From contig CAJINV010000006.1 of NCBI GenBank assembly GCA_905178155.1, forward strand, positions 3,346,437 to 3,410,436: DNA of 64,000 bases. Reading direction: 5' to 3'. The DNA comes from Amoebophrya sp. A120 (lineage: Eukaryota > Protista > Dinoflagellata). Made by a program: the position numbers and the translations under genes. Below are positions 1 through 64,000 of the stretch, piece after piece. Under the pieces are notes generated by a model, which searched no databases, had not been told where the DNA came from, and worked only from the letters and a program-made list of their open reading frames with translations. Numbering within the stretch: the first letter of the stretch is position 1; each line of letters begins with the position of its first letter.

Positions 1-3000
1 ACGACGAAAAACATATGAGCTGCAAAATTATCGTAGTAATTGCAATCATGCATGGCAAATCTCTCTCTGAAGGGGAATCCGCATTACAAATTCCATTTGT
101 CATGCTGGCCAACTTTGTGATGCGATTTGTATGTACCAAGTGCGATACTTTTGCAATTCATAAAACAAAGGGTACTACAACCGCAGACGTTGTGATCACA
201 TAGGAGGTGAGCAGCCACAGATTCTGAAGGAGGAAAAGCCGGTGATTTCACCGGGAGATGAGGTGGAATCTAAAATTTCAGCAACAGCAGGTGCAGGGAA
301 CAAGCAGGCTCAGGAACGCCGTTTGGAGGGAAATTATGACAAAAACGAACCGCACGACCACGAGCGACGACCCTCGTCTCTGAAAACAGAAGCAGATGAG
401 GAAGAGCCGAGGTTGTACTCGCATTATCAGCAGGTCTTTGACCAGGCGCAGGGACGGGGGAATAATTTCGCGGATTTTCTCTTTTCTGATTTGGTGCAAG
501 AACCTGATAGTGAACAAGGGCAGGAACTGCAAGAGACGTCTTCTGCACAGGTAGGGGATGCTAATGCGCCGTCCTCTTCCGGAGAAATAGAAAAGGTACA
601 GGGAGTAGATGAGCAGCAGTGTCGTGAGCGAGCGACCACCGGTGGTGAAGTAGAAGAAGGCGAATTCGCAGTGGTTACTGCCTGGCTGACAGAACAAGCG
701 GTCGCGGGCGAAGCTGCGAAAGTTGCCGACGAAGTGACAGCAGTGGGAGGAGATGCAGGGATCATCGTGGCTGCAAGCGATAATCCTCTCGCTGCAGCAG
801 TGGTGAGGGTGACTACAGGCGAAGTGGGAGTTGTTCCTCTGCAGCACGACAATATTGAGAGTGCACTCGAGCAAGAACCACAGATGAGCGACGCCATAAA
901 AGGTACATCGTCCGAAATATTAGATGAGGATAGCCAGAAGGCACCAGTGGGCGGCGGCGCAACTACTACACTTCTAGCGGCAACTGAGAGCACTACAAAT
1001 GACCCCCGCGCGGCACGAGAAGATGTGGGTGGCCGCGAAACGGCTGAGGGTGCGATAAAAGACCAATCCGAGCACGGGGCAGAAGCACCTGATCATGCAC
1101 AAGCGCCACAATTAGCTCCAGCCGCTCCTGCAGAGCCAGCGCAGCTGCAGAAACAAACACAAGCGGAAAACGACGTCGACATGGAAGTTGTGGAAGTAGC
1201 AGAACAAGTGCCGCTGCTCGCGGTGGCTCCTGATAGTACAACGGCACAACTACCACCATCGAGCACGACACCAGCGGTGGATCAGGAAAAGGAGCTGCTG
1301 ACCGCAAATAACGCATGCGCAGCTGCAACACAAGTGGCGGATCATGCGCAGCAGGCGCCAGAAGAAGCCGTGTTCTCTTCTACAAATATAGCGCCAACGA
1401 CTTTTCGACCCCGCAGCAATACGGTGGATGTGGTCACGGGCACCAGTGCCGCTAATGTCACAGCAGCCACATCATCTTCCTCCACCACCGCTGCATCAAA
1501 ACTTGACCACGAAGTGACAGGAGGCGTGTACCCTGTGCAAAGGTATCGTACTCGTACAAATGCATTACAAATTTCCTCAACATGAGAAATAAAATTTGTA
1601 ATGCGGATTTACCTTATAGAAAAAATGCAAGATTGCAATACGAGTACGATACTTTTGCACAGCATAGCGTGAAAAAACCTACAACTTTCAGTCCGGCAAA
1701 CAAGCCAAAATCGCTCAAGCCGCCAAATAGAAGAACCACACTGAACAACTCGTTGAAGAATCTGAACCAGTCGGGAGGACATCAACACAGCACATCCTTG
1801 CAAATTATCGACAAACACACCAACATGCAGTCTATTCGCAACCGAACATCTCTAGCGATCGACAGACTGTTGTCTTCCAGCAAGCTTGGCGGTTACTGCG
1901 AGTTCAAGTCCGCAATTGGGGAAAAGTTCCAGCCACAATACCTGCACGAAAAAGAAGAAACCTTGCCCTGTTACGTGTCCGAAGTGATCTTGCAACAAGA
2001 GCAGGCGAAGCAGGATTTTATCACCAGCGAGATTTTGAAGCCGACAACGACAAGCTCTTCAAGTAGTAGAAATAGGATCCCGCGCAGTGAGCAGGAATCA
2101 GCTTCAGCGGGAAGTGGTGCTGGTGCAGCTCTAAAGAGTAGCGCTTCTAATGTAGCGAACACTGGTTCGGAACCAGGCCTAGCCCCTATGGGTCCGAAAA
2201 GTAGTCCGACGTCAAGGTGCCCTACATCTTCTATGCCGATGCGGATGCCACTTCCGCCGCCGGCTGCCATCGTTGCGCCAACGTCTACTTCTGGCACATC
2301 TACTAGCAGTTCATTTTCCGGGGGCTCCAGCTCATCTTCCGGCACAGCTACTACGAGGCCAAACAAACACCAAAAGCCCACTGCTGCATTCCTGAAAAAG
2401 CCTGCCACCACGCAGATCAAGCAAGTTCAGGTTTTGAGTTGGGAGGATTGGCAGGCGCAGAGGAAGCTGGTGGATCTGATGAACCGGCAAGCAAACGGGA
2501 ACCAACGGTATTCTTCTGTGAACAACTTCGGCGCATATGGAACAAGCATGAATGTTCTTGCGGGTGGTAGTAGTGGTAGCTCCTCTTCCTCTTCGAGCTT
2601 GCTCAACTCCACGGCTTTATCCGGAAACAATCAGTCGCGCAGGATGTTGTATCAGCAGGGAGGGAAACAGTTTCATCCGTTTGGAATGAACAACATGTCC
2701 GCTTTCGCGAAGCAGAAACAGAGGTCTATGAGCACGGACGGAATTAGTGGAGGTTCCACGTTTGGCAGCAGCTACAATGTGAAAGAGCAGTACGCCAATC
2801 CGAATAAGAACGCGAGAAACCAAAACCTGTTCAAACTGATTTTTGGCAAAGACGCGAGCAAATCCACTTCCTCGACCACAGGGGCAGTTGCGGGGAATGC
2901 TAATGTTGGCACTTCTGCTGCAGGAGCGCAAGTGTTGACTTCTTCAACTTCTGCAACACCTGCTGAAGAAGGTTTTGTTCCAGCGGCTCCTAGTTCTGGC

Positions 3001-6000
3001 GGAGATTCTGCTGTTGATGTTGACCCGAAGATGAAGCTACAACCGGCTTCGGCAGCGGACGGAAACAAGGTACTTACCAATGTAGCATCACGTTTGTATC
3101 TATTAGATGGAGCCTCTGTCATCTAGCAGGTCGTGTTCGATGTCTTCTACACGATTTTCGTTTTTTTTTCTTTCAGCAAAATGCATGACAAATTCATCAC
3201 TTATTGTTCATTCAAACAGGATCATCTTGCAAGACCGGCCGACAAGAATCCGCTGGATTTGGACGTCGACATGAAGCCGGCAACTGACATTCTGGAGTCG
3301 CAGCTCAGTCTAGGAACAAACGGTGCGTCGAAAGAACAAACTGAACCCGCCCCGGTAGCTGCACCCCTGTCCGCGGCTCAACACACGGATAATATAGGAG
3401 AAAGTAGCGTCCTCGCGCCAGTCTCCGCTCCAGTAGTAGAAGATGTCGAGATGGCTGACGTCGGTTCGAAAGAGGAGGGCCTGTATGCATTGCGAACGTA
3501 TCGTACTAGTATAAATTAATCGCAATACAAAGTTTTCCAGAAAGGAAAATGAAATTTGTAATGCTGATTTCGCTAAGAAACAAGATTTGTCATGCATGAT
3601 TGCAATTAGTACGAGTGCGATACTTTTGCAATTCATAGCCTGGCACGAGGAACAACATCTTCTTCATCTGCCAGCAATCCCACAGGGGCAGCAGCAAGAA
3701 CTTCTATTCCTGCTATGCCCCCACCAGCATCCGAAATAACTACACTTACCAAAGAACAACCCGCACAGGGCACCAGCGCAGTACGTAAAAATCCGGTAGA
3801 AGTAGTAGCCCAGAGTTGTCATGCAATTCTGCATGCCAAAGAAGTTTCTCTTCATGCGGAGCCATATGAGAAGCGTTTCCTGTTCATATTTTGGAATTTG
3901 TCATGCTAGAATCAGCATGCTTTGCTAGATCTGTGATGCTTCTGAACTAGCTAAACAGGATCACACTACGAGGACAAACCTGTCATGCCAAACAACCAAA
4001 GCTAGCTGATTTGTCTAGCAGATTTCCCATCTTGACTCTGGTGTGGGGACGTTTTTACACAGGATATGTCATTCTGGAGTCGCAGCTCACTCTAGGTGGA
4101 ACAAACGGTGCATCGAAAGAACAAACTGAACCCGCCCCGGTAGCTGCTGCACCACTCGGGGCCCAACACACGGATAATTTAGGAGAAAGCACTAGCGTCC
4201 TCGCGCCAGTTATCTCCGCTCCAATAGTAGAAGATGTCGAGATGGCTGACGTCGACTCAAAAATCAAAGATGAAGTACTAGGCCCAACATCTTCGTCATC
4301 TGCCAGCAATCCCACAGGGGCAGCAGCAACTTCTATTCCTGCTATGCCCCCGCCACCAGCATCCGAAATAACTACACTTACCAAAGAACCCGCACAGGGC
4401 ACCGGCGCAGTACGTAAAAATCCGGTAGAAGTAGCGAGCAAATCCACTTCGTCGACCACTGGGGCAGTTGCGGGGAATGCTTCTAATGTTGGCACTTCTG
4501 CAGCGCAAGTCCAAGTGTTGCCAGCACCTTCAACTTGTTCTGCAACACCTGCTGAAGAAGGTTTTGTTCCAGCGGGGGTTCCTACTTCTAGCGGGCAGTC
4601 TGCTGACGTTGACCCGAAGATGAAGCAATCCGCTTCGGCAGAAAACGGGAAGGTGCTTTTACCATTCTAGCATGATCACCTTGGTATCTATCAAGAACTT
4701 CTGTAGTCTTCCTAGCAGCACGTCGTATTCGTCTACACTCACAATTATTTCCGTTTTTGTTTCTTTGAGGAAAATGCATAGACAGTTATTGCTTATTCAA
4801 ACAGGATCATGTTGCAAGACCGGCCGAAAAGAATCCGCTGGATTTGGACGTTGACATGAAGCCGGCTACTGAAGACGTTCTGGAGTTGCAGCTCATTCTA
4901 GGTGGAACAAACGGTGCATCGAAAGAACAAACTGAAGCCGCCCCGGTAGCGGCACCACTCGTGGCTCAACACACGGGAAATACAGGAGAAAGTAGCGTTC
5001 TCGCGCCAGTCTCCGCTCCAGTAGTAGAAGATGTCGAGATGGCTGACGCCGGTGCGAAAGAGGATGGCCAGGTACGAGGGGAGACACCTTCGGCATCTGC
5101 CAGCAATCCCATAGGAGCAGCGCCAGGGGCCTCCATTCCTGCTATTCCATTTCCACCAGCATCGGAAAATAAGACACTTACCATGTTGCAACAGTCACAG
5201 GGCACGACGGCCAGCGCAGTACGTAAAAATCCGGTAGAAGTAGTAGCGTCTGCCAAGAACACCAACACGACCTTGCCGAAATTGAATCTGAACTACAAGC
5301 CACCCAGTCGTGCAGTCCCACAACGACTGACCGGACCTACTGCGCAGTTGGTGACAGACGCCGATTTACAGCAGCCAGCACGTGCTATTGATTTCTACGT
5401 CGGCGCGACAAGAACTGGAGGTAGTTCTAGTTCTAGTTCTGCTGATGTTTCCCAACAGCAACAAAAAGCGCAAGAAGTTTCTGTATCAGACCCGAGAAAA
5501 CAGCTTTCCCCACACAAGAAAGCGCAACACCCCGCAGCAGCCACAAAGCTACCGAACAAAATGCGGAATGCGATCATCAAACCGATGCAGAATGTATCAC
5601 AGGAAAAAGTGTTAACGTCACCGAAATTTGTGATGCAGCAATGCATCACTAAACGTGCCAAAATTTGTATTGCGTAGCATGCATGGAAGGCAATATTTGT
5701 ATATGCATAGCTGCCATCTGTGAAAACCGTGGACGTTAACACTTTTCTGCTTGATAGAATCTTTTGGAAAAATTTTGGAACGAGAAAAAGCAGTGCTACG
5801 AAAGGAACAAAGAATGGAGCCCGCAACTCTCCGTTACTCTGTATCGCAAGAAAATAAAACTGTTTCAGTGTAAACTTGTGATGCATAGGATGCAAGAACA
5901 CAGACGCATTTGTCTTGCTACACATGCAAGATCGCTTGGGTTTATTTTCAACGTGTTTTCCCTTGGGAAGTACGCAGGGCAAGTTTGTTTTGTCATCATG

Positions 6001-6266
6001 TGTAAACGAACTTGTAATGCAAAACTTACAAAATCCTTTACAGTGAGACACTTTTTGCTGCCGATACTCTGATCAAGCTGCTGAATAACGGGGAGAAGTT
6101 CAACGTCTTCGGTTGCGATCTCGATCCGGAGGCGGATAAATTGAAGAAAATTGCGCAGAGCCTGTTATCCCAGCTGGATGGGAAGGCTGTAGAGGCACTC
6201 TTGGAGAGTTCTTCTTCGGAAAGTGCTGGCGGGGGAACTAACTCCAGATCGGGGTCGAAAGCGTAA
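1..6266 (+). CDS. Large low-complexity (Ala/Ser/Thr/Glu-rich) hypothetical protein with internal tandem modules; 5'-partial, multi-exon
   Basis: ORFs 242-1585, 1582-3126, 3133-3519, 4011-4670, 4844-5677 and 5764-6072 join in frame after removing TIR elements at 14-162, 1529-1666, 3484-3637, 5595-5756 and 5842-6066 (each plus one 5-nt repeat) and GT-AG introns 3070-3219 and 4653-4804. The protein ends ...TNSRSGSKA-TAA at 6266. The junction at ~3810-4062 is unresolved. Confidence 0.7.
14..162. mobile_element. Introner, family A (TIR TATnnnnTGCAAAAGTATCG)
   Basis: TATGAGCTGCAAAATTATCG...CGATACTTTTGCAATTCATA, flanked by AAACA/AAACA. Confidence 0.85.
1529..1666. mobile_element. Introner, family A
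   Basis: TACCCTGTGCAAAGGTATCGTACTCGTA...TACGAGTACGATACTTTTGCACAGCATA with direct repeat GCGTG/GCGTG. Removal fuses the 447-aa and 514-aa ORFs (TGGV-KKPT). Confidence 0.9.
2854..5245 (+). repeat. Intragenic tandem duplications (module X twice, module Y three times)
   Basis: Module X (ASKSTSSTTGAVAGNA...DPKMK plus a GT-AG intron plus DH.ARPA) starts at ~2854 and ~4434. Module Y (LESQL...VEDVEMAD...VRKNPVEV) starts at ~3289, ~4071 and ~4878. Confidence 0.9.
3484..3637. mobile_element. Introner, family A, present in only one of three repeat modules
   Basis: Direct repeat GCCTG/GCCTG; the sister modules lack the insert. Confidence 0.9.
5595..5756. mobile_element. Introner, family D (TIR ...AAAAAGTGTTAACGT)
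   Basis: TATCACAGGAAAAAGTGTTAACGT...ACGTTAACACTTTTCTGCTTGATA with repeat GAATG/GAATC. A reverse-complement relative lies at 53686-53854. Confidence 0.9.
5842..6066. mobile_element. Introner (TATCGCAAGAAAA family)
   Basis: Repeat CTCTG/CTCTG; related ends at 42145-42357 and 59765-59973 (the latter inverted). Confidence 0.8.
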
Positions 6267-7117
6267 CTACCGGCGGGTGCGAGAAACATGATGTGGGGCA
6301 TAAGGTTTGATCTACTCTTGTGAAGCAGATTTATTGTGAAAAACTACGATGATAGACATAGATGATGTTGCCACGGGATTATATTTTGTGTAGTGCTGTA
6401 CTCATCACATTGAAGAGAGACTCGTCTCGTCTTGACTAAATTAGCGCAGCTTCTTGATCTTATTAAAAAAATTTTTTTTACGAAACACTCGGATCCTAGG
6501 TTTGAATTTTCTAACGAACGCGAGCTGATCATAGTGATACTCTTAGTCTACCATCTACTTCTATCTACAAAAATGAAATTATCTTACATAGTACGACTGA
6601 ACCCGCTGGAGCATCGAAAGATGTCTCCGTCGCATTTGTCGTTCGCACTTCATTTCTAGTTGGCGGTCAGAGGGTGTGCAAATCAACAATTCAGTAGAAT
6701 TTTTATCAAGCACGCATTGCTATTGTTAGGGCACGACGACCTTTTTGAGCAGATCCCATCTCAACAAGAAGTCACTTCAGCTTCCTCTGACAAGTCTTCC
6801 GAAAAAACGTAAGACACCGATGGTGATGGAGAACAAGAACCCGAGACGATCCGTATGATGGCGGATTCATCGGGACGAAGATGGTGAATTTCTATTGCTT
6901 ATTACTGAGAAAATCTCCGTGACACTTATAGTAAAATTTTCATTCAAATCAAGAAAAATACAAGAGGACAACTGGATAAGGGCCTCCCCGCTCCTGCTAA
7001 CTATGACAAAAAGCACAAGCTGCAACTTCACTCTCGGCGAAGTACAAGCACTACATGAGCTTGAGCAGCTATCTCAGCTTGTGACTTTAGATGATTCAGC
7101 TGCAAAGGCAGCGCGTG

Positions 7118-8672
7118 TGTGTGGTGTTCAGTGCTTGGCCGGTACGCCGATGGATTTTGTCGGGCTCGGGTAGTGTGAAAGAAATAACTGCGAGCGAGGA
7201 CAGCAAGCCCCGACACGAAGGCGCCAGGCGGCCGGGAGCGGGCCGGCTTGGCGCACCTTTAACGCCGGCCGGGGTGCGCCTGGCTGACAGCTACGAAAGC
7301 GCCACCCTTGCGCGCCCTGGGCCGACCCGGAAAACGAAGGAGATTGGCGCCCATTCGCATGGGCGGGCATTGACTGGATTGCGTGCAAGCCGGTGCAGCA
7401 CTTGCGCACTCCGGGCGGTTAATGTGTGCGCGGCCCCGCGAAGCCCATGGCAGCCAGCGGCTGGCTTGATGCGCCGGCCGAGCGGGCCCCTACGTACCGC
7501 CGAGGCGAGCTCCTACGTAGCGCCAAGGCGGCCGCCTTCTGGCCCGATACATACATAGGGCGGGCGTGGAGTTAGCAGGCGCGCGGGCGCGAGACCCCTC
7601 CTGGGCGCGTTGTCACGCCGGCGCGGTTTTGCGGGGGCGGGTCTGCAAGTGCAGCCGGCCCGTGCTTGCGCGGGTGCCTTTCCGAGACCGGGCGCGCGGG
7701 AGGGTCTCCAGCTCTTCCCCCAGCTCTGTGAAGTGTTGAGGGCTTTACGGGAAGCGGGCCGGGGCCCCGAAGACTACACTGCCGCGCGCCGACGGCGCCC
7801 GCCCGCGGAGTTCTTCAAGGCAGAGCCGGCCGCATGTTTTTCGGCCGGCCGGGCTTGTTGCAGATTGGTTGCTTCGCCGAAGCGTTCGGCAACAGCTGCG
7901 CGGCGCTGATGGGCCTTCCTGCACGCCCCCCGGCCGCCCCCGCATGGTCTAGCAAGCTGGGGGCAGTGCCTCGACCGGGGGTCGCGGCGCGCGCGCGCCG
8001 CCGCCCAGAGATTGGCCCGGCCGGGCCGGCCGTGTTGTGTGTTTGTTTGCCCGGCTGGCGCGCCCCGCGCGGACCCCTTGCCTTGCGGGCGGGGCCGTCT
8101 TCCTGCCCGGAGGGGCGGCGCGTGGTTTGTTGAAGGGGTGGCCCGGTGTCTCGTCTTTCTTGGCTCGGGCGCACGGCCGGGCGCACGCGCCCCCCACCCT
8201 CTTTGGCCTGATCGGGCGCAGGTGCGTCTGGGTGGTGGGCCGGCTTCCCCCGTCGGGGGGGCAGTCAACCACCCAAAAACGCATCGCGCCGTGGGGGGCG
8301 CCGGCGGGCGGGCAGGCTTCCTTGGCTGTTGAATGTTGGCCGCGTGGTGGGGTGTGTCCGTCGGCTGCCGGGGCGCTGGCCCACTCACCCCGGTGCCCGT
8401 GGCCCCAATGCGTGGCTCCGTCTGCAGGGCAGCCGGCCAAGTATTTTTGTATGTTGTGCGGTGCCCGCCGGCGCCCCGCTTGCCCGCCCGCATAGATAAT
8501 CAATCTTGGCTCATTGTGTTAGTTGGGTATATTGTCTGTGTTGGATTGGTTTGTGCATTTCGGCCTGGGGCTGCAATGGCGTTGCATTCTCGTCAGCCTG
8601 TTGCAGTCGTGTCGGCCGACAGTCCGCTTGCCGACTGACTCACTGCCCTTGCCCTCAAACGACCGTCACACA
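7118..8672. mobile_element. GC-rich intergenic island, possibly a solo LTR or non-coding mobile element
   Basis: Abrupt switch to very high GC (core ~7200-8490). Bounded by TGTGTGGTG...CGTCACACA (TG...CA with a short inverted end). No target-site duplication and no credible ORF found. Confidence 0.3.
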
Positions 8673-9048
8673 TTACCTGTGTTGTTCCGCTTCTTTACGG
8701 TATAATGGAAAAATTGATGCACCGCTCAGACTCAGAGTCGATGTCGATGTCGAAAGCGAAAACACAGAAAAAAAATGTTGTTGCTTTTGTTATTATGAGG
8801 GAGAGGGACGGTCACAGCACTGGCAATTCATCTGTTGAAGTGGTGATTTTTTTGCACCAGTACTACCTAGCGCCGGCATTGAGGGTTTACGTTTTGAGAA
8901 GGTGCTCGTCCCTTGATGTGTGGACCCCTTTTGTTTCCGCCCTGGTAGTTTAATTATGTCATGTTATTCTTTAGTTAATGTTCTTGGCCCAGCTGAAGAC
9001 TGGGCTTCGCTCACCTCCTTCTATCCCCTCTGCCATCAAAGCAGCTGA

Positions 9049-11401
9049 ATGCTCGGCTGCAAGCGACGGCGAACGAACAGCAGCAGCCCCCTACAAGATC
9101 AGGTCGATGCAGGAAGCAATAGAGGCTCCTCCGGCGACAGTGCGCTGAATAACAGGAGCTGCACAAGTGTAGTTGATCACTCTCAAGAAAGAAGAACCAA
9201 AAGGGCTCCGGGCGAAAACGATAAGGGAGGCAAGAGCATCAAGACCATTTACCGGAACAAGAAAGCCCAGAGCTGTAGTTGTGATCCGGCTGATGGTTCG
9301 ATTGGTAATTTGGAGAAAAAGCCAGCAGGAGCAGGAGGTCAGCACCCACACCGAAAAGCACCATCGAAGGGAGAGCCAGTACCAGCTCCAGAGTCCCCGG
9401 AAGCAGGAGATATCAACGACCAAAAGAAGAACATCAATAACAGCGGCCGCCCTCGCTCAAAAAGCACAGGCGCAGCTGCAGCGAGCAGCAAGAAATCGGC
9501 GGCGCACAAGTCCTCTGCTGGTGACAAACAAGAGGAAGCAAATAAAACGTGTTCGCCTGTGAGAGCAGGTCGCCGACAATCGTCTTCAAAAATGGAGCCC
9601 CATTCCAGTCCGCAGCAGCTCACCCGCCCCCTTGTGCAGCCCATCCCCTCCCCCGTGAGCTCTAACGCGGCGCCGAAACCACAGGACAATTCCCAACTTC
9701 CTCCCGCGGGGCTGAGTTCCAATTATGCGAACAAAAACGAATCCAAGTTGCTTAGCAGGCCAAAAACCGTGGATCAGCTGTTGATAGAGAAGCTGTTAGC
9801 TGAAGACAGTCAGGAACAGCAGCAAAACCTAAATCTCCGGGCGATCAACGAAGACGAGGAACTGCAGCAAATGCTGGAATATCCAGTGCAAAAGTATCGC
9901 ATTCGTAGCAAGTAATTGCAGTTGTGCATCGCAAATCTCTTTGTCAAGGTCAATCAGCATTACAAATTTGATTTGTAATGCTGGGCGAATTTGTAATGCA
10001 ATTTGAATTTTTACTAGTACGCTACTTTTGCCTTGCATATTGAGCTGTCGAAAAAAGAATTCTACGACCGGGAGTTCCGGATGGGCGCCTCACACGACAT
10101 CTTGGTTGCGCGGGTTTTGTCCTACGGGTTATGCAATACAAATTTCCCGCCGTACATGTACAATACGCATGACAAACTTCGCTAATTTTGAGTGTCAAAC
10201 TTGTCATGCAGATTAAGATTGAAGGCAAGTTTTGTCATGCAGAGACAGCATTTGATGTACGTGCACAGGAAATTTACTGTGGATGCGGGCTGAAGGAGAG
10301 ACACGTGAAGGGGGACGGATCGTGCCAGTTCCGGGCTATGGATTGCAAAAGCATCGTAATAGTATGAATTGCATTACAAATTTCCTCAGCATTAGACATG
10401 GAATCTTCTGTAATGCAGATTTACCACGATAAAAAAGATTTGTAATGCGTAGCTGCAATTAGAAGTACGAGCGCGACACTTTTGCACAGGATCCGGGCCC
10501 TGTCAGACCAACTTTACGGCACCGAGGAGCACCACCAGAATGTGCGGAGGAAGGTGATTATCAAATGCAAAAGTGTCTGGGTCTGGAACAGTGAAAGATT
10601 TGCCATGCAGGTTTTCCATGACCCATGAGGTCTGTAATGCAGGGTCTAGCGTCACAGATTTTGAGAGGGCTTCCTGATGCCTGTTCCGCATGAGAAATGC
10701 CCTCTCGCCGTGGCAAAAACTGGACTCCTTTTGCTGGTCATGCATTACGAGATTTTTTTCGAATCCGAAGACAGCATCACAAGTTTCAACCTTCCAGACC
10801 CAGACATTTCTACATTTGATAGTGATAGAAAAACTGGAGCAGGAAGCAGACCACTACAAAAATTTTGTGCTGTCCAAAACGGAAATTGAGTCAAAGGAAC
10901 AGGCTGACGAAGCTTTCAACCTGTATCTGGTCTCCATGTCCGAAGAGTCCACTTGGGGTGCTATCGTACGTGCATGCATTGCCAGCGCCATGAGCATTAG
11001 TTTGTAGTGCGCGAGGACGTCGTAGAAGTCGTTAGTACAACGGGCAGAAATGAGATCAAGATGAAAGTTGCTTGTTTTACTTTACGATTTTTACGTGCTA
11101 GTGTCCGCTTTCGCATTACAAACTGCGTGCCTGCTTCGTGAAGCTGGCAATGTTAAATCGCATAACAGATCACGTGACGCTCCAAGCGGCTGCAGATGTT
11201 TACAACTGTGAGATAAAGCTGATCACGAGCTACGATGACGATGCGATCTTGTCCATTTTGCCCCTGCAGAATAAGAACGCTTCTTCCGCATTTGGTGCAG
11301 CTACGAGGAAAAAAAGCGGAGCGAATAGAGCCCTTTGGCTCGCGTTTTGGGCCGAGGTTCACTACAATTCGGTAGAGGAAGACTACGTGGCGGTTGCTTA
11401 G
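9049..11401 (+). CDS. OTU-domain deubiquitinase (cysteine protease) with a low-complexity N-terminus
   Basis: Removing elements 9880-10039, 10130-10285, 10337-10493, 10559-10821 and 10962-11164 gives ...VKGDGSCQFRALSDQLYGTEEHHQNVRRKVIEKL...STWGDHVTLQAAADVY...LWLAFWAEVHYNSV, containing the OTU Cys-loop and His-loop motifs. Confidence 0.92.
10559..10821. mobile_element. Introner, family B (TIR TATnnnnTGCAAAnATGTCTGGGTCTGGAA)
   Basis: Repeat GTGAT/GTGAT. Same orientation as 24207, 29513 and 61833; inverted relative to 42691, 43648 and 54258. Confidence 0.9.
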
Positions 11402-12011
11402 ATAATTGCAGAGCAGAAGTAGAATGAAAAATTGTACAACATACCCAATGAATACAAAGTCGGGGACGGCCATAACTGCCTTTGACAGCTAGAGCACTAC
11501 ATGAAATCGTGAAGATGAACAATTGTACAAATGAACCCCGGCCGCCACTGGCAGCGTCAGCGAGCAGATGCGGCGGGCGCTTTTGCGGGCACAGCCAGCG
11601 CTGCTCAGTGAAGATTAGAAGTAAATTTATCGTGTTTGTTGTTTGACAGAGCATAATATCTCCGCTCTCCTACTGCTGCTGTCGGTACTTCTGCACGCCG
11701 ATCACGCCTTCTCAATCTTGCGGGAGATGATGTGCATGGAAGGTGCTGACGCGGCAGAGACGACTTTACCTGTTGTAGGACCCAACAGCGGTCGTTCATT
11801 TTGGTTGTTTAGCGGGAAAGAGCCAAACCTTTTGTTTCGAAAGTAAATTTTTCTACGAGGATCAATTTCAGCGATCATCACGTACTAGAAGTCGTCGATA
11901 CTACGTTAGGTCGTCTCACTTACCGAGTTCTTACGAGGCCCTTCGGTCTAGGTACCACAGCAATGTGGGCTTAAATTTTCCTGCTGTCGAAAGAAAGCCA
12001 AGCGAAATCAT

Positions 12012-13305
12012 ATGGACACCAGCAACATCATGTCCGCGCATGGTCTGTCCCTTTGCTGTCGTTCGCTTGTCAGGCTCAGGGGCGGTCTGACGCTTGTCCT
12101 CTCGGCGATATTACCCTGGCGGGCCATCATCACAGCGACTCCGGCTACCGTTCGTGCGAATGAAGAGGCACCGCTTGTCGACACTAGCAGGAGCATCTAC
12201 GAGGAAAAGGGTTTCTTCACGAATTACGATGCCGATCCACTTTGGGTTCGTCTGGACACTGCGCTGCGCTGGTTTCCCGATTTGCTTGACACAAGGCTGC
12301 ACAAGAACTCCTCGCCGCGACGGGTGATTCTGAAGCAGGTGCTCTACTACACACAGGACCAGGGGGCGCTGGCGCGGCTGAAGAATAACTACAGCAAAGA
12401 ACCTCAAATAGGAGTACTAGAAGACCACAGCGGCCACACTGACACTGCTTCCTTATCTATGCACGAGAAGTGGAACAAAAACTTCTCTCCTTATCTCCAC
12501 CCGTTTCGGATCTATTTGGAGAAAAAGGACTCCGCGAGCGAACTGCATGTCGACACGGACAAGCCCTGGATCGGAAAACCGTATTTGGAAAAATCGGATT
12601 TGAAAACCATATGGATGTGTCAGGTTTGAAATCGTCAAAGTTGAATAAGTATAAGTAGCTTGTCATGCATAAAACGGTTACCAGTTAGACCTACAGTTTG
12701 TAGTCGGCGCATGGCAAATTTTCCCGGTCCTGGAAGCGAGTATGTCATGCGGTTTAGGGCAAAAGAGCTGCCTTCTGTCATGCTAGTCAGCAGTCCAACT
12801 TTTGATCCTTACCAGGACTATAATCTGTCTCCCGTGTGTCCTCTGCAATAGAGTCACTTTTTGCATTGCATTTTATGCATGGCAAATCATTTCAACTTTG
12901 ACGATTTCAATCCTGACACCCCCATAAACCAAGCCGACCAAATATTTGAACGCTTTGTCGGAAGACAAATCCGAGGAGCCTGTTGCCTACGTGCAGTTTT
13001 CCAGCGGGAAGGAAGTGGTCGAAATGCTGAAAAAAGCTTGTCACGCGCAGAAAACTGCAAAAAATAAAGAAGACAAAGCAGTGGCAACACCTCCCTCGGA
13101 AGACCGCCACAACACTGAAACTACAGATGACGAGTCTGCTGGTGGGGGTGTTTTCTCTTCCCTTTGGTCTTCGGTAGTCGGGGCGGTTGCTACAAGCGGA
13201 GGAGCTGCTGTGGAACAATCCGCAACAGAAATCAAAACTTCTTCTTCGTCCTCGATCACGACCCCTCGTCCAGTTGTAGACCTCACCAAGCAAAAAACCG
13301 CACTG
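12012..13305 (+). CDS. 5' part of the methyltransferase-domain gene, truncated by the gap
   Basis: Copy of 20073-21366, including a family C element at 12610-12926. Confidence 0.65.
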
Positions 13306-13590
13306 NNNNNNNNNNNNNNNNNNNNNNNNNNNNNNNNNNNNNNNNNNNNNNNNNNNNNNNNNNNNNNNNNNNNNNNNNNNNNNNNNNNNNNNNNNNNNNN
13401 NNNNNNNNNNNNNNNNNNNNNNNNNNNNNNNNNNNNNNNNNNNNNNNNNNNNNNNNNNNNNNNNNNNNNNNNNNNNNNNNNNNNNNNNNNNNNNNNNNNN
13501 NNNNNNNNNNNNNNNNNNNNNNNNNNNNNNNNNNNNNNNNNNNNNNNNNNNNNNNNNNNNNNNNNNNNNNNNNNNNNNNNNNNNNNNNNN
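13306..13590. other. Assembly gap (285 N)
   Basis: Run of n between the two duplicate copies. Confidence 0.99.
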
Positions 13591-14326
13591 CCCGCAGCAG
13601 CCACAAAGCTACCGAACAAAATGCGGAATGCGATCATCAAACCGATGCAGAATGTATCACAGGAAAAAGTGTTAACGTCACCGAAATTTGTGATGCAGCA
13701 ATGCATCACTAAACGTGCCAAAATTTGTATTGCGTAGCATGCATGGAAGGCAATATTTGTATATGCATAGCTGCCATCTGTGAAAACCGTGGACGTTAAC
13801 ACTTTTCTGCTTGATAGAATCTTTTGGAAAAATTTTGGAACGAGAAAAAGCAGTGCTACGAAAGGAACAAAGAATGGAGCCCGCAACTCTCCGTTACTCT
13901 GTATCGCAAGAAAATAAAACTGTTTCAGTGTAAACTTGTGATGCATAGGATGCAAGAACACAGACGCATTTGTCTTGCTACACATGCAAGATCGCTTGGG
14001 TTTATTTTCAACGTGTTTTCCCTTGGGAAGTACGCAGGGCAAGTTTGTTTTGTCATCATGTGTAAACGAACTTGTAATGCAAAACTTACAAAATCCTTTA
14101 CAGTGAGACACTTTTTGCTGCCGATACTCTGATCAAGCTGCTGAATAACGGGGAGAAGTTCAACGTCTTCGGTTGCGATCTCGATCCGGAGGCGGATAAA
14201 TTGAAGAAAATTGCGCAGAGCCTGTTATCCCAGCTGGATGGGAAGGCTGTAGAGGCACTCTTGGAGAGTTCTTCTTCGGAAAGTGCTGGCGGGGGAACTA
14301 ACTCCAGATCGGGGTCGAAAGCGTAA
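13591..14326 (+). pseudogene. 3' fragment of gene 1 (duplicate or assembly copy)
   Basis: Matches 5531-6266, with stop TAA at 14326. Confidence 0.6.
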
Positions 14327-15176
14327 CTACCGGCGGGTGCGAGAAACATGATGTGGGGCATAAGGTTTGATCTACTCTTGTGAAGCAGATTTATTGTGAA
14401 AAACTACGATGATAGACATAGATGATGTTGCCACGGGATTATATTTTGTGTAGTGCTGTACTCATCACATTGAAGAGAGACTCGTCTCGTCTTGACTAAA
14501 TTAGCGCAGCTTCTTGATCTTATTAAAAAAATTTTTTTACGAAACACTCGGATCCTAGGTTTGAATTTTCTAACGAACGCGAGCTGATCATAGTGATACT
14601 CTTAGTCTACCATCTACTTCTATCTACAAAAATGAAATTATCTTACATAGTACGACTGAACCCGCTGGAGCATCGAAAGATGTCTCCGTCGCATTTGTCG
14701 TTCGCACTTCATTTCTAGTTGGCGGTCAGAGGGTGTGCAAATCAACAATTCAGTAGAATTTTTATCAAGCACGCATTGCTATTGTTAGGGCACGACGACC
14801 TTTTTGAGCAGATCCCATCTCAACAAGAAGTCACTTCAGCTTCCTCTGACAAGTCTTCCGAAAAAACGTAAGACACCGATGGTGATGGAGAACAAGAACC
14901 CGAGACGATCCGTATGATGGCGGATTCATCGGGACGAAGATGGTGAATTTCTATTGCTTATTACTGAGAAAATCTCCGTGACACTTATAGTAAAATTTTC
15001 ATTCAAATCAAGAAAAATACAAGAGGACAACTGGATAAGGGCCTCCCCGCTCCTGCTAACTATGACAAAAAGCACAAGCTGCAACTTCACTCTCGGCGAA
15101 GTACAAGCACTACATGAGCTTGAGCAGCTATCTCAGCTTGTGACTTTAGATGATTCAGCTGCAAAGGCAGCGCGTG

Positions 15177-16730
15177 TGTGTGGTGTTCAGTGCTTGGCCG
15201 GTACGCCGATGGATTTTGTCGGGCTCGGGTAGTGTGAAAGAAATAACTGCGAGCGAGGACAGCAAGCCCCGACACGAAGGCGCCAGGCGGCCGGGAGCGG
15301 GCCGGCTTGGCGCACCTTTAACGCCGGCCGGGGTGCGCCTGGCTGACAGCTACGAAAGCGCCACCCTTGCGCGCCCTGGGCCGACCCGGAAAACGAAGGA
15401 GATTGGCGCCCATTCGCATGGGCGGGCATTGACTGGATTGCGTGCAAGCCGGTGCAGCACTTGCGCACTCCGGGCGGTTAATGTGTGCGCGGCCCCGCGA
15501 AGCCCATAGCAGCCAGCGGCTGGCTTGATGCGCCGGCCGAGCGGGCCCCTACGTACCGCCGAGGCGAGCTCCTACGTAGCGCCAAGGCGGCCGCCTTCTG
15601 GCCCGATACATACATAGGGCGGGCGTGGAGTTAGCAGGCGCGCGGGCGCGAGACCCCTCCTGGGCGCGTTGTCACGCCGGCGCGGTTTTGCGGGGGCGGG
15701 TCTGCAAGTGCAGCCGGCCCGTGCTTGCGCGGGTGCCTTTCCGAGACCGGGCGCGCGGGAGGGTCTCCAGCTCTTCCCCCAGCTCTGTGAAGTGTTGAGG
15801 GCTTTACGGGAAGCGGGCCGGGGCCCCGAAGACTACACTGCCGCGCGCCGACGGCGCCCGCCCGCGGAGTTCTTCAAGGCAGAGCCGGCCGCATGTTTTT
15901 CGGCCGGCCGGGCTTGTTGCAGATTGGTTGCTTCGCCGAAGCGTTCGGCAACAGCTGCGCGGCGCTGATGGGCCTCCTGCACGCCCCCCGGCCGCCCCCG
16001 CATGGTCTAGCAAGCTGGGGGCAGTGCCTCGACCGGGGGTCGCGGCGCGCGCGCGCCGCCGCCCAGAGATTGGCCCGGCCGGGCCGGCCGTGTTGTGTGT
16101 TTGTTTGCCCGGCTGGCGCGCCCCGCGCGGACCCCTTGCCTTGCGGGCGGGGCCGTCTTCCTGCCCGGAGGGGCGGCGCGTGGTTTGTTGAAGGGGTGGC
16201 CCGGTGTCTCGTCTTTCTTGGCTCGGGCGCACGGCCGGGCGCACGCGCCCCCCACCCTCTTTGGCCTGATCGGGCGCAGGTGCGTCTGGGTGGTGGGCCG
16301 GCTTCCCCCGTCGGGGGGGCAGTCAACCACCCAAAAACGCATCGCGCCGTGGGGGGCGCCGGCGGGCGGGCAGGCTTCCTTGGCTGTTGAATGTTGGCCG
16401 CGTGGTGGGGTGTGTCCGTCGGTTGCCGGGGCGCTGGCCCACTCACCCCGGTGCCCGTGGCCCCAATGCGTGGCTCCGTCTGCAGGGCAGCCGGCCAAGT
16501 ATTTTTGTATGTTGTGCGGTGCCCGCCGGCGCCCCGCTTGCCCGCCCGCATAGATAATCAATCTTGGCTCATTGTGTTAGTTGGGTATATTGTCTGTGTT
16601 GGATTGGTTTGTGCATTTCGGCCTGGGGCTGCAATGGCGTTGCATTCTCGTCAGCCTGTTGCAGTCGTGTCGGCCGACAGTCCGCTTGCCGACTGACTCA
16701 CTGCCCTTGCCCTCAAACGACCGTCACACA
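15177..16730. mobile_element. Second copy of the GC-rich island (inside the duplication)
   Basis: Same sequence as 7118-8672. Confidence 0.3.
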
Positions 16731-17106
16731 TTACCTGTGTTGTTCCGCTTCTTTACGGTATAATGGAAAAATTGATGCACCGCTCAGACTCAGAGTCGAT
16801 GTCGATGTCGAAAGCGAAAACACAGAAAAAAAATGTTGTTGCTTTTGTTATTATGAGGGAGAGGGACGGTCACAGCACTGGTAATTCATCTGTTGAAGTG
16901 GTGATTTTTTTGCACCAGTACTACCTAGCGCCGGCATTGAGGGTTTACGTTTTGAGAAGGTGCTCGTCCCTTGATGTGTGGACCCCTTTTGTTTCCGCCC
17001 TGGTAGTTTAATTATGTCATGTTATTCTTTAGTTAATGTTCTTGGCCCAGCTGAAGACTGGGCTTCGCTCACCTCCTTCTATCCCCTCTGCCATCAAAGC
17101 AGCTGA

Positions 17107-19459
17107 ATGCTCGGCTGCAAGCGACGGCGAACGAACAGCAGCAGCCCCCTACAAGATCAGGTCGATGCAGGAAGCAATAGAGGCTCCTCCGGCGACAGTG
17201 CGCTGAATAACAGGAGCTGCACAAGTGTAGTTGATCACTCTCAAGAAAAAAGAACCAAAAGGGCTCCGGGCGAAAACGATAAGGGAGGCAAGAGCATCAA
17301 GACCATTTACCGGAACAAGAAAGCCCAGAGCTGTAGTTGTGATCCGGCTGATGGTTCGATTGGTAATTTGGAGAAAAAGCCAGCAGGAGCAGGAGGTCAG
17401 CACCCACACCGAAAAGCACCATCGAAGGGAGAGCCAGTACCAGCTCCAGAGTCCCCGGAAGCAGGAGATATCAACGACCAAAAGAAGAACATCAATAACA
17501 GCGGCCGCCCTCGCTCAAAAAGCACAGGCGCAGCTGCAGCGAGCAGCAAGAAATCGGCGGCGCACAAGTCCTCTGCTGGTGACAAACAAGAGGAAGCAAA
17601 TAAAACGTGTTCGCCTGTGAGAGCAGGTCGCCGACAATCGTCTTCAAAAATGGAGCCCCATTCCAGTCCGCAGCAGCTCACCCGCCCCCTTGTGCAGCCC
17701 ATCCCCTCCCCCGTGAGCTCTAACGCGGCGCCGAAACCACAGGACAATTCCCAACTTCCTCCCGCGGGGCTGAGTTCCAATTATGCGAACAAAAACGAAT
17801 CCAAGTTGCTTAGCAGGCCAAAAACCGTGGATCAGCTGTTGATAGAGAAGCTGTTAGCTGAAGACAGTCAGGAACAGCAGCAAAACCTAAATCTCCGGGC
17901 GATCAACGAAGACGAGGAACTGCAGCAAATGCTGGAATATCCAGTGCAAAAGTATCGCATTCGTAGCAAGTAATTGCAGTTGTGCATCGCAAATCTCTTT
18001 GTCAAGGTCAATCAGCATTACAAATTTGATTTGTAATGCTGGGCGAATTTGTAATGCAATTTGAATTTTTACTAGTACGCTACTTTTGCCTTGCATATTG
18101 AGCTGTCGAAAAAAGAATTCTACGACCGGGAGTTCCGGATGGGCGCCTCACACGACATCTTGGTTGCGCGGGTTTTGTCCTACGGGTTATGCAATACAAA
18201 TTTCCCGCCGTACATGTACAATACGCATGACAAACTTCGCTAATTTTGAGTGTCAAACTTGTCATGCAGATTAAGATTGAAGGCAAGTTTTGTCATGCAG
18301 AGACAGCATTTGATGTACGTGCACAGGAAATTTACTGTGGATGCGGGCTGAAGGAGAGACACGTGAAGGGGGACGGATCGTGCCAGTTCCGGGCTATGGA
18401 TTGCAAAAGCATCGTAATAGTATGAATTGCATTACAAATTTCCTCAGCATTAGACATGGAATCTTCTGTAATGCAGATTTACCACGATAAAAAAGATTTG
18501 TAATGCGTAGCTGCAATTAGAAGTACGAGCGCGACACTTTTGCACAGGATCCGGGCCCTGTCAGACCAACTTTACGGCACCGAGGAGCACCACCAGAATG
18601 TGCGGAGGAAGGTGATTATCAAATGCAAAAGTGTCTGGGTCTGGAACAGTGAAAGATTTGCCATGCAGGTTTTCCATGACCCATGAGGTCTGTAATGCAG
18701 GGTCTAGCGTCACAGATTTTGAGAGGGCTTCCTGATGCCTGTTCCGCATGAGAAATGCCCTCTCGCCGTGGCAAAAACTGGACTCCTTTTGCTGGTCATG
18801 CATTACGAGATTTTTTTCGAATCCGAAGACAGCATCACAAGTTTCAACCTTCCAGACCCAGACATTTCTACATTTGATAGTGATAGAAAAACTGGAGCAG
18901 GAAGCAGACCACTACAAAAATTTTGTGCTGTCCAAAACGGAAATTGAGTCAAAGGAACAGGCTGACGAAGCTTTCAACCTGTATCTGGTCTCCATGTCCG
19001 AAGAGTCCACTTGGGGTGCTATCGTACGTGCATGCATTGCCAGCGCCATGAGCATTAGTTTGTAGTGCGCGAGGACGTCGTAGAAGTCGTTAGTACAACG
19101 GGCAGAAATGAGATCAAGATGAAAGTTGCTTGTTTTACTTTACGATTTTTACGTGCTAGTGTCCGCTTTCGCATTACAAACTGCGTGCCTGCTTCGTGAA
19201 GCTGGCAATGTTAAATCGCATAACAGATCACGTGACGCTCCAAGCGGCTGCAGATGTTTACAACTGTGAGATAAAGCTGATCACGAGCTACGATGACGAT
19301 GCGATCTTGTCCATTTTGCCCCTGCAGAATAAGAACGCTTCTTCCGCATTTGGTGCAGCTACGAGGAAAAAAAGCGGAGCGAATAGAGCCCTTTGGCTCG
19401 CGTTTTGGGCCGAGGTTCACTACAATTCGGTAGAGGAAGACTACGTGGCGGTTGCTTAG
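17107..19459 (+). CDS. OTU-domain deubiquitinase, duplicate copy
   Basis: Same exon and introner structure at offset 8058; one R/K difference seen in exon 1. Confidence 0.88.
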
Positions 19460-20072
19460 ATAATTGCACCAGAGCAGAAGTAGAATGAAAAATTGTACAA
19501 CATACCCAATGAATACGAAGTCGGGGACGGCCATAACTGCCTTTGACAGCTAGAGCACTACATGAAATCGTGAAGATGAACAATTGTACAAATGAACCCC
19601 GGCCGCCACTGGCAGCGTCAGCGAGCAGATGCGGCGGGCGCTTTTGCGGGCACAGCCAGCGCTGCTCAGTGAAGATTAGAAGTAAATTTATCGTGTTTGT
19701 TGTTTGACAGAGCATAATATCTCCGCTCTCCTACTGCTGCTGTCGGTACTTCTGCACGCCGATCACGCCTTCTCAATCTTGCGGGAGATGATGTGCATGG
19801 AAGGTGCTGACGCGGCAGAGACGACTTTACCTGTTGTAGGACCCAACAGCGGTCGTTCATTTTGGTTGTTTAGCGGGAAAGAGCCAAACCTTTTGTTTCG
19901 AAAGTAAATTTTTCTACGAGGATCAATTTCAGCGATCATCACGTACTAGAAGTCGTCGATACTACGTTAGGTCGTCTCACTTACCGAGTTCTTACGAGGC
20001 CCTTCGGTCTAGGTACCACAGCAATGTGGGCTTAAATTTTCCTGCTGTCGAAAGAAAGCCAAGCGAAATCAT

Positions 20073-23000
20073 ATGGACACCAGCAACATCATGTCCGCGC
20101 ATGGTCTGTCCCTTTGCTGTCGTTCGCTTGTCAGGCTCAGGGGCGGTCTGACGCTTGTCCTCTCGGCGATATTACCCTGGCGGGCCATCATCACAGCGAC
20201 TCCGGCTACCGTTCGTGCGAATGAAGAGGCACCGCTTGTCGACACTAGCAGGAGCATCTACGAGGAAAAGGGTTTCTTCACGAATTACGATGCCGATCCA
20301 CTTTGGGTTCGTCTGGACACTGCGCTGCGCTGGTTTCCCGATTTGCTTGACACAAGGCTGCACAAGAACTCCTCGCCGCGACGGGTGATTCTGAAGCAGG
20401 TGCTCTACTACACACAGGACCAGGGGGCGCTGGCGCGGCTGAAGAATAACTACAGCAAAGAACCTCAAATAGGAGTACTAGAAGACCACAGCGGCCACAC
20501 TGACACTGCTTCCTTATCTATGCACGAGAAGTGGAACAAAAACTTCTCTCCTTATCTCCACCCGTTTCGGATCTATTTGGAGAAAAAGGACTCCGCGAGC
20601 GAACTGCATGTCGACACGGACAAGCCCTGGATCGGAAAACCGTATTTGGAAAAATCGGATTTGAAAACCATATGGATGTGTCAGGTTTGAAATCGTCAAA
20701 GTTGAATAAGTATAAGTAGCTTGTCATGCATAAAACGGTTACCAGTTAGACCTACAGTTTGTAGTCGGCGCATGGCAAATTTTCCCGGTCCTGGAAGCGA
20801 GTATGTCATGCGGTTTAGGGCAAAAGAGCTGCCTTCTGTCATGCTAGTCAGCAGTCCAACTTTTGATCCTTACCAGGACTATAATCTGTCTCCCGTGTGT
20901 CCTCTGCAATAGAGTCACTTTTTGCATTGCATTTTATGCATGGCAAATCATTTCAACTTTGACGATTTCAATCCTGACACCCCCATAAACCAAGCCGACC
21001 AAATATTTGAACGCTTTGTCGGAAGACAAATCCGAGGAGCCTGTTGCCTACGTGCAGTTTTCCAGCGGGAAGGAAGTGGTCGAAATGCTGAAAAAAGCTT
21101 GTCACGCGCAGAAAACTGCAAAAAATATAGAAGACAAAGCAGTGGCAACACCTCCCTCGGAAGACCGCCACAACACTGAAACTACAGATGACAAGTCTGC
21201 TGGTGGGGGTGTTTTCTCTTCCCTTTGGTCTTCGGTAGTCGGGGCGGTTGCTACAAGCGGAGGAGCTGCTGTGGAACAATCCGCAACAGAAATCAAAACT
21301 TCTTCTTCGTCCTCGATCACGACCCCTCGTCCAGTTGTAGACCTCACCAAGCAAAAAACCGCACTGAAAGCTCTACGTGAGTTTGTCGAGACCCACCTAG
21401 CGCAAACAGCGAAGTCTGGGAAAGTGACCAGCCGTTCCATATGCACTGCAAAAGTATCGTAGTTGGAGTACTTGCAAACATGCATTACAAATCTAGGTGC
21501 TAAGCTGAATCCGCATTACAAATTCAATTTGTAATGCTGAGCGACTTTGTATTGCAATCTATACTAGTACGATCATGCTTTTGCAATGCATATTCCACAC
21601 TCTGGGACAATGTGGACTTTCCCAAATGGATCCTGGATGCGGACGTGTATCTAGAGGAAAAATCAGTGGACGTGGGGGTCAAGAGGCTGATGCTGTATGA
21701 CATCTTGCCCGGTATGGACGTGTCAGAATTGACATCGACAAAGTTCAAATAACTTGTAATGCATAAAATCGATATTAGTCGGAGGCCCACTTATCAAGCG
21801 GCGCATGACAAATTTCCCGAGCACCGGAATCCGATTTGTCATGCTGTTTGGGCACAGAAGACTGCTTCTGTCATGCTTTTCTAGCAGCTCTATCCCAGAC
21901 CCTAAATAGGCGCGCAATCTGTCTCACTTGCCCTCCCGGCAAGAGCAAGACAAGCACTTCAAGCCTTGCATTATATGCATGACAAAAAATCATTTCAACT
22001 TTGTCGATTTCAAAGCTGACGCTTCCATACCCGGACGGAGCAGGTTATTGGCAACGAAAGTAGGAAAGGATAATGAAGAAAATCATGCAGCTGAAAAATT
22101 CTCCTTACCAACTGCAACCGCAGAAGCTCAGCACGGGCGGAACACGATTCACAACCGGACGCAGAGAAACGAAGTATCTACAGGAAATTGATTCTGATTC
22201 CCGTACACGTAGAAAGTGTGGCTTTCGCAAACTTGTTTTCCTTGAACGTTTTTCCGCATGTTGACAAGATGCTTCTTCTAAGCTGCTGCAATTTGTGATG
22301 CATTCTACACATGATCATGTACTTACGGGAAATAGAAATTTGTATCATTGCATACGAAGACTTGAGATTTTACAAGCAATTGGTTCCGCAGTTTGACTTT
22401 GACCAACAGGACCCAGTCATACCCAACCGACCGAAGTTAATCGGGGCGAAGAAACTCAGCCGCGACTTGTTCTACCCAGCCTTTTACGACTCGATTATCG
22501 ACTTAGTTTTCGACTACTACGGGTCCGACCGGGGGCAGTTTTGCGGGTTGATGCCCCGGCCGGAGATGGTGGTATGAACTGCAAAAGTATCGTGCTCGTC
22601 GCAGTAAAATTGCATTACAAATTATAATCTCAGCATGACAAATGGAATTTGCCATGCTGTTTTGCCTTGGAATAGAGATTGGTAATGCATAGTTGCATAT
22701 TACTACGAGTATAATTATGATGCTTTTGCATTTCATAGGTAGCGAACTGTGGGAACTACTATGGCCGGATGTACGAAATGGTTTTGGCGGAGAAAATAGA
22801 AAACAGGTGCAGCGGTGGACCAAGAACACCAAATGGAGCTCGTGCCGCGCATGAAAATGGCAAAAACAACGTGCTGAAGTTACTCGAGATCGGGATCGGG
22901 TCCGTTTCGAAACAAAACCCGGGCGGGCCCATGACCTGGATGACGAAATACGTAAATGCGAACTACCAGCCGGGGCATGGGTTGCGGAGTTGGCGCACGA

Positions 23001-25688
23001 TTTTTCCGTATGCACTGCAAGAGTATCGTACTCGTATAAATGCATTACAAATTTTCTCAGCGTGAGAAATGAAATTTGTGATGCGGATTGACCTTAAGAA
23101 AAAGATTTGTAATGCATGATTGCAATACGAGTGCGCTGCTTTTGCACAGGATATTCCGCACGCGGAGGTCACTGGGATCGACATTGACCACCACGCGGTT
23201 AAAGCAGTAAAGGAGTACGGAAAAATATCAAATGCAAAAATGTCTGGGTCTGGAAGTAGAGTTCACGTTTGTCATGCTTGTCTCGCGTGACTCTTAAATC
23301 TGTCATGCACGTTAATACCCAGGAGCTCCGTTTTTCTGTGATGCAGAAGCGCAGTTTGTCATGCAGAATAGGCAACACCTAGGAGCTCAGAAACTTGTCA
23401 TGCTGAGCCAGCATCTGTAGCCTCATCATGAGACGCCACCAAGCATCACAAGTTTCCAGACCCAGACATTTTTCCTTTTGATAAGAAAAGTACGACACGA
23501 ATGAAAAACTGAATGCGGCCACGGTGAACTCCATGAACAAAACAGCGGTGGAGCGATTCATGTGGGAGAGAAACAAGAAACTACTTCTAGCGAAACAGCA
23601 TGACAAAGATATCCTGTGCAAAAGTATCGTACTCGACGTATAAATGCATGACAAACTTGCTCAGCATCAGAAATTGAATTTGTAATGCGGATTTCCATTC
23701 AGAAGAAAATTTGTAATGCATGACTGCAATACGAGTGCGATACTTTTGCACAGGATAAAAGAACAACAGCAACAAGAAACATTCGACGTCATCATCGACG
23801 ACGGGCTTCACACGGCGATCTCTGTATGGCGTTCGCAAATGTTACGAACATTCTCAACTGTTACATGATTTGTAATGCAAAAGCACAATCAAAATCGACA
23901 CGATCAAGCTGCTTCGCATGACAAATTCTCGAAGAGCCAAAGAGGCTGAGAATCTGCGCCAGATCTGTCATGCAAGACGCGCAAGGTCACCCCTTTCACT
24001 TTTCCCATTCTTGCATCACGCATTCGTGTAACAGTTGAGAATGTAACAGCTGAGAGCGCCATACTCTGTGCTTGCGAGCTTTGTTTTTTTGGAAAAGTAT
24101 TTGACCCCGAAAACCGGTATTTACATCTGGGAGGACATCCGGCCTTTCGCGGTGGATCTCTCCATTTTTTCCAACTATCTGACAAGCGACGGGAGAGAGA
24201 CCGACCTATCAACTGCAAATATCGATCTGGGTCCTCTGGAAGGATGCAAGGTTCTTTGTCATGCACAGTTTGCAGGACTCCTGACGCCTGTGATGCATGC
24301 CCTAGCATCACAGACTTCGCGAAGTAGGCTTCCTGATGCCTATACCGCATGAGAAATGTTGCCCGCTCGCCGTGGCAAAAACTGGACCGCTTATGCTGTT
24401 CATGCAATACAGATTTTTGCAGTATCCAAATGCAGCATCACAAGTTTTTGCAACCTTCCAGCCCCAGACATATTTGCATTTGATATGACCCCGAAGAATA
24501 CAACGACTGGATCCAGCATCACGGAGACCGCTTTATCCTGTACAAAAGTATCGTACTCGTAGTAATCGCAGTCATGCATTACAAATCTCCATGCCAAGGT
24601 AAAACAGCATGACAAATTTCATTTGTCATGCTGACCGAATTTGTAATGCGATTTCTACTAGTGCGATACTTTTGCAATGCATACGATTACAGTGGCAGAA
24701 ATTCGGTGCGGCTTTGGGAGCCGGGGAGGATTTATTGATGGAGCGGATAAGGAAAAATAAGGATAGTAACTCTCTAGTCGTATCGGCGCAGGAGGACAGA
24801 GAAGTGGAACAACGACATCCACTTGTAGAAGCTGCTGCGGTGGAAGAGTATCGCCAGCATGACAAACTGTTGAAAACACCAAACCGGTTCCACTTCATCT
24901 CGCGGTTCCGCTCCAGAAAAGAAAGTTGGCGGATGCGGCACGATATGGCGTTGGATTACGGTAACCACACCATGCCCATGTATGAGAAGTTCCGATTTAC
25001 CCAAGACAGGCCCATGCTGGGCTGGTATGTGAAGGATAATGGTGGTGTGCCTGCTGCAGCTGTTGGAAGTCGCGGTCAGCAAGCAGAACAACTACAAAAA
25101 TATCCGGCTTCATCAAAATTAGAGTACTACAGCAAGGTAGTGGGGATAAGAGCAAGCAACAAAAAAAGAAAAGACAAACCCTCCGCAGCAGCTCCCAGCA
25201 CTGCGTCGTCCTCGGTCAGCAGTTCTGGTGACGGGACGGTAAAAGAAGTTCAGGAGCAGAAGAACAAAGCTGTCGATGCTGCCATGCAACCACAATTTCC
25301 CATCCGTTTCGCCGGGGATTCTGATCTGCAGCAAAAGCGGGCTTTCGACCTGGTGAAGAGCCTGACAAAAATGATGAACAGTAGCAAAAATGAGACTTCT
25401 TCTGATGAAGTAGCACACCTATCCACTACTTCTCTCGTGGACACCGCCGATATTTTGGAAGCGCGGTTGCTGTACCACAAGCTTCTTCGCGACGACGGCT
25501 ATTTTCACCAAGTTCCGTGCTTTGACGCGAAGCACAGCTACGCAAAGTGCTGCGGCGGGGGCGATGTGACGGAGGAGGAAAGGAAAGACTGCTTCACGTA
25601 TGTGGAGCTGTCTCTGACGACATATCAGTACTCGGTGTGTTGCGCCAGTATCTTGATTCGAGAAAAGCTCCGGACGCATAGGCTGTGA
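20073..25688 (+). CDS. Large protein with a class I SAM-dependent methyltransferase domain and a Cys-rich C-terminus
   Basis: Removing 11 introners (20671-20987, 21440-21592, 21713-22029, 22175-22354, 22573-22737, 23009-23153, 23226-23483, 23610-23757, 23825-24063, 24207-24485, 24534-24683) gives one frame containing YGSDRG, KLLEIGIGS, GHGLRSWRTIFPHAEVTGIDID, FDVIIDDGLH and GIYIWEDI. The start codon is uncertain. Confidence 0.85.
20671..20987. mobile_element. Introner, family C (TIR TATGGAnGTGTCAG...TCGnCAAAGTTnAA)
   Basis: Repeat AACCA/AACCA; second family member at 21713-22029 (repeat CCCGG/CCCGG). Confidence 0.9.
23825..24063. mobile_element. Introner, family G (ends ...GAGAGCGCCATA)
   Basis: Inverted ACATTCTCAACTGTTAC/GTAACAGTTGAGAATGT and repeat CTCTG/CTCTG; related right end at 41429-41682. 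Confidence 0.85.
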
Positions 25689-26936
25689 TAGTGCGTGCTG
25701 AAGATGGTCAAGGTCTAGCGACGTCATGTAGACGCTACTGATGCTGTACCTGTTGGGTGATGTGCGGTCTTATTTATGTTTTCTCGACCTTAGTGTTAGT
25801 ACTGGATTATTAGAGAACACATAACGTTGCGAGCATAATAAAAGTGCGGCTTCTGTGATGGATGACGTTGCAAAATAGTTCAGGCCACCTCTGCTCGTAA
25901 AAAAGCCTCGTCGTAACAAGATGATCCCAAAATATGTTTTTTCTCGTGCTTCTTCAATGTCGGTGACCAATGTAGTTGAACCGCGATCTTCGTGCAATAG
26001 ATCTCAGAGTTGCTTGCTCTTGAATTTTTCAAAGAAGCCAACAACTACGCCACATGAACTGTAACTGAAATGGAAATGATCAGACGTGGAAAAATAAAGC
26101 AGATCCCTCCGCACGGCGCGCATTCTCAGAAGAAAAAAAAGATCCTTGCTCGCGAGTTCAGCAAATAAGAAGATCAGAATAAACTACATGTGCGGACGTC
26201 GGTCATTGATTGCCAGCCGTTGATGCTCAGAATCTAGATCAGTATCAAGTCTTAGATCGTTTTGGAAAAAATCTTCTAGCCATTGTTGTAGTAACTAGGG
26301 TATTTCTTGCAGCATAAATTTCTTTTCGGTCAAGTCAACATCGAGCCTGTTTACATTTTTTGAACGAACAAATTCAATATCTTAACACTCCAGATCCAGT
26401 TCTTGCAGGAGGCAGCATTATTGCTTGTTTGAAACTACTCAAGTTTCCTATGGTTTTTTGGGCGCATCTGAAATCAACGAGCCACACTTTTAACTAAAGT
26501 TGTTCGTATGTTCTGTCGGTGTTTCACCTTCACCTATTCTTGTTTGTCCGACATTTTCGTACCTTGAGAAATTTCGATGGATTTTTGACTGCAAACCACG
26601 ACATCGACATCTGCAACCCTTTGTTTATTTCGCTTCCCTTTGTAGTTGAAAAAGAACGAACCAAAAAGACTCCCTTCGCCTTGCCCTCGCGATAAAGATA
26701 ATTTTTCCTGCTTGCGCATCAACATCTATCTGCTGTAGGTCGGAGCTCGTTCTTTCATCAGTGCGCCGTCCAGGTGGTCTTCGAAAGAGTCGACTATAAT
26801 CCGTGGATTTTTTGGAAAGAAGAGTTGTGTTGATCGGCGCTGTCTATTGATCCAACTTTACTTCTTTTGTTGCTTTCAGATTCAGCGAAACCAATACCAA
26901 GACGCCTCCAACTACAACTCTTCAAACGGGAACGGC

Positions 26937-29900
26937 ATGCACGTCTCCCACGGCAGCAAGATGAAAAGGAAAACCGCTTGTAGTACACCTTTGGCCGACG
27001 TGGTCTCGCACTTCTTGCCGACAGCCTCCTGCTTGGTGTTTTCGTTTTCCTCCCTGGGACGATTGAGGTTCTTGTCGCTGCTCTCTACTACCGCAATTCT
27101 CCTCACCTGCTTCATGAGAACAACCGACGCGACCCGAGTCGACTTCCAGAAACTCAGTGGCGAAACGATTTTAAGTATCGACTCCACGAGCGCGGACTTT
27201 CCCTGGAACAAAGACTTGCAAACACTGGAAGACGTCGTGAAGCAAGCGAATCCATCACTATTCCACTCCGAGCACCAGAAACCAGAGTTTTTCTACAAGA
27301 ATCAGAAATTGAACAAGAGTCTCATCACGGTTGGTGAATTCGTTTCGTTTGTGGAGCAGGAAGAAGATGAAAACCGAGAGAAGAGGGACCACGACTACAC
27401 CGGGAAAGTAGACAAGCACCACAGAGACAGTACTATCACCGCCGTCATTGCCGTGTACAAGCAACTCCGCACTTTCGCCGACTTTCTCATGTTAGTGGAA
27501 CAGGACCCGGAAAAAGAGCTGTTCGCCAATGTCACGAGGGATCTGATGCGATTGCCGTTTGAGCAACTTGGCATGGAAAATGATGATGCAGATGATGATG
27601 AAGAAGTCTTCACTCTGACGCCAAGAAAAAACGCCCCCATGTTTCTCCAGCGGGTGTGGCAGTTGAGGAAGAATCACGCAGCGTTGATGTCCAGTGGCAG
27701 CGCGACGAGTAGCCCTAGTAGCACATCAGGCGGAATAAAACCCACGTCTCCATCCTCGCCAACAAAGTCGAAGAGGAAGAGGTCATTTTCTGTCGCACGG
27801 AAAAAATTTCAAAACGCGGAAGAATTCGCGGACCAGCTGGACCGGGATTTTCTCACCCCATCCCACCAGCAGAGACTCTACTCCTGCGCAAGTAGAGCTG
27901 TGGTCCCTTCTCTTGTTGACCATGCATGTGGTCCAGAAGTTCATCACCTTCCAGCGCCGCCGGTTATCCAGCGGTACTTTGCTGCCAAGGCGAAAGCTCT
28001 GGCGAAGGCAGGGAGCGGGCTGCTGCTGCCACATAATGTTCATCATGCTCCTGGGCCTGGGGATGATGCTGGAACGAGCGCAAGAAGCTGCAGCGGCGCA
28101 TCTTCGTCGTCCTCTCTTGCTCTTGGTTCGACCCCACTGGCTGCGGGTTTGTCCTCATCTAGTACGGGGGCCCTCCAGGTTAATAGTTCTGTTAGACCGT
28201 CCGTCGTCCCTATCCCTGCCCCAATGACGAAGTACTTCGCTGCCCGCCGTTCTGCCGAGGCGGCGCTAGTGCGGGCGGGAGGTAGTAGTACTAGCAGGAC
28301 GAGTTTTTCTATGAGGAGAACAAGTGCGACGTCGAGAAGTTGTACGAGGACGGGTACTAGTCATGATAGTACCTCCGCGAGGACACCAGCCAGGCGGTCT
28401 GCATCTTCCTCTTCCTCTTCTCTCACCGGGCTACGTGGAAGCCACCGTGCTGTTGCGGCGGCCACTACAGGAGGTAGAACATCAGGAGCAGCTGCTTCGA
28501 GCGGCCCTCTGCACGAGCCTCTCGCGGGTGGTGCTGGTCGTGTTGCACCGCCGTTCTCTTCACGGGTTCCTCGTCTTCCAGGCAGAAGTAGTACAGGAAC
28601 GCCGGGGGCAGGAGTTGATGTTCGTGGTCCTCTCGCAGGGTCAACATCTTCTTCCGCCTCACTTCGCCTGTCGAGCTGCAGAAGAAGCTCTACTACACCA
28701 GCCGCCGACCCAAGAACCTCCTCCTCCTCCTCCTCCCCGAAGAAGGTGGACATCAAGCGGATGGTCGGAATCTACGAAACGAAATACCAAAAGCCTTTCA
28801 CGTGGCTGGCAGAGTTTTTCCCGCGTTCCCGGGCAAACGTTGGGCTAAAGTTCAAATCTCTGAAAACCAGCTTGGAGGCGAGAAGCATAGGACGTCGTCG
28901 ACTCTCGTCGTGCAGCTCCGGCGCATCTTCAACCCATGCAGTTGCCGGCAAACCCAAACCTGGCTGTGCAGGCGCAACAACTTCGTCTTGTTCGAGTGGA
29001 AGTGGTAGCAGTTCTTGTCAGGACCCAGCACTGTCAGAAGCTACCATGAGCAGCTGCCCTACACCACGACCAACAGCAGTTCCAGGTCGTCGACGTGCTG
29101 AGTCGTTTCATCAACCACCCGGTGGTCAGGATGACCTCCAACCGACGGCGACCACGACGTCTGCACCACCGTCAAGCGTCGAATCTTCTGTGCCACATGA
29201 TGAAGCAGTGGACCAACTCGCCCAGCTCGCGGGGAAAGAAGACGTGAAGATCGGCAACCTGCCCGAACACATTCTGGACACGCTGGACAGTTACATTACT
29301 GGAAGAAACAGTATGGGCACGCGTGGTCCTGGTCTTGCTCGTCGACGTCCCTTATTGAACTTCGGCTGCGTCCGTTACGACCACAACCAGACCTACAAAA
29401 TCACCATAGTCTACTTCCTCTTTGCGGAAACCAAGCCCCTAGCGGAGCAAATTTGCTACGAAATTTCCAGTCCGGCTTCGTGGACCGATTCGGAGCGGCG
29501 GCTCGCGGACGGTATCAAATGTAAAAATGTCTGGGTCTGGAAGATTCTGAGACTTGTCGCGCACGGTTTGCATGAGCCATGATGTCTGTGATGCATGCCC
29601 TAGCATCAGAGGTTTTTTGAGGGATTTTTGATGCCTATTCTGCATGACAAATGCCCTTCCCGCGTAGCAAAAATCAGAATCCTTTTGCTGCTTATGCAAC
29701 ACAAATTCTTTAGACATCCAAATGCAGCATCACAAGTTGCATTCTTCCAGACCCAGACACTTTCGCACTTGATAGACGGACGGGTCCTACAAATCGCGTT
29801 TAACTTGGACCGGAACGGGGGGCTTCGTGCGCGGGCGAGGAACAAGCAGAGTTCTTCTGAGTTGTACGGGATCGAATTCGCAATGCGGATTCCGAGAGAA

Positions 29901-30335
29901 GAAGCAGCGGAGATGCGGTATGAAGGGGCTTCTTTTGACAGTGAAGATGAGCAACATGACAAACAAGTAGATGAGCAGGAGGCTGAAGGAGCTGCACAGG
30001 AGGTAGAAAAAACAGCCCGAGAAGCTGCTGCTCCTGCTCCTGCTGTCCTGGTGCAGCAGCAGCAGCAGCCCCCTGTTGCACCTGCTGCACCGCCAGCGCA
30101 GGCTGCTCTACTACCTCAAGCAGACGACACTTCTTCTACGGTAGCCGACAAGTTCGACCAGCTGCGTCGTCCCTTTGACATCGACGCCGTGATGAACGGC
30201 CAGGACCCGCCGGAGCCACGGTACGGCGTTGTGCGATTGAAGTTGCACAAGGATACCAGTGTGGGTACGACGAAAATGAGAGCAAGTGGGCTCACGCAGT
30301 TCCTCTCGCCGGAAGGAAACTATTTCGCGGTGTAG
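26937..30335 (+). CDS. Putative secreted or membrane-targeted protein, paralog 1 (Ser-rich middle, conserved C-terminal domain)
   Basis: A hydrophobic N-terminal segment precedes TRVDFQKLSGETILSIDS. Removing one introner (29513-29774, repeat GACGG/GACGG) joins RLADG-RVLQIAFNLD. Shares blocks with 33139-35538 (KEDVKIGNLPEHILD, LNFGC, VYFLF.ETK, FD.L.RPFD.DAV, PRYG.V). The start could be at 26961. Confidence 0.8.
29513..29774. mobile_element. Introner, family B, absent from the paralog
   Basis: TATCAAATGTAAAAATGTCTGGGTCTGGAAG...CTTCCAGACCCAGACACTTTCGCACTTGATA with repeat GACGG/GACGG. Confidence 0.92.
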
Positions 30336-32158
30336 GAGTAGAAAAATCCGTGGTATTAACCGAGTACAAAGATTCGACCCCTACAACTTGAAGCCGCTTG
30401 AAGAAGCTCGACTCGTCTTTTATTTACTTACCCGGATCGGCAGTCTTCGGCACGTGGGCACAACATCCACCCTGTCGGGGGATTATAATTTGCACTTTTA
30501 TTTAGTATCGGCAGCTGCAGCAACTTCCACTTCAGCATTGAAGCAGTACGCCGGTCGTGATGCAACCATAGAGATAAGTACAGTAGTGAACATAATATCC
30601 TGATGCATTTATTTTATATTTTGTGCCTGCTTGCAGCATTTCTCCTTCTTGCACGCAATTAAACACATTACCTGTGCATATTAGAATCCTGTGCCACTGT
30701 TGGCATCAGCGGCAGCACTGTTGCCTCTGACCACTAGTGCATCTGAATTAGAAGTATCTCCCACCATTGCAAAAGGTGTGCTGCAACCAAATTCATCAAA
30801 CGATAACGCATGATTTGCATCCTAGTTGCACATAGATTTTCAAGGTTTCCGCCTCTCTCTATCACATAAATGATCTTTTTACCACATAATACGCAGCGGC
30901 CTGCTAGCAGGTCGAGGCTGGCATGCGTGGCTTGTAACTCCAAGCTCGTCAGAAGGAACTACTCCAATAGAAACTTATTGAAGCTGCACTAGGAGCTTCA
31001 TTTTTCATCAACTCAAGCTGCACAGAAATTTGCTATACGCAAGAAAGTAGATGAGCCCTGAAGTAAGTAACATTTTTTTTCTAGCGCTGCGCGATTGTTT
31101 TTCGATTCGATTCTTGCTGAAGTGCTAGAAGCTGCTGAATTTTTGTAGCAACAGCGGAATCGTTTAAAGTCATGAGCTTCTTAAAAGTTGAAAAGTTTTT
31201 ACACATAAAAGTATGTTGCAGTAGTACTTCTAGTCTTGCACTATTCATTCGGAAAAGGTAAAGCTTCATCCCTGTAGGGGTGCATGTGCTCGTCGTGTTT
31301 CACGACCTCTTCCCCCTTTGCCGTTCTTCTCGTTTGAATGTGGGCCTCGGTACTAAGAAGTATCTTCTTCGCTCGTAGTGTAGGTTGCGACTGCGTCGAT
31401 CCACTTCCACCTCCACCAACGGGCTATTAAGAAGTTACAGCTTGTTCACTATGACAATGAGAATGGCCACATTTATTTCTCAGGAGACCAAGGAATAGAA
31501 AATTGCGATCCATCGCAAGAACGATGGACGAAGATGTAAGTTGAGAGTGAAAAATCTTGATCTTCGAGATGATCACGGCTTTAATGGATGCCACAAGCGA
31601 TCAGAAGTGAAAGGGAAAAGTAGGTCGAAAAAAAAAAGCGAGATCACTGATCACCCCGCACGAAAGAAGATTCCGATGCAGTTACAAATCAGATCCCAAT
31701 TTTTTTGCAGGAAGCAAGTATTCTTTCGAGGAGAATCGGTTTATTCTTTGCAGTTTTGGAACAATACGAAGAGAAACGTCGCTAATCACCTCTCAACATC
31801 AGGAGATTATGATTATCAATCTGTCACTGACTTCATATCGTATTTCTTGTGGCATCTTCTGCTAAAATTCAAACTTCTCTCTGGGACTTTACGAACAATC
31901 CATTGTAAGACTAAGACTGGAGATATCGACATCAGGGAAAGAAGAAAGAGAGATCAAGATGGACTTTTTTTAGGGCCTTGAACATTTGATGCCATGCCCA
32001 GGCACGACAAGAAAGAATAAAGAAAGACGAAGACTAACAAATTGAGATTGACCGCCACGACGTAATATAATATCTTCGAAGAACCATAATTTTTACCTCA
32101 AGAGCAGCATCTTCCTACGTCAATTTCGTCGTGTCCAGCTTCACAACAAAAAAGAAAA

Positions 32159-32290
32159 ATGTTGCTGTCTTCCCGCTTTTCCGTGAAGATCTTTTGTCTG
32201 CTATCCTGGGGCGCCAGTGAATTTACGGCTGCGACGGAGATCGCTTTCAAGCTATTGAGCGGGGACACCCTGCTAACCATTGACAGTGCT
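32159..32290 (+). pseudogene. Decayed 5' fragment of the same secreted family
   Basis: SRFSVKIFCLLSWGASEFTAATEIAFKLLSGDTLLTIDS matches the N-terminus of 33139. A weaker relic (KFKLLSGTLRTI) lies at ~31864, and upstream sequence is also repeated. Confidence 0.7.
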
Positions 32291-33138
32291 ATCGCGAGAA
32301 AAAAGTGTTACAGTAACACATTTGTTGGGGTTTCTGCATCACAAATTTTCTCTGTGTATGTGCTCGTCGTGTTCCACGACCTCTTCCCCGTGGGCCTGAG
32401 GTGCACTAGGAAACTGCGAGGACTCGCAAGACCGAAAAATTTGATCTCGAGATGTATGTTGAACAAAGTGGCTTTAGATTTTCCACGACGAGATCACGCT
32501 TTTATTGTCAAAAGCGATCAGAAAAAAGAGAAAACCACAAGCGAGCGTCAGAAACAAATGACAAGAAGGTCCGAAAATCAAAAATGAGCAAGATCTTCAC
32601 TCGCCGCACGAATTGATGTTCCGACGCAGTTACAAATCAGATCCCAAATCATGCAAATTTTCTGCAGGACGCTTGGGAAACAGCTTCTCGCTCTCGGTGC
32701 AGCAATCTTTATTTGTGCGGATGCGGTTTTTGAACAATACAAAAAAAACAAAGCTCTTGCTATTGAGCCATGCCCAGCATCGGACCCTTGACAAATGCTC
32801 GTTGTCGTTGTCCTCAAAAAATGTTTCGTCCCCCTCGCCGAAACAGTATCTACTTCTCATGGAGCTTCTAGTTGTGTTGCAACGGTACTATTACGAGGTC
32901 GTGGCCTCTTCATTCGTCGTACTTCCTACAACCTCTCAACAGGAAATTACCAAGGAGCTGTCAGTGCATTATTTTCGTACTTGTCGATATATGGAGTCCG
33001 AGTCCATTTGTCTAAAAGTACCAAAACCAAATTGACCACCACGACGTAAAATCATATACTGAAGAACCACGACTACCCACAGCAGCTTCCTACCGCTACC
33101 CTATTTCCATTGCATACAGCTTCATCAAAAAAAAAACA

Positions 33139-35538
33139 ATGTTTCCCTCGTTCCGCTGCTCAGTAGGTTTTTTCCTGCTATCCCTGGTGGTCGCCTGCGA
33201 GTTCATTATTGCGACGAAAATCGATTTCAAACTATTGACCGGGCGCACCGTGCTGACGATTGATACGAAAGAGGAATTCGAAGATCCACACGTCGCAGCT
33301 GTGGCCACCCATGATTACCGTCCCCTGTCCTCATACCTGCGTGAAAAGCTCCCAGGGGAGTTTTTTGACAACGTAAACAGCAACAGAAAGCCGGAAGTTT
33401 TCTACAAGCTCCAGAAGTTAGATCTGGAAACGACCACAGTGTCCGACCTGGTCAAAGCCGTGGAGTGCGACAAGCTTGCTTGTTTCACCCATCGCGCTAG
33501 TCGTGGTGGTCGTGCAGGAGATCATCATGATGCCCACGACGGCTCGAGGAAAGCCGTCGTTGAGGAACAAAAGCAAGAAGATTTTCACGAGGATCTTTGC
33601 AGCGCCACCGTGAACATCACCTTTGTGGAAAAATCCATCGCGGATTTTCTTTTCGCAGTTGCGAAAAACCCGGTGAAGGAATTGTTCGCTGGTGGAAAGG
33701 TGAATTTTTCGCAACCGAGTATCAGATTTGACCTCCGAAAACTGCTGGTCGACGTACTTCCGGTTGTGGATAAAGTTAAAGTGCCGGCAGATGCTGAGCA
33801 GGAAGGCGAAGGTCGTCGTGGGCTGCAACAGAAGCAAGAACGGCCCCAAGAGCTGCAGCTGCCGTTGTTTTTGCAGAACTTGGTAACTTACCGGAGAAGC
33901 GGGCTGGAGAAAGAGGAATCGGAAAGAATTAGAGCAGCTTCACTACAGGGAGACGACCACGAAGAAAACGCTGAGGAACTACGGAGGAATGACAACGCAC
34001 AGAAGCTCGCCGAACAATTCGACAAAGACTTCTTGCTGCCGTTGCAGGAAAGCGCTTTTGGTACAACTCCGGCCGCGCCGCTTCTGAGACAGGAGCCGGC
34101 GAAGTCTTCATTTCCGTCCACACAAGCAAATGGCAGTGCAGGTCAACATCGTGCTATCGCGGTACTAGGGGAACAGCAAGAGAAAAAAGAAACAACTGTC
34201 CGGCCGCATTACTTCCTTGGCGAGTTTTACCCACGCCGCCGGGAGGATGTCGGGCTTAAGTTTAAGCAGATCTTGAGCAGCTTGATGCAGAACCACAACT
34301 CGTCGGGGAGGAAAGGAAGCAGGAAAACAAGCAGAAAGAACCCAAGCCCCGCGACAACTAGAACGTCGGCCTTGGTGCCAGGAGATCCTGCGAGTTCTTC
34401 TTTGCTCTCAAGTTCTACTTCTATCGCCGCAGGAATAAATGTGCAGCCACAACGAAGGAGGAGGAGCACCCCATCCAAGCAGCACAGCCACAGTGATCAT
34501 GAGTCCTCTGAAGCCGATAGTACTGACAGCACGGTAGGCGACTCTTCTCTGCCGAGCTCTCCTGCCAGCACCGCAAGCAGAAATAAGGGCAGGAGGAGCA
34601 AGAGTCAGGCGGCTTCGAGAAATGGACTACTACACGGCGCCCGCCCACCAGCTACTGTCACAGCAAGAAAGATGTTGAAAACCCTCGCCGAAAAGGAAGA
34701 CGCGCACATCGGGAACTTGCCACTACACATTCTCGATCTTCTGGAATCTGCTCTCTCCGGCGGGAGTAGCAGCACAAGTACAACTACATCGCATGCTGGG
34801 CGTCCACCTCGCCGTGAAGAAACTTCTAAACCCTTAAACTTCGGCTGTATCCTGTACGATTCCTACCCCGGCGGCCCTCTGAGCTTCGTCTATTTCCTTT
34901 TTACCGAAACAAAGGAGCTGCAGCAGCAAATTTGCTTCGAACTTGGCGCGGATGCGTGGAAAGATCCCGAGTTTGCACGGCTCGACGACGGGAGAATCCT
35001 CCAAATCCGGTTTGATCTAGACAAAGTCGACACGATTTACGGTCGTGTAGCGCAGCAAGTGCCGCACAGGGCCATCAGCCGTGTGGGCGGCAATCACACG
35101 CCCTACGATTTGTATGGCGTGAGCTTTACCATGCGGGTTCCGAGAGTTGAGGCGGAGGGTATGGAGTATTTTCCACCGCCGAAATTGCCGAAGACGGTGT
35201 TAACAACAGCTGCGGCGGATGGTGATGGAATTGCAAACCACGATGGTCCTCGTGGAGAAGAAGTGGAACAGGCTGGTGCAGCGCCAGCACCACAACCTCC
35301 TGCCGCTCAACAGGAGCATCATCAGAGGACCAAAACTATGAGAACTGTACTGGAAAAATTCGACGCGCTACCAAGGCCCTTTGACCTGGACGCAGTGCTC
35401 GCCGGACAGCTGCCGGAGCCGCCACGGTACGGGATCGTGGAATTCAAAATGCAGAAAAACAACACTTTGATGAAAGTTGAAACCGCACATGGGAATACTT
35501 TGCATACTGCCCCGGAGGGCGGATTTTTCGTGGTGTGA
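33139..35538 (+). CDS. Putative secreted protein, paralog 2 (799 aa, intronless)
   Basis: Uninterrupted ORF with a signal-peptide-like start (MFPSFRCSVGFFLLSLVVACEFIIA) and clear homology to 26937-30335. Confidence 0.85.
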   Translation: MFPSFRCSVGFFLLSLVVACEFIIATKIDFKLLTGRTVLTIDTKEEFEDPHVAAVATHDYRPLSSYLREKLPGEFFDNVNSNRKPEVFYKLQKLDLETTTVSDLVKAVECDKLACFTHRASRGGRAGDHHDAHDGSRKAVVEEQKQEDFHEDLCSATVNITFVEKSIADFLFAVAKNPVKELFAGGKVNFSQPSIRFDLRKLLVDVLPVVDKVKVPADAEQEGEGRRGLQQKQERPQELQLPLFLQNLVTYRRSGLEKEESERIRAASLQGDDHEENAEELRRNDNAQKLAEQFDKDFLLPLQESAFGTTPAAPLLRQEPAKSSFPSTQANGSAGQHRAIAVLGEQQEKKETTVRPHYFLGEFYPRRREDVGLKFKQILSSLMQNHNSSGRKGSRKTSRKNPSPATTRTSALVPGDPASSSLLSSSTSIAAGINVQPQRRRRSTPSKQHSHSDHESSEADSTDSTVGDSSLPSSPASTASRNKGRRSKSQAASRNGLLHGARPPATVTARKMLKTLAEKEDAHIGNLPLHILDLLESALSGGSSSTSTTTSHAGRPPRREETSKPLNFGCILYDSYPGGPLSFVYFLFTETKELQQQICFELGADAWKDPEFARLDDGRILQIRFDLDKVDTIYGRVAQQVPHRAISRVGGNHTPYDLYGVSFTMRVPRVEAEGMEYFPPPKLPKTVLTTAAADGDGIANHDGPRGEEVEQAGAAPAPQPPAAQQEHHQRTKTMRTVLEKFDALPRPFDLDAVLAGQLPEPPRYGIVEFKMQKNNTLMKVETAHGNTLHTAPEGGFFVV

Positions 35539-37013
35539 TAGAAAAGCGATAGGTAGAAAAGTCCCAGTACGAAGCGAATAGAAGTATGAATATACCTCTA
35601 CTTTGTGGTGACCAAAGACAAGAGATCGGCTCGTAATATGTCCTCCTCGTTACTAGAAGTACTACAAACTGGAACGACCCGAATTATACCGCAGCTGCTT
35701 CTCGATGAAGAATTCTGCATCTTCTGCTTCCATGCATGAATTAAGTGTGGCCCACTACAGAGCCTTTATTTACGCGCGTGCAGCTAAGTAGTATTGCACT
35801 CAATTAAAAATGAAGAACAGAAAGACCGCAAGAACGAAAAAACTCTCAAAATAGACACGTCTCGCTGACCAGTTTAGTTTGCTGCAAGACAAGCCATCAG
35901 AGCTGGGGCATCATGCACCACTGCAAGGACTGCACGAAATTCAAACATAAATTCGAGAATGGAATTGGTTTCGATAGTAAGTTAAGTTAAGTATTTTTGC
36001 TCGTCGAAAGTCGTTTCTCCGATTTTTGGTTAGGCCAGCTGCTCGTGCTGCATATTGCATATTATCGCATCTAGTAGTTTTTTAGTCAGGCTTAGGTGAG
36101 GTCGCACTCCCATTTTCCACATCATCTAGATTTGTTGTCGACGCAAGATGTACATGAACAGCATTGAATGTTGAATGATTTTTCCATCCAGTGATGACGG
36201 TCGAGCCTCACTCGCCGCTCCTTAATTTTACCTGTAAAAATGCATCGAAGACTGACAATGACAAATAAATGATATTGATCATAATCGTCCTGCAAGTACC
36301 CGCTTTGTTGACGATGCGAAACCGTCTTCGCAGCTTCATCCGCGGATTCTGAGTCCCCATCTGCATTGGCTTCTTGCCAGGAAAAGAATGATACGCGATT
36401 TTGCTCTTCTTCTACTAGGCAAATCGCCACCTCAAAACAAGTCGAATAATTTGACGAGAATGTAATTTCAATTTGATCAGTGGTCGTCTCTCGACGTCGT
36501 CGTCGAACCTGTGTCTTCATGAAGAGACGGGAAGATCTTCCATGTTGAAGCCTTTTTTTGCGCGGAAAATTTCCACATGTGGCCGCACTCGGATCGAGTC
36601 ACGAGATCATGACCTTGATCTACATTTTCATGCAAATGAACTTCTCACCTCACAAGAAACTCAGAATGTCGACGCGTTCAAAATTTTGTTCTTCACTAGC
36701 AAGATCTGGATCCAGATAGAAGATGTCAGGTGGAACAAGCGATCTTAGTAGAACCAACGCGCAATTGGTATTGTATGTCGATGGACAGCAAGGGCAGCCT
36801 CGACTCACCGCGAGTGCTGTGTCACCGTAACGATTTCTAGTCGCGTTGCATTTTTTGGAAACATCGGAACAGGTGAAACAGAAACTCAAGGTAACGGCTA
36901 CTTTATGAAACGTAGTTTGTAGTTGTTCCCCTATCTATGCAGCATAAGTGTACTTTTGATCATCTGATGATTCCCCTATAATCAGCATAAACGACCACAT
37001 CAAAAATAGTACC

Positions 37014-37661
37014 ATGGTGAAGTTCCTGCGACACCAAGACCCCAGTCAGCGGAAGTACAAGACGGTGCTCCGGGCTGCAGGAGGAACTACTAGTACGTCA
37101 GGGAGTACCGAAAATAACGGAAAAAAAAGCAGGACGACAGCGACACAGCAGCTCCAGGGCGGTGGAAAAAGCGGCAAAGTACCAGCCAGCGCGGGCACCA
37201 AAAAAGCTTCGGTAATACAAGCAGAAAACCGTGGAAACAAGAAGATGAAGAGCAGAAAGAACTCCGCGGGCACTGAGACTGACAGTGACGCAGAAGATTC
37301 CGATGTAGAAGAGCAGCGCAAAGCGGACCAGGCGGAAAAAGTCCGGCAACAAAACCGCAAGACCAACAAGGAAATCGAGAAGCAAATCCGCGAAGAGGAG
37401 CACAGAAAACAGTTTGCGCGGAAAAAACAGTTCTCACGCCAACAAGAATTGCAGTTCCAGCAAGATGCGGCTGATAAAACGATCGAGTTGGCGAAGAAAA
37501 CGCACAAAAATCCTTTGAACGACGGCATTGACGAAAGCTTACTTCCGAAGCACATCCGAGACAAGCGGCAGCAGAAGGCGAAATGGCGACCGGAGGAGGA
37601 GAGAAGGAGTGAAAAGGGATTGGCCTTGATGGCCAAGTGCCTGAAGATGGCTTACAAGTAG
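37014..37661 (+). CDS. Hypothetical basic, coiled-coil-like protein (215 aa)
   Basis: ATG-initiated, Lys/Gln/Glu-rich ORF with composition like the neighbouring genes; no family recognised. Confidence 0.65.
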   Translation: MVKFLRHQDPSQRKYKTVLRAAGGTTSTSGSTENNGKKSRTTATQQLQGGGKSGKVPASAGTKKASVIQAENRGNKKMKSRKNSAGTETDSDAEDSDVEEQRKADQAEKVRQQNRKTNKEIEKQIREEEHRKQFARKKQFSRQQELQFQQDAADKTIELAKKTHKNPLNDGIDESLLPKHIRDKRQQKAKWRPEEERRSEKGLALMAKCLKMAYK

Positions 37662-40212
37662 TAGGAGCTGTGCACCTGTGGATAAATTCTGTTTCTGATG
37701 CTACTCAAACTCATATTTATTGGTGTCTTTGTCTACGAAAAAATCTTCAAGGAATTCCAATTGGTGAAGTTCTGCGACGACACATGATCTGTGGATGATG
37801 CAATAAACATCTTTAATACGAGCAAGCAGCTTTGGCTTGTTTTGAGTTTGACCCTGCGCTCACTCTGGCAGCAGAGGAATCAATAACTGGTGTGTTCGTC
37901 GCCTTCCTCCTCGTTCTCTGTGCTTAGGATTTATCAAAATCCGGCCACAAAAACAAAATCACAAGTTGTGTCGTATTGCTCAAACCGCCTTTGCCTCGGC
38001 CGTGTTAAGTGTTTCACTTGCCTCCACCTTTAAGAGAGAATGAAAATTGAAAAGGGCAATAAAGGATTGTCCGTGAATGAGAGAAAAGAAAACTTCTACA
38101 AAAAAGCTCGCCTACTAGTAGATTATAGTTTTTCTTGTCACTATCGCAGTCTTTGTCTTTTTGAGCGACCATGTGGCCCTGGCAGCTTCGCAAACCGGCA
38201 AAAACCTATTAATTTGCTCTTGTCGCGACGTAGTTGAAAATTTCGATCGAGGAGCGATTGGCTTGTTTCGACGTTTAGATTACTACCACGATCGTAGGCA
38301 TCGCTCTCGCCCCCGTCTCGCTCGGTCTTGCTATTGTGCAGACAATCGATGATCCGCTAGGCCACGATCCGCTTGTATAAAATATTTTTTATACGTGATC
38401 ACGTTCTACGGTGGTCCTTCTGTCGTGTTTGTTTATGTGCTTCTGCTTTTTTTTCAGACCTAACGTTGGCGAGTGACGATTTTGATTCTGTGTCTATTTT
38501 CGATGTTTATTTATGCAGCTCGCAATCGCAGTACAGATCGATCGAATTCGTGTTTCCTTCTCGCCTTCTACGCATGATCTATTGCACATCGTTCGTACAA
38601 CCACCCCGTTTGAATCGTTGACTTTAGGAAATGTTTTTTTCTTGAGTTGCAACACGCAATGGCTACAACTAGAAGTACAAAATAAAAAACGAATTGAAGC
38701 TCTACCCTTTACGACGATTTTTCGTTGTTGGTTTTTTTTTTGGTTGAAGATCTGACAAAGTAATAAGCTTAAGCTTTCATAAGCAAGCTTGTCGCAATCA
38801 TCTACAAAATCGCATGCCTACTTCATAGAGCGCCGATTTTTTCGAACCTGTTTTTCGTTTCCGACATAATTGTAGTGGAGAAGGAAGAGTGGGAAGTAGT
38901 TTGAGGAAGCGGAAAACAACACTCACTGGCGGAGAACGACAACGGAAGACTTCACACCCGCCGATCTGAACGAGCAGCGACTGCACTACAGGAGGAGATT
39001 TATTTTTACAGAGCCGGCGACAGCAGGAGATTTTTACAGAATCTCAGCTTCCTGGAGGACCACAGCTCGCTTCGGTTTCCAACCAGTACCTACAGGAACT
39101 CTAATATCCAGTTGTCTTCCGAGGACTCTGTGCACAGCGCATTTCTGGAGGAGCAAACGAAACACAGGAGAACGAGGTGGATCATCAAACAATAGCTGGG
39201 GGATAGTAAGTACGACAAGACCGCTTGTTTTCTTGTGCTTACTCCTTACAAGAACTACTCACTCCGAGGACCACTCCTCGCATTGACGCAGCTTCGTCCT
39301 GTGCGGTAAGTACGACAGACCGGCGGTCACGGTTGGTCGTTCTTGAAGAGAAAATTCACATAAACTTCTTCTCCCACGTAGAGGACCAAAGCCAAAGTGC
39401 AACAGCTGTCCAGACCGCTTTCTTTTCCACAGTGGCACCAGCGGGAAAAGCAGGAGAACTACATCTTCACAGCACTGAAATATTAAGCCGACTACACGAC
39501 TACAACTAGCTTGTTATAGCGGTCCACCTGTAGCAAGATTCTTTTACGACCAGCAATTTTGGTCGTTTTTACTGAAACCCCAAGAACCATCAACCGGCAA
39601 CAAAACTGTCCTCGCAAGATGAACGCGGCAGTAAGAGCGGATCATATTTGAAGAAGACCTATTTTCAACGGTGACGAGAAGGAACTACGTACAACTAACC
39701 GCAGTTGTGAGTATCTTCTTCTACAACAAGAACCTCAACCACAGCACCCCGCCCACGCCCTGCCAGAACGCGAACTCATCCTCAATTTTCGAAGTGCCGC
39801 GCGCTTGTGGACAACTTGCTGCTTTCTGATTTCCTGAAAGACGACATTGTTGGTGAAGAACCACGTGTGGGTGTAGTGCCGCTGGCGCTTAATTGCTTTT
39901 CAACATCGTGGTGCTGTTGGAAACTACACAACTTCAGAAAGAACGAGCAGCGCAACTCGAATAAATCTTTGCTTCGCTGTCAATTTGAGCCGGACAGGAG
40001 GGTCAGGAAGGCGAGATCTACAGGCTACAGCAGGATTAAAACTTGCTCCCTGAACAACTACGACGTCGTGCTGCATCGCGTCGTCCACAACTTTCGACGA
40101 AAAACTACAGAAGCTCCGTTTACAACGCCAACACACGCAGTCCGCTGTTGGTGAGAACGTTGGTTGTAGCGACTTCCAATACAACCACGCACTCCAGCTA
40201 CTACTTCCAAAA

Positions 40213-43200
40213 ATGAAAAACAAGATGCCCGCCCCTGAGAAGAAGAGCGTGAAGCAGCTTCAGGACGGTCTGCAGCCCGAGAACAAGAAGCAGACTGGAA
40301 ACAACACGAACCCGAAGGGCGGGATGAATAAAAAAGGCACGAAAGGCAAGCAGGAGGACGATGTCATCATGGAGGACGCTGGTTTGCAGGGCGGTATCCA
40401 CTAAGAAAGACCCAGCATCCCGCCCATCGACTTGGTCATGCAAAAAATGCGTCAAAGCCACCTGCTCCATCTGAATCTGTGCTTGTCATGCAAAGAATAG
40501 ATGTGGATGGCATGGGTTTCTTCCTCTGGATAACCTCCGGCGAACAGCTTCTACTACCAGGGAAAACAGAGCGAGACGCGGTCGTGGTGGACAAGAAGGA
40601 AGATAAACAGGACGCGGGTATTATGAATTGCAAATATGTCTAGGTCTGGATTTGTGATGCAGGATGTCAAGGACAACAAGATCTGTAATGCATGAATACC
40701 ATTGGCCAGTTTTCTTGTCGTGCTGGATGGCAGTCTGTAATGCTAAACACGAATAAACAATCCGCAAGGATTGTTTATTCGTGTTAAATTTCTCATGCTG
40801 TTAGACGAGGGAAATTTCTCATGCTGTTATGCCGTACAAGCAGCAAGTTTGCAATGCAAGTGTCAGCAACACAAGCTTCCAGACCAAGACATTTTTGCAT
40901 TTGATAGCTATGAAAAACAACGAAGACGACAAGGACGCAGTTTTTTACGAGGCCACTGACAAGGATCGCATGCGTGTGGGTGTGATGACCAACCACACAT
41001 TTCCAATCCTGCGAAAGGACACAAAATATCACTTGCAAAGATTTCGTCTGGAGGGTCTGGAAGATTACGACTACCGGGCTTGTCATCCATGCTCATTAGC
41101 GTCATCACCTCCCTCGATTTTTTATCATGCTTTGTTAGCATCGCGCACGTTGCTTGCACCGAAAAGCCACGCACTTTTGTCATGCAGCAACGCAGTTTGT
41201 CACGCATGGAGAGAAGTAGGTAAAACCCAGCAGCTAAACAACTTGGCATGTTTGGCCTCAAATGATCGTGGCGCTTCGTTCTGTGATCCTTCAAACACCA
41301 GCATCACAAAAGTATTCAATTCCAGACCCAGAGGGCCTTAGATTTGCAATGCATACGAAATCGGGCGGGGGCGGCGGGCGGCTGCGGTATATTCCCGGCA
41401 AAAAGTTCGGCGATCTACAATTATTTCGTATGGGATTCATCTCAAACGTTACGTGCTCAGCTGTCACATGAATTTCTTGTCAGCCAGAATCACAACTATC
41501 ACGCTTCTCACGATCAAGCTTCTTCGCATGACAAGTTCTCGACAACAAGCTAAATAGCATATACAATCTGGGCCAAGTCTGTAATCCAAGTCTCGCACGA
41601 ACGTCCCCCCCTTTCGCTTTTGCCACTCTTGCATCACCAATTCATGTATACAGTTTCGAATGTAACGCTTGAGAGCGCCATACTTCGCACCGGACTGGTG
41701 GAAGAGCCCGACGATCCCGAGGCGGGGGAGCTGAACACGGAGATCCTGGAGCTGCCATTGGCAATCACCGAGACACCATTCCCACGGCTCGGCAAAGGCG
41801 GATACGGGACCGTCTACGCGGTGCATGACAAACTGGCTGTGAAGCGAATTGAGCATTTCGGGGATGAAGACGAGAAATCGAAGAACAAAAAAAGCAAAAG
41901 CCCGATGAAAAATCCTCCACCAGACGCAAACAATAAGAAGAGAAAACCCAGTAACAAAAAGAAGAGTAAGGACGAAGACCAGCTACAGAATAAAAAAAAA
42001 CCCGCGCAAGACAATGGAGACAACAGTAGTGATGACGAGGAAGACGACGATGAGGACAAGATGGGTAAAGACGATTTTATCCGACTTCATCGCGAACTGG
42101 ATTTAATGATGCAGTGTAGCCACGCGAACGTGATTGGGTTTCGTTATCGCAAGAAAAAAGTTTTACAGTTGCGCATTGTGTTGCAGGCCAAGCAAGACAG
42201 ACCAGCTCTGTCATGCCGGGTACGCATAGAAGCCTCGTTTCATTGGTGTTTTCCCGTGGGATTTCTGAATTACAAGCTTTCTCTTTCATGCAGAGAAATT
42301 TGTGTTGCGGAATTGACTACAAGTGTGTAACTGTAACACGACTTTTTTCCTGGGATATTCGCGGCGGATGGGTTAGCGTGGTCAAAAGCTGGAATTTATT
42401 CATCCTCATGGAGCGCGGGATTCCATTGAATAAGTTCCGGTGGAAACAAATCGGCGAAACCTTATGGCTATGCATTGCAAAAGTATCGTAGACGTAGTAG
42501 TAGAAATTGCAATACAAATTTCCTCAGCATGATGAGAAGTAAAATTTGTAATGCAGATTTGCCTTGGAAACAAACAAGATTTGTAATGCAAGAATTGCAT
42601 TTATACGAGTGCGATACTTCTGCATTGCATAATGGCGGTTGTGGGAGGACGACCTCGTGGAGGGAGTGCGGTATTTAGAGAAGCTTGGGTTATGCATTGC
42701 AAAGATGTCTGGGTCTGGAAGGATACAACTTGTGATGCTGCGTTTGGATTCTACAAAAATCTGTATTGCATGAACAGCAAAAGCGGTCCCGTATTTGTCA
42801 CGGCATAGGCATCAGGAAGCCCTCACAAAATCTGTGATGCTAGGGCATGCATCACAGACATCAGGAGTCCGAGTCATGCAAAATGTGCATGACAAACCTG
42901 GCATCCTTCCAGACCCAGACATATTTGCACGCGATAGGGGTATGGCCATCGCGACCTGAAGCGCGAAAATTTATTTTTGATGGCACGCGACGAGGCGGGC
43001 CGGCTGGTTTTGGTGGTTGGTGATTTGGGAACGGCGTATCCACGTGCAAAATACTGAATATTTCCGCGCACGATGGAAAAACGGACTCGCGTCGTCTACT
43101 GCATGACAGACACCCTCTCAATCCTATTTAGCATGACAAATGGCATGCCTGGAGTCCTATAACCTGCATATAATCTGTGATGCACTTTGTACATCTGCCT

Positions 43201-46200
43201 CTGCGGGAATACATTATTTGTATTGCATACGGCGAAGCTCTTTTCCGCCGCACTGGGCGACGCAGGCACACACAGCCCCCGCTCTTCGTGCGGCACCGGC
43301 GCATACACGCCCCCGGAAACCGCGAGCTACTACGCATTGCAAATGTCTTTGGGCCTTGACTTGTGATGCGGTTGTTCACTGCGACAAAGATGAAGATCGT
43401 CTGTACTTCATGAAAAGGATTCGTGACTTATTTTTTTGTCGGGCTAGAAGGCATCTTTCCCTGACCAAAATATTACAGTTAAGTGTGCAATAACACTGGG
43501 GAAAACTTGTGATGCGCTCATGCCACACGAGAATCTTGCAAAAGAAGTCAGTGTAGCAACATCCTGTGCAAGACAAAGACATATTTGCATTCGATAGCTT
43601 CCTCCAGGAGACCAGCAGTGGTATCAAGTTCGTGAAAGGCCACGACTTACGCAGTGCAAATATGTCTGGGTCTGGAAGAGTGCAACTTGTGAAGCTGCAT
43701 TTGGATGCTAAAAAAACCTGTATTGCATGAGCAGCAAGGGAAGGCAAATTTGGCTACGCGGAGAGGGCATTTGTCATGCGGGATGCGCATCGATAAGCCC
43801 TCAAAAATCTGTGATGCTAAGGCATGTGTAGCACAGACATCACGTTCACGAATCATGGAAAATGTGCATGGCAAACTTGTCCTCTTCCAGACCCAGACAT
43901 ATTTGCATTAGATACGACTATTGGGCGATAGGTCACATTATCTGCGAAGTTTTAAGCGATGCCGGGGAGGAGGAAGAGCTGATGAAGCTGCTGTGTGGCA
44001 AGTACTATCCTGCGCAAAAGTTGTCTCGTCCTCGCAGTAGGTTGCAAAACGACACGAGAAGCCTACCTTTGTCGTCTTACTTATGGGAGTGGGTGGCCAC
44101 CTCTCAAAGGTAAGTGCGAACTTGTCATGCAATTCGTACAACACCTAGTAGCTACGATACTTTTGCGCTGCATAATTACTGGAGGGAGTCTGAAGACGAG
44201 GACGATGACGAGGACAGTGGTGATGATATTCTGTGTAAAGACGCCCCCAGGACGCCAGAGCTGTCATGCAAATCTGCCTGCCTCGAGTGTTTCTCTTGCG
44301 CGCCAAGTGTGGTTTTGATTTTTATCATGCTTGAGTCAGTCTCAGTGTAAGATGCCCTATCGACTGTGATGCTGCTGCACTCCTAGCTACAAAACTACTC
44401 GCCTACATTTTTGCAAGCCCAGAAATGAACTTGTCATGCGCAACAACCAAAAGCAAAACTTGTTGATTTCTCGAGCACATTTTCCATTTTTCCTCTGGGG
44501 AGGAGGTGGGGGCGTGTTTACTCGGGATAGGTGACGACGACGACGCAGAAGACGATGAGAATGACGATGAATATGCCTTGCAAAAAAAATGTCTTCTGGT
44601 AGTTGGAAAAATCTGTGACGCAGATGTGTAGATGGACCACGCCCCTCTTTTTCGAGCCACGCATGGCAAGTTGCTGAACCGTTATCTATGTGACCATACG
44701 CGGACCGCATGACAAATTGCATTTTTGCACGACAGGTGTTTGTTTTGTCGCCGTGCTCGTGTCAACCAAGCATGATAACGACCCTTGCATTCTTGTTCCA
44801 GACCCAGAACACATAATTCTTGCAGTGCATACTGACAGAGAATTTTCCATCTCCTTCGCGGACGGCGAGCTCCAGGAGGAAGTGGCCTGGCATGTTGCTA
44901 GTACGCTTTGCAAGTCTGTCCTCTGGGTCTGGAATAAACTTGTAATGCTAAAAGCGCAGGATAAGCGCATTGTTATGCCCAGCCAAACATAGCAAATTCT
45001 TGAGCTGCTATGTGTTGCGTATCCTGCATCCATGGGAAGCTGCTTGTGCATGACAGACTTTCGCGTCATGTCATGCATGCATGCATGACAAACGTAGCAA
45101 TGTTCCAGACCCAGATATATTTGCGATGCATAGGTACCCGGGTGATTGCGTCTGACGTGGATGCGAATACAACCAGAGCCGCCATCCAGATCACAAGGCT
45201 GGCTGGTCCGTGGATATCCATTGCAAATATGTCTGGGTCTGGGAAGTTGTGCCGGCGCAAGTCAGTGAATAATGAGCACACCCACACAACAAACTACACA
45301 ATAAAGATCCCAGAGTCAACGTGCCAGTCTAGCATGACTAATGATCTCGCAATCTTCCAGACCCAGACGTATTAGCATTTGATAGGGGAGAAAGTTGTAC
45401 AACAAGTTGGAAAAAAAATGGACCAACTTACTCGGAAAGGCGCGGGAGGTCTCCCCGGTGTGTGCCGAGGTAGCGAGGCAGTGCCTGGCCTACGTGCCGG
45501 AGAGTCGGAAACTGCTCACCACCGCAGAAGCAGCAGAGGCCCTGGCCGCGAGAGCTAAAGCAGAGGAAGACGGCGCGCTCAAGGAGGGTAAAGGGATATC
45601 CACTGCAAACGCGTCTGGGTCTGGAAGATTGAAACTTGTGATGCGCATTCTGGATCAGACAAAAATCTGTCATGCGTGAAAGGCACAAGTGGCCTATCTC
45701 TTGTCATCAAAAGTAGAACATGGAAATTCTCATGTGGGACTGGCATTGAGAAGGTTCTCAAAACCAGTTGTGATGCGAATGCTTGTATGCTAGGGCGTCT
45801 GGGTCCTGCAAAAACTGCATCACAAAGTCCAGACCCACACGTATTTGCAATGTTGCATAAGGCAAAAAAGATAGCAGCAAGAAGATGGCCGAGAAAACAA
45901 AAGAAGATGAGGAACAGGACCGGGAGCGGCAGCAAAGTGAGGCACTGGAGTTGCTGAGAGGCGCGAAGCAGGTGCGGAACACGCACCGTGACGGGTTGCA
46001 GTTGGTTTATGACCATTTAGAAGAGGAGGGAGCAACGGAGAACGAGTTGATTGCTATCCTTTGCAAAAGTATTTCTGTGGTCGTAGGTGTCGGGAGCTTG
46101 CATAAGAAACAAGCAGCACGAGACCCAAGCTGTTACATGCTGAAGAACAGAGGCCTGGTCGAGGGTCCCGGTGACCGTGATAGTGATACTTTTGCACCGC

Positions 46201-48756
46201 ATACCTTGCTACGCGCAACAAATCATCAAGGAACAACTGCTGTCCGAAAAGGCCATAAGCCTCCGCGACCCGTCGGTGTTCGGTGGCGCAGTGCCCGGCT
46301 ACGGCCCGCAAGAACTCGAGCTCTTCGGCGAGCAGTATGAGGACCACTCCCAGCGCAAACAATTATCGAGTGCAAATCTGTGGTCTGGGTCTGGAATAAA
46401 GAAAGTTGAATCTGTATTGCTTGACCTGCATGGATGTGTGTGAAATTTGTATTGCGCGTCAATTATCAGGAAGAAATGCAACACTTGTCTTTTGTCATGC
46501 AAAAGCGCAAGCTGTTTCTCATGAGCGCTACAACGCATGACAAGATGTCTCAAATAAAAGTTTGTCATGCTTGGCTGCTGCACTCGCGAAAGTGGATGCA
46601 GCATAACAAGTTTATTCCAGACCCAGATATATTTTCCAAGCATAATAACCGCACCTGCCCGATTCGCGACCCGGCCTCTTCGGCCAGCTGGCCAAGAAAA
46701 CGGCACAGGTTGTCCCCACCGCGCTTCTGCCGTCCGGGTTGAGAGGAATCCTGAAAAACAACACCAGTACAACTTCTAGCGGAGGACAAAATATTAACCA
46801 GAAAAACACGACCTACAGCCAGAGGTCCACAACTTCCAACCGTTCTGCCTTCTCCCTCAAGAGTCGTGGCGGGCAATCTGCTTCCTCTTCATCCTCTGCA
46901 CTATTTCTGCAACCAAACAGCGGTGCAGGGAGCAGCAGCAGCTACCACAACAACCTTAACTACAGCGGCGGGGTAAAAAACGCCTTCTCGTCCGTACCAC
47001 CCGGAGCATCTTCTTCCTCTGCGGGTGCGGGTGCGCTGCAACTGCGACAGCCGATGTTATTCAATCGGGACGAGGATGAAGAAATTTTGCTTCAGGAGCT
47101 TGAAGGGTTTGATGATCAAGACGATGACACAACTAATAAACACGGAAAAACCCACGCATCTGGCAGCAAAGTAGTAAAATTTGGTTGCTTCGGTGGCGCC
47201 TCGTCGTTGCTCGGAATGAAGAACCGCAACAGCGCGATCGGCAGCAAGAAGCGTACCACTCATAGATACGATAGTTTTATCTTGCTCAAGAACAGCACTT
47301 CGTCAACCTGCGTACTAGGCTCTCTTTGAATACGTCCTCAGGTGGACGAGTGTTGAATGTTTAGACATAATTCAAGGACATTTATGTTATTGAAAAACGC
47401 AACAGTATTTTTACTTTTCATCACCCACACTACAACAAACCCAGGCCCGCAGCAAACCATCACACCTGGCCTATGCACTGCAACCATGTCTGGCAGTGGT
47501 CTAGAAAAGTGCTAGAGAATAATTTTGTCATGTTAATGTATTGCTATTGATCTGATCATGCTAATATCACCATTGATGAGCCAACATGATCTCACCTTCA
47601 GCAACATCACCGGAAAATGAACATCAGTGTTTTGCATTTCTTACCGTGCTGCATTTTTCTAGTGTTCCTCCTAGATGTGGACGATTTGCACTCGATACGG
47701 AAACACGCCCGGCGATTTTGATGACGGTGACGCCGGCATGGTAACCGCGGAGGAACAGCAACTCGCCGCAGAAATCACGAATCACATGGGCGACCACAGT
47801 TTCTACTCGCTGCAAAAGTATCGCACCTACTTGTGGTTCAACAATTCAAAATTCAAATTCTAAATTGCCATTGCGATGCAAGCGCATGACAAATATATAC
47901 CTTCTGAATCAAACGAAAAAAAAATTCTTTGAGCAAAATGAAAATTGCATTATGCAATTTCAATTTCGAATTAACGAGTGGAAGTAGTGCGATGCTTTTG
48001 CCTTGCATAGCTCCATCTGGGTGACGAAAGAAAATCCGTCCGGCACCACTGTGAAGAATGCTGCAACCCAACCGAAAAAGCGGCAGCTGCGGATCTCAGA
48101 CATTGTCAACGGTCGTTTGGTACCCTCGGGAAAGAAAGGATCGCGCTCGCAAGTAAAAATCCAGTATCAAAAATTTTGAATGAAAAAGTAAGCTTCGTTT
48201 GCAGAACTTCTTCTACACTCAGAACCAGAAGCGAACGAGTGCTCGTGGAAACTAGCTTTGATTGAATGCAACAAATGATGTACACATCCCAATAGTATTG
48301 AGTCAACGGATATGAAGATAGTTGTTGGGAGTTGTTGTGGTCCTTTTGCAATCCATACTCGGTGCCAGCGGACAACGACAAGAGCAACGGAGCGATGACC
48401 ACGCACGTGCAGCCGGGTCACTGGATGCCGTACACAATGGGATTGATATGGACTGCAAATATGTCTGGGTCTGGAAGACGAAGATTGCAAGACTTTTGTC
48501 ATGCCGGACATGATATCATCAGTCGAGACCTCCACCCTGTAATGTATAAATATGGCTTTTAGCATGACAGCCTTTCACTTCCCGACCCAGACTGGTACAT
48601 TTTTGCCTTTGATAAAGGATGGCGCAGCACAACCAAGCAAGCTGGGATCACCTCCGGGAAGAACAGCCGCAGAAGGTCGCGCAGCTCTTCGAAAACAGTG
48701 GTCGGAAGTTTTCCAACTCTCTGCAGAAGGTTTCCTGGCAGGAGAAACCAAAGTGA
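40213..48756 (+). CDS. Divergent Ser/Thr protein kinase with charged inserts and a long C-terminal tail
   Basis: Removing introners starting at 40395, 40622, 41027, 41429, 42145, 42469, 42691, 43037, 43331, 43648, 44006, 44227, 44572, 44902, 45215, 45597, 46055 and 46364 gives LGKGGYGTVY, LAVKRI, RELDLM...HANVIGF, GHRDLKRENLFL, VGDLGTAK, CGTGAYTPPE, HDYWAIG and CLAYVPESR. The extension past 47252 (GT-AG 47253-47444, elements 47472-47697, 47804-48009, 48121-48357, 48447-48614, stop 48756) is less certain; the alternative stop is 47329. Confidence 0.85.
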
Positions 48757-50191
48757 AGAGTAGAACGACGTGTAGGTGTGAAGAGGAGCAGTGAATAGTT
48801 TTTGGTGATAAAAAACAAATTATAGTAACTGGTGGTCGCGTTCGTGATATGAAGTCGATGAACAAGAACAACGAGAACGAGCAATTTTTTATAGAAGACG
48901 GACGGCGCTGTAGTACAAGTAAGAAGTGAATAAGAATAGGACGGGTGTGAAGATGAAAGGAGGAGGGGTCATCTTCACGTTGTGACGGCGGGAGGTGTGA
49001 TGTTGAAAGCGTAGCTTCCTTTTTTTTCGAACGTCGTGAACACAGCAACTTACTATATTTTGTTTTTATGATCTCTCACTCGAAGTTGAAGTTGAACTGC
49101 TACGCATGCTACTAGAGGATCGTCAAGTTCATCTTCTTCCATCGCACCATCATCCGCTATTTTCTTCACAGAATGAGCAACTTTCGTTTACTTGTTGACG
49201 CAACTCTCAACTGCACTGAGTCCGTTTTTTGTACATCTTCGTTTATTTATTGCAGGATGCAGTGACAATCTAATTTTAAACCGGTGAAGGTTTCTACATC
49301 CAAAATTCTCTGTCAAAGTGAAGCTTAGAACTCAGGATTGCTAACAGATGCGACGTTTTTTACGTTTATGTAATTAGAGCTACTGCGATTCTGGTCGCAC
49401 GGCGGTCGGCAATGGCAGAAAAGAAATAGCCGTACTACCAAATCCAAAACTTCAAATTTGAACCAATGCAAAGGCCGCAGAAAGAAACTCTACTCCAAAT
49501 ATATAGTTTTGAGCTACCTGAGCTTCATCCAAATCAAGAGATACGGAGGCCCCTAGCAAAATGCAAAGTCGCTCAGTTGTGTCTTGTCTTCTCTCAGTCA
49601 AGGCGCCGCTTACTATACTTTATTAAAAAATATTCTCTTTAACTTATTTTGTACAAGAAAATCGCGAGAATCAAATCTTGAAACCTGGGTGTGTAGTGTT
49701 TGCGTGACGAGCACACCCTTCCGTGTTTATAGATAGAAATGGCTAGATTTCATTTAGGTTGTCTTCTTCGTCATTTTAACCCACACTACAGGATGTGCAC
49801 GCAACAACTCTCAGTTCGCCCTGCTACTGTGCTCTATTCAAACTTCCCTTTGGGATTTTACTTTCTATATAGATAGAAATGTCTTGTGGTTTTCGCACTT
49901 TAACAGCAAGGAGTGCATCAAAAAATCATTTGGCCTAGCGGACAAGCGGCCCACTCCCGTGTGTCTAAGTCCAGCGTCGCCACAACCAGAAGTAAAATAA
50001 AGAGGAGCCAGCTCAAGAAACAAACCGCGAATCAATACGGGGGTGCTTCGTCCACTCTCACAACGTTACAATACAAGCGACGCGATTTTGTTTAAAATTG
50101 AAATCCATTTATCGTACGACTAGAACTACAATTTACCCAAAACAGAATACAAACACGTTTGATTCTGGCGAGATGCCCGATGTGAAGCGCA

Positions 50192-52328
50192 GGTCACTTT
50201 GACCCACTTTGAAGTGGGTCGAAACACGACCTGACGACCCACTTTCAAGTGGGCCTGAAAGTGGGTCATTTTGACCCACTTTTGTGGGGGGGCGGAAAGT
50301 GGGTCACTTTGAGGTGGGCCCGAAAGTGTGTCACTTTGACCCACTTTGAAGTGGGTCAAAACACGACCTGACGACCCACATTCAAGTGGGTCTGGAAGTG
50401 GGTCACTTTGAACCACTTTTGTGAGGACCGGAAAGTGGGTCACTTTGAACCACTTTTCTGGGGGGGCGGAAAGTGGGTCACTTTGAGGTGGGCCCGAAAG
50501 TGGGCCACTTTGACCCACTTTGAAGTGGGTCGAAACACGACCTGACGACCCACATTCAAGTGGGTCTGAAAGTGGGTCACTTTGATCCACTTTTGTGGGG
50601 ACCGGAAAGTGGGTCACTTTGACCCACTTTGAAGTGGGTCAAAACACGACCTGACGACCCACTTTCAGGTGGGTCGGAAAGTGGGTCACTTTGACCCACT
50701 TTTGTGGGGGGGCGGAAAGTGGGTCACTTTGAGGTGGGCCCGAAAGTGGGCCACTTTGACCCACTTTGAAGTGGGTCGAAACACGACCTGACGACCCACA
50801 TTCAAGTGGGTCTGAAAGTGGGTCACTTTGATCCACTTTTGTGGGGACCGGAAAGTGGGTCACTTTGACCCACTTTGAAGTGGGTCAAAACACGACCTGA
50901 CGACCCACTTTCAGGTGGGTCGGAAAGTGGGTCACTTTGACCCACTTTTGTGGGGGGGCGGAAAGTGGGTCACTTTGAGGTGGGCCCGAAAGTGGGCCAC
51001 TTTGACCCACTTTGAAGTGGGTCGAAACACGACCTGACGACCCACATTCAAGTGGGTCTGAAAGTGGGTCACTTTGATCCACTTTTGTGGGGACCGGAAA
51101 GTGGGTCACTTTGACCCACTTTGAAGTGGGTCAAAACACGACCTGACGACCCACTTTCAGGTGGGTCGGAAAGTGGGTCACTTTGACCCACTTTTGTGGG
51201 GGGGCGGAAAGTGGGTCACTTTGAGGTGGGCCCGAAAGTGGGCCACTTTGACCCACTTTGAAGTGGGTCGAAACACGACCTGACGACCCACATTCAAGTG
51301 GGTCTGAAAGTGGGTCACTTTGATCCACTTTTGTGGGGACCGGAAAGTGGGTCACTTTGACCCACTTTGAAGTGGGTCAAAACACGACCTGACGACCCAC
51401 TTTCAGGTGGGTCGGAAAGTGGGTCACTTTGACCCACTTTTGTGGGGGGGCGGAAAGTGGGTCACTTTGAGGTGGGCCCGAAAGTGGGCCACTTTGACCC
51501 ACTTTGAAGTGGGTCGAAACACGACCTGACGACCCACATTCAAGTGGGTCTGAAAGTGGGTCACTTTGATCCACTTTTGTGGGGACCGGAAAGTGGGTCA
51601 CTTTGACCCACTTTGAAGTGGGTCAAAACACGACCTGACGACCCACTTTCAGGTGGGTCGGAAAGTGGGTCACTTTGACCCACTTTTGTGGGGGGGCGGA
51701 AAGTGGGTCACTTTGAGGTGGGCCCGAAAGTGGGCCACTTTGACCCACTTTGAAGTGGGTCGAAACACGACCTGACGACCCACATTCAAGTGGGTCTGAA
51801 AGTGGGTCACTTTGATCCACTTTTGTGGGGACCGGAAAGTGGGTCACTTTGACCCACTTTGAAGTGGGTCAAAACACGACCTGACGACCCACTTTCAGGT
51901 GGGTCGGAAAGTGGGTCACTTTGACCCACTTTTGTGGGGGGGCGGAAAGTGGGTCACTTTGAGGTGGGCCCGAAAGTGGGCCACTTTGACCCACTTCGAA
52001 GTGGGTCGAAACACGACCTGACGACCCACATTCAAGTGGGTCTGAAAGTGGGTCACTTTGACCCACTTTTGTGGGGACCGGAAAGTGGGTCACTTTGACC
52101 CACTTTGAAGTGGGTCAAAACACGACCTGACGACCCACTTTCAAGTGGGTCTGAAAGTGGGTCACTTTGACCCACTTTTGTGGGGAGGCGGAAAGTGGGT
52201 CACTTTGAGGCGGGCCTGAAAGTGGGCCACTTTGGCCCACTTTGAAGTGGGTCGAAACACGACCTGACGACCCACATTCAAGTGGGTCTGAAAGTACTTC
52301 ACTTTGACCCACTTTTGTGGGGGCCGGA
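50192..52328. repeat. Tandem satellite with a 246-bp higher-order unit (~8-9 copies) built of AAAGTGGGTCA / TGACCCACTTT inverted motifs
   Basis: Repeat-derived ORFs recur exactly every 246 bp (50639, 50885, 51131, 51377, 51623, 51869, 52115). Core motif GAAAGTGGGTCACTTTGACCCACTTT. Confidence 0.95.
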
Positions 52329-53087
52329 AATGATTTGTGGTCCTGATTTCAGGGCCGGGCTGACCCTAATTCGTCCTGACCCTGAATTCAGCGTCGGAGT
52401 GAGCCTGGTCTCAACCATCAACAAAACACAAACCAACAATTTTTTTTTGGCATAATTATTGCCACACTTACAATGAGTCGGTTGCTGAGCTATCCTTTTT
52501 CCCTGGGAGCGAATTGGTGAGTCGGCATGGCACGAGGAATTCTCACGGTCGCAATAAAATTTTAGAAAGGAGCGACAAGAAAAAGAATGAGCAGTTGAAG
52601 ATCGGTATGATATTCAGGAGTTCGGTCGTGCGGTGTGCTACAACTGGTAAGTAGCACTTCAGAAGTTGTACTCCCATCGAAAAGAGATGAGAGGACGGCA
52701 CGCAACAGCACATAATTACCGAGTGAGTTTTTTTCACATGAAAATTATTGAGAGCATATGATATTACCCCGACTTCTGTGTTTGGTGTTTTTTATCCAGT
52801 ACCCCGGCACATTTGTCTACTACTCACCAAGAGCCACTAAAGCTAGTAGACCCCATCAACAACATATTTATAGTAAAAACGAGTTTTAGCACCAGATTTA
52901 CTTTACTTGCCGTACTGTACAAGTTGAGGGCGAGTCTCGAGACCGACGTGCTGAAGCATTCAGCAGTTCATTTTCGTTCAGTTCAACATTTATTTATAAC
53001 CGAGGAACCCCTGCAGCGGGACAACACGACAGAGCTGCTGGAGATATTTAGTATTATTTGTCAAACCCATCATCATCTACCGTCAAT

Positions 53088-57991
<4,904 letters not shown>

Positions 57992-59425
57992 GGAAGGGGA
58001 TTGATGCGGGAAGTTTTGGTGCAATTTTTATCCGTGGGAGAAGCAGCTCACCATGCACAGATGAAGGAGGGAGGGGCCGCTAGTCCCAGAGGACTTCTCT
58101 CGGATACCAATTCGTATCTTCTCACGTGACACTGGATCTGAGTCGTAAATTTGGTAAGTATAGCAACAACTATTTTCCATCTTGTAATCACACGAAGGAC
58201 TGTTATGACTTTCACCAGAAGAAGATATTCAACAAGTTTCAAGTATATCACACCTATCAAAATCTACTAAACTCAAGCAGGCGGAAGACAACTTTTTCAC
58301 GCTGCTAGAATCGGAATCAGAAACAGAACACCCTCGAATTTTTGTTGAAAAGCGTCTCAGACGGGCAGTCGATCCGGAGGTCGTGGTACCCAGAATCATT
58401 CAGTAGGCTCGTCTCGTCCGATGTCTCGTTAGTCAACGAGCACGATGAGGGGCTGAAGCGTACTTTTATCAAAAGACCAAGGAAGATGTCTGGACGCTCG
58501 CGCGCCGCCCTCAGGCGTTCTGCACATCAATCAACATTTTTTTTTTTTTCATCCGTAGCAACGACTGAAACCCGTCGAACGACCACCTCCCCGCCCATGA
58601 TTAAGTATTCCTATTAACTAGCTTCTTTCACAGCACTAGTTCCTACCTGATGTAAGGCTAAGATCAGGACCCAAGAAGTCTACAACCGACAGTATTTCAC
58701 GCTCACCCACCCAGCAATACAGAATCCCTGTGTCAAATTGCACAAGAAAAATGAGTGGTGTCACGACGCATTACAACATTTTGTAAAATTCATCGTGATC
58801 GTTACCAAGACTATTTCTACTCCTTCTACACATGTATCGTAAAGAATGAAAGGCTAACTATGCTCGTCAAGCCGTGACGGCGACGCTTATGTACAGAGCA
58901 TGAGTAGAATAAAACAACTTCGCGCCAGTGGTCCTCCTCCTGATGACATCATTTTTGAGAACCAGGGTCGTCCCGGCTCACCTGGAAGGGTGGTGCACTG
59001 GCGTCGAAAGAACAACTTTCTGTGGAATGGTGAACTGCCCCGGCGGCGAAGTAGACACAGCATTTCGTTGTAGAGAAGATCGAGAATAAATGGGAATAAC
59101 ACTACACCGCAGAAGAAAAAAACCACAACTATCGTTCGAGAGAAAGCAGTTGCTTTCTCCACCAAGTGGTTCGTCTGTGTGTTCACGTAAAGTGTCGTGT
59201 CCTGTTTCATCCGTAATTTTACGTGACCGTCATACCTCCTCGTCTTCTATTACTGTTCTTGTTTGATGTACTTAGTACCATTGAGCCGAGGCGATTAAGG
59301 GGACTACACCAGCACCGCCCATCCTCGTCTGCCGCAGCAGCTTTTTGCTGCAACAAGAACCCGAGCCAAAACAACTCTAGTATCTGTTGAGGAGAAGCCT
59401 CCAATAGAACACGGACAGCATCAAG

Positions 59426-62400
59426 ATGGCTCGCCTGGTACCCGTTTCTTCTTTTCCGTTGCGGGCCGCGCTCGTGCTCTGCCTGCCCGCCGTGACCCTG
59501 CAGTTTTCCGGGTCGCTATTTGCCTCCGCCATCCGGGTGCACAGTGACGACCAAATCAACCATGTTGCTACTCTAGCATCTTCACCTGCAGCGCTGCTCG
59601 TCACAAAGTCTTCAAAGCAAGACCCCACAGCAGCTCCAGCGGCTCCAGCACCCAAACCCAGCGGCTGGGGCGTCCACCACAGCACCACATCGCATTTGAA
59701 GAAACCGGGGAAGGGCTACAGCTACGGCTCGCCACTGTACGGCCAGAACATGCACTCCGTTTCCTATCCCACGAAAAAACTGTTTCACTGTGATGATTTT
59801 GCAATATCTGCATCACAAGTCTGCTACACATGGCGCGGAGAACTTGCCATGCGCGCTTCCCGAGGGAAAACACGCTTCAAAACCCAATGTCTTGCAGGTG
59901 TAGCAAGACAAACAGCTTGGTGCTTTCTTGTCTGCATCACAAGTTCACAGTGAAGCAGTTTTTTCTTGCGATATTTCCCACAACTCCTACACGACCCAGT
60001 TCCCGCCGGCTCCGCCATCGACCGCCATGCAATGTGTGATCACCCTGACCTTATGCATTGCAAATATGTCTGGGTCTGGCTCTGGAAAGTTGTCATGCTA
60101 ATGTCCAAAGGATAGGCGAACTGTGTTGCTGAGCCGCGCATGACAAGTTTCTGAGCGGCTATGCCTAGCGCTAACCGCATGACAAATAGCCCTTTTACAT
60201 GACAAACAAATGCCGTTGTAGCGCGACAAGCATGACAGACTTCTGTGTATTGCTATTGCCGGCCGAGCATGACAATCTTCTATTCTACTTCCAGACCCAG
60301 AAGTCGTTCTCTTCCCCGTGCTGTACCAAGGTCTTGTTTCCAGACAAAACACCCGACATTTTTGCAGTTCATAGACCTTTCAGTTCTTCATGATCCTCTC
60401 TGCGGTCGCGATTTTGAAGACGATCAAAGAACTTTCCGCCAACAACAAACCCTCCACTCTGCTCGTCGCGTTGCAAGTGTCCCGCGGGACCTTGACCTTC
60501 GTCCCCATGCTGTGCGTGTTTTTCCTGGCGATCCGCATGCGGGCAGTGCAGTTGGCGGGCGGGGATAACGACCAATTCGATTTGCCGCCAAACTGGATGA
60601 AGACGATGATGAAGATCGCAACATCGGCTGTTGTGATCCAGGGGGTTGTCGTGCTGCTTTGCCCGTTTTTGTTGAACAAAATGCCGGAAGTCGACAGCGA
60701 CGGAAACATTGTACCGCCGAGTTCCACTGCGGCGGCTTTATGGTGCTGGAAAAAAGCTTAGCAGAAGCGGGCTGATAGATGCTTTGATACACAAGGGTCG
60801 TTACTTACAACACTGAATACGTCTGCAGGAGTGTCCTGGACCACGGCTACCACGACAGTGACAGTGTTAAGAACTACCAGGTTGTCATGCGTCTTCGTGC
60901 ACATGTTGAAAAAGTTGCTGATTCTCACTTGGAATAGGCCGCGCATGTGCAGCTATTCCTGTGCGAAAGGCAGTACTCATCACAAATCAATATCAAACAT
61001 CAAGCAGAGGCAGCTTCACTTGGTTCTTTATTTCTCTTGTATACATCGGCGGAACGCTCCAGAGAAGCTGGGGATCTACGGTATAAAAATGACTGACACT
61101 ACTTTTGACCACGATGACAAAATATTTCTTCGTACATGCTGATCATTATTGCTTCACAAAATACCATCCTATTCCTAGTTGTGGCTGCGCATGACAAACT
61201 TTCAAACTCAACCTTCTATCTAATTAAGGTTCTCACCATAATCCGGTCCTTCTCCTTCCTCGGCCTGTGGACGTCGATTTATCCTGCTGAAACAAGATGA
61301 AGTTCGGGTCAATACGAAATTTGTATTGCAGAGAACAGTAATATGAAAAGCTAACGTATCTATGCCATACTAGCATGACAAATTCAACCCTGACCCGAAA
61401 TCAAAACTTTTCGCAAGTGCATTCTCTTCCAGCACTGATTACCGGCATGTGGTTCATGAAGCCTCCGGTCGAAATTTGGGGCCCCCGGGCGGACATGCAG
61501 AACGAAGATTTTCCCTGGCCGGCAACCTCCTATCAAATGCAAAATGAAGATTGCGAGACTTGTCATGCTTGTCTGGCATGACCAAAAAAGTTTGTGATGC
61601 GTGTCCAAGAAGAGACCCTTTTGCCTGTCATGCAAAAACGCAGTTTGTCATGCGAAAAACGCAACACAAAGAAGCGCAGATATTTCTCATGCTTGGCTGT
61701 GCATTACAGAGCATTCACTATTCCCAACGCAGCATTACAAGTTTCCAGACCCAGACATTTTTACATTTGATACTTCTGTGAAAGCCACGATGGACATGAC
61801 GTCCCTGTTTTTCGTCGTCTACTTCGCCCTCGTATCAACTGTAAAAATGTCTGGGTCTGGAAGATTGCCAGGTTTGTCATGCACATTCTGCATGACTCCT
61901 CAAGTCTGTGATGCATGCCCTAGCATCACAGATTTTTAGAGGGCTTCCTGAAGCCCATTCCGCATGACAAATGCCCTTTCCGTGCTGCAAAATTTGGACT
62001 CTCTTTGCTGCTCATGCAATACAGATTTTTTTAGAGTCCGAAATCAGCATGACAAGTTGAATTCTTCCAGACCCAGACATTTTTACAGTTGATACGTCGC
62101 GATGCTCCGGGAGTTCAACAGCCCCAAATTCGCCCACACGATTGCGTACGCATTGCAAAAGTATCGTACTAGTTCTAGTAGTGATTGCATAACAAATTTG
62201 CTTAGCATTTTTACGAACAAAACTTGTAATGCTGTTTTACCTTAGGAACGAGATTTGTCATGCATAACAGCAATTACAACTACGAGTGCGATACTTTTGC
62301 AATGCATATCACCCTGCTCCAAACCGTGACACCAACTTTGAACCTCGCCCCGATGTTCTGCATCTTGTTTCTCGGTGCCAGGATGCGGGCCTTGCAAATG

Positions 62401-64000
62401 GACCCCATTGACGGGCACGTGCAAAACTGGTATCGACTGCAAATATGTCTGGGTCTGGAACAAGGATGCAACTTGTGATGCGCATTTTGGATTAGACAAA
62501 AATAATCAGTCATGCAGGGACAGCAAAAGTAGCTTACAACTCATCATCAAACTCTGGAATTTCTCATGCGATCTAGGCACTGGGAAACCTCAATCACCAA
62601 ACCTGTGATGCTATTGCTGGCATGCCAGAGCTTCTGGGTCATGCAAAATCAGTATGACAAAGTCCGCAGTCATCCAGACTCAGACATATTTGCAATGCAG
62701 AACTGGGCGAAGGTCGCGATGATCTTGACCACAACCGGTATGGAAGTGCAAATACGTCTGGGTCTGGAAACTTGTCATGATGAATTGGCGAGACTGAAAT
62801 ACATTCCAATGCAGCCAAGCATGAGAAGTTTGCAGAGCCCGTCCTCTTGCGCAGTCCGCATGAGAAACAGGGCTTTTGTATTACAAAAAGGGGGACTCTC
62901 TTGCTAGTCATGCAATACAGGTTTTACAGGAGTGTAGGACTAGCATTACAAGTTCCATATTTCCGGACCCAGAGATTTGCAATCCATAACCGGTATGGAA
63001 GTGCAGATTCTGGCGATGTTCGTCTGCGGCCTGTGTCTGAACGGCGAGGTGAGGGCGGGGAACTGTGAAGGGGATGTGTATCCTCAGCAAAAACGTCCCC
63101 AGCACAAAGTTGTAATGCAAATGCGCAATGACAGGAACATTTGTAATGCGCATCTCCACGAGACGACGAGGCATTTTTCATCGTGATTTGACAATTTTGT
63201 AATGCTGTAAACAGAATGAGAAATTGGCTTTCTCGTGCGGCTTGCTTAGCTTTCTCGTGCGGCTTGCCTTGCTAAGCACCACTACACTACAGACGGAAAC
63301 TTATCATGCACAACTCCCAAAGCTTGGCGGTTTGTGTTGCAGATTTACCAACTTGGCTATGGGTTGGGGTCGTTTTTGCTCCGGATAATGTGAGGTTTAA
63401 AGTCAGCAACCCCTGGGTCATGGTGGTGATGCAGGTAATGGTGATGTTGTCACGAATTCATCATGGTTTTTTGTCATGCGTGAAACTGCATGAGAAGGAC
63501 TTTCTGTCATGCATAAAACCACTTTACAAATATTTGTTCATTCTGCCATTCACAACATATTCAGATCATCCGTTGGTCCACGATCGTCTGCATCTATACC
63601 GGCGCATTGATGGTTTTAGTTTCCGTCTGCGTGCTCGAGCACCCGAAAGACCCGGCAAAGACGCCGCCAGTCAGCTCGGCAATGAAGTGTGTGATGATCT
63701 TGACGGTACTGTACCTCATTGTCTACTTCGGCCTGTTCCTGATGACCTCGCTCCGCACCTGCTTGGGCAGTCAGTTTGGTTCGTCCGTCCTCCGTGCGTT
63801 CGACACGGCTCGCGGCACGGTATTCTTCGCGCCGATGCTGTATCCTGCGTAAAAACGTTCCCACCCCAGAGTTGTCATGCAGAATTACAATCACTGAAAA
63901 ACTTGTAATGCGCATTTCCATGAGAGGCATTTTCAATCGTGTTATGCAATTTGTGATGCTGTCAAGAGAATACCAGGATGGATTTGTGATGCGGTTGTCC
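59426..64000 (+). CDS. Multi-pass membrane protein with a repeated (A/V)PML...RMRA.Q domain; 3'-partial
   Basis: Signal-like N-terminus. Repeat units TLTFVPMLCVFFLAIRMRAVQL (~60490), TLNLAPMFCILFLGARMRALQMDP (~62335) and TVFFAPML (~63817), each preceded by a PP.S.AM.CV-like helix. Elements at 59765-59973, 60052-60373, 61531-61772, 61833-62094, 62147-62308, 62431-62701, 62739-62988, 63079-63387 and 63841 onward; GT-AG intron 63435-63564. The 60739-61420 stretch is less certain. Confidence 0.8.
63079..63387. mobile_element. Introner, family I (TATCC...AAAAACGnCCC)
   Basis: Repeat ATGTG/ATGTG; a second member starts at 63841 and runs off the window. Confidence 0.88.

What the first reader, a model, noticed from the sequence alone, without database searches (positions are those of the whole stretch)
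14..64000. MITE-like elements with 5-nt target duplications serve as the majority intron class
Seen in sequence: about 65 distinct elements with TAT(C/G)...(C/G)ATA ends, TIRs of at least 8 unrelated families and 5-nt flanking repeats interrupt conserved coding motifs (DLD GGGP/GGY and HPTV/SE, OTU CQFRA/LSD, kinase G/YGHRDLK). Deleting element plus 5 nt restores the frame each time. Most cannot be given GT-AG ends. Established: introns with inverted and direct repeats (introners) are reported from Amoebophrya genomes, so the class itself is not new, but their excision mechanism and mobilising enzyme are unresolved to my knowledge. Inference: an essential enzyme carrying 12 such inserts requires precise, efficient removal by a modified spliceosome or a separate machinery.
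Basis: partly seen in the sequence, partly recalled or inferred. Interest (0 to 1): 0.85.

Follow-up and report, generated by a model that had tools for sequence, protein, structure and literature searches.

The report
Transposon introns with a hidden code
In the marine parasite Amoebophrya A120 most introns of this stretch are small transposon-like inserts that transcript assemblies lack, cut out at one fixed spot without the usual GT-AG signals, likely by a modified spliceosome, and nearly all introns carry an apparently undescribed internal motif that may guide it.

Summary
Observation confirmed; class already published. The window is Amoebophrya A120 (spliced DLD model identical, 490/490, to its annotated protein). 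63 of 74 modelled introns are TAY...ATA inverted-repeat elements with 5-nt target duplications: the introners of Farhat et al. 2021. Transcript-like contigs (one study) skip exactly element+5 nt at 20 of 20 listed joints; DNA contigs keep them. New here: (1) the cut, called variable in print, is fixed between duplication bases 4 and 5 (25 of 25 checked junctions compatible, two pinned exactly), so introns read N-TAY...ATA-NNNN; (2) family members work in either orientation; (3) a 9-nt motif, often paired 31-33 nt apart, either strand, marks 70 of 74 introns including GT-AG ones and is nearly absent from exons and intergenic DNA. Best reading: non-autonomous DNA transposons removed by a modified U2 spliceosome (about 0.6); rival: Euglena-like stem-guided excision (0.25). 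No transposase found; no lariat evidence. The scan noted similar transposon introns in other genomes.

The parts
1..6266 (+). Gene A (3' part, 1614 aa open, no Pfam hit in 4 exons tested). TIR elements 14-162, 1529-1666, 3484-3637, 3806-4066 (5' TIR mostly deleted), 5595-5756, 5842-6066; GT-AG introns 3070-3219, 4653-4804
   Evidence: frame only; Pfam
9049..11401 (+). OTU-like gene (469 aa; family name from recalled CQFRALSD / WGDH / HYNS motifs, no OTU Pfam hit on single exons). TIR elements 9880-10039, 10337-10493, 10559-10821, 10962-11164; hybrid TT-AG intron 10129-10268 without 3' TIR
   Evidence: frame only
20073..25688 (+). Gene C (1052 aa open). TIR elements 20671-20987, 21440-21592, 21713-22029, 22573-22737, 23009-23153, 23226-23483, 23610-23757, 23825-24063, 24207-24485, 24534-24683; GT-AG intron 22174-22409
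   Evidence: frame only
26901..30335 (+). Gene D with one TIR element 29513-29774
   Evidence: frame only
40213..48756 (+). Protein kinase-like gene (1074 aa). 22 TIR elements: 40395-40532, 40622-40906, 41027-41355, 41429-41682, 42145-42357, 42469-42631, 42691-42936, 43037-43229, 43331-43596, 43648-43914, 44006-44174, 44227-44529, 44572-44831, 44902-45132, 45215-45384, 45597-45859, 46055-46203, 46364-46644, 47472-47697, 47804-48009, 48121-48357, 48447-48614; GT-AG intron 47253-47444
   Evidence: one contig each of X3 and X4 spans the gene; 15 joints listed, 14 of 14 record coordinates fit the model; weak Pkinase hits below cut-off
53088..57991 (+). Dihydrolipoamide dehydrogenase (490 aa). 12 TIR elements: 53155-53395, 53686-53854, 53911-54193, 54258-54510, 54630-54880, 55333-55588, 55640-55784, 56185-56392, 56722-56940, 57254-57413, 57450-57711, 57753-57923; GT-AG introns 53479-53603, 55071-55199, 55815-56049, 56482-56603, 57022-57163
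   Evidence: 490/490 identical to P0001, Amoebophrya sp. A120
59426..64000 (+). Gene I (hydrophobic protein, runs off the window). TIR elements 59765-59973, 60052-60373, 61531-61772, 61833-62094, 62147-62308, 62431-62701, 62739-62988, 63079-63387, 63841-end; GT-AG intron 63435-63564; structure of 60738-61439 unresolved
   Evidence: frames; contig pieces and loose end at 63839
40394..40536 (+). Junction that pins the register exactly (GT..CT; TSD match only 1 of 5): cut 1 nt before TAT and 4 nt after ATA; predicted before the reads were laid
   Evidence: joint 40393>40537, both=0
47471..47701 (+). Second exact junction, non-G donor (CT..GA; TSD 2 of 5)
   Evidence: record coordinates of X4
56184..56396 (+). 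GT..CC intron; a GC-AG slide 2 nt upstream is not used
   Evidence: joint 56182>56396, both=1
56721..56944 (+). The one TIR element with GT-AG ends; they fall exactly on the same register
13..63564 (.). Internal motif RYYTGT(C/A/G)ATGC on both strands, first copy about 30-45 nt inside an end, often paired 31-33 nt apart; in 70 of 74 introns
13591..21366 (+). Second copy (99.85%) of 5531-13305 across an N gap; its elements were counted once

Best explanation
These are the A120 introners: short non-coding inverted-repeat inserts with 5-nt target duplications, likely spread as non-autonomous DNA transposons, that stay in the DNA and are missing from transcript assemblies, cut at one fixed register, likely by a modified U2-type spliceosome. 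Steps: (1, inferred) a DDE transposase acting in trans, probably of the integrase-like group with TA..TA ends, inserts them with a 5-nt duplication in either orientation. (2, shown) The removed piece is the last base of the left duplication + element + first four bases of the right duplication, so the coding sequence is restored: N-TAY(C/G)...(C/G)ATA-NNNN. (3, inferred) The element's TAY supplies positions +2..+4 of an ordinary donor; the +1 G and the terminal AG are no longer required and the 3' cut is measured 4 nt from ATA. Because both ends are mirror images, any insertion in either orientation is a ready-made intron. (4, inferred, weaker) The internal motif pair, shared with GT-AG introns, helps mark the intron.
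For: Removal of element+5 nt at 20 of 20 listed TIR joints; 25 of 25 junctions checked by joints or record coordinates fit a cut after TSD base 4, against 19 for base 3 or 5; hypothesis noted; chance under a uniform register 1.3e-3 for the 13 a-priori joints, 9e-7 for all 25 (crude null). Cut holds where the TSD is nearly gone (40395, 47472, 56185), so it is measured from the element ends. GT-AG introns of the window share the donor pattern (+2 T 10/10, +3 A 7/10, +4 Y 9/10); mixed types exist (25 GT..non-AG, 3 non-G..AG, one TT-AG without 3' TIR). All 18 predominant non-canonical types in Farhat Table S4 have T at +2. TAC occurs at the sense 5' end 13 times against GTA at the 3' end 2 times (p 0.007 pooled, 0.29 in the independent set alone). 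Families sit in both orientations (6/6, 10/4, 4/3; 55332 vs 61530 90.7% identical, opposite). U2, U4, U5, U6 and 83 of 89 spliceosomal proteins reported in A120, U1 not found; Fritillaria precedent.
Against: No lariat, branch point or snRNA pairing was tested. G at +1 is mildly enriched in the window (26/63, p 0.014) but not in the independent set (66/205), and AG at the 3' end is at chance in both (4/63; 23/205), so nothing shows a residual GT-AG preference. Euglena introns have the same kind of geometry with unknown machinery. RNA evidence is majority-form contigs from one study whose RNA status is the tool's guess; raw-read runs X9 and X10 laid only 5 and 8 reads. No transposase seen in 32 window ORFs or 99 locus ORFs. 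The motif is absent from 4 of 74 introns, among them 47253 and 48120, which the contigs show removed.
Confidence: 0.6

Rival explanations
1. Same elements and register, but removal by a separate, stem-guided machinery as proposed for Euglena nonconventional introns: the TIRs pair and an endonuclease/ligase or unknown complex cuts 1 nt before and 4 nt after the stem.
For: TIR introns fold strongly (median z -5.5 against -0.6 for GT-AG introns); terminal triplets complementary in 62, 62, 55 of 63; Euglena uses fixed 3- and 5-nt spacers around CAG/CTG; no GT or AG preference in the independent set; U1 not found in A120.
Against: Four RNA-supported introns (41026, 44005, 47471, 48446) have under 3 predicted in-register pairs (prediction only); TIR position 4 is complementary in only 37 of 63; 3805 lacks most of its 5' TIR and 10129 its 3' TIR yet restore the frame (frame only); the register coincides with GT-AG where both occur and GT-AG introns share the internal motif.
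Confidence: 0.25
2. On the motif alone: it is only the subterminal binding site of the one transposase that moves all families, and GT-AG introns that carry it are decayed introners; it has no role in splicing.
For: Fixed offset of 30-44 nt from the TIR end, mirror-symmetric, both strands equally (111 vs 114), spacing of about three helical turns, shared by several families; missing from some spliced introns.
Against: Perfect or near-perfect copies with 31-33 spacing persist in 6 of 11 introns with no recognisable TIR (random placement 0 of 20000; 13 exact sites against 0.4 expected), which is odd for an unselected relic.
Confidence: 0.45
3. The elements are excised from DNA (ciliate-like) before transcription.
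For: They look like DNA transposons.
Against: X1 contigs at single-copy depth run unspliced through 53154-53399, 56184-56396 and other introns; X7 pieces cross junctions unspliced; the joined contigs also lack the GT-AG introns. Only 15 of 670 joints were shown, so rare DNA joints are not excluded.
Confidence: 0.02
4. The genes are pseudogenes, or are spliced at nearby GT-AG sites.
For: 33 of 63 elements have some in-frame GT-AG pair within 12 nt.
Against: Joints skip exactly element+5; full ORFs, DLD identical to the annotated protein and 401/493 to A25.
Confidence: 0.01

Closest known systems
Introner elements among non-canonical introns of Amoebophrya sp. A120 (Farhat et al. 2021, PMC7789003)
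   Same: Same organism, TAT + 7 nt + AAA inverted-repeat start, 5-bp direct repeat, about 240 nt, majority of introns, MITE-like.
   Different: The paper reports splice sites variable relative to the hairpin and no clear terminal signature; here one register fits all checked junctions. Orientation independence and the paired internal motif are not in the sections and supplement text I read (figures not seen).
A120 introner families in Gozashti et al. 2025 (PMC12130899)
   Same: TIR DNA elements, superfamily unknown; family 38 carries an integrase-like ORF, a candidate mobiliser.
   Different: In the 21 of 58 family rows seen, splice ends and TSD calls vary within and between families; no fixed register given.
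Euglena nonconventional introns (PMC12501133)
   Same: Complementary triplets near both ends at fixed distances, direct repeats that blur the border, no GT-AG.
   Different: CAG/CTG with 3- and 5-nt spacers against TAY/ATA with 1- and 4-nt spacers; here the donor lines up with the canonical donor and GT-AG introns share an internal motif.
Fritillaria borealis non-canonical MITE-derived introns (PMC13326754; review PMC11282704)
   Same: Transposon-derived majority class removed by an altered U2 spliceosome.
   Different: AG-AC/AG-AT ends with a YAY triplet at the 3' end, U1 kept, U2AF duplicated; here the last four bases are free.
IS3EU/GingerRoot DNA transposons (PMC10045372)
   Same: TA..TA termini, integrase-like DDE group.
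   Different: TSD usually 6 bp there, 5 bp here; no enzyme seen.
Polarella/Symbiodinium and Micromonas/Aureococcus introners (10.1101/2020.10.14.339549; PMC11282704)
   Same: TIR elements that create introns, some in both orientations.
   Different: They need G-starting donors and AG acceptors from the element or TSD; these need neither.

Membership tests
A120 introner elements (Farhat 2021) | Host is Amoebophrya A120 | tested here: met
   Spliced DLD 490/490 identical to P0001
A120 introner elements (Farhat 2021) | Terminal inverted repeat starting TAT, 7 variable nt, then AAA | tested here: met
   TAT 55/63; A at positions 11-13 in 51, 56, 56 of 63
A120 introner elements (Farhat 2021) | 3-5 nt direct repeat at the borders | tested here: met
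A120 introner elements (Farhat 2021) | Removed from RNA with non-GT-AG ends | tested here: met
   (contigs of one study)
A120 introner elements (Farhat 2021) | Repeated in the genome | tested here: met
   Families within the window; summed contig depth up to 2e5 in element bins against about 30 elsewhere
MITE (non-autonomous TIR transposon) | Short, TIRs, TSD, no enzyme encoded | tested here: met
   138-329 nt; longest stop-free stretch 104 aa
MITE (non-autonomous TIR transposon) | Cognate autonomous element / transposase | tested here: inconclusive
   None in 32 window ORFs and 99 locus ORFs; whole genome not held
IS3EU/GingerRoot | TA..TA termini | tested here: met
   definition
IS3EU/GingerRoot | 6-bp TSD | tested here: not met
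   5 nt: 216 of 283 perfect at 5, 1 at 6
IS3EU/GingerRoot | IS3-like DDE transposase | not testable with these tools
   no autonomous copy in reach
U2-type spliceosomal intron | GT/GC..AG ends | tested here: not met
   1 of 63
U2-type spliceosomal intron | Donor positions +2..+4 like the host's GT-AG introns | tested here: met
U2-type spliceosomal intron | Lariat with branch adenosine; snRNP dependence | not testable with these tools
   only contigs available
Euglena-type nonconventional intron | CAG at +4..6 and CTG at -8..-6 | tested here: not met
   TAY at +2..4, ATA at -7..-5
Euglena-type nonconventional intron | End-to-end stem required; circular release | tested here: inconclusive
   strong folding overall, four RNA-supported exceptions; release form untested

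The most novel reading that the evidence does not exclude
A120 defines introns partly at the DNA level: a double-stranded-DNA-binding protein, possibly the elements' own or a domesticated transposase, binds the 9-nt motif pairs three helical turns apart in either orientation and recruits the splicing machinery during transcription in place of the missing U1, while TAY and ATA at the ends set the cuts; any insertion of such an element then becomes a seamless intron, and even GT-AG introns depend on the mark.
Probability: 0.2. Interest if true: 0.9.

Novelty: already known. Interest (0 to 1): 0.55.

Why it matters
The elements are published, but how A120 removes tens of thousands of introns without GT-AG or a detectable U1 is open. 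A single register turns 'no clear signature' into a precise code (N-TAY...ATA-NNNN) that can be checked genome-wide with existing reads, tells where to look for lariats or circles, and would correct intron borders in the annotation. It also explains why invasion is cheap: a symmetric element with a 5-nt duplication is removed without trace at any site and in either orientation. The shared internal motif gives a bait for finding the transposase and any intron-marking factor.

Tried and rejected
General TIR+TSD scan was swamped by the 246-nt satellite. First guesses for three kinase introns (41390, 48165, 47312) were wrong; two corrected TIR elements are left out of the a-priori probability. Gene I 60738-61439: my model was 13 nt short of the contig's length (548 vs 561); left unresolved and out of all counts. 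Selection for G at +1 or AG at the end: suggested by the window, not reproduced in 205 oriented elements (orientation from a coding-strand model, 58 of 62 right on its own training window). Motif as a branch point: not supported, since it is equally frequent on both strands. Rfam found nothing in the window. Pfam: no transposase in 32 window ORFs (of 100 listed at 120 aa or more plus modelled exons) or in 99 of 234 long locus ORFs. Three 'long elements' in loci were not followed up and may be two neighbouring elements. One small TIR cluster of 4 looks like false calls. Earlier-finding look-ups by place and by sequence were empty.
Full report
Observation. A scan for TAT..ATA inverted repeats gave 125 pairs against 11-26 in 20 shuffles; a relaxed scan and manual curation led to 8 gene models with 74 introns: 63 TIR elements, 10 GT-AG, 1 TT-AG. 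Elements are 138-329 nt, median 231. With element+5 nt removed all models are open: DLD 490 aa, kinase-like 1074 aa, gene C 1052 aa, OTU-like 469 aa, gene A 1614 aa. Keeping an element, or removing it without the 5 nt, truncates the protein in 62 of 63 cases each. Gene I 60738-61439 could not be resolved and is excluded; the duplicated block was counted once. No high-scoring element lay outside a gene.

Organism. The best hit of a DLD exon is a 490-aa protein of Amoebophrya sp. A120, identical at 490/490 to my spliced model; A25 is 401/493. Farhat et al. (PMC7789003; abstract, sections 5, 10, 11, 12, 16, 32, supplement part 2 and table rows read; figures not seen) describe this class: TAT + 7 + AAA repeats, 3-5 nt direct repeats, about two thirds of introns non-canonical, splice sites 'variable' relative to the hairpin, U1 not detected, no transposase in A120. 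The class is therefore known.

RNA versus DNA. Contigs of runs X6 and X3, X4, X6 join exons and lack TIR and GT-AG introns alike, with no differences in exons; RNA status is the tool's guess and they are one study. At 20 of 20 listed TIR joints the skip equals element+5; 14 of 14 record coordinates of the kinase contig and 3 of 3 of the DLD contig fit the models, which covers the joints not listed. X1 contigs at depth about 30 cross elements unspliced and show very high summed depth on elements; X7 pieces also cross junctions unspliced. Tables were cut (15 of 670 and 15 of 23 joints shown).

Register. Mismatches between the two duplication copies show which copy the transcript keeps. After I noted a cut between bases 4 and 5. 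All 25 junctions checked are compatible with it, against 19 for base 3, 19 for base 5 and 8 for base 0; 40393>40537 (predicted) and 47470>47702 pin it exactly. Under a uniform register the chance is 1.3e-3 for the 13 a-priori joints and 9e-7 for all (crude null). The loose end at 63839 and the annotated residue at 55333 agree. The intron thus reads N-TAY(C/G)...(C/G)ATA-NNNN, with 39 different terminal dinucleotide pairs. The cut holds at 40395, 47472 and 56185, where 1-2 of 5 duplication bases match, so it is set from the element ends. Possible GT/GC-AG slides at 40621 and 56184 are not used. In Farhat's Table S4 all 9 predominant A120 types and all 9 A25 types have T at +2, as this register predicts.

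Families and orientation. Core clustering gives groups of 14, 12, 7, 2, 2, 2, 2 and 22 single TIR elements; members lie in both orientations relative to the mRNA. A degenerate TIR pattern fetched 149 loci, all from one assembly project, 78-89% like the window's copies at best; 283 elements found there without a TSD filter confirm the 5-nt length and fall into several TIR groups.

Internal motif. RYYTGT(C/A/G)ATGC has 252 sites in 11.3 kb of intron cores (22/kb) against 0.5/kb in exons and 0.4/kb between genes, in 70 of 74 introns including 8 of 10 GT-AG. Same-strand copies are most often 31-32 nt apart, also 93 and 124; pairs occur in 40 of 63 TIR and 6 of 11 other introns, none in 22 kb of exon or 15 kb of intergenic DNA, and in 176 of 205 oriented locus elements, equally on both strands. 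One group of 6 lacks pairs. Symmetry and three-turn spacing suggest a DNA-binding protein (inference): the transposase, a host factor, or both.

Mechanism. For a modified spliceosome: the register puts TAY at +2..+4 as in the host's GT-AG donors, the one GT-AG element falls on it, mixed end types exist, TAC drifts in at the 5' end but hardly at the 3' end (13 vs 2 pooled, not significant in the loci alone), and both classes share the motif. Against: no G or AG preference in the independent set, no lariat data, and Euglena shows similar fixed spacers with unknown machinery (PMC12501133, passages and section 8). For a stem-guided route: strong folding; against it, four RNA-supported introns with little predicted end pairing. 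I put the spliceosome at 0.6, stem-guided excision at 0.25. The mobiliser was not found; TA..TA ends resemble IS3EU/GingerRoot but the 6-bp TSD test fails (PMC10045372, passages); family 38 with an integrase-like ORF is a published lead (PMC12130899, passages and 21 of 58 supplement rows, two files not searched).

Other papers: PMC11282704 and PMC12005148 (passages), PMC13326754 (abstract, section 21), 10.1101/2020.10.14.339549 (passages, no mention of Amoebophrya). Henriet 2019 and the final Roy 2023 were not read. Searches listed no paper giving the register or the motif for Amoebophrya; the library lacks most subscription journals, and Farhat's Fig. 3 and S19-S25 are images that may show part of this.

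Verdict. Real, known class; the fixed register, orientation independence and shared motif appear new and make the excision question testable. Interest 0.55.

Noticed in passing
window 5531-13305 and 13591-21366: 7.8-kb direct duplication, 99.85% identical, across a 285-N gap: assembly artefact or very recent tandem duplication.
   Followed up: partly
window 50236-52330: Satellite of 246-nt units (7.7 copies, 99%) built from short inverted blocks.
   Followed up: no
window 7100-8600 (and its copy): Very GC-rich stretch unlike its surroundings; two ORFs tested had no Pfam hit and Rfam found nothing.
   Followed up: partly
window 26901-30335, 32159-32330, 33139-35538: Genes D, E and a short fragment share sequence blocks by eye and look like paralogues; D has one element, E none; the fragment ends at an element-like 5' end near 32290.
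   Followed up: no
whole window: Elements crowd into some genes (12 in 1.5 kb of DLD, 22 in 3.2 kb of the kinase) and are scarce in low-complexity exons and absent between genes.
   Followed up: partly
window 55789-56076: A low-depth X6 contig keeps the GT-AG intron 55815-56049 and starts at the exon start after a TIR intron; weak hint that TIR introns can leave first.
   Followed up: no
window 62739-63010: The exon after element 62739 begins with about 12 nt matching the element's own 5' end, giving a long direct repeat.
   Followed up: no
window 60738-61439: Unresolved intron/exon structure with degenerate ends; contig length needs 95 exonic nt here.
   Followed up: partly
loci L002-L150: One public assembly project filed among metagenome contigs holds the same element families inside eukaryotic genes (e.g. 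Rpb1, SNF2, DNA ligase domains).
   Followed up: partly
whole window: All modelled genes lie on the + strand, as reported for Amoebophrya co-oriented blocks.
   Followed up: no

Follow-up and report, generated by a model that had tools for sequence, protein, structure and literature searches.

An internal, precisely spaced motif shared by introner elements and terminal-repeat-free GT-AG introns in Amoebophrya sp. A120

Introner elements, canonical introns and their host genes

The window analysed here, a 64,000-nt stretch of the Amoebophrya sp. A120 genome, carries 66 elements with terminal inverted repeats (TIRs) between positions 14 and 63387. These elements are 138–329 nt long, have TAY...RTA ends and begin with TAT followed by a run of A within the TIRs; their 5-bp target-site duplications (TSDs) match at 4–5 of the 5 positions in 49 of the 66. 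All lie inside coding sequence and fall into two large families (~150 and ~260 nt) and many small ones, and six longer elements of up to 1.1 kb were seen in the ~270 kb examined. Splicing of window introns is documented by 15 RNA joints—12 of them at TIR elements, four readable as GT..AG—with agreeing spliced lengths, while the raw RNA runs X9 and X10 yielded only 69 and 11 mapped reads, nearly all on element pieces.

The available text of Farhat et al. (2021, PMC7789003) and Gozashti et al. (2025, PMC12130899) describes A120 introner elements as 150–320 nt families of TIR DNA elements of unknown superfamily, with a TAT start, an AAA stretch, TIRs, short direct repeats and noncanonical ends, that are spliced out. 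The window's carriers share these features, namely TIRs with TAT and an A run, direct repeats at the borders and removal from RNA with noncanonical ends, although the TSD is clearly 5 bp here, as against direct repeats of 3–5 nt there. In that text the descriptions deal with terminal repeats only and mention neither a shared internal motif nor a spacing rule, nor any occurrence in canonical introns.

Two plus-strand genes contribute seven of the nine GT-AG introns without TIRs. A dihydrolipoamide dehydrogenase-like gene (53088..57990; Pyr_redox_2) has 17 introns, five of them of this type, an open 490-aa frame and a spliced length of 2633, identical to that of the RNA contig. The other gene (59425..64000) encodes hydrophobic segments and has at least 13 introns, two of them TIR-less GT-AG introns; its spliced length of 1742 likewise equals that of the RNA contig. 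GTRAGT in intergenic DNA was considered as a sign of hidden textbook introns and rejected, with 10 occurrences on each strand.

Form, enrichment and geometry of the motif

An earlier note, made by eye on this DNA, had proposed the decamer TTTGT(C/A/G)ATGC as the motif. According to a matrix trained on the window's own introns, the decamer is instead the core of a wider, degenerate site, RYYTGTVWTGCD. Counts were made after masking 13307-21364 (an N run and a duplicate) and the tandem repeat at 50190-52350. The intron enrichment that the note had perceived was borne out: with the 8-kb duplicate removed, introns (16.2 kb) contain 179 copies of the 8-mer core TGT[CAG]ATGC, compared with six in exons plus intergenic DNA (37.5 kb), an enrichment of ~70-fold. 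By class, there are 166 cores in TIR introns, 13 in GT-AG introns, four in exons and two in intergenic DNA (4.5, 0.4, 1.8 and 1.6 in dinucleotide shuffles), and 84, 11, 3 and 1 full decamers, respectively (shuffles: 0.45, 0.03, 0.23 and 0.14). The exact decamer is present in 56 of the 77 window introns and the core in 71, in line with the note's claim that introns of nearly every class carry it; a strong site occurs in all 15 introns with an RNA joint and is missing from 4 of the 77.

Outside introns, the motif is nearly absent from 15 kb of intergenic DNA and a 1.1-kb 3' UTR. The only intergenic decamer lies at 32336..32345 on the minus strand. All three exonic hits noted earlier exist, one of them at 24857 rather than 24858; together with those at 23598 and 41823 (span 23598..41832, minus strand) it reads GCATGACAAA, translated as His-Asp-Lys. 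Exonic decamers slightly exceed chance (three versus 0.23). Written as UGUVAUGC, the core presumably resembles a PUF-type site, which we take as a likeness only. We also assume a likeness to the Sox-Oct composite site, which has T where the motif avoids it.

Inspecting the distances between sites revealed a narrow spacing rule. Same-direction pairs 30–33 bp apart (peak 31–33) number 48 in the window versus 8.8 expected, as against one pair at 22–29 bp; the sister-strain assembly repeats this with 86 pairs at 30–33 and three at 21–29 (548 sites outside seed zones). The recurrence described in the earlier note therefore stands, but its loose 20–40 nt gives way to a same-direction peak at 31–33. 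Such pairs occur in 14 of 41 introns outside ten large families (3.7 expected), and by eye the spacers between paired sites differ from family to family. Helical periodicity beyond the main peak is partial, as distances of 20 and 53 fit, whereas 18 and 37–39 are not whole turns. Sites avoid the outer ~27 nt of introns and mostly point inward from 30–45 nt, with site-to-end distances peaking at 31–32 and 39–42; the 150-nt family, whose sites point outward, is the exception.

Individual plus-strand elements illustrate this arrangement. The one at 61531..61772 (RNA joint), credited with about eight copies before, holds nine matrix matches, eight of them strong, with same-direction gaps of 32, 33, 20 and 31. 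A typical member of the 260-nt family (61833..62094, RNA joint) has an inward pair starting 41 nt from its left end and another on the right, and a typical 150-nt family element (62147..62308, RNA joint) carries outward sites. The element at 63841..64000, truncated by the window end, has two pairs (31 and 33 apart), while a putative intron at 3811..4066, an element minus its 5' TIR, retains four same-direction sites. At 56722..56940 (RNA joint), the TSD of a TIR element supplies the GT-AG ends.

GT-AG introns without terminal repeats

The core is found in eight of the nine window GT-AG introns that lack terminal repeats, and the ten GT-AG coordinates listed earlier for the decamer are all exact and all within GT-AG introns. 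Sites in these introns are closer to the full form than those in TIR elements (full decamers make up 11 of 13 cores versus 84 of 166; P 0.02). Despite the small sample, same-direction pairs are in excess (4 versus 0.4 expected; P 0.0002), and eight of the nine introns have an inward site 25–50 nt from an end (3.7 expected; P 0.0008). Their TIR score is at null level, and their similarity to family profiles is essentially confined to the surroundings of the sites.

All nine lie on the plus strand. In the dihydrolipoamide dehydrogenase-like gene, the intron at 53479..53603 has a sense pair 33 apart, the first site 30 nt from the 5' end; that at 55071..55199 an antisense pair at 55115 and 55146, 31 apart; that at 55815..56049 a perfect site 42 nt from the 5' end; that at 56482..56603 (RNA joint) a sense pair at 56509 and 56541, 32 apart; and that at 57022..57163 (RNA joint) one sense and two antisense sites, the latter 37 apart. 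In the second gene, 61081..61228 (RNA joint) contains a perfect antisense site 31 nt from the 3' end, and 63435..63564 a sense pair 33 apart, beginning 36 nt from the 5' end. The intron at 3070..3219, assigned from the reading frame, has one perfect antisense site at 3183, 28 nt from its 3' end. Its paralogue, a predicted intron at 4653..4804, is a counter-example in which the site is destroyed.

Because the sites are perfect, correctly spaced and at the correct distance from the ends while the TIR score is at null, the sequences of the window's GT-AG introns support selection on the sites after TIR loss, as suggested in the earlier note. A motif-blind screen of the sister strain returned five candidate GT-AG introns, judged from sequence only, four of them without any site. 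Together with 4653-4804, these candidates limit the claim that nearly every intron class is marked. Motif-free GT-AG introns appear to exist, so a universal intron-definition code, or a site required by all GT-AG introns, is not supported.

Conservation within families and the nature of the site

Family conservation was assessed in 10 families with 173 copies. Differences from the consensus affect 6.7% of fixed motif positions, 23.7% of other interior positions and 9.9% of TIR positions, which amounts to a 3.5-fold higher conservation of the fixed positions relative to the remaining interior of the same families. At the variable position, A, C and G interchange freely (209 versus 149 expected; 10 families) and T is avoided (19 versus 74 expected).

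Pairing of forward and reverse copies in the pre-mRNA, by which the motif would zip and fold the intron, had been among the earlier proposals. It would account for the presence of both directions in 48 of the 66 TIR elements and for predicted folds, where one third of the motif bases are paired to those of a second copy. However, the variable position shows no covariation between copies in opposite directions (405 versus 396 expected), six of the nine GT-AG introns have sites in one direction only, the strongest spacing rule concerns same-direction copies, which are unable to pair, and 'not T' is not a wobble rule. A single-strand RNA signal placed on both strands, so that an element works in either insertion direction, draws on the sense excess in the window (144:104; P 0.013) and on the lower sense mismatch there (6.5% versus 9.7% antisense). 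Neither is repeated in the larger, sister-strain set (303:287; 6.4% versus 7.1%, P 0.40), and three fixed GT-AG introns carry their perfect copies solely in antisense, one of them at a spacing of 31. Given the lack of covariation and the equal conservation of both strands, we reject the zipper as extremely improbable and the RNA signal, and with it an intron code read by an RNA-binding protein, as very improbable. The sequence patterns point to a site for a protein that reads double-stranded DNA. Excision of the segments from DNA, with the sites setting boundaries as in ciliate internal eliminated sequences (IESs), would suit the Tetrahymena-like placement of inverted copies at near-equal distances from both ends (PMC6547420, available text); we give it next to no probability, as run X5, which contains intron sequences, has none of the four exon-exon joints seen in X1, X3 and X7—a comparison of contigs, which drop rare forms, between runs whose types are partly guessed.

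From the directly observed enrichment, geometry, within-family conservation and strand symmetry, we consider it reasonably probable that the decamer core docks one protein reading double-stranded DNA, most plausibly as the shared subterminal site of the introner mobiliser; subterminal sites of a mobilising protein are the likeliest origin of the motif, and the subterminal transposase sites mentioned in the earlier note fit well. A dimer or oligomer would occupy both sites of a pair, separated by three helical turns, and its position would be set at three to four turns from the end of the element. All TAY...RTA families would need this docking site, which would explain why families unrelated in sequence share the motif. 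Counting against this reading are the correlation between site density and TIR quality (rho 0.37), the outward sites of the 150-nt family, the peaks at 18 and 37–39 and the site-free candidates of the sister strain. As many TIR-less GT-AG introns retain perfect sites in the same geometry, the bound protein may be useful there too; the chances that this usefulness lies in helping splicing seem about even.

A stronger role would have a host protein on paired sites mark the extent of the intron on the DNA, recruiting or positioning the splicing machinery during transcription and replacing the U1 step, with introners spreading by carrying the mark. This is possible but doubtful. It agrees with the perfect, spaced, end-anchored sites in TIR-less GT-AG introns, which are expected to be immobile, with the scarcity of the motif in the intergenic DNA and 3' UTR, and with U1 being undetected in A25 and A120 (PMC7789003, available text). 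About half of A120 canonical introns lie at positions shared with A25, per the figures in the accessible part of that paper (table S4), and some motif-bearing introns may thus predate the elements. The four motif-free candidates of the sister strain, the site-less paralogue at 4653-4804 and the four introns without a strong site speak against it, as do the lack of a named candidate protein and a neutral target-site clock: in 36 window copies, TSD mismatch is 10% versus 8% at fixed motif positions (P 0.38), so no post-insertion selection is demonstrated for family copies. That clock favours sites that serve transposition alone, the motif-bearing GT-AG introns then being old or low-copy elements under no selection after insertion. 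So do the motif-free candidates and the locus L064:1809-1995, where a 150-nt-family core within GT...AG ends (E 1e-14), with RNA pieces on both flanks, indicates that elements can turn into GT-AG introns. We nevertheless regard such a relic as unlikely, since the best-matching sites lie in GT-AG introns without TIR signal and neutral decay sufficient to remove a 30-bp TIR would have removed a decamer pair as well; run X5 also yielded no near-identical copies of L064:4569-4742, a weak point.

The docking-site reading bears on two questions left open in the available text of PMC7789003, namely how tens of thousands of introns are removed with neither consensus ends nor a detected U1 snRNA, and what moves introners, no transposase having been reported in A120. 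In the ~270 kb examined, a family scan of 58 ORFs found no transposase family and no IS3-like DDE transposase. The precisely spaced internal site offers a DNA pull-down bait for the protein behind splicing or mobility. If the host uses it for splicing, intron recognition would be written for a DNA-binding protein as a domesticated transposon signal. We tentatively envisage, without thinking it likely, a U1-less lineage that marks many introns on DNA, where a protein, probably transposon-derived, sits on paired sites three helical turns from each other immediately within each intron end and passes nascent RNA to the spliceosome, site-bearing elements become tolerated introns, and canonical introns adopted or kept the code.

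Comparison with known systems is limited to the accessible text of the sources. Cooperative transposase binding to MITE subterminal repeats has a precedent in Emigrant/Lemi1 (PMC1636448). The motif is similar in being short, at fixed near-end positions and in both directions, and cooperative binding would be expected; it differs in spanning dozens of unrelated families, in its 31–33 bp pairing and in being kept in TIR-less GT-AG introns. IS3EU/GingerRoot elements (PMC10045372) have TA..TA termini in common with those of the window, but their TSD is usually 6 bp rather than 5 bp, and no DDE transposase was seen in the 58 ORFs scanned here. Like the Tetrahymena IES boundary elements read by Lia3/Ltl1 (PMC6547420; PMC4780704; PMC6698652), the sites are oriented and keep a defined distance to either end of the removed segment; unlike them, they lie inside rather than flanking it, form spaced direct pairs and are reversed in the 150-nt family, and removal is from RNA. 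Noncanonical introns of euglenids and Fritillaria (PMC11282704) are also transposon-derived, with noncanonical ends and terminal pairing, and the descriptions there mention no internal motif that is spaced and strand-symmetric.

A description of the motif was not found in the literature searched, including a search for the literal motif from 2019 on (none of the best matches listed concerns dinoflagellates), and a string search found the motif strings absent from 12 of the 14 supplements of PMC12130899. A metagenome scan gave at least 126 loci with the motif among the matches listed, at least 65 of them from the sister-strain assembly JACKZZ01. For the remaining 61, BLAST gives no match to window elements, and six of the seven inspected loci outside JACKZZ01 are tandem repeats; no more distant relative carrying the motif is among the matches listed, which does not show absence. 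Separately, scanning viral sequences for the motif returned 29 loci.

Intron annotation and motif distribution

Every gene of this eukaryotic window lies on the + strand. Coding sequence is interrupted by short TAY...RTA inverted-end elements with 5-bp target-site duplications (TSDs), which match the introners described for Amoebophrya A120 in the accessible part of PMC7789003. We annotated 66 elements with terminal inverted repeats (TIRs), two partial elements and nine TIR-less GT-AG introns; some elements, each with terminal repeats of its own, were added via motif matches outside the first list, and intron counts may thus be slightly inflated. RNA-type contigs contain at least 15 exon joints, from 56182 to 62312. 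For two genes the spliced lengths (2633 and 1742 nt) equal those of their RNA contigs, and removal of all annotated introns leaves an open 490-aa dihydrolipoamide dehydrogenase-like frame. Introns left of 52400 were inferred from structure and reading frame. Before counting, 13307-21364 (an N run plus a near-exact duplicate) and the tandem repeat 50190-52350 were masked.

The core TGT[CAG]ATGC, counted on both strands, occurs 166 times in 14.9 kb of TIR introns (4.5 in shuffles) and 13 times in 1.3 kb of GT-AG introns (0.4), versus 4 times in 22.6 kb of exons (1.8) and twice in 15.0 kb of intergenic DNA (1.6), bearing out the earlier note's impression of a motif concentrated in introns. Counts of the full decamer TTTGT(C/A/G)ATGC were 84, 11, 3 and 1, respectively. 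The core is present in 71 of the 77 window introns, with a strong site in all 15 that have RNA-shown joints. Single-position variation of the motif yielded RYYTGTVWTGCD, and T was rare at the variable C/A/G position (6 vs 177). The motif is a real and strong feature.

All 66 TIR elements reside in coding sequence, in a window with 15 kb of intergenic and 22.6 kb of exonic DNA, and intergenic element-like BLAST matches are confined to one spot near 32300; insertion seems to be targeted to exons, or intergenic copies to be lost fast. The near-exact 8-kb tandem duplicate (5530-13306 and 13591-21364, across an N gap), masked in all counts, may be an assembly artefact. The complex repeat 50190-52350 is made of AAGTGGGTC-like units and lacks the motif. 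Two paralogous long ORFs (26960-30335 and 33016-35538) are both without a Pfam match, and a protein search returned no relative of the latter.

Spacing, orientation and constraint

Spacings of 30-33 bp occur between same-direction sites in 48 cases, as compared to 8.8 expected (maximum of 2000 permutations, 22), with one window pair at 22-29 bp. This spacing does not reflect family inheritance only, because a 30-34 pair occurs in 14 of the 41 introns that do not belong to the ten large families (3.7 expected), four of six same-direction pairs in GT-AG introns fall at 31-33 (P 0.0002), and spacers between families look unrelated by eye. Sites avoid the outer 27 nt, one TIR-internal match excepted, and in most families face inward at 31-32 or 39-42 nt from the end, the exception being the 150-nt family, whose sites point outward. 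Of the nine GT-AG introns, eight hold a site that faces inward at 25-50 nt from one end (3.7 expected, P 0.0008); for 20-55 nt, P was 0.007. A narrower range used earlier in the analysis had been picked with the data in view. Three and four turns of B-DNA span 31.5 and 42 bp; no whole number of turns fits the secondary peaks at 18 and 37-39. Pair spacing and end anchoring thereby supply the geometry that the earlier note, which called for a check on spacing and orientation, had left unresolved.

Across ten families (173 of 240 elements), mismatch to consensus was 6.7% at fixed motif positions, 9.9% in TIRs and 23.7% at other interior positions. The variable position differed at background level (25.6%), with 19 changes to T vs 74 expected. 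Opposite-direction sites do not covary (405 vs 396 expected), which argues against the proposal of internal units that pair and zip the intron. An RNA-bound intron code fares no better: conservation is equal where the transcript reads the motif (6.4% mismatch) and where it reads the complement (7.1%), and three GT-AG introns carry antisense copies only. A sense excess was seen in the window alone (144:104, P 0.013) and not in a sister strain (303:287). We infer that this degenerate, strand-blind site of fixed spacing is quite probably the footprint of a predicted protein reading duplex DNA.

Replication in a sister strain

Scanning metagenome contigs for the spaced pair returned at least 126 loci, at least 65 of them from assembly JACKZZ01, which contains the same element families. 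Since RNA contigs exactly matching window exons differ by 0-4% from JACKZZ01 exons and skip the same introns, it represents a sister strain. In 34 of its loci (206 kb; long-flank only, overlaps removed), 548 sites more than 400 nt from any seed pair formed 86 pairs spaced 30-33 bp, against 3 spaced 21-29 bp. The GT-AG intron L064:4569-4742 (L-numbers denote JACKZZ01 loci) contains a 33-bp pair and is skipped in RNA.

Element copy 57753-57923 is 99.4% identical to L123:479-643, at a different sister-strain locus; judged by sequence, its family is recently active and common to both strains. Inserts of another kind, GC-rich and without the motif (L064:3967-4285, L009:1292-1850 and L016:505-1608), are nested within introners, and the host introner at L064 is still skipped in RNA (636-nt joint). 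About 60 raw RNA reads of the 2026 run X9, at 54089-54186 and 61833, carry a related element with foreign flanks, which suggests that an abundant transcript from a different strain or locus retains such an element.

Origin and persistence of the site

Target duplications are identical at insertion; in 36 window copies they now show differences at 10% of positions, compared with 8% for the fixed positions of the motif (P 0.38). Lower TIR quality goes with lower site density. These family-copy data cannot tell selection acting on mobility from selection acting once an element is inserted, and the earlier suggestion that persistence after TIR loss reflects selection finds its backing in the GT-AG introns instead. 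Mobility is a poor explanation for sites there, because the intron ends score at shuffled level for TIRs, family profiles match essentially around the sites only, and 11/13 cores are full decamers, as opposed to 84/166 in elements. Something has preserved or rebuilt these sites. The site is not universal in GT-AG introns, since the paralogous intron 4653-4804 has lost it and four of five sister-strain candidates are free of it (L006:509-697, L014:1456-1623, L023:76-239, L051:8835-8884); these come from a motif-blind screen that discarded element-like stretches and gave 12 noisy candidates, five judged GT-AG introns from open spliced frames alone. The fifth, L025:3347-3494, has a 32-bp pair. 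That the host uses the site in intron definition would be the exciting reading, if true; in our estimate it is rather unlikely.

A subterminal origin of the site is likely. As far as the available parts of these sources go, the motif works like the transposase-binding subterminal repeats of MITEs (PMC1636448) and resembles Tetrahymena boundary repeats in geometry (PMC6547420). Unlike what is expected of MITE repeats, it is not confined to intact elements and also occurs in TIR-less GT-AG introns. The TA..TA termini recall IS3EU, with a TSD of 5 bp here vs 6 bp there (PMC10045372, in part). A scan of 58 ORFs for transposase families found none. On balance we lean towards the whole account of a spaced, end-anchored, predicted dsDNA-protein site with this origin. 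The motif is apparently undescribed so far: the portions of the literature searched, among them texts of PMC12130899, PMC11282704 and PMC12005148, yielded no description, and neither did the supplementary files covered (text only; 12/14 files for PMC12130899).

L064:1809-1995, a 150-nt-family core within GT...AG ends, illustrates one way in which an element can become a canonical-looking intron. By the figures in the accessible part of PMC7789003 (19.4% of introns shared in position, 35% canonical), about one canonical intron in two predates the A25/A120 split. GT-AG introns of the window lack a GTRAGT consensus at their 5' ends (5/9 start GTAY) and are A-rich at their 3' ends, in agreement with the U1 absence reported there for these strains. 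In element 3811-4066, the 5' TIR is replaced at an internal duplication junction and four sites are kept, which makes it a natural case for asking if the sites are enough for splicing.
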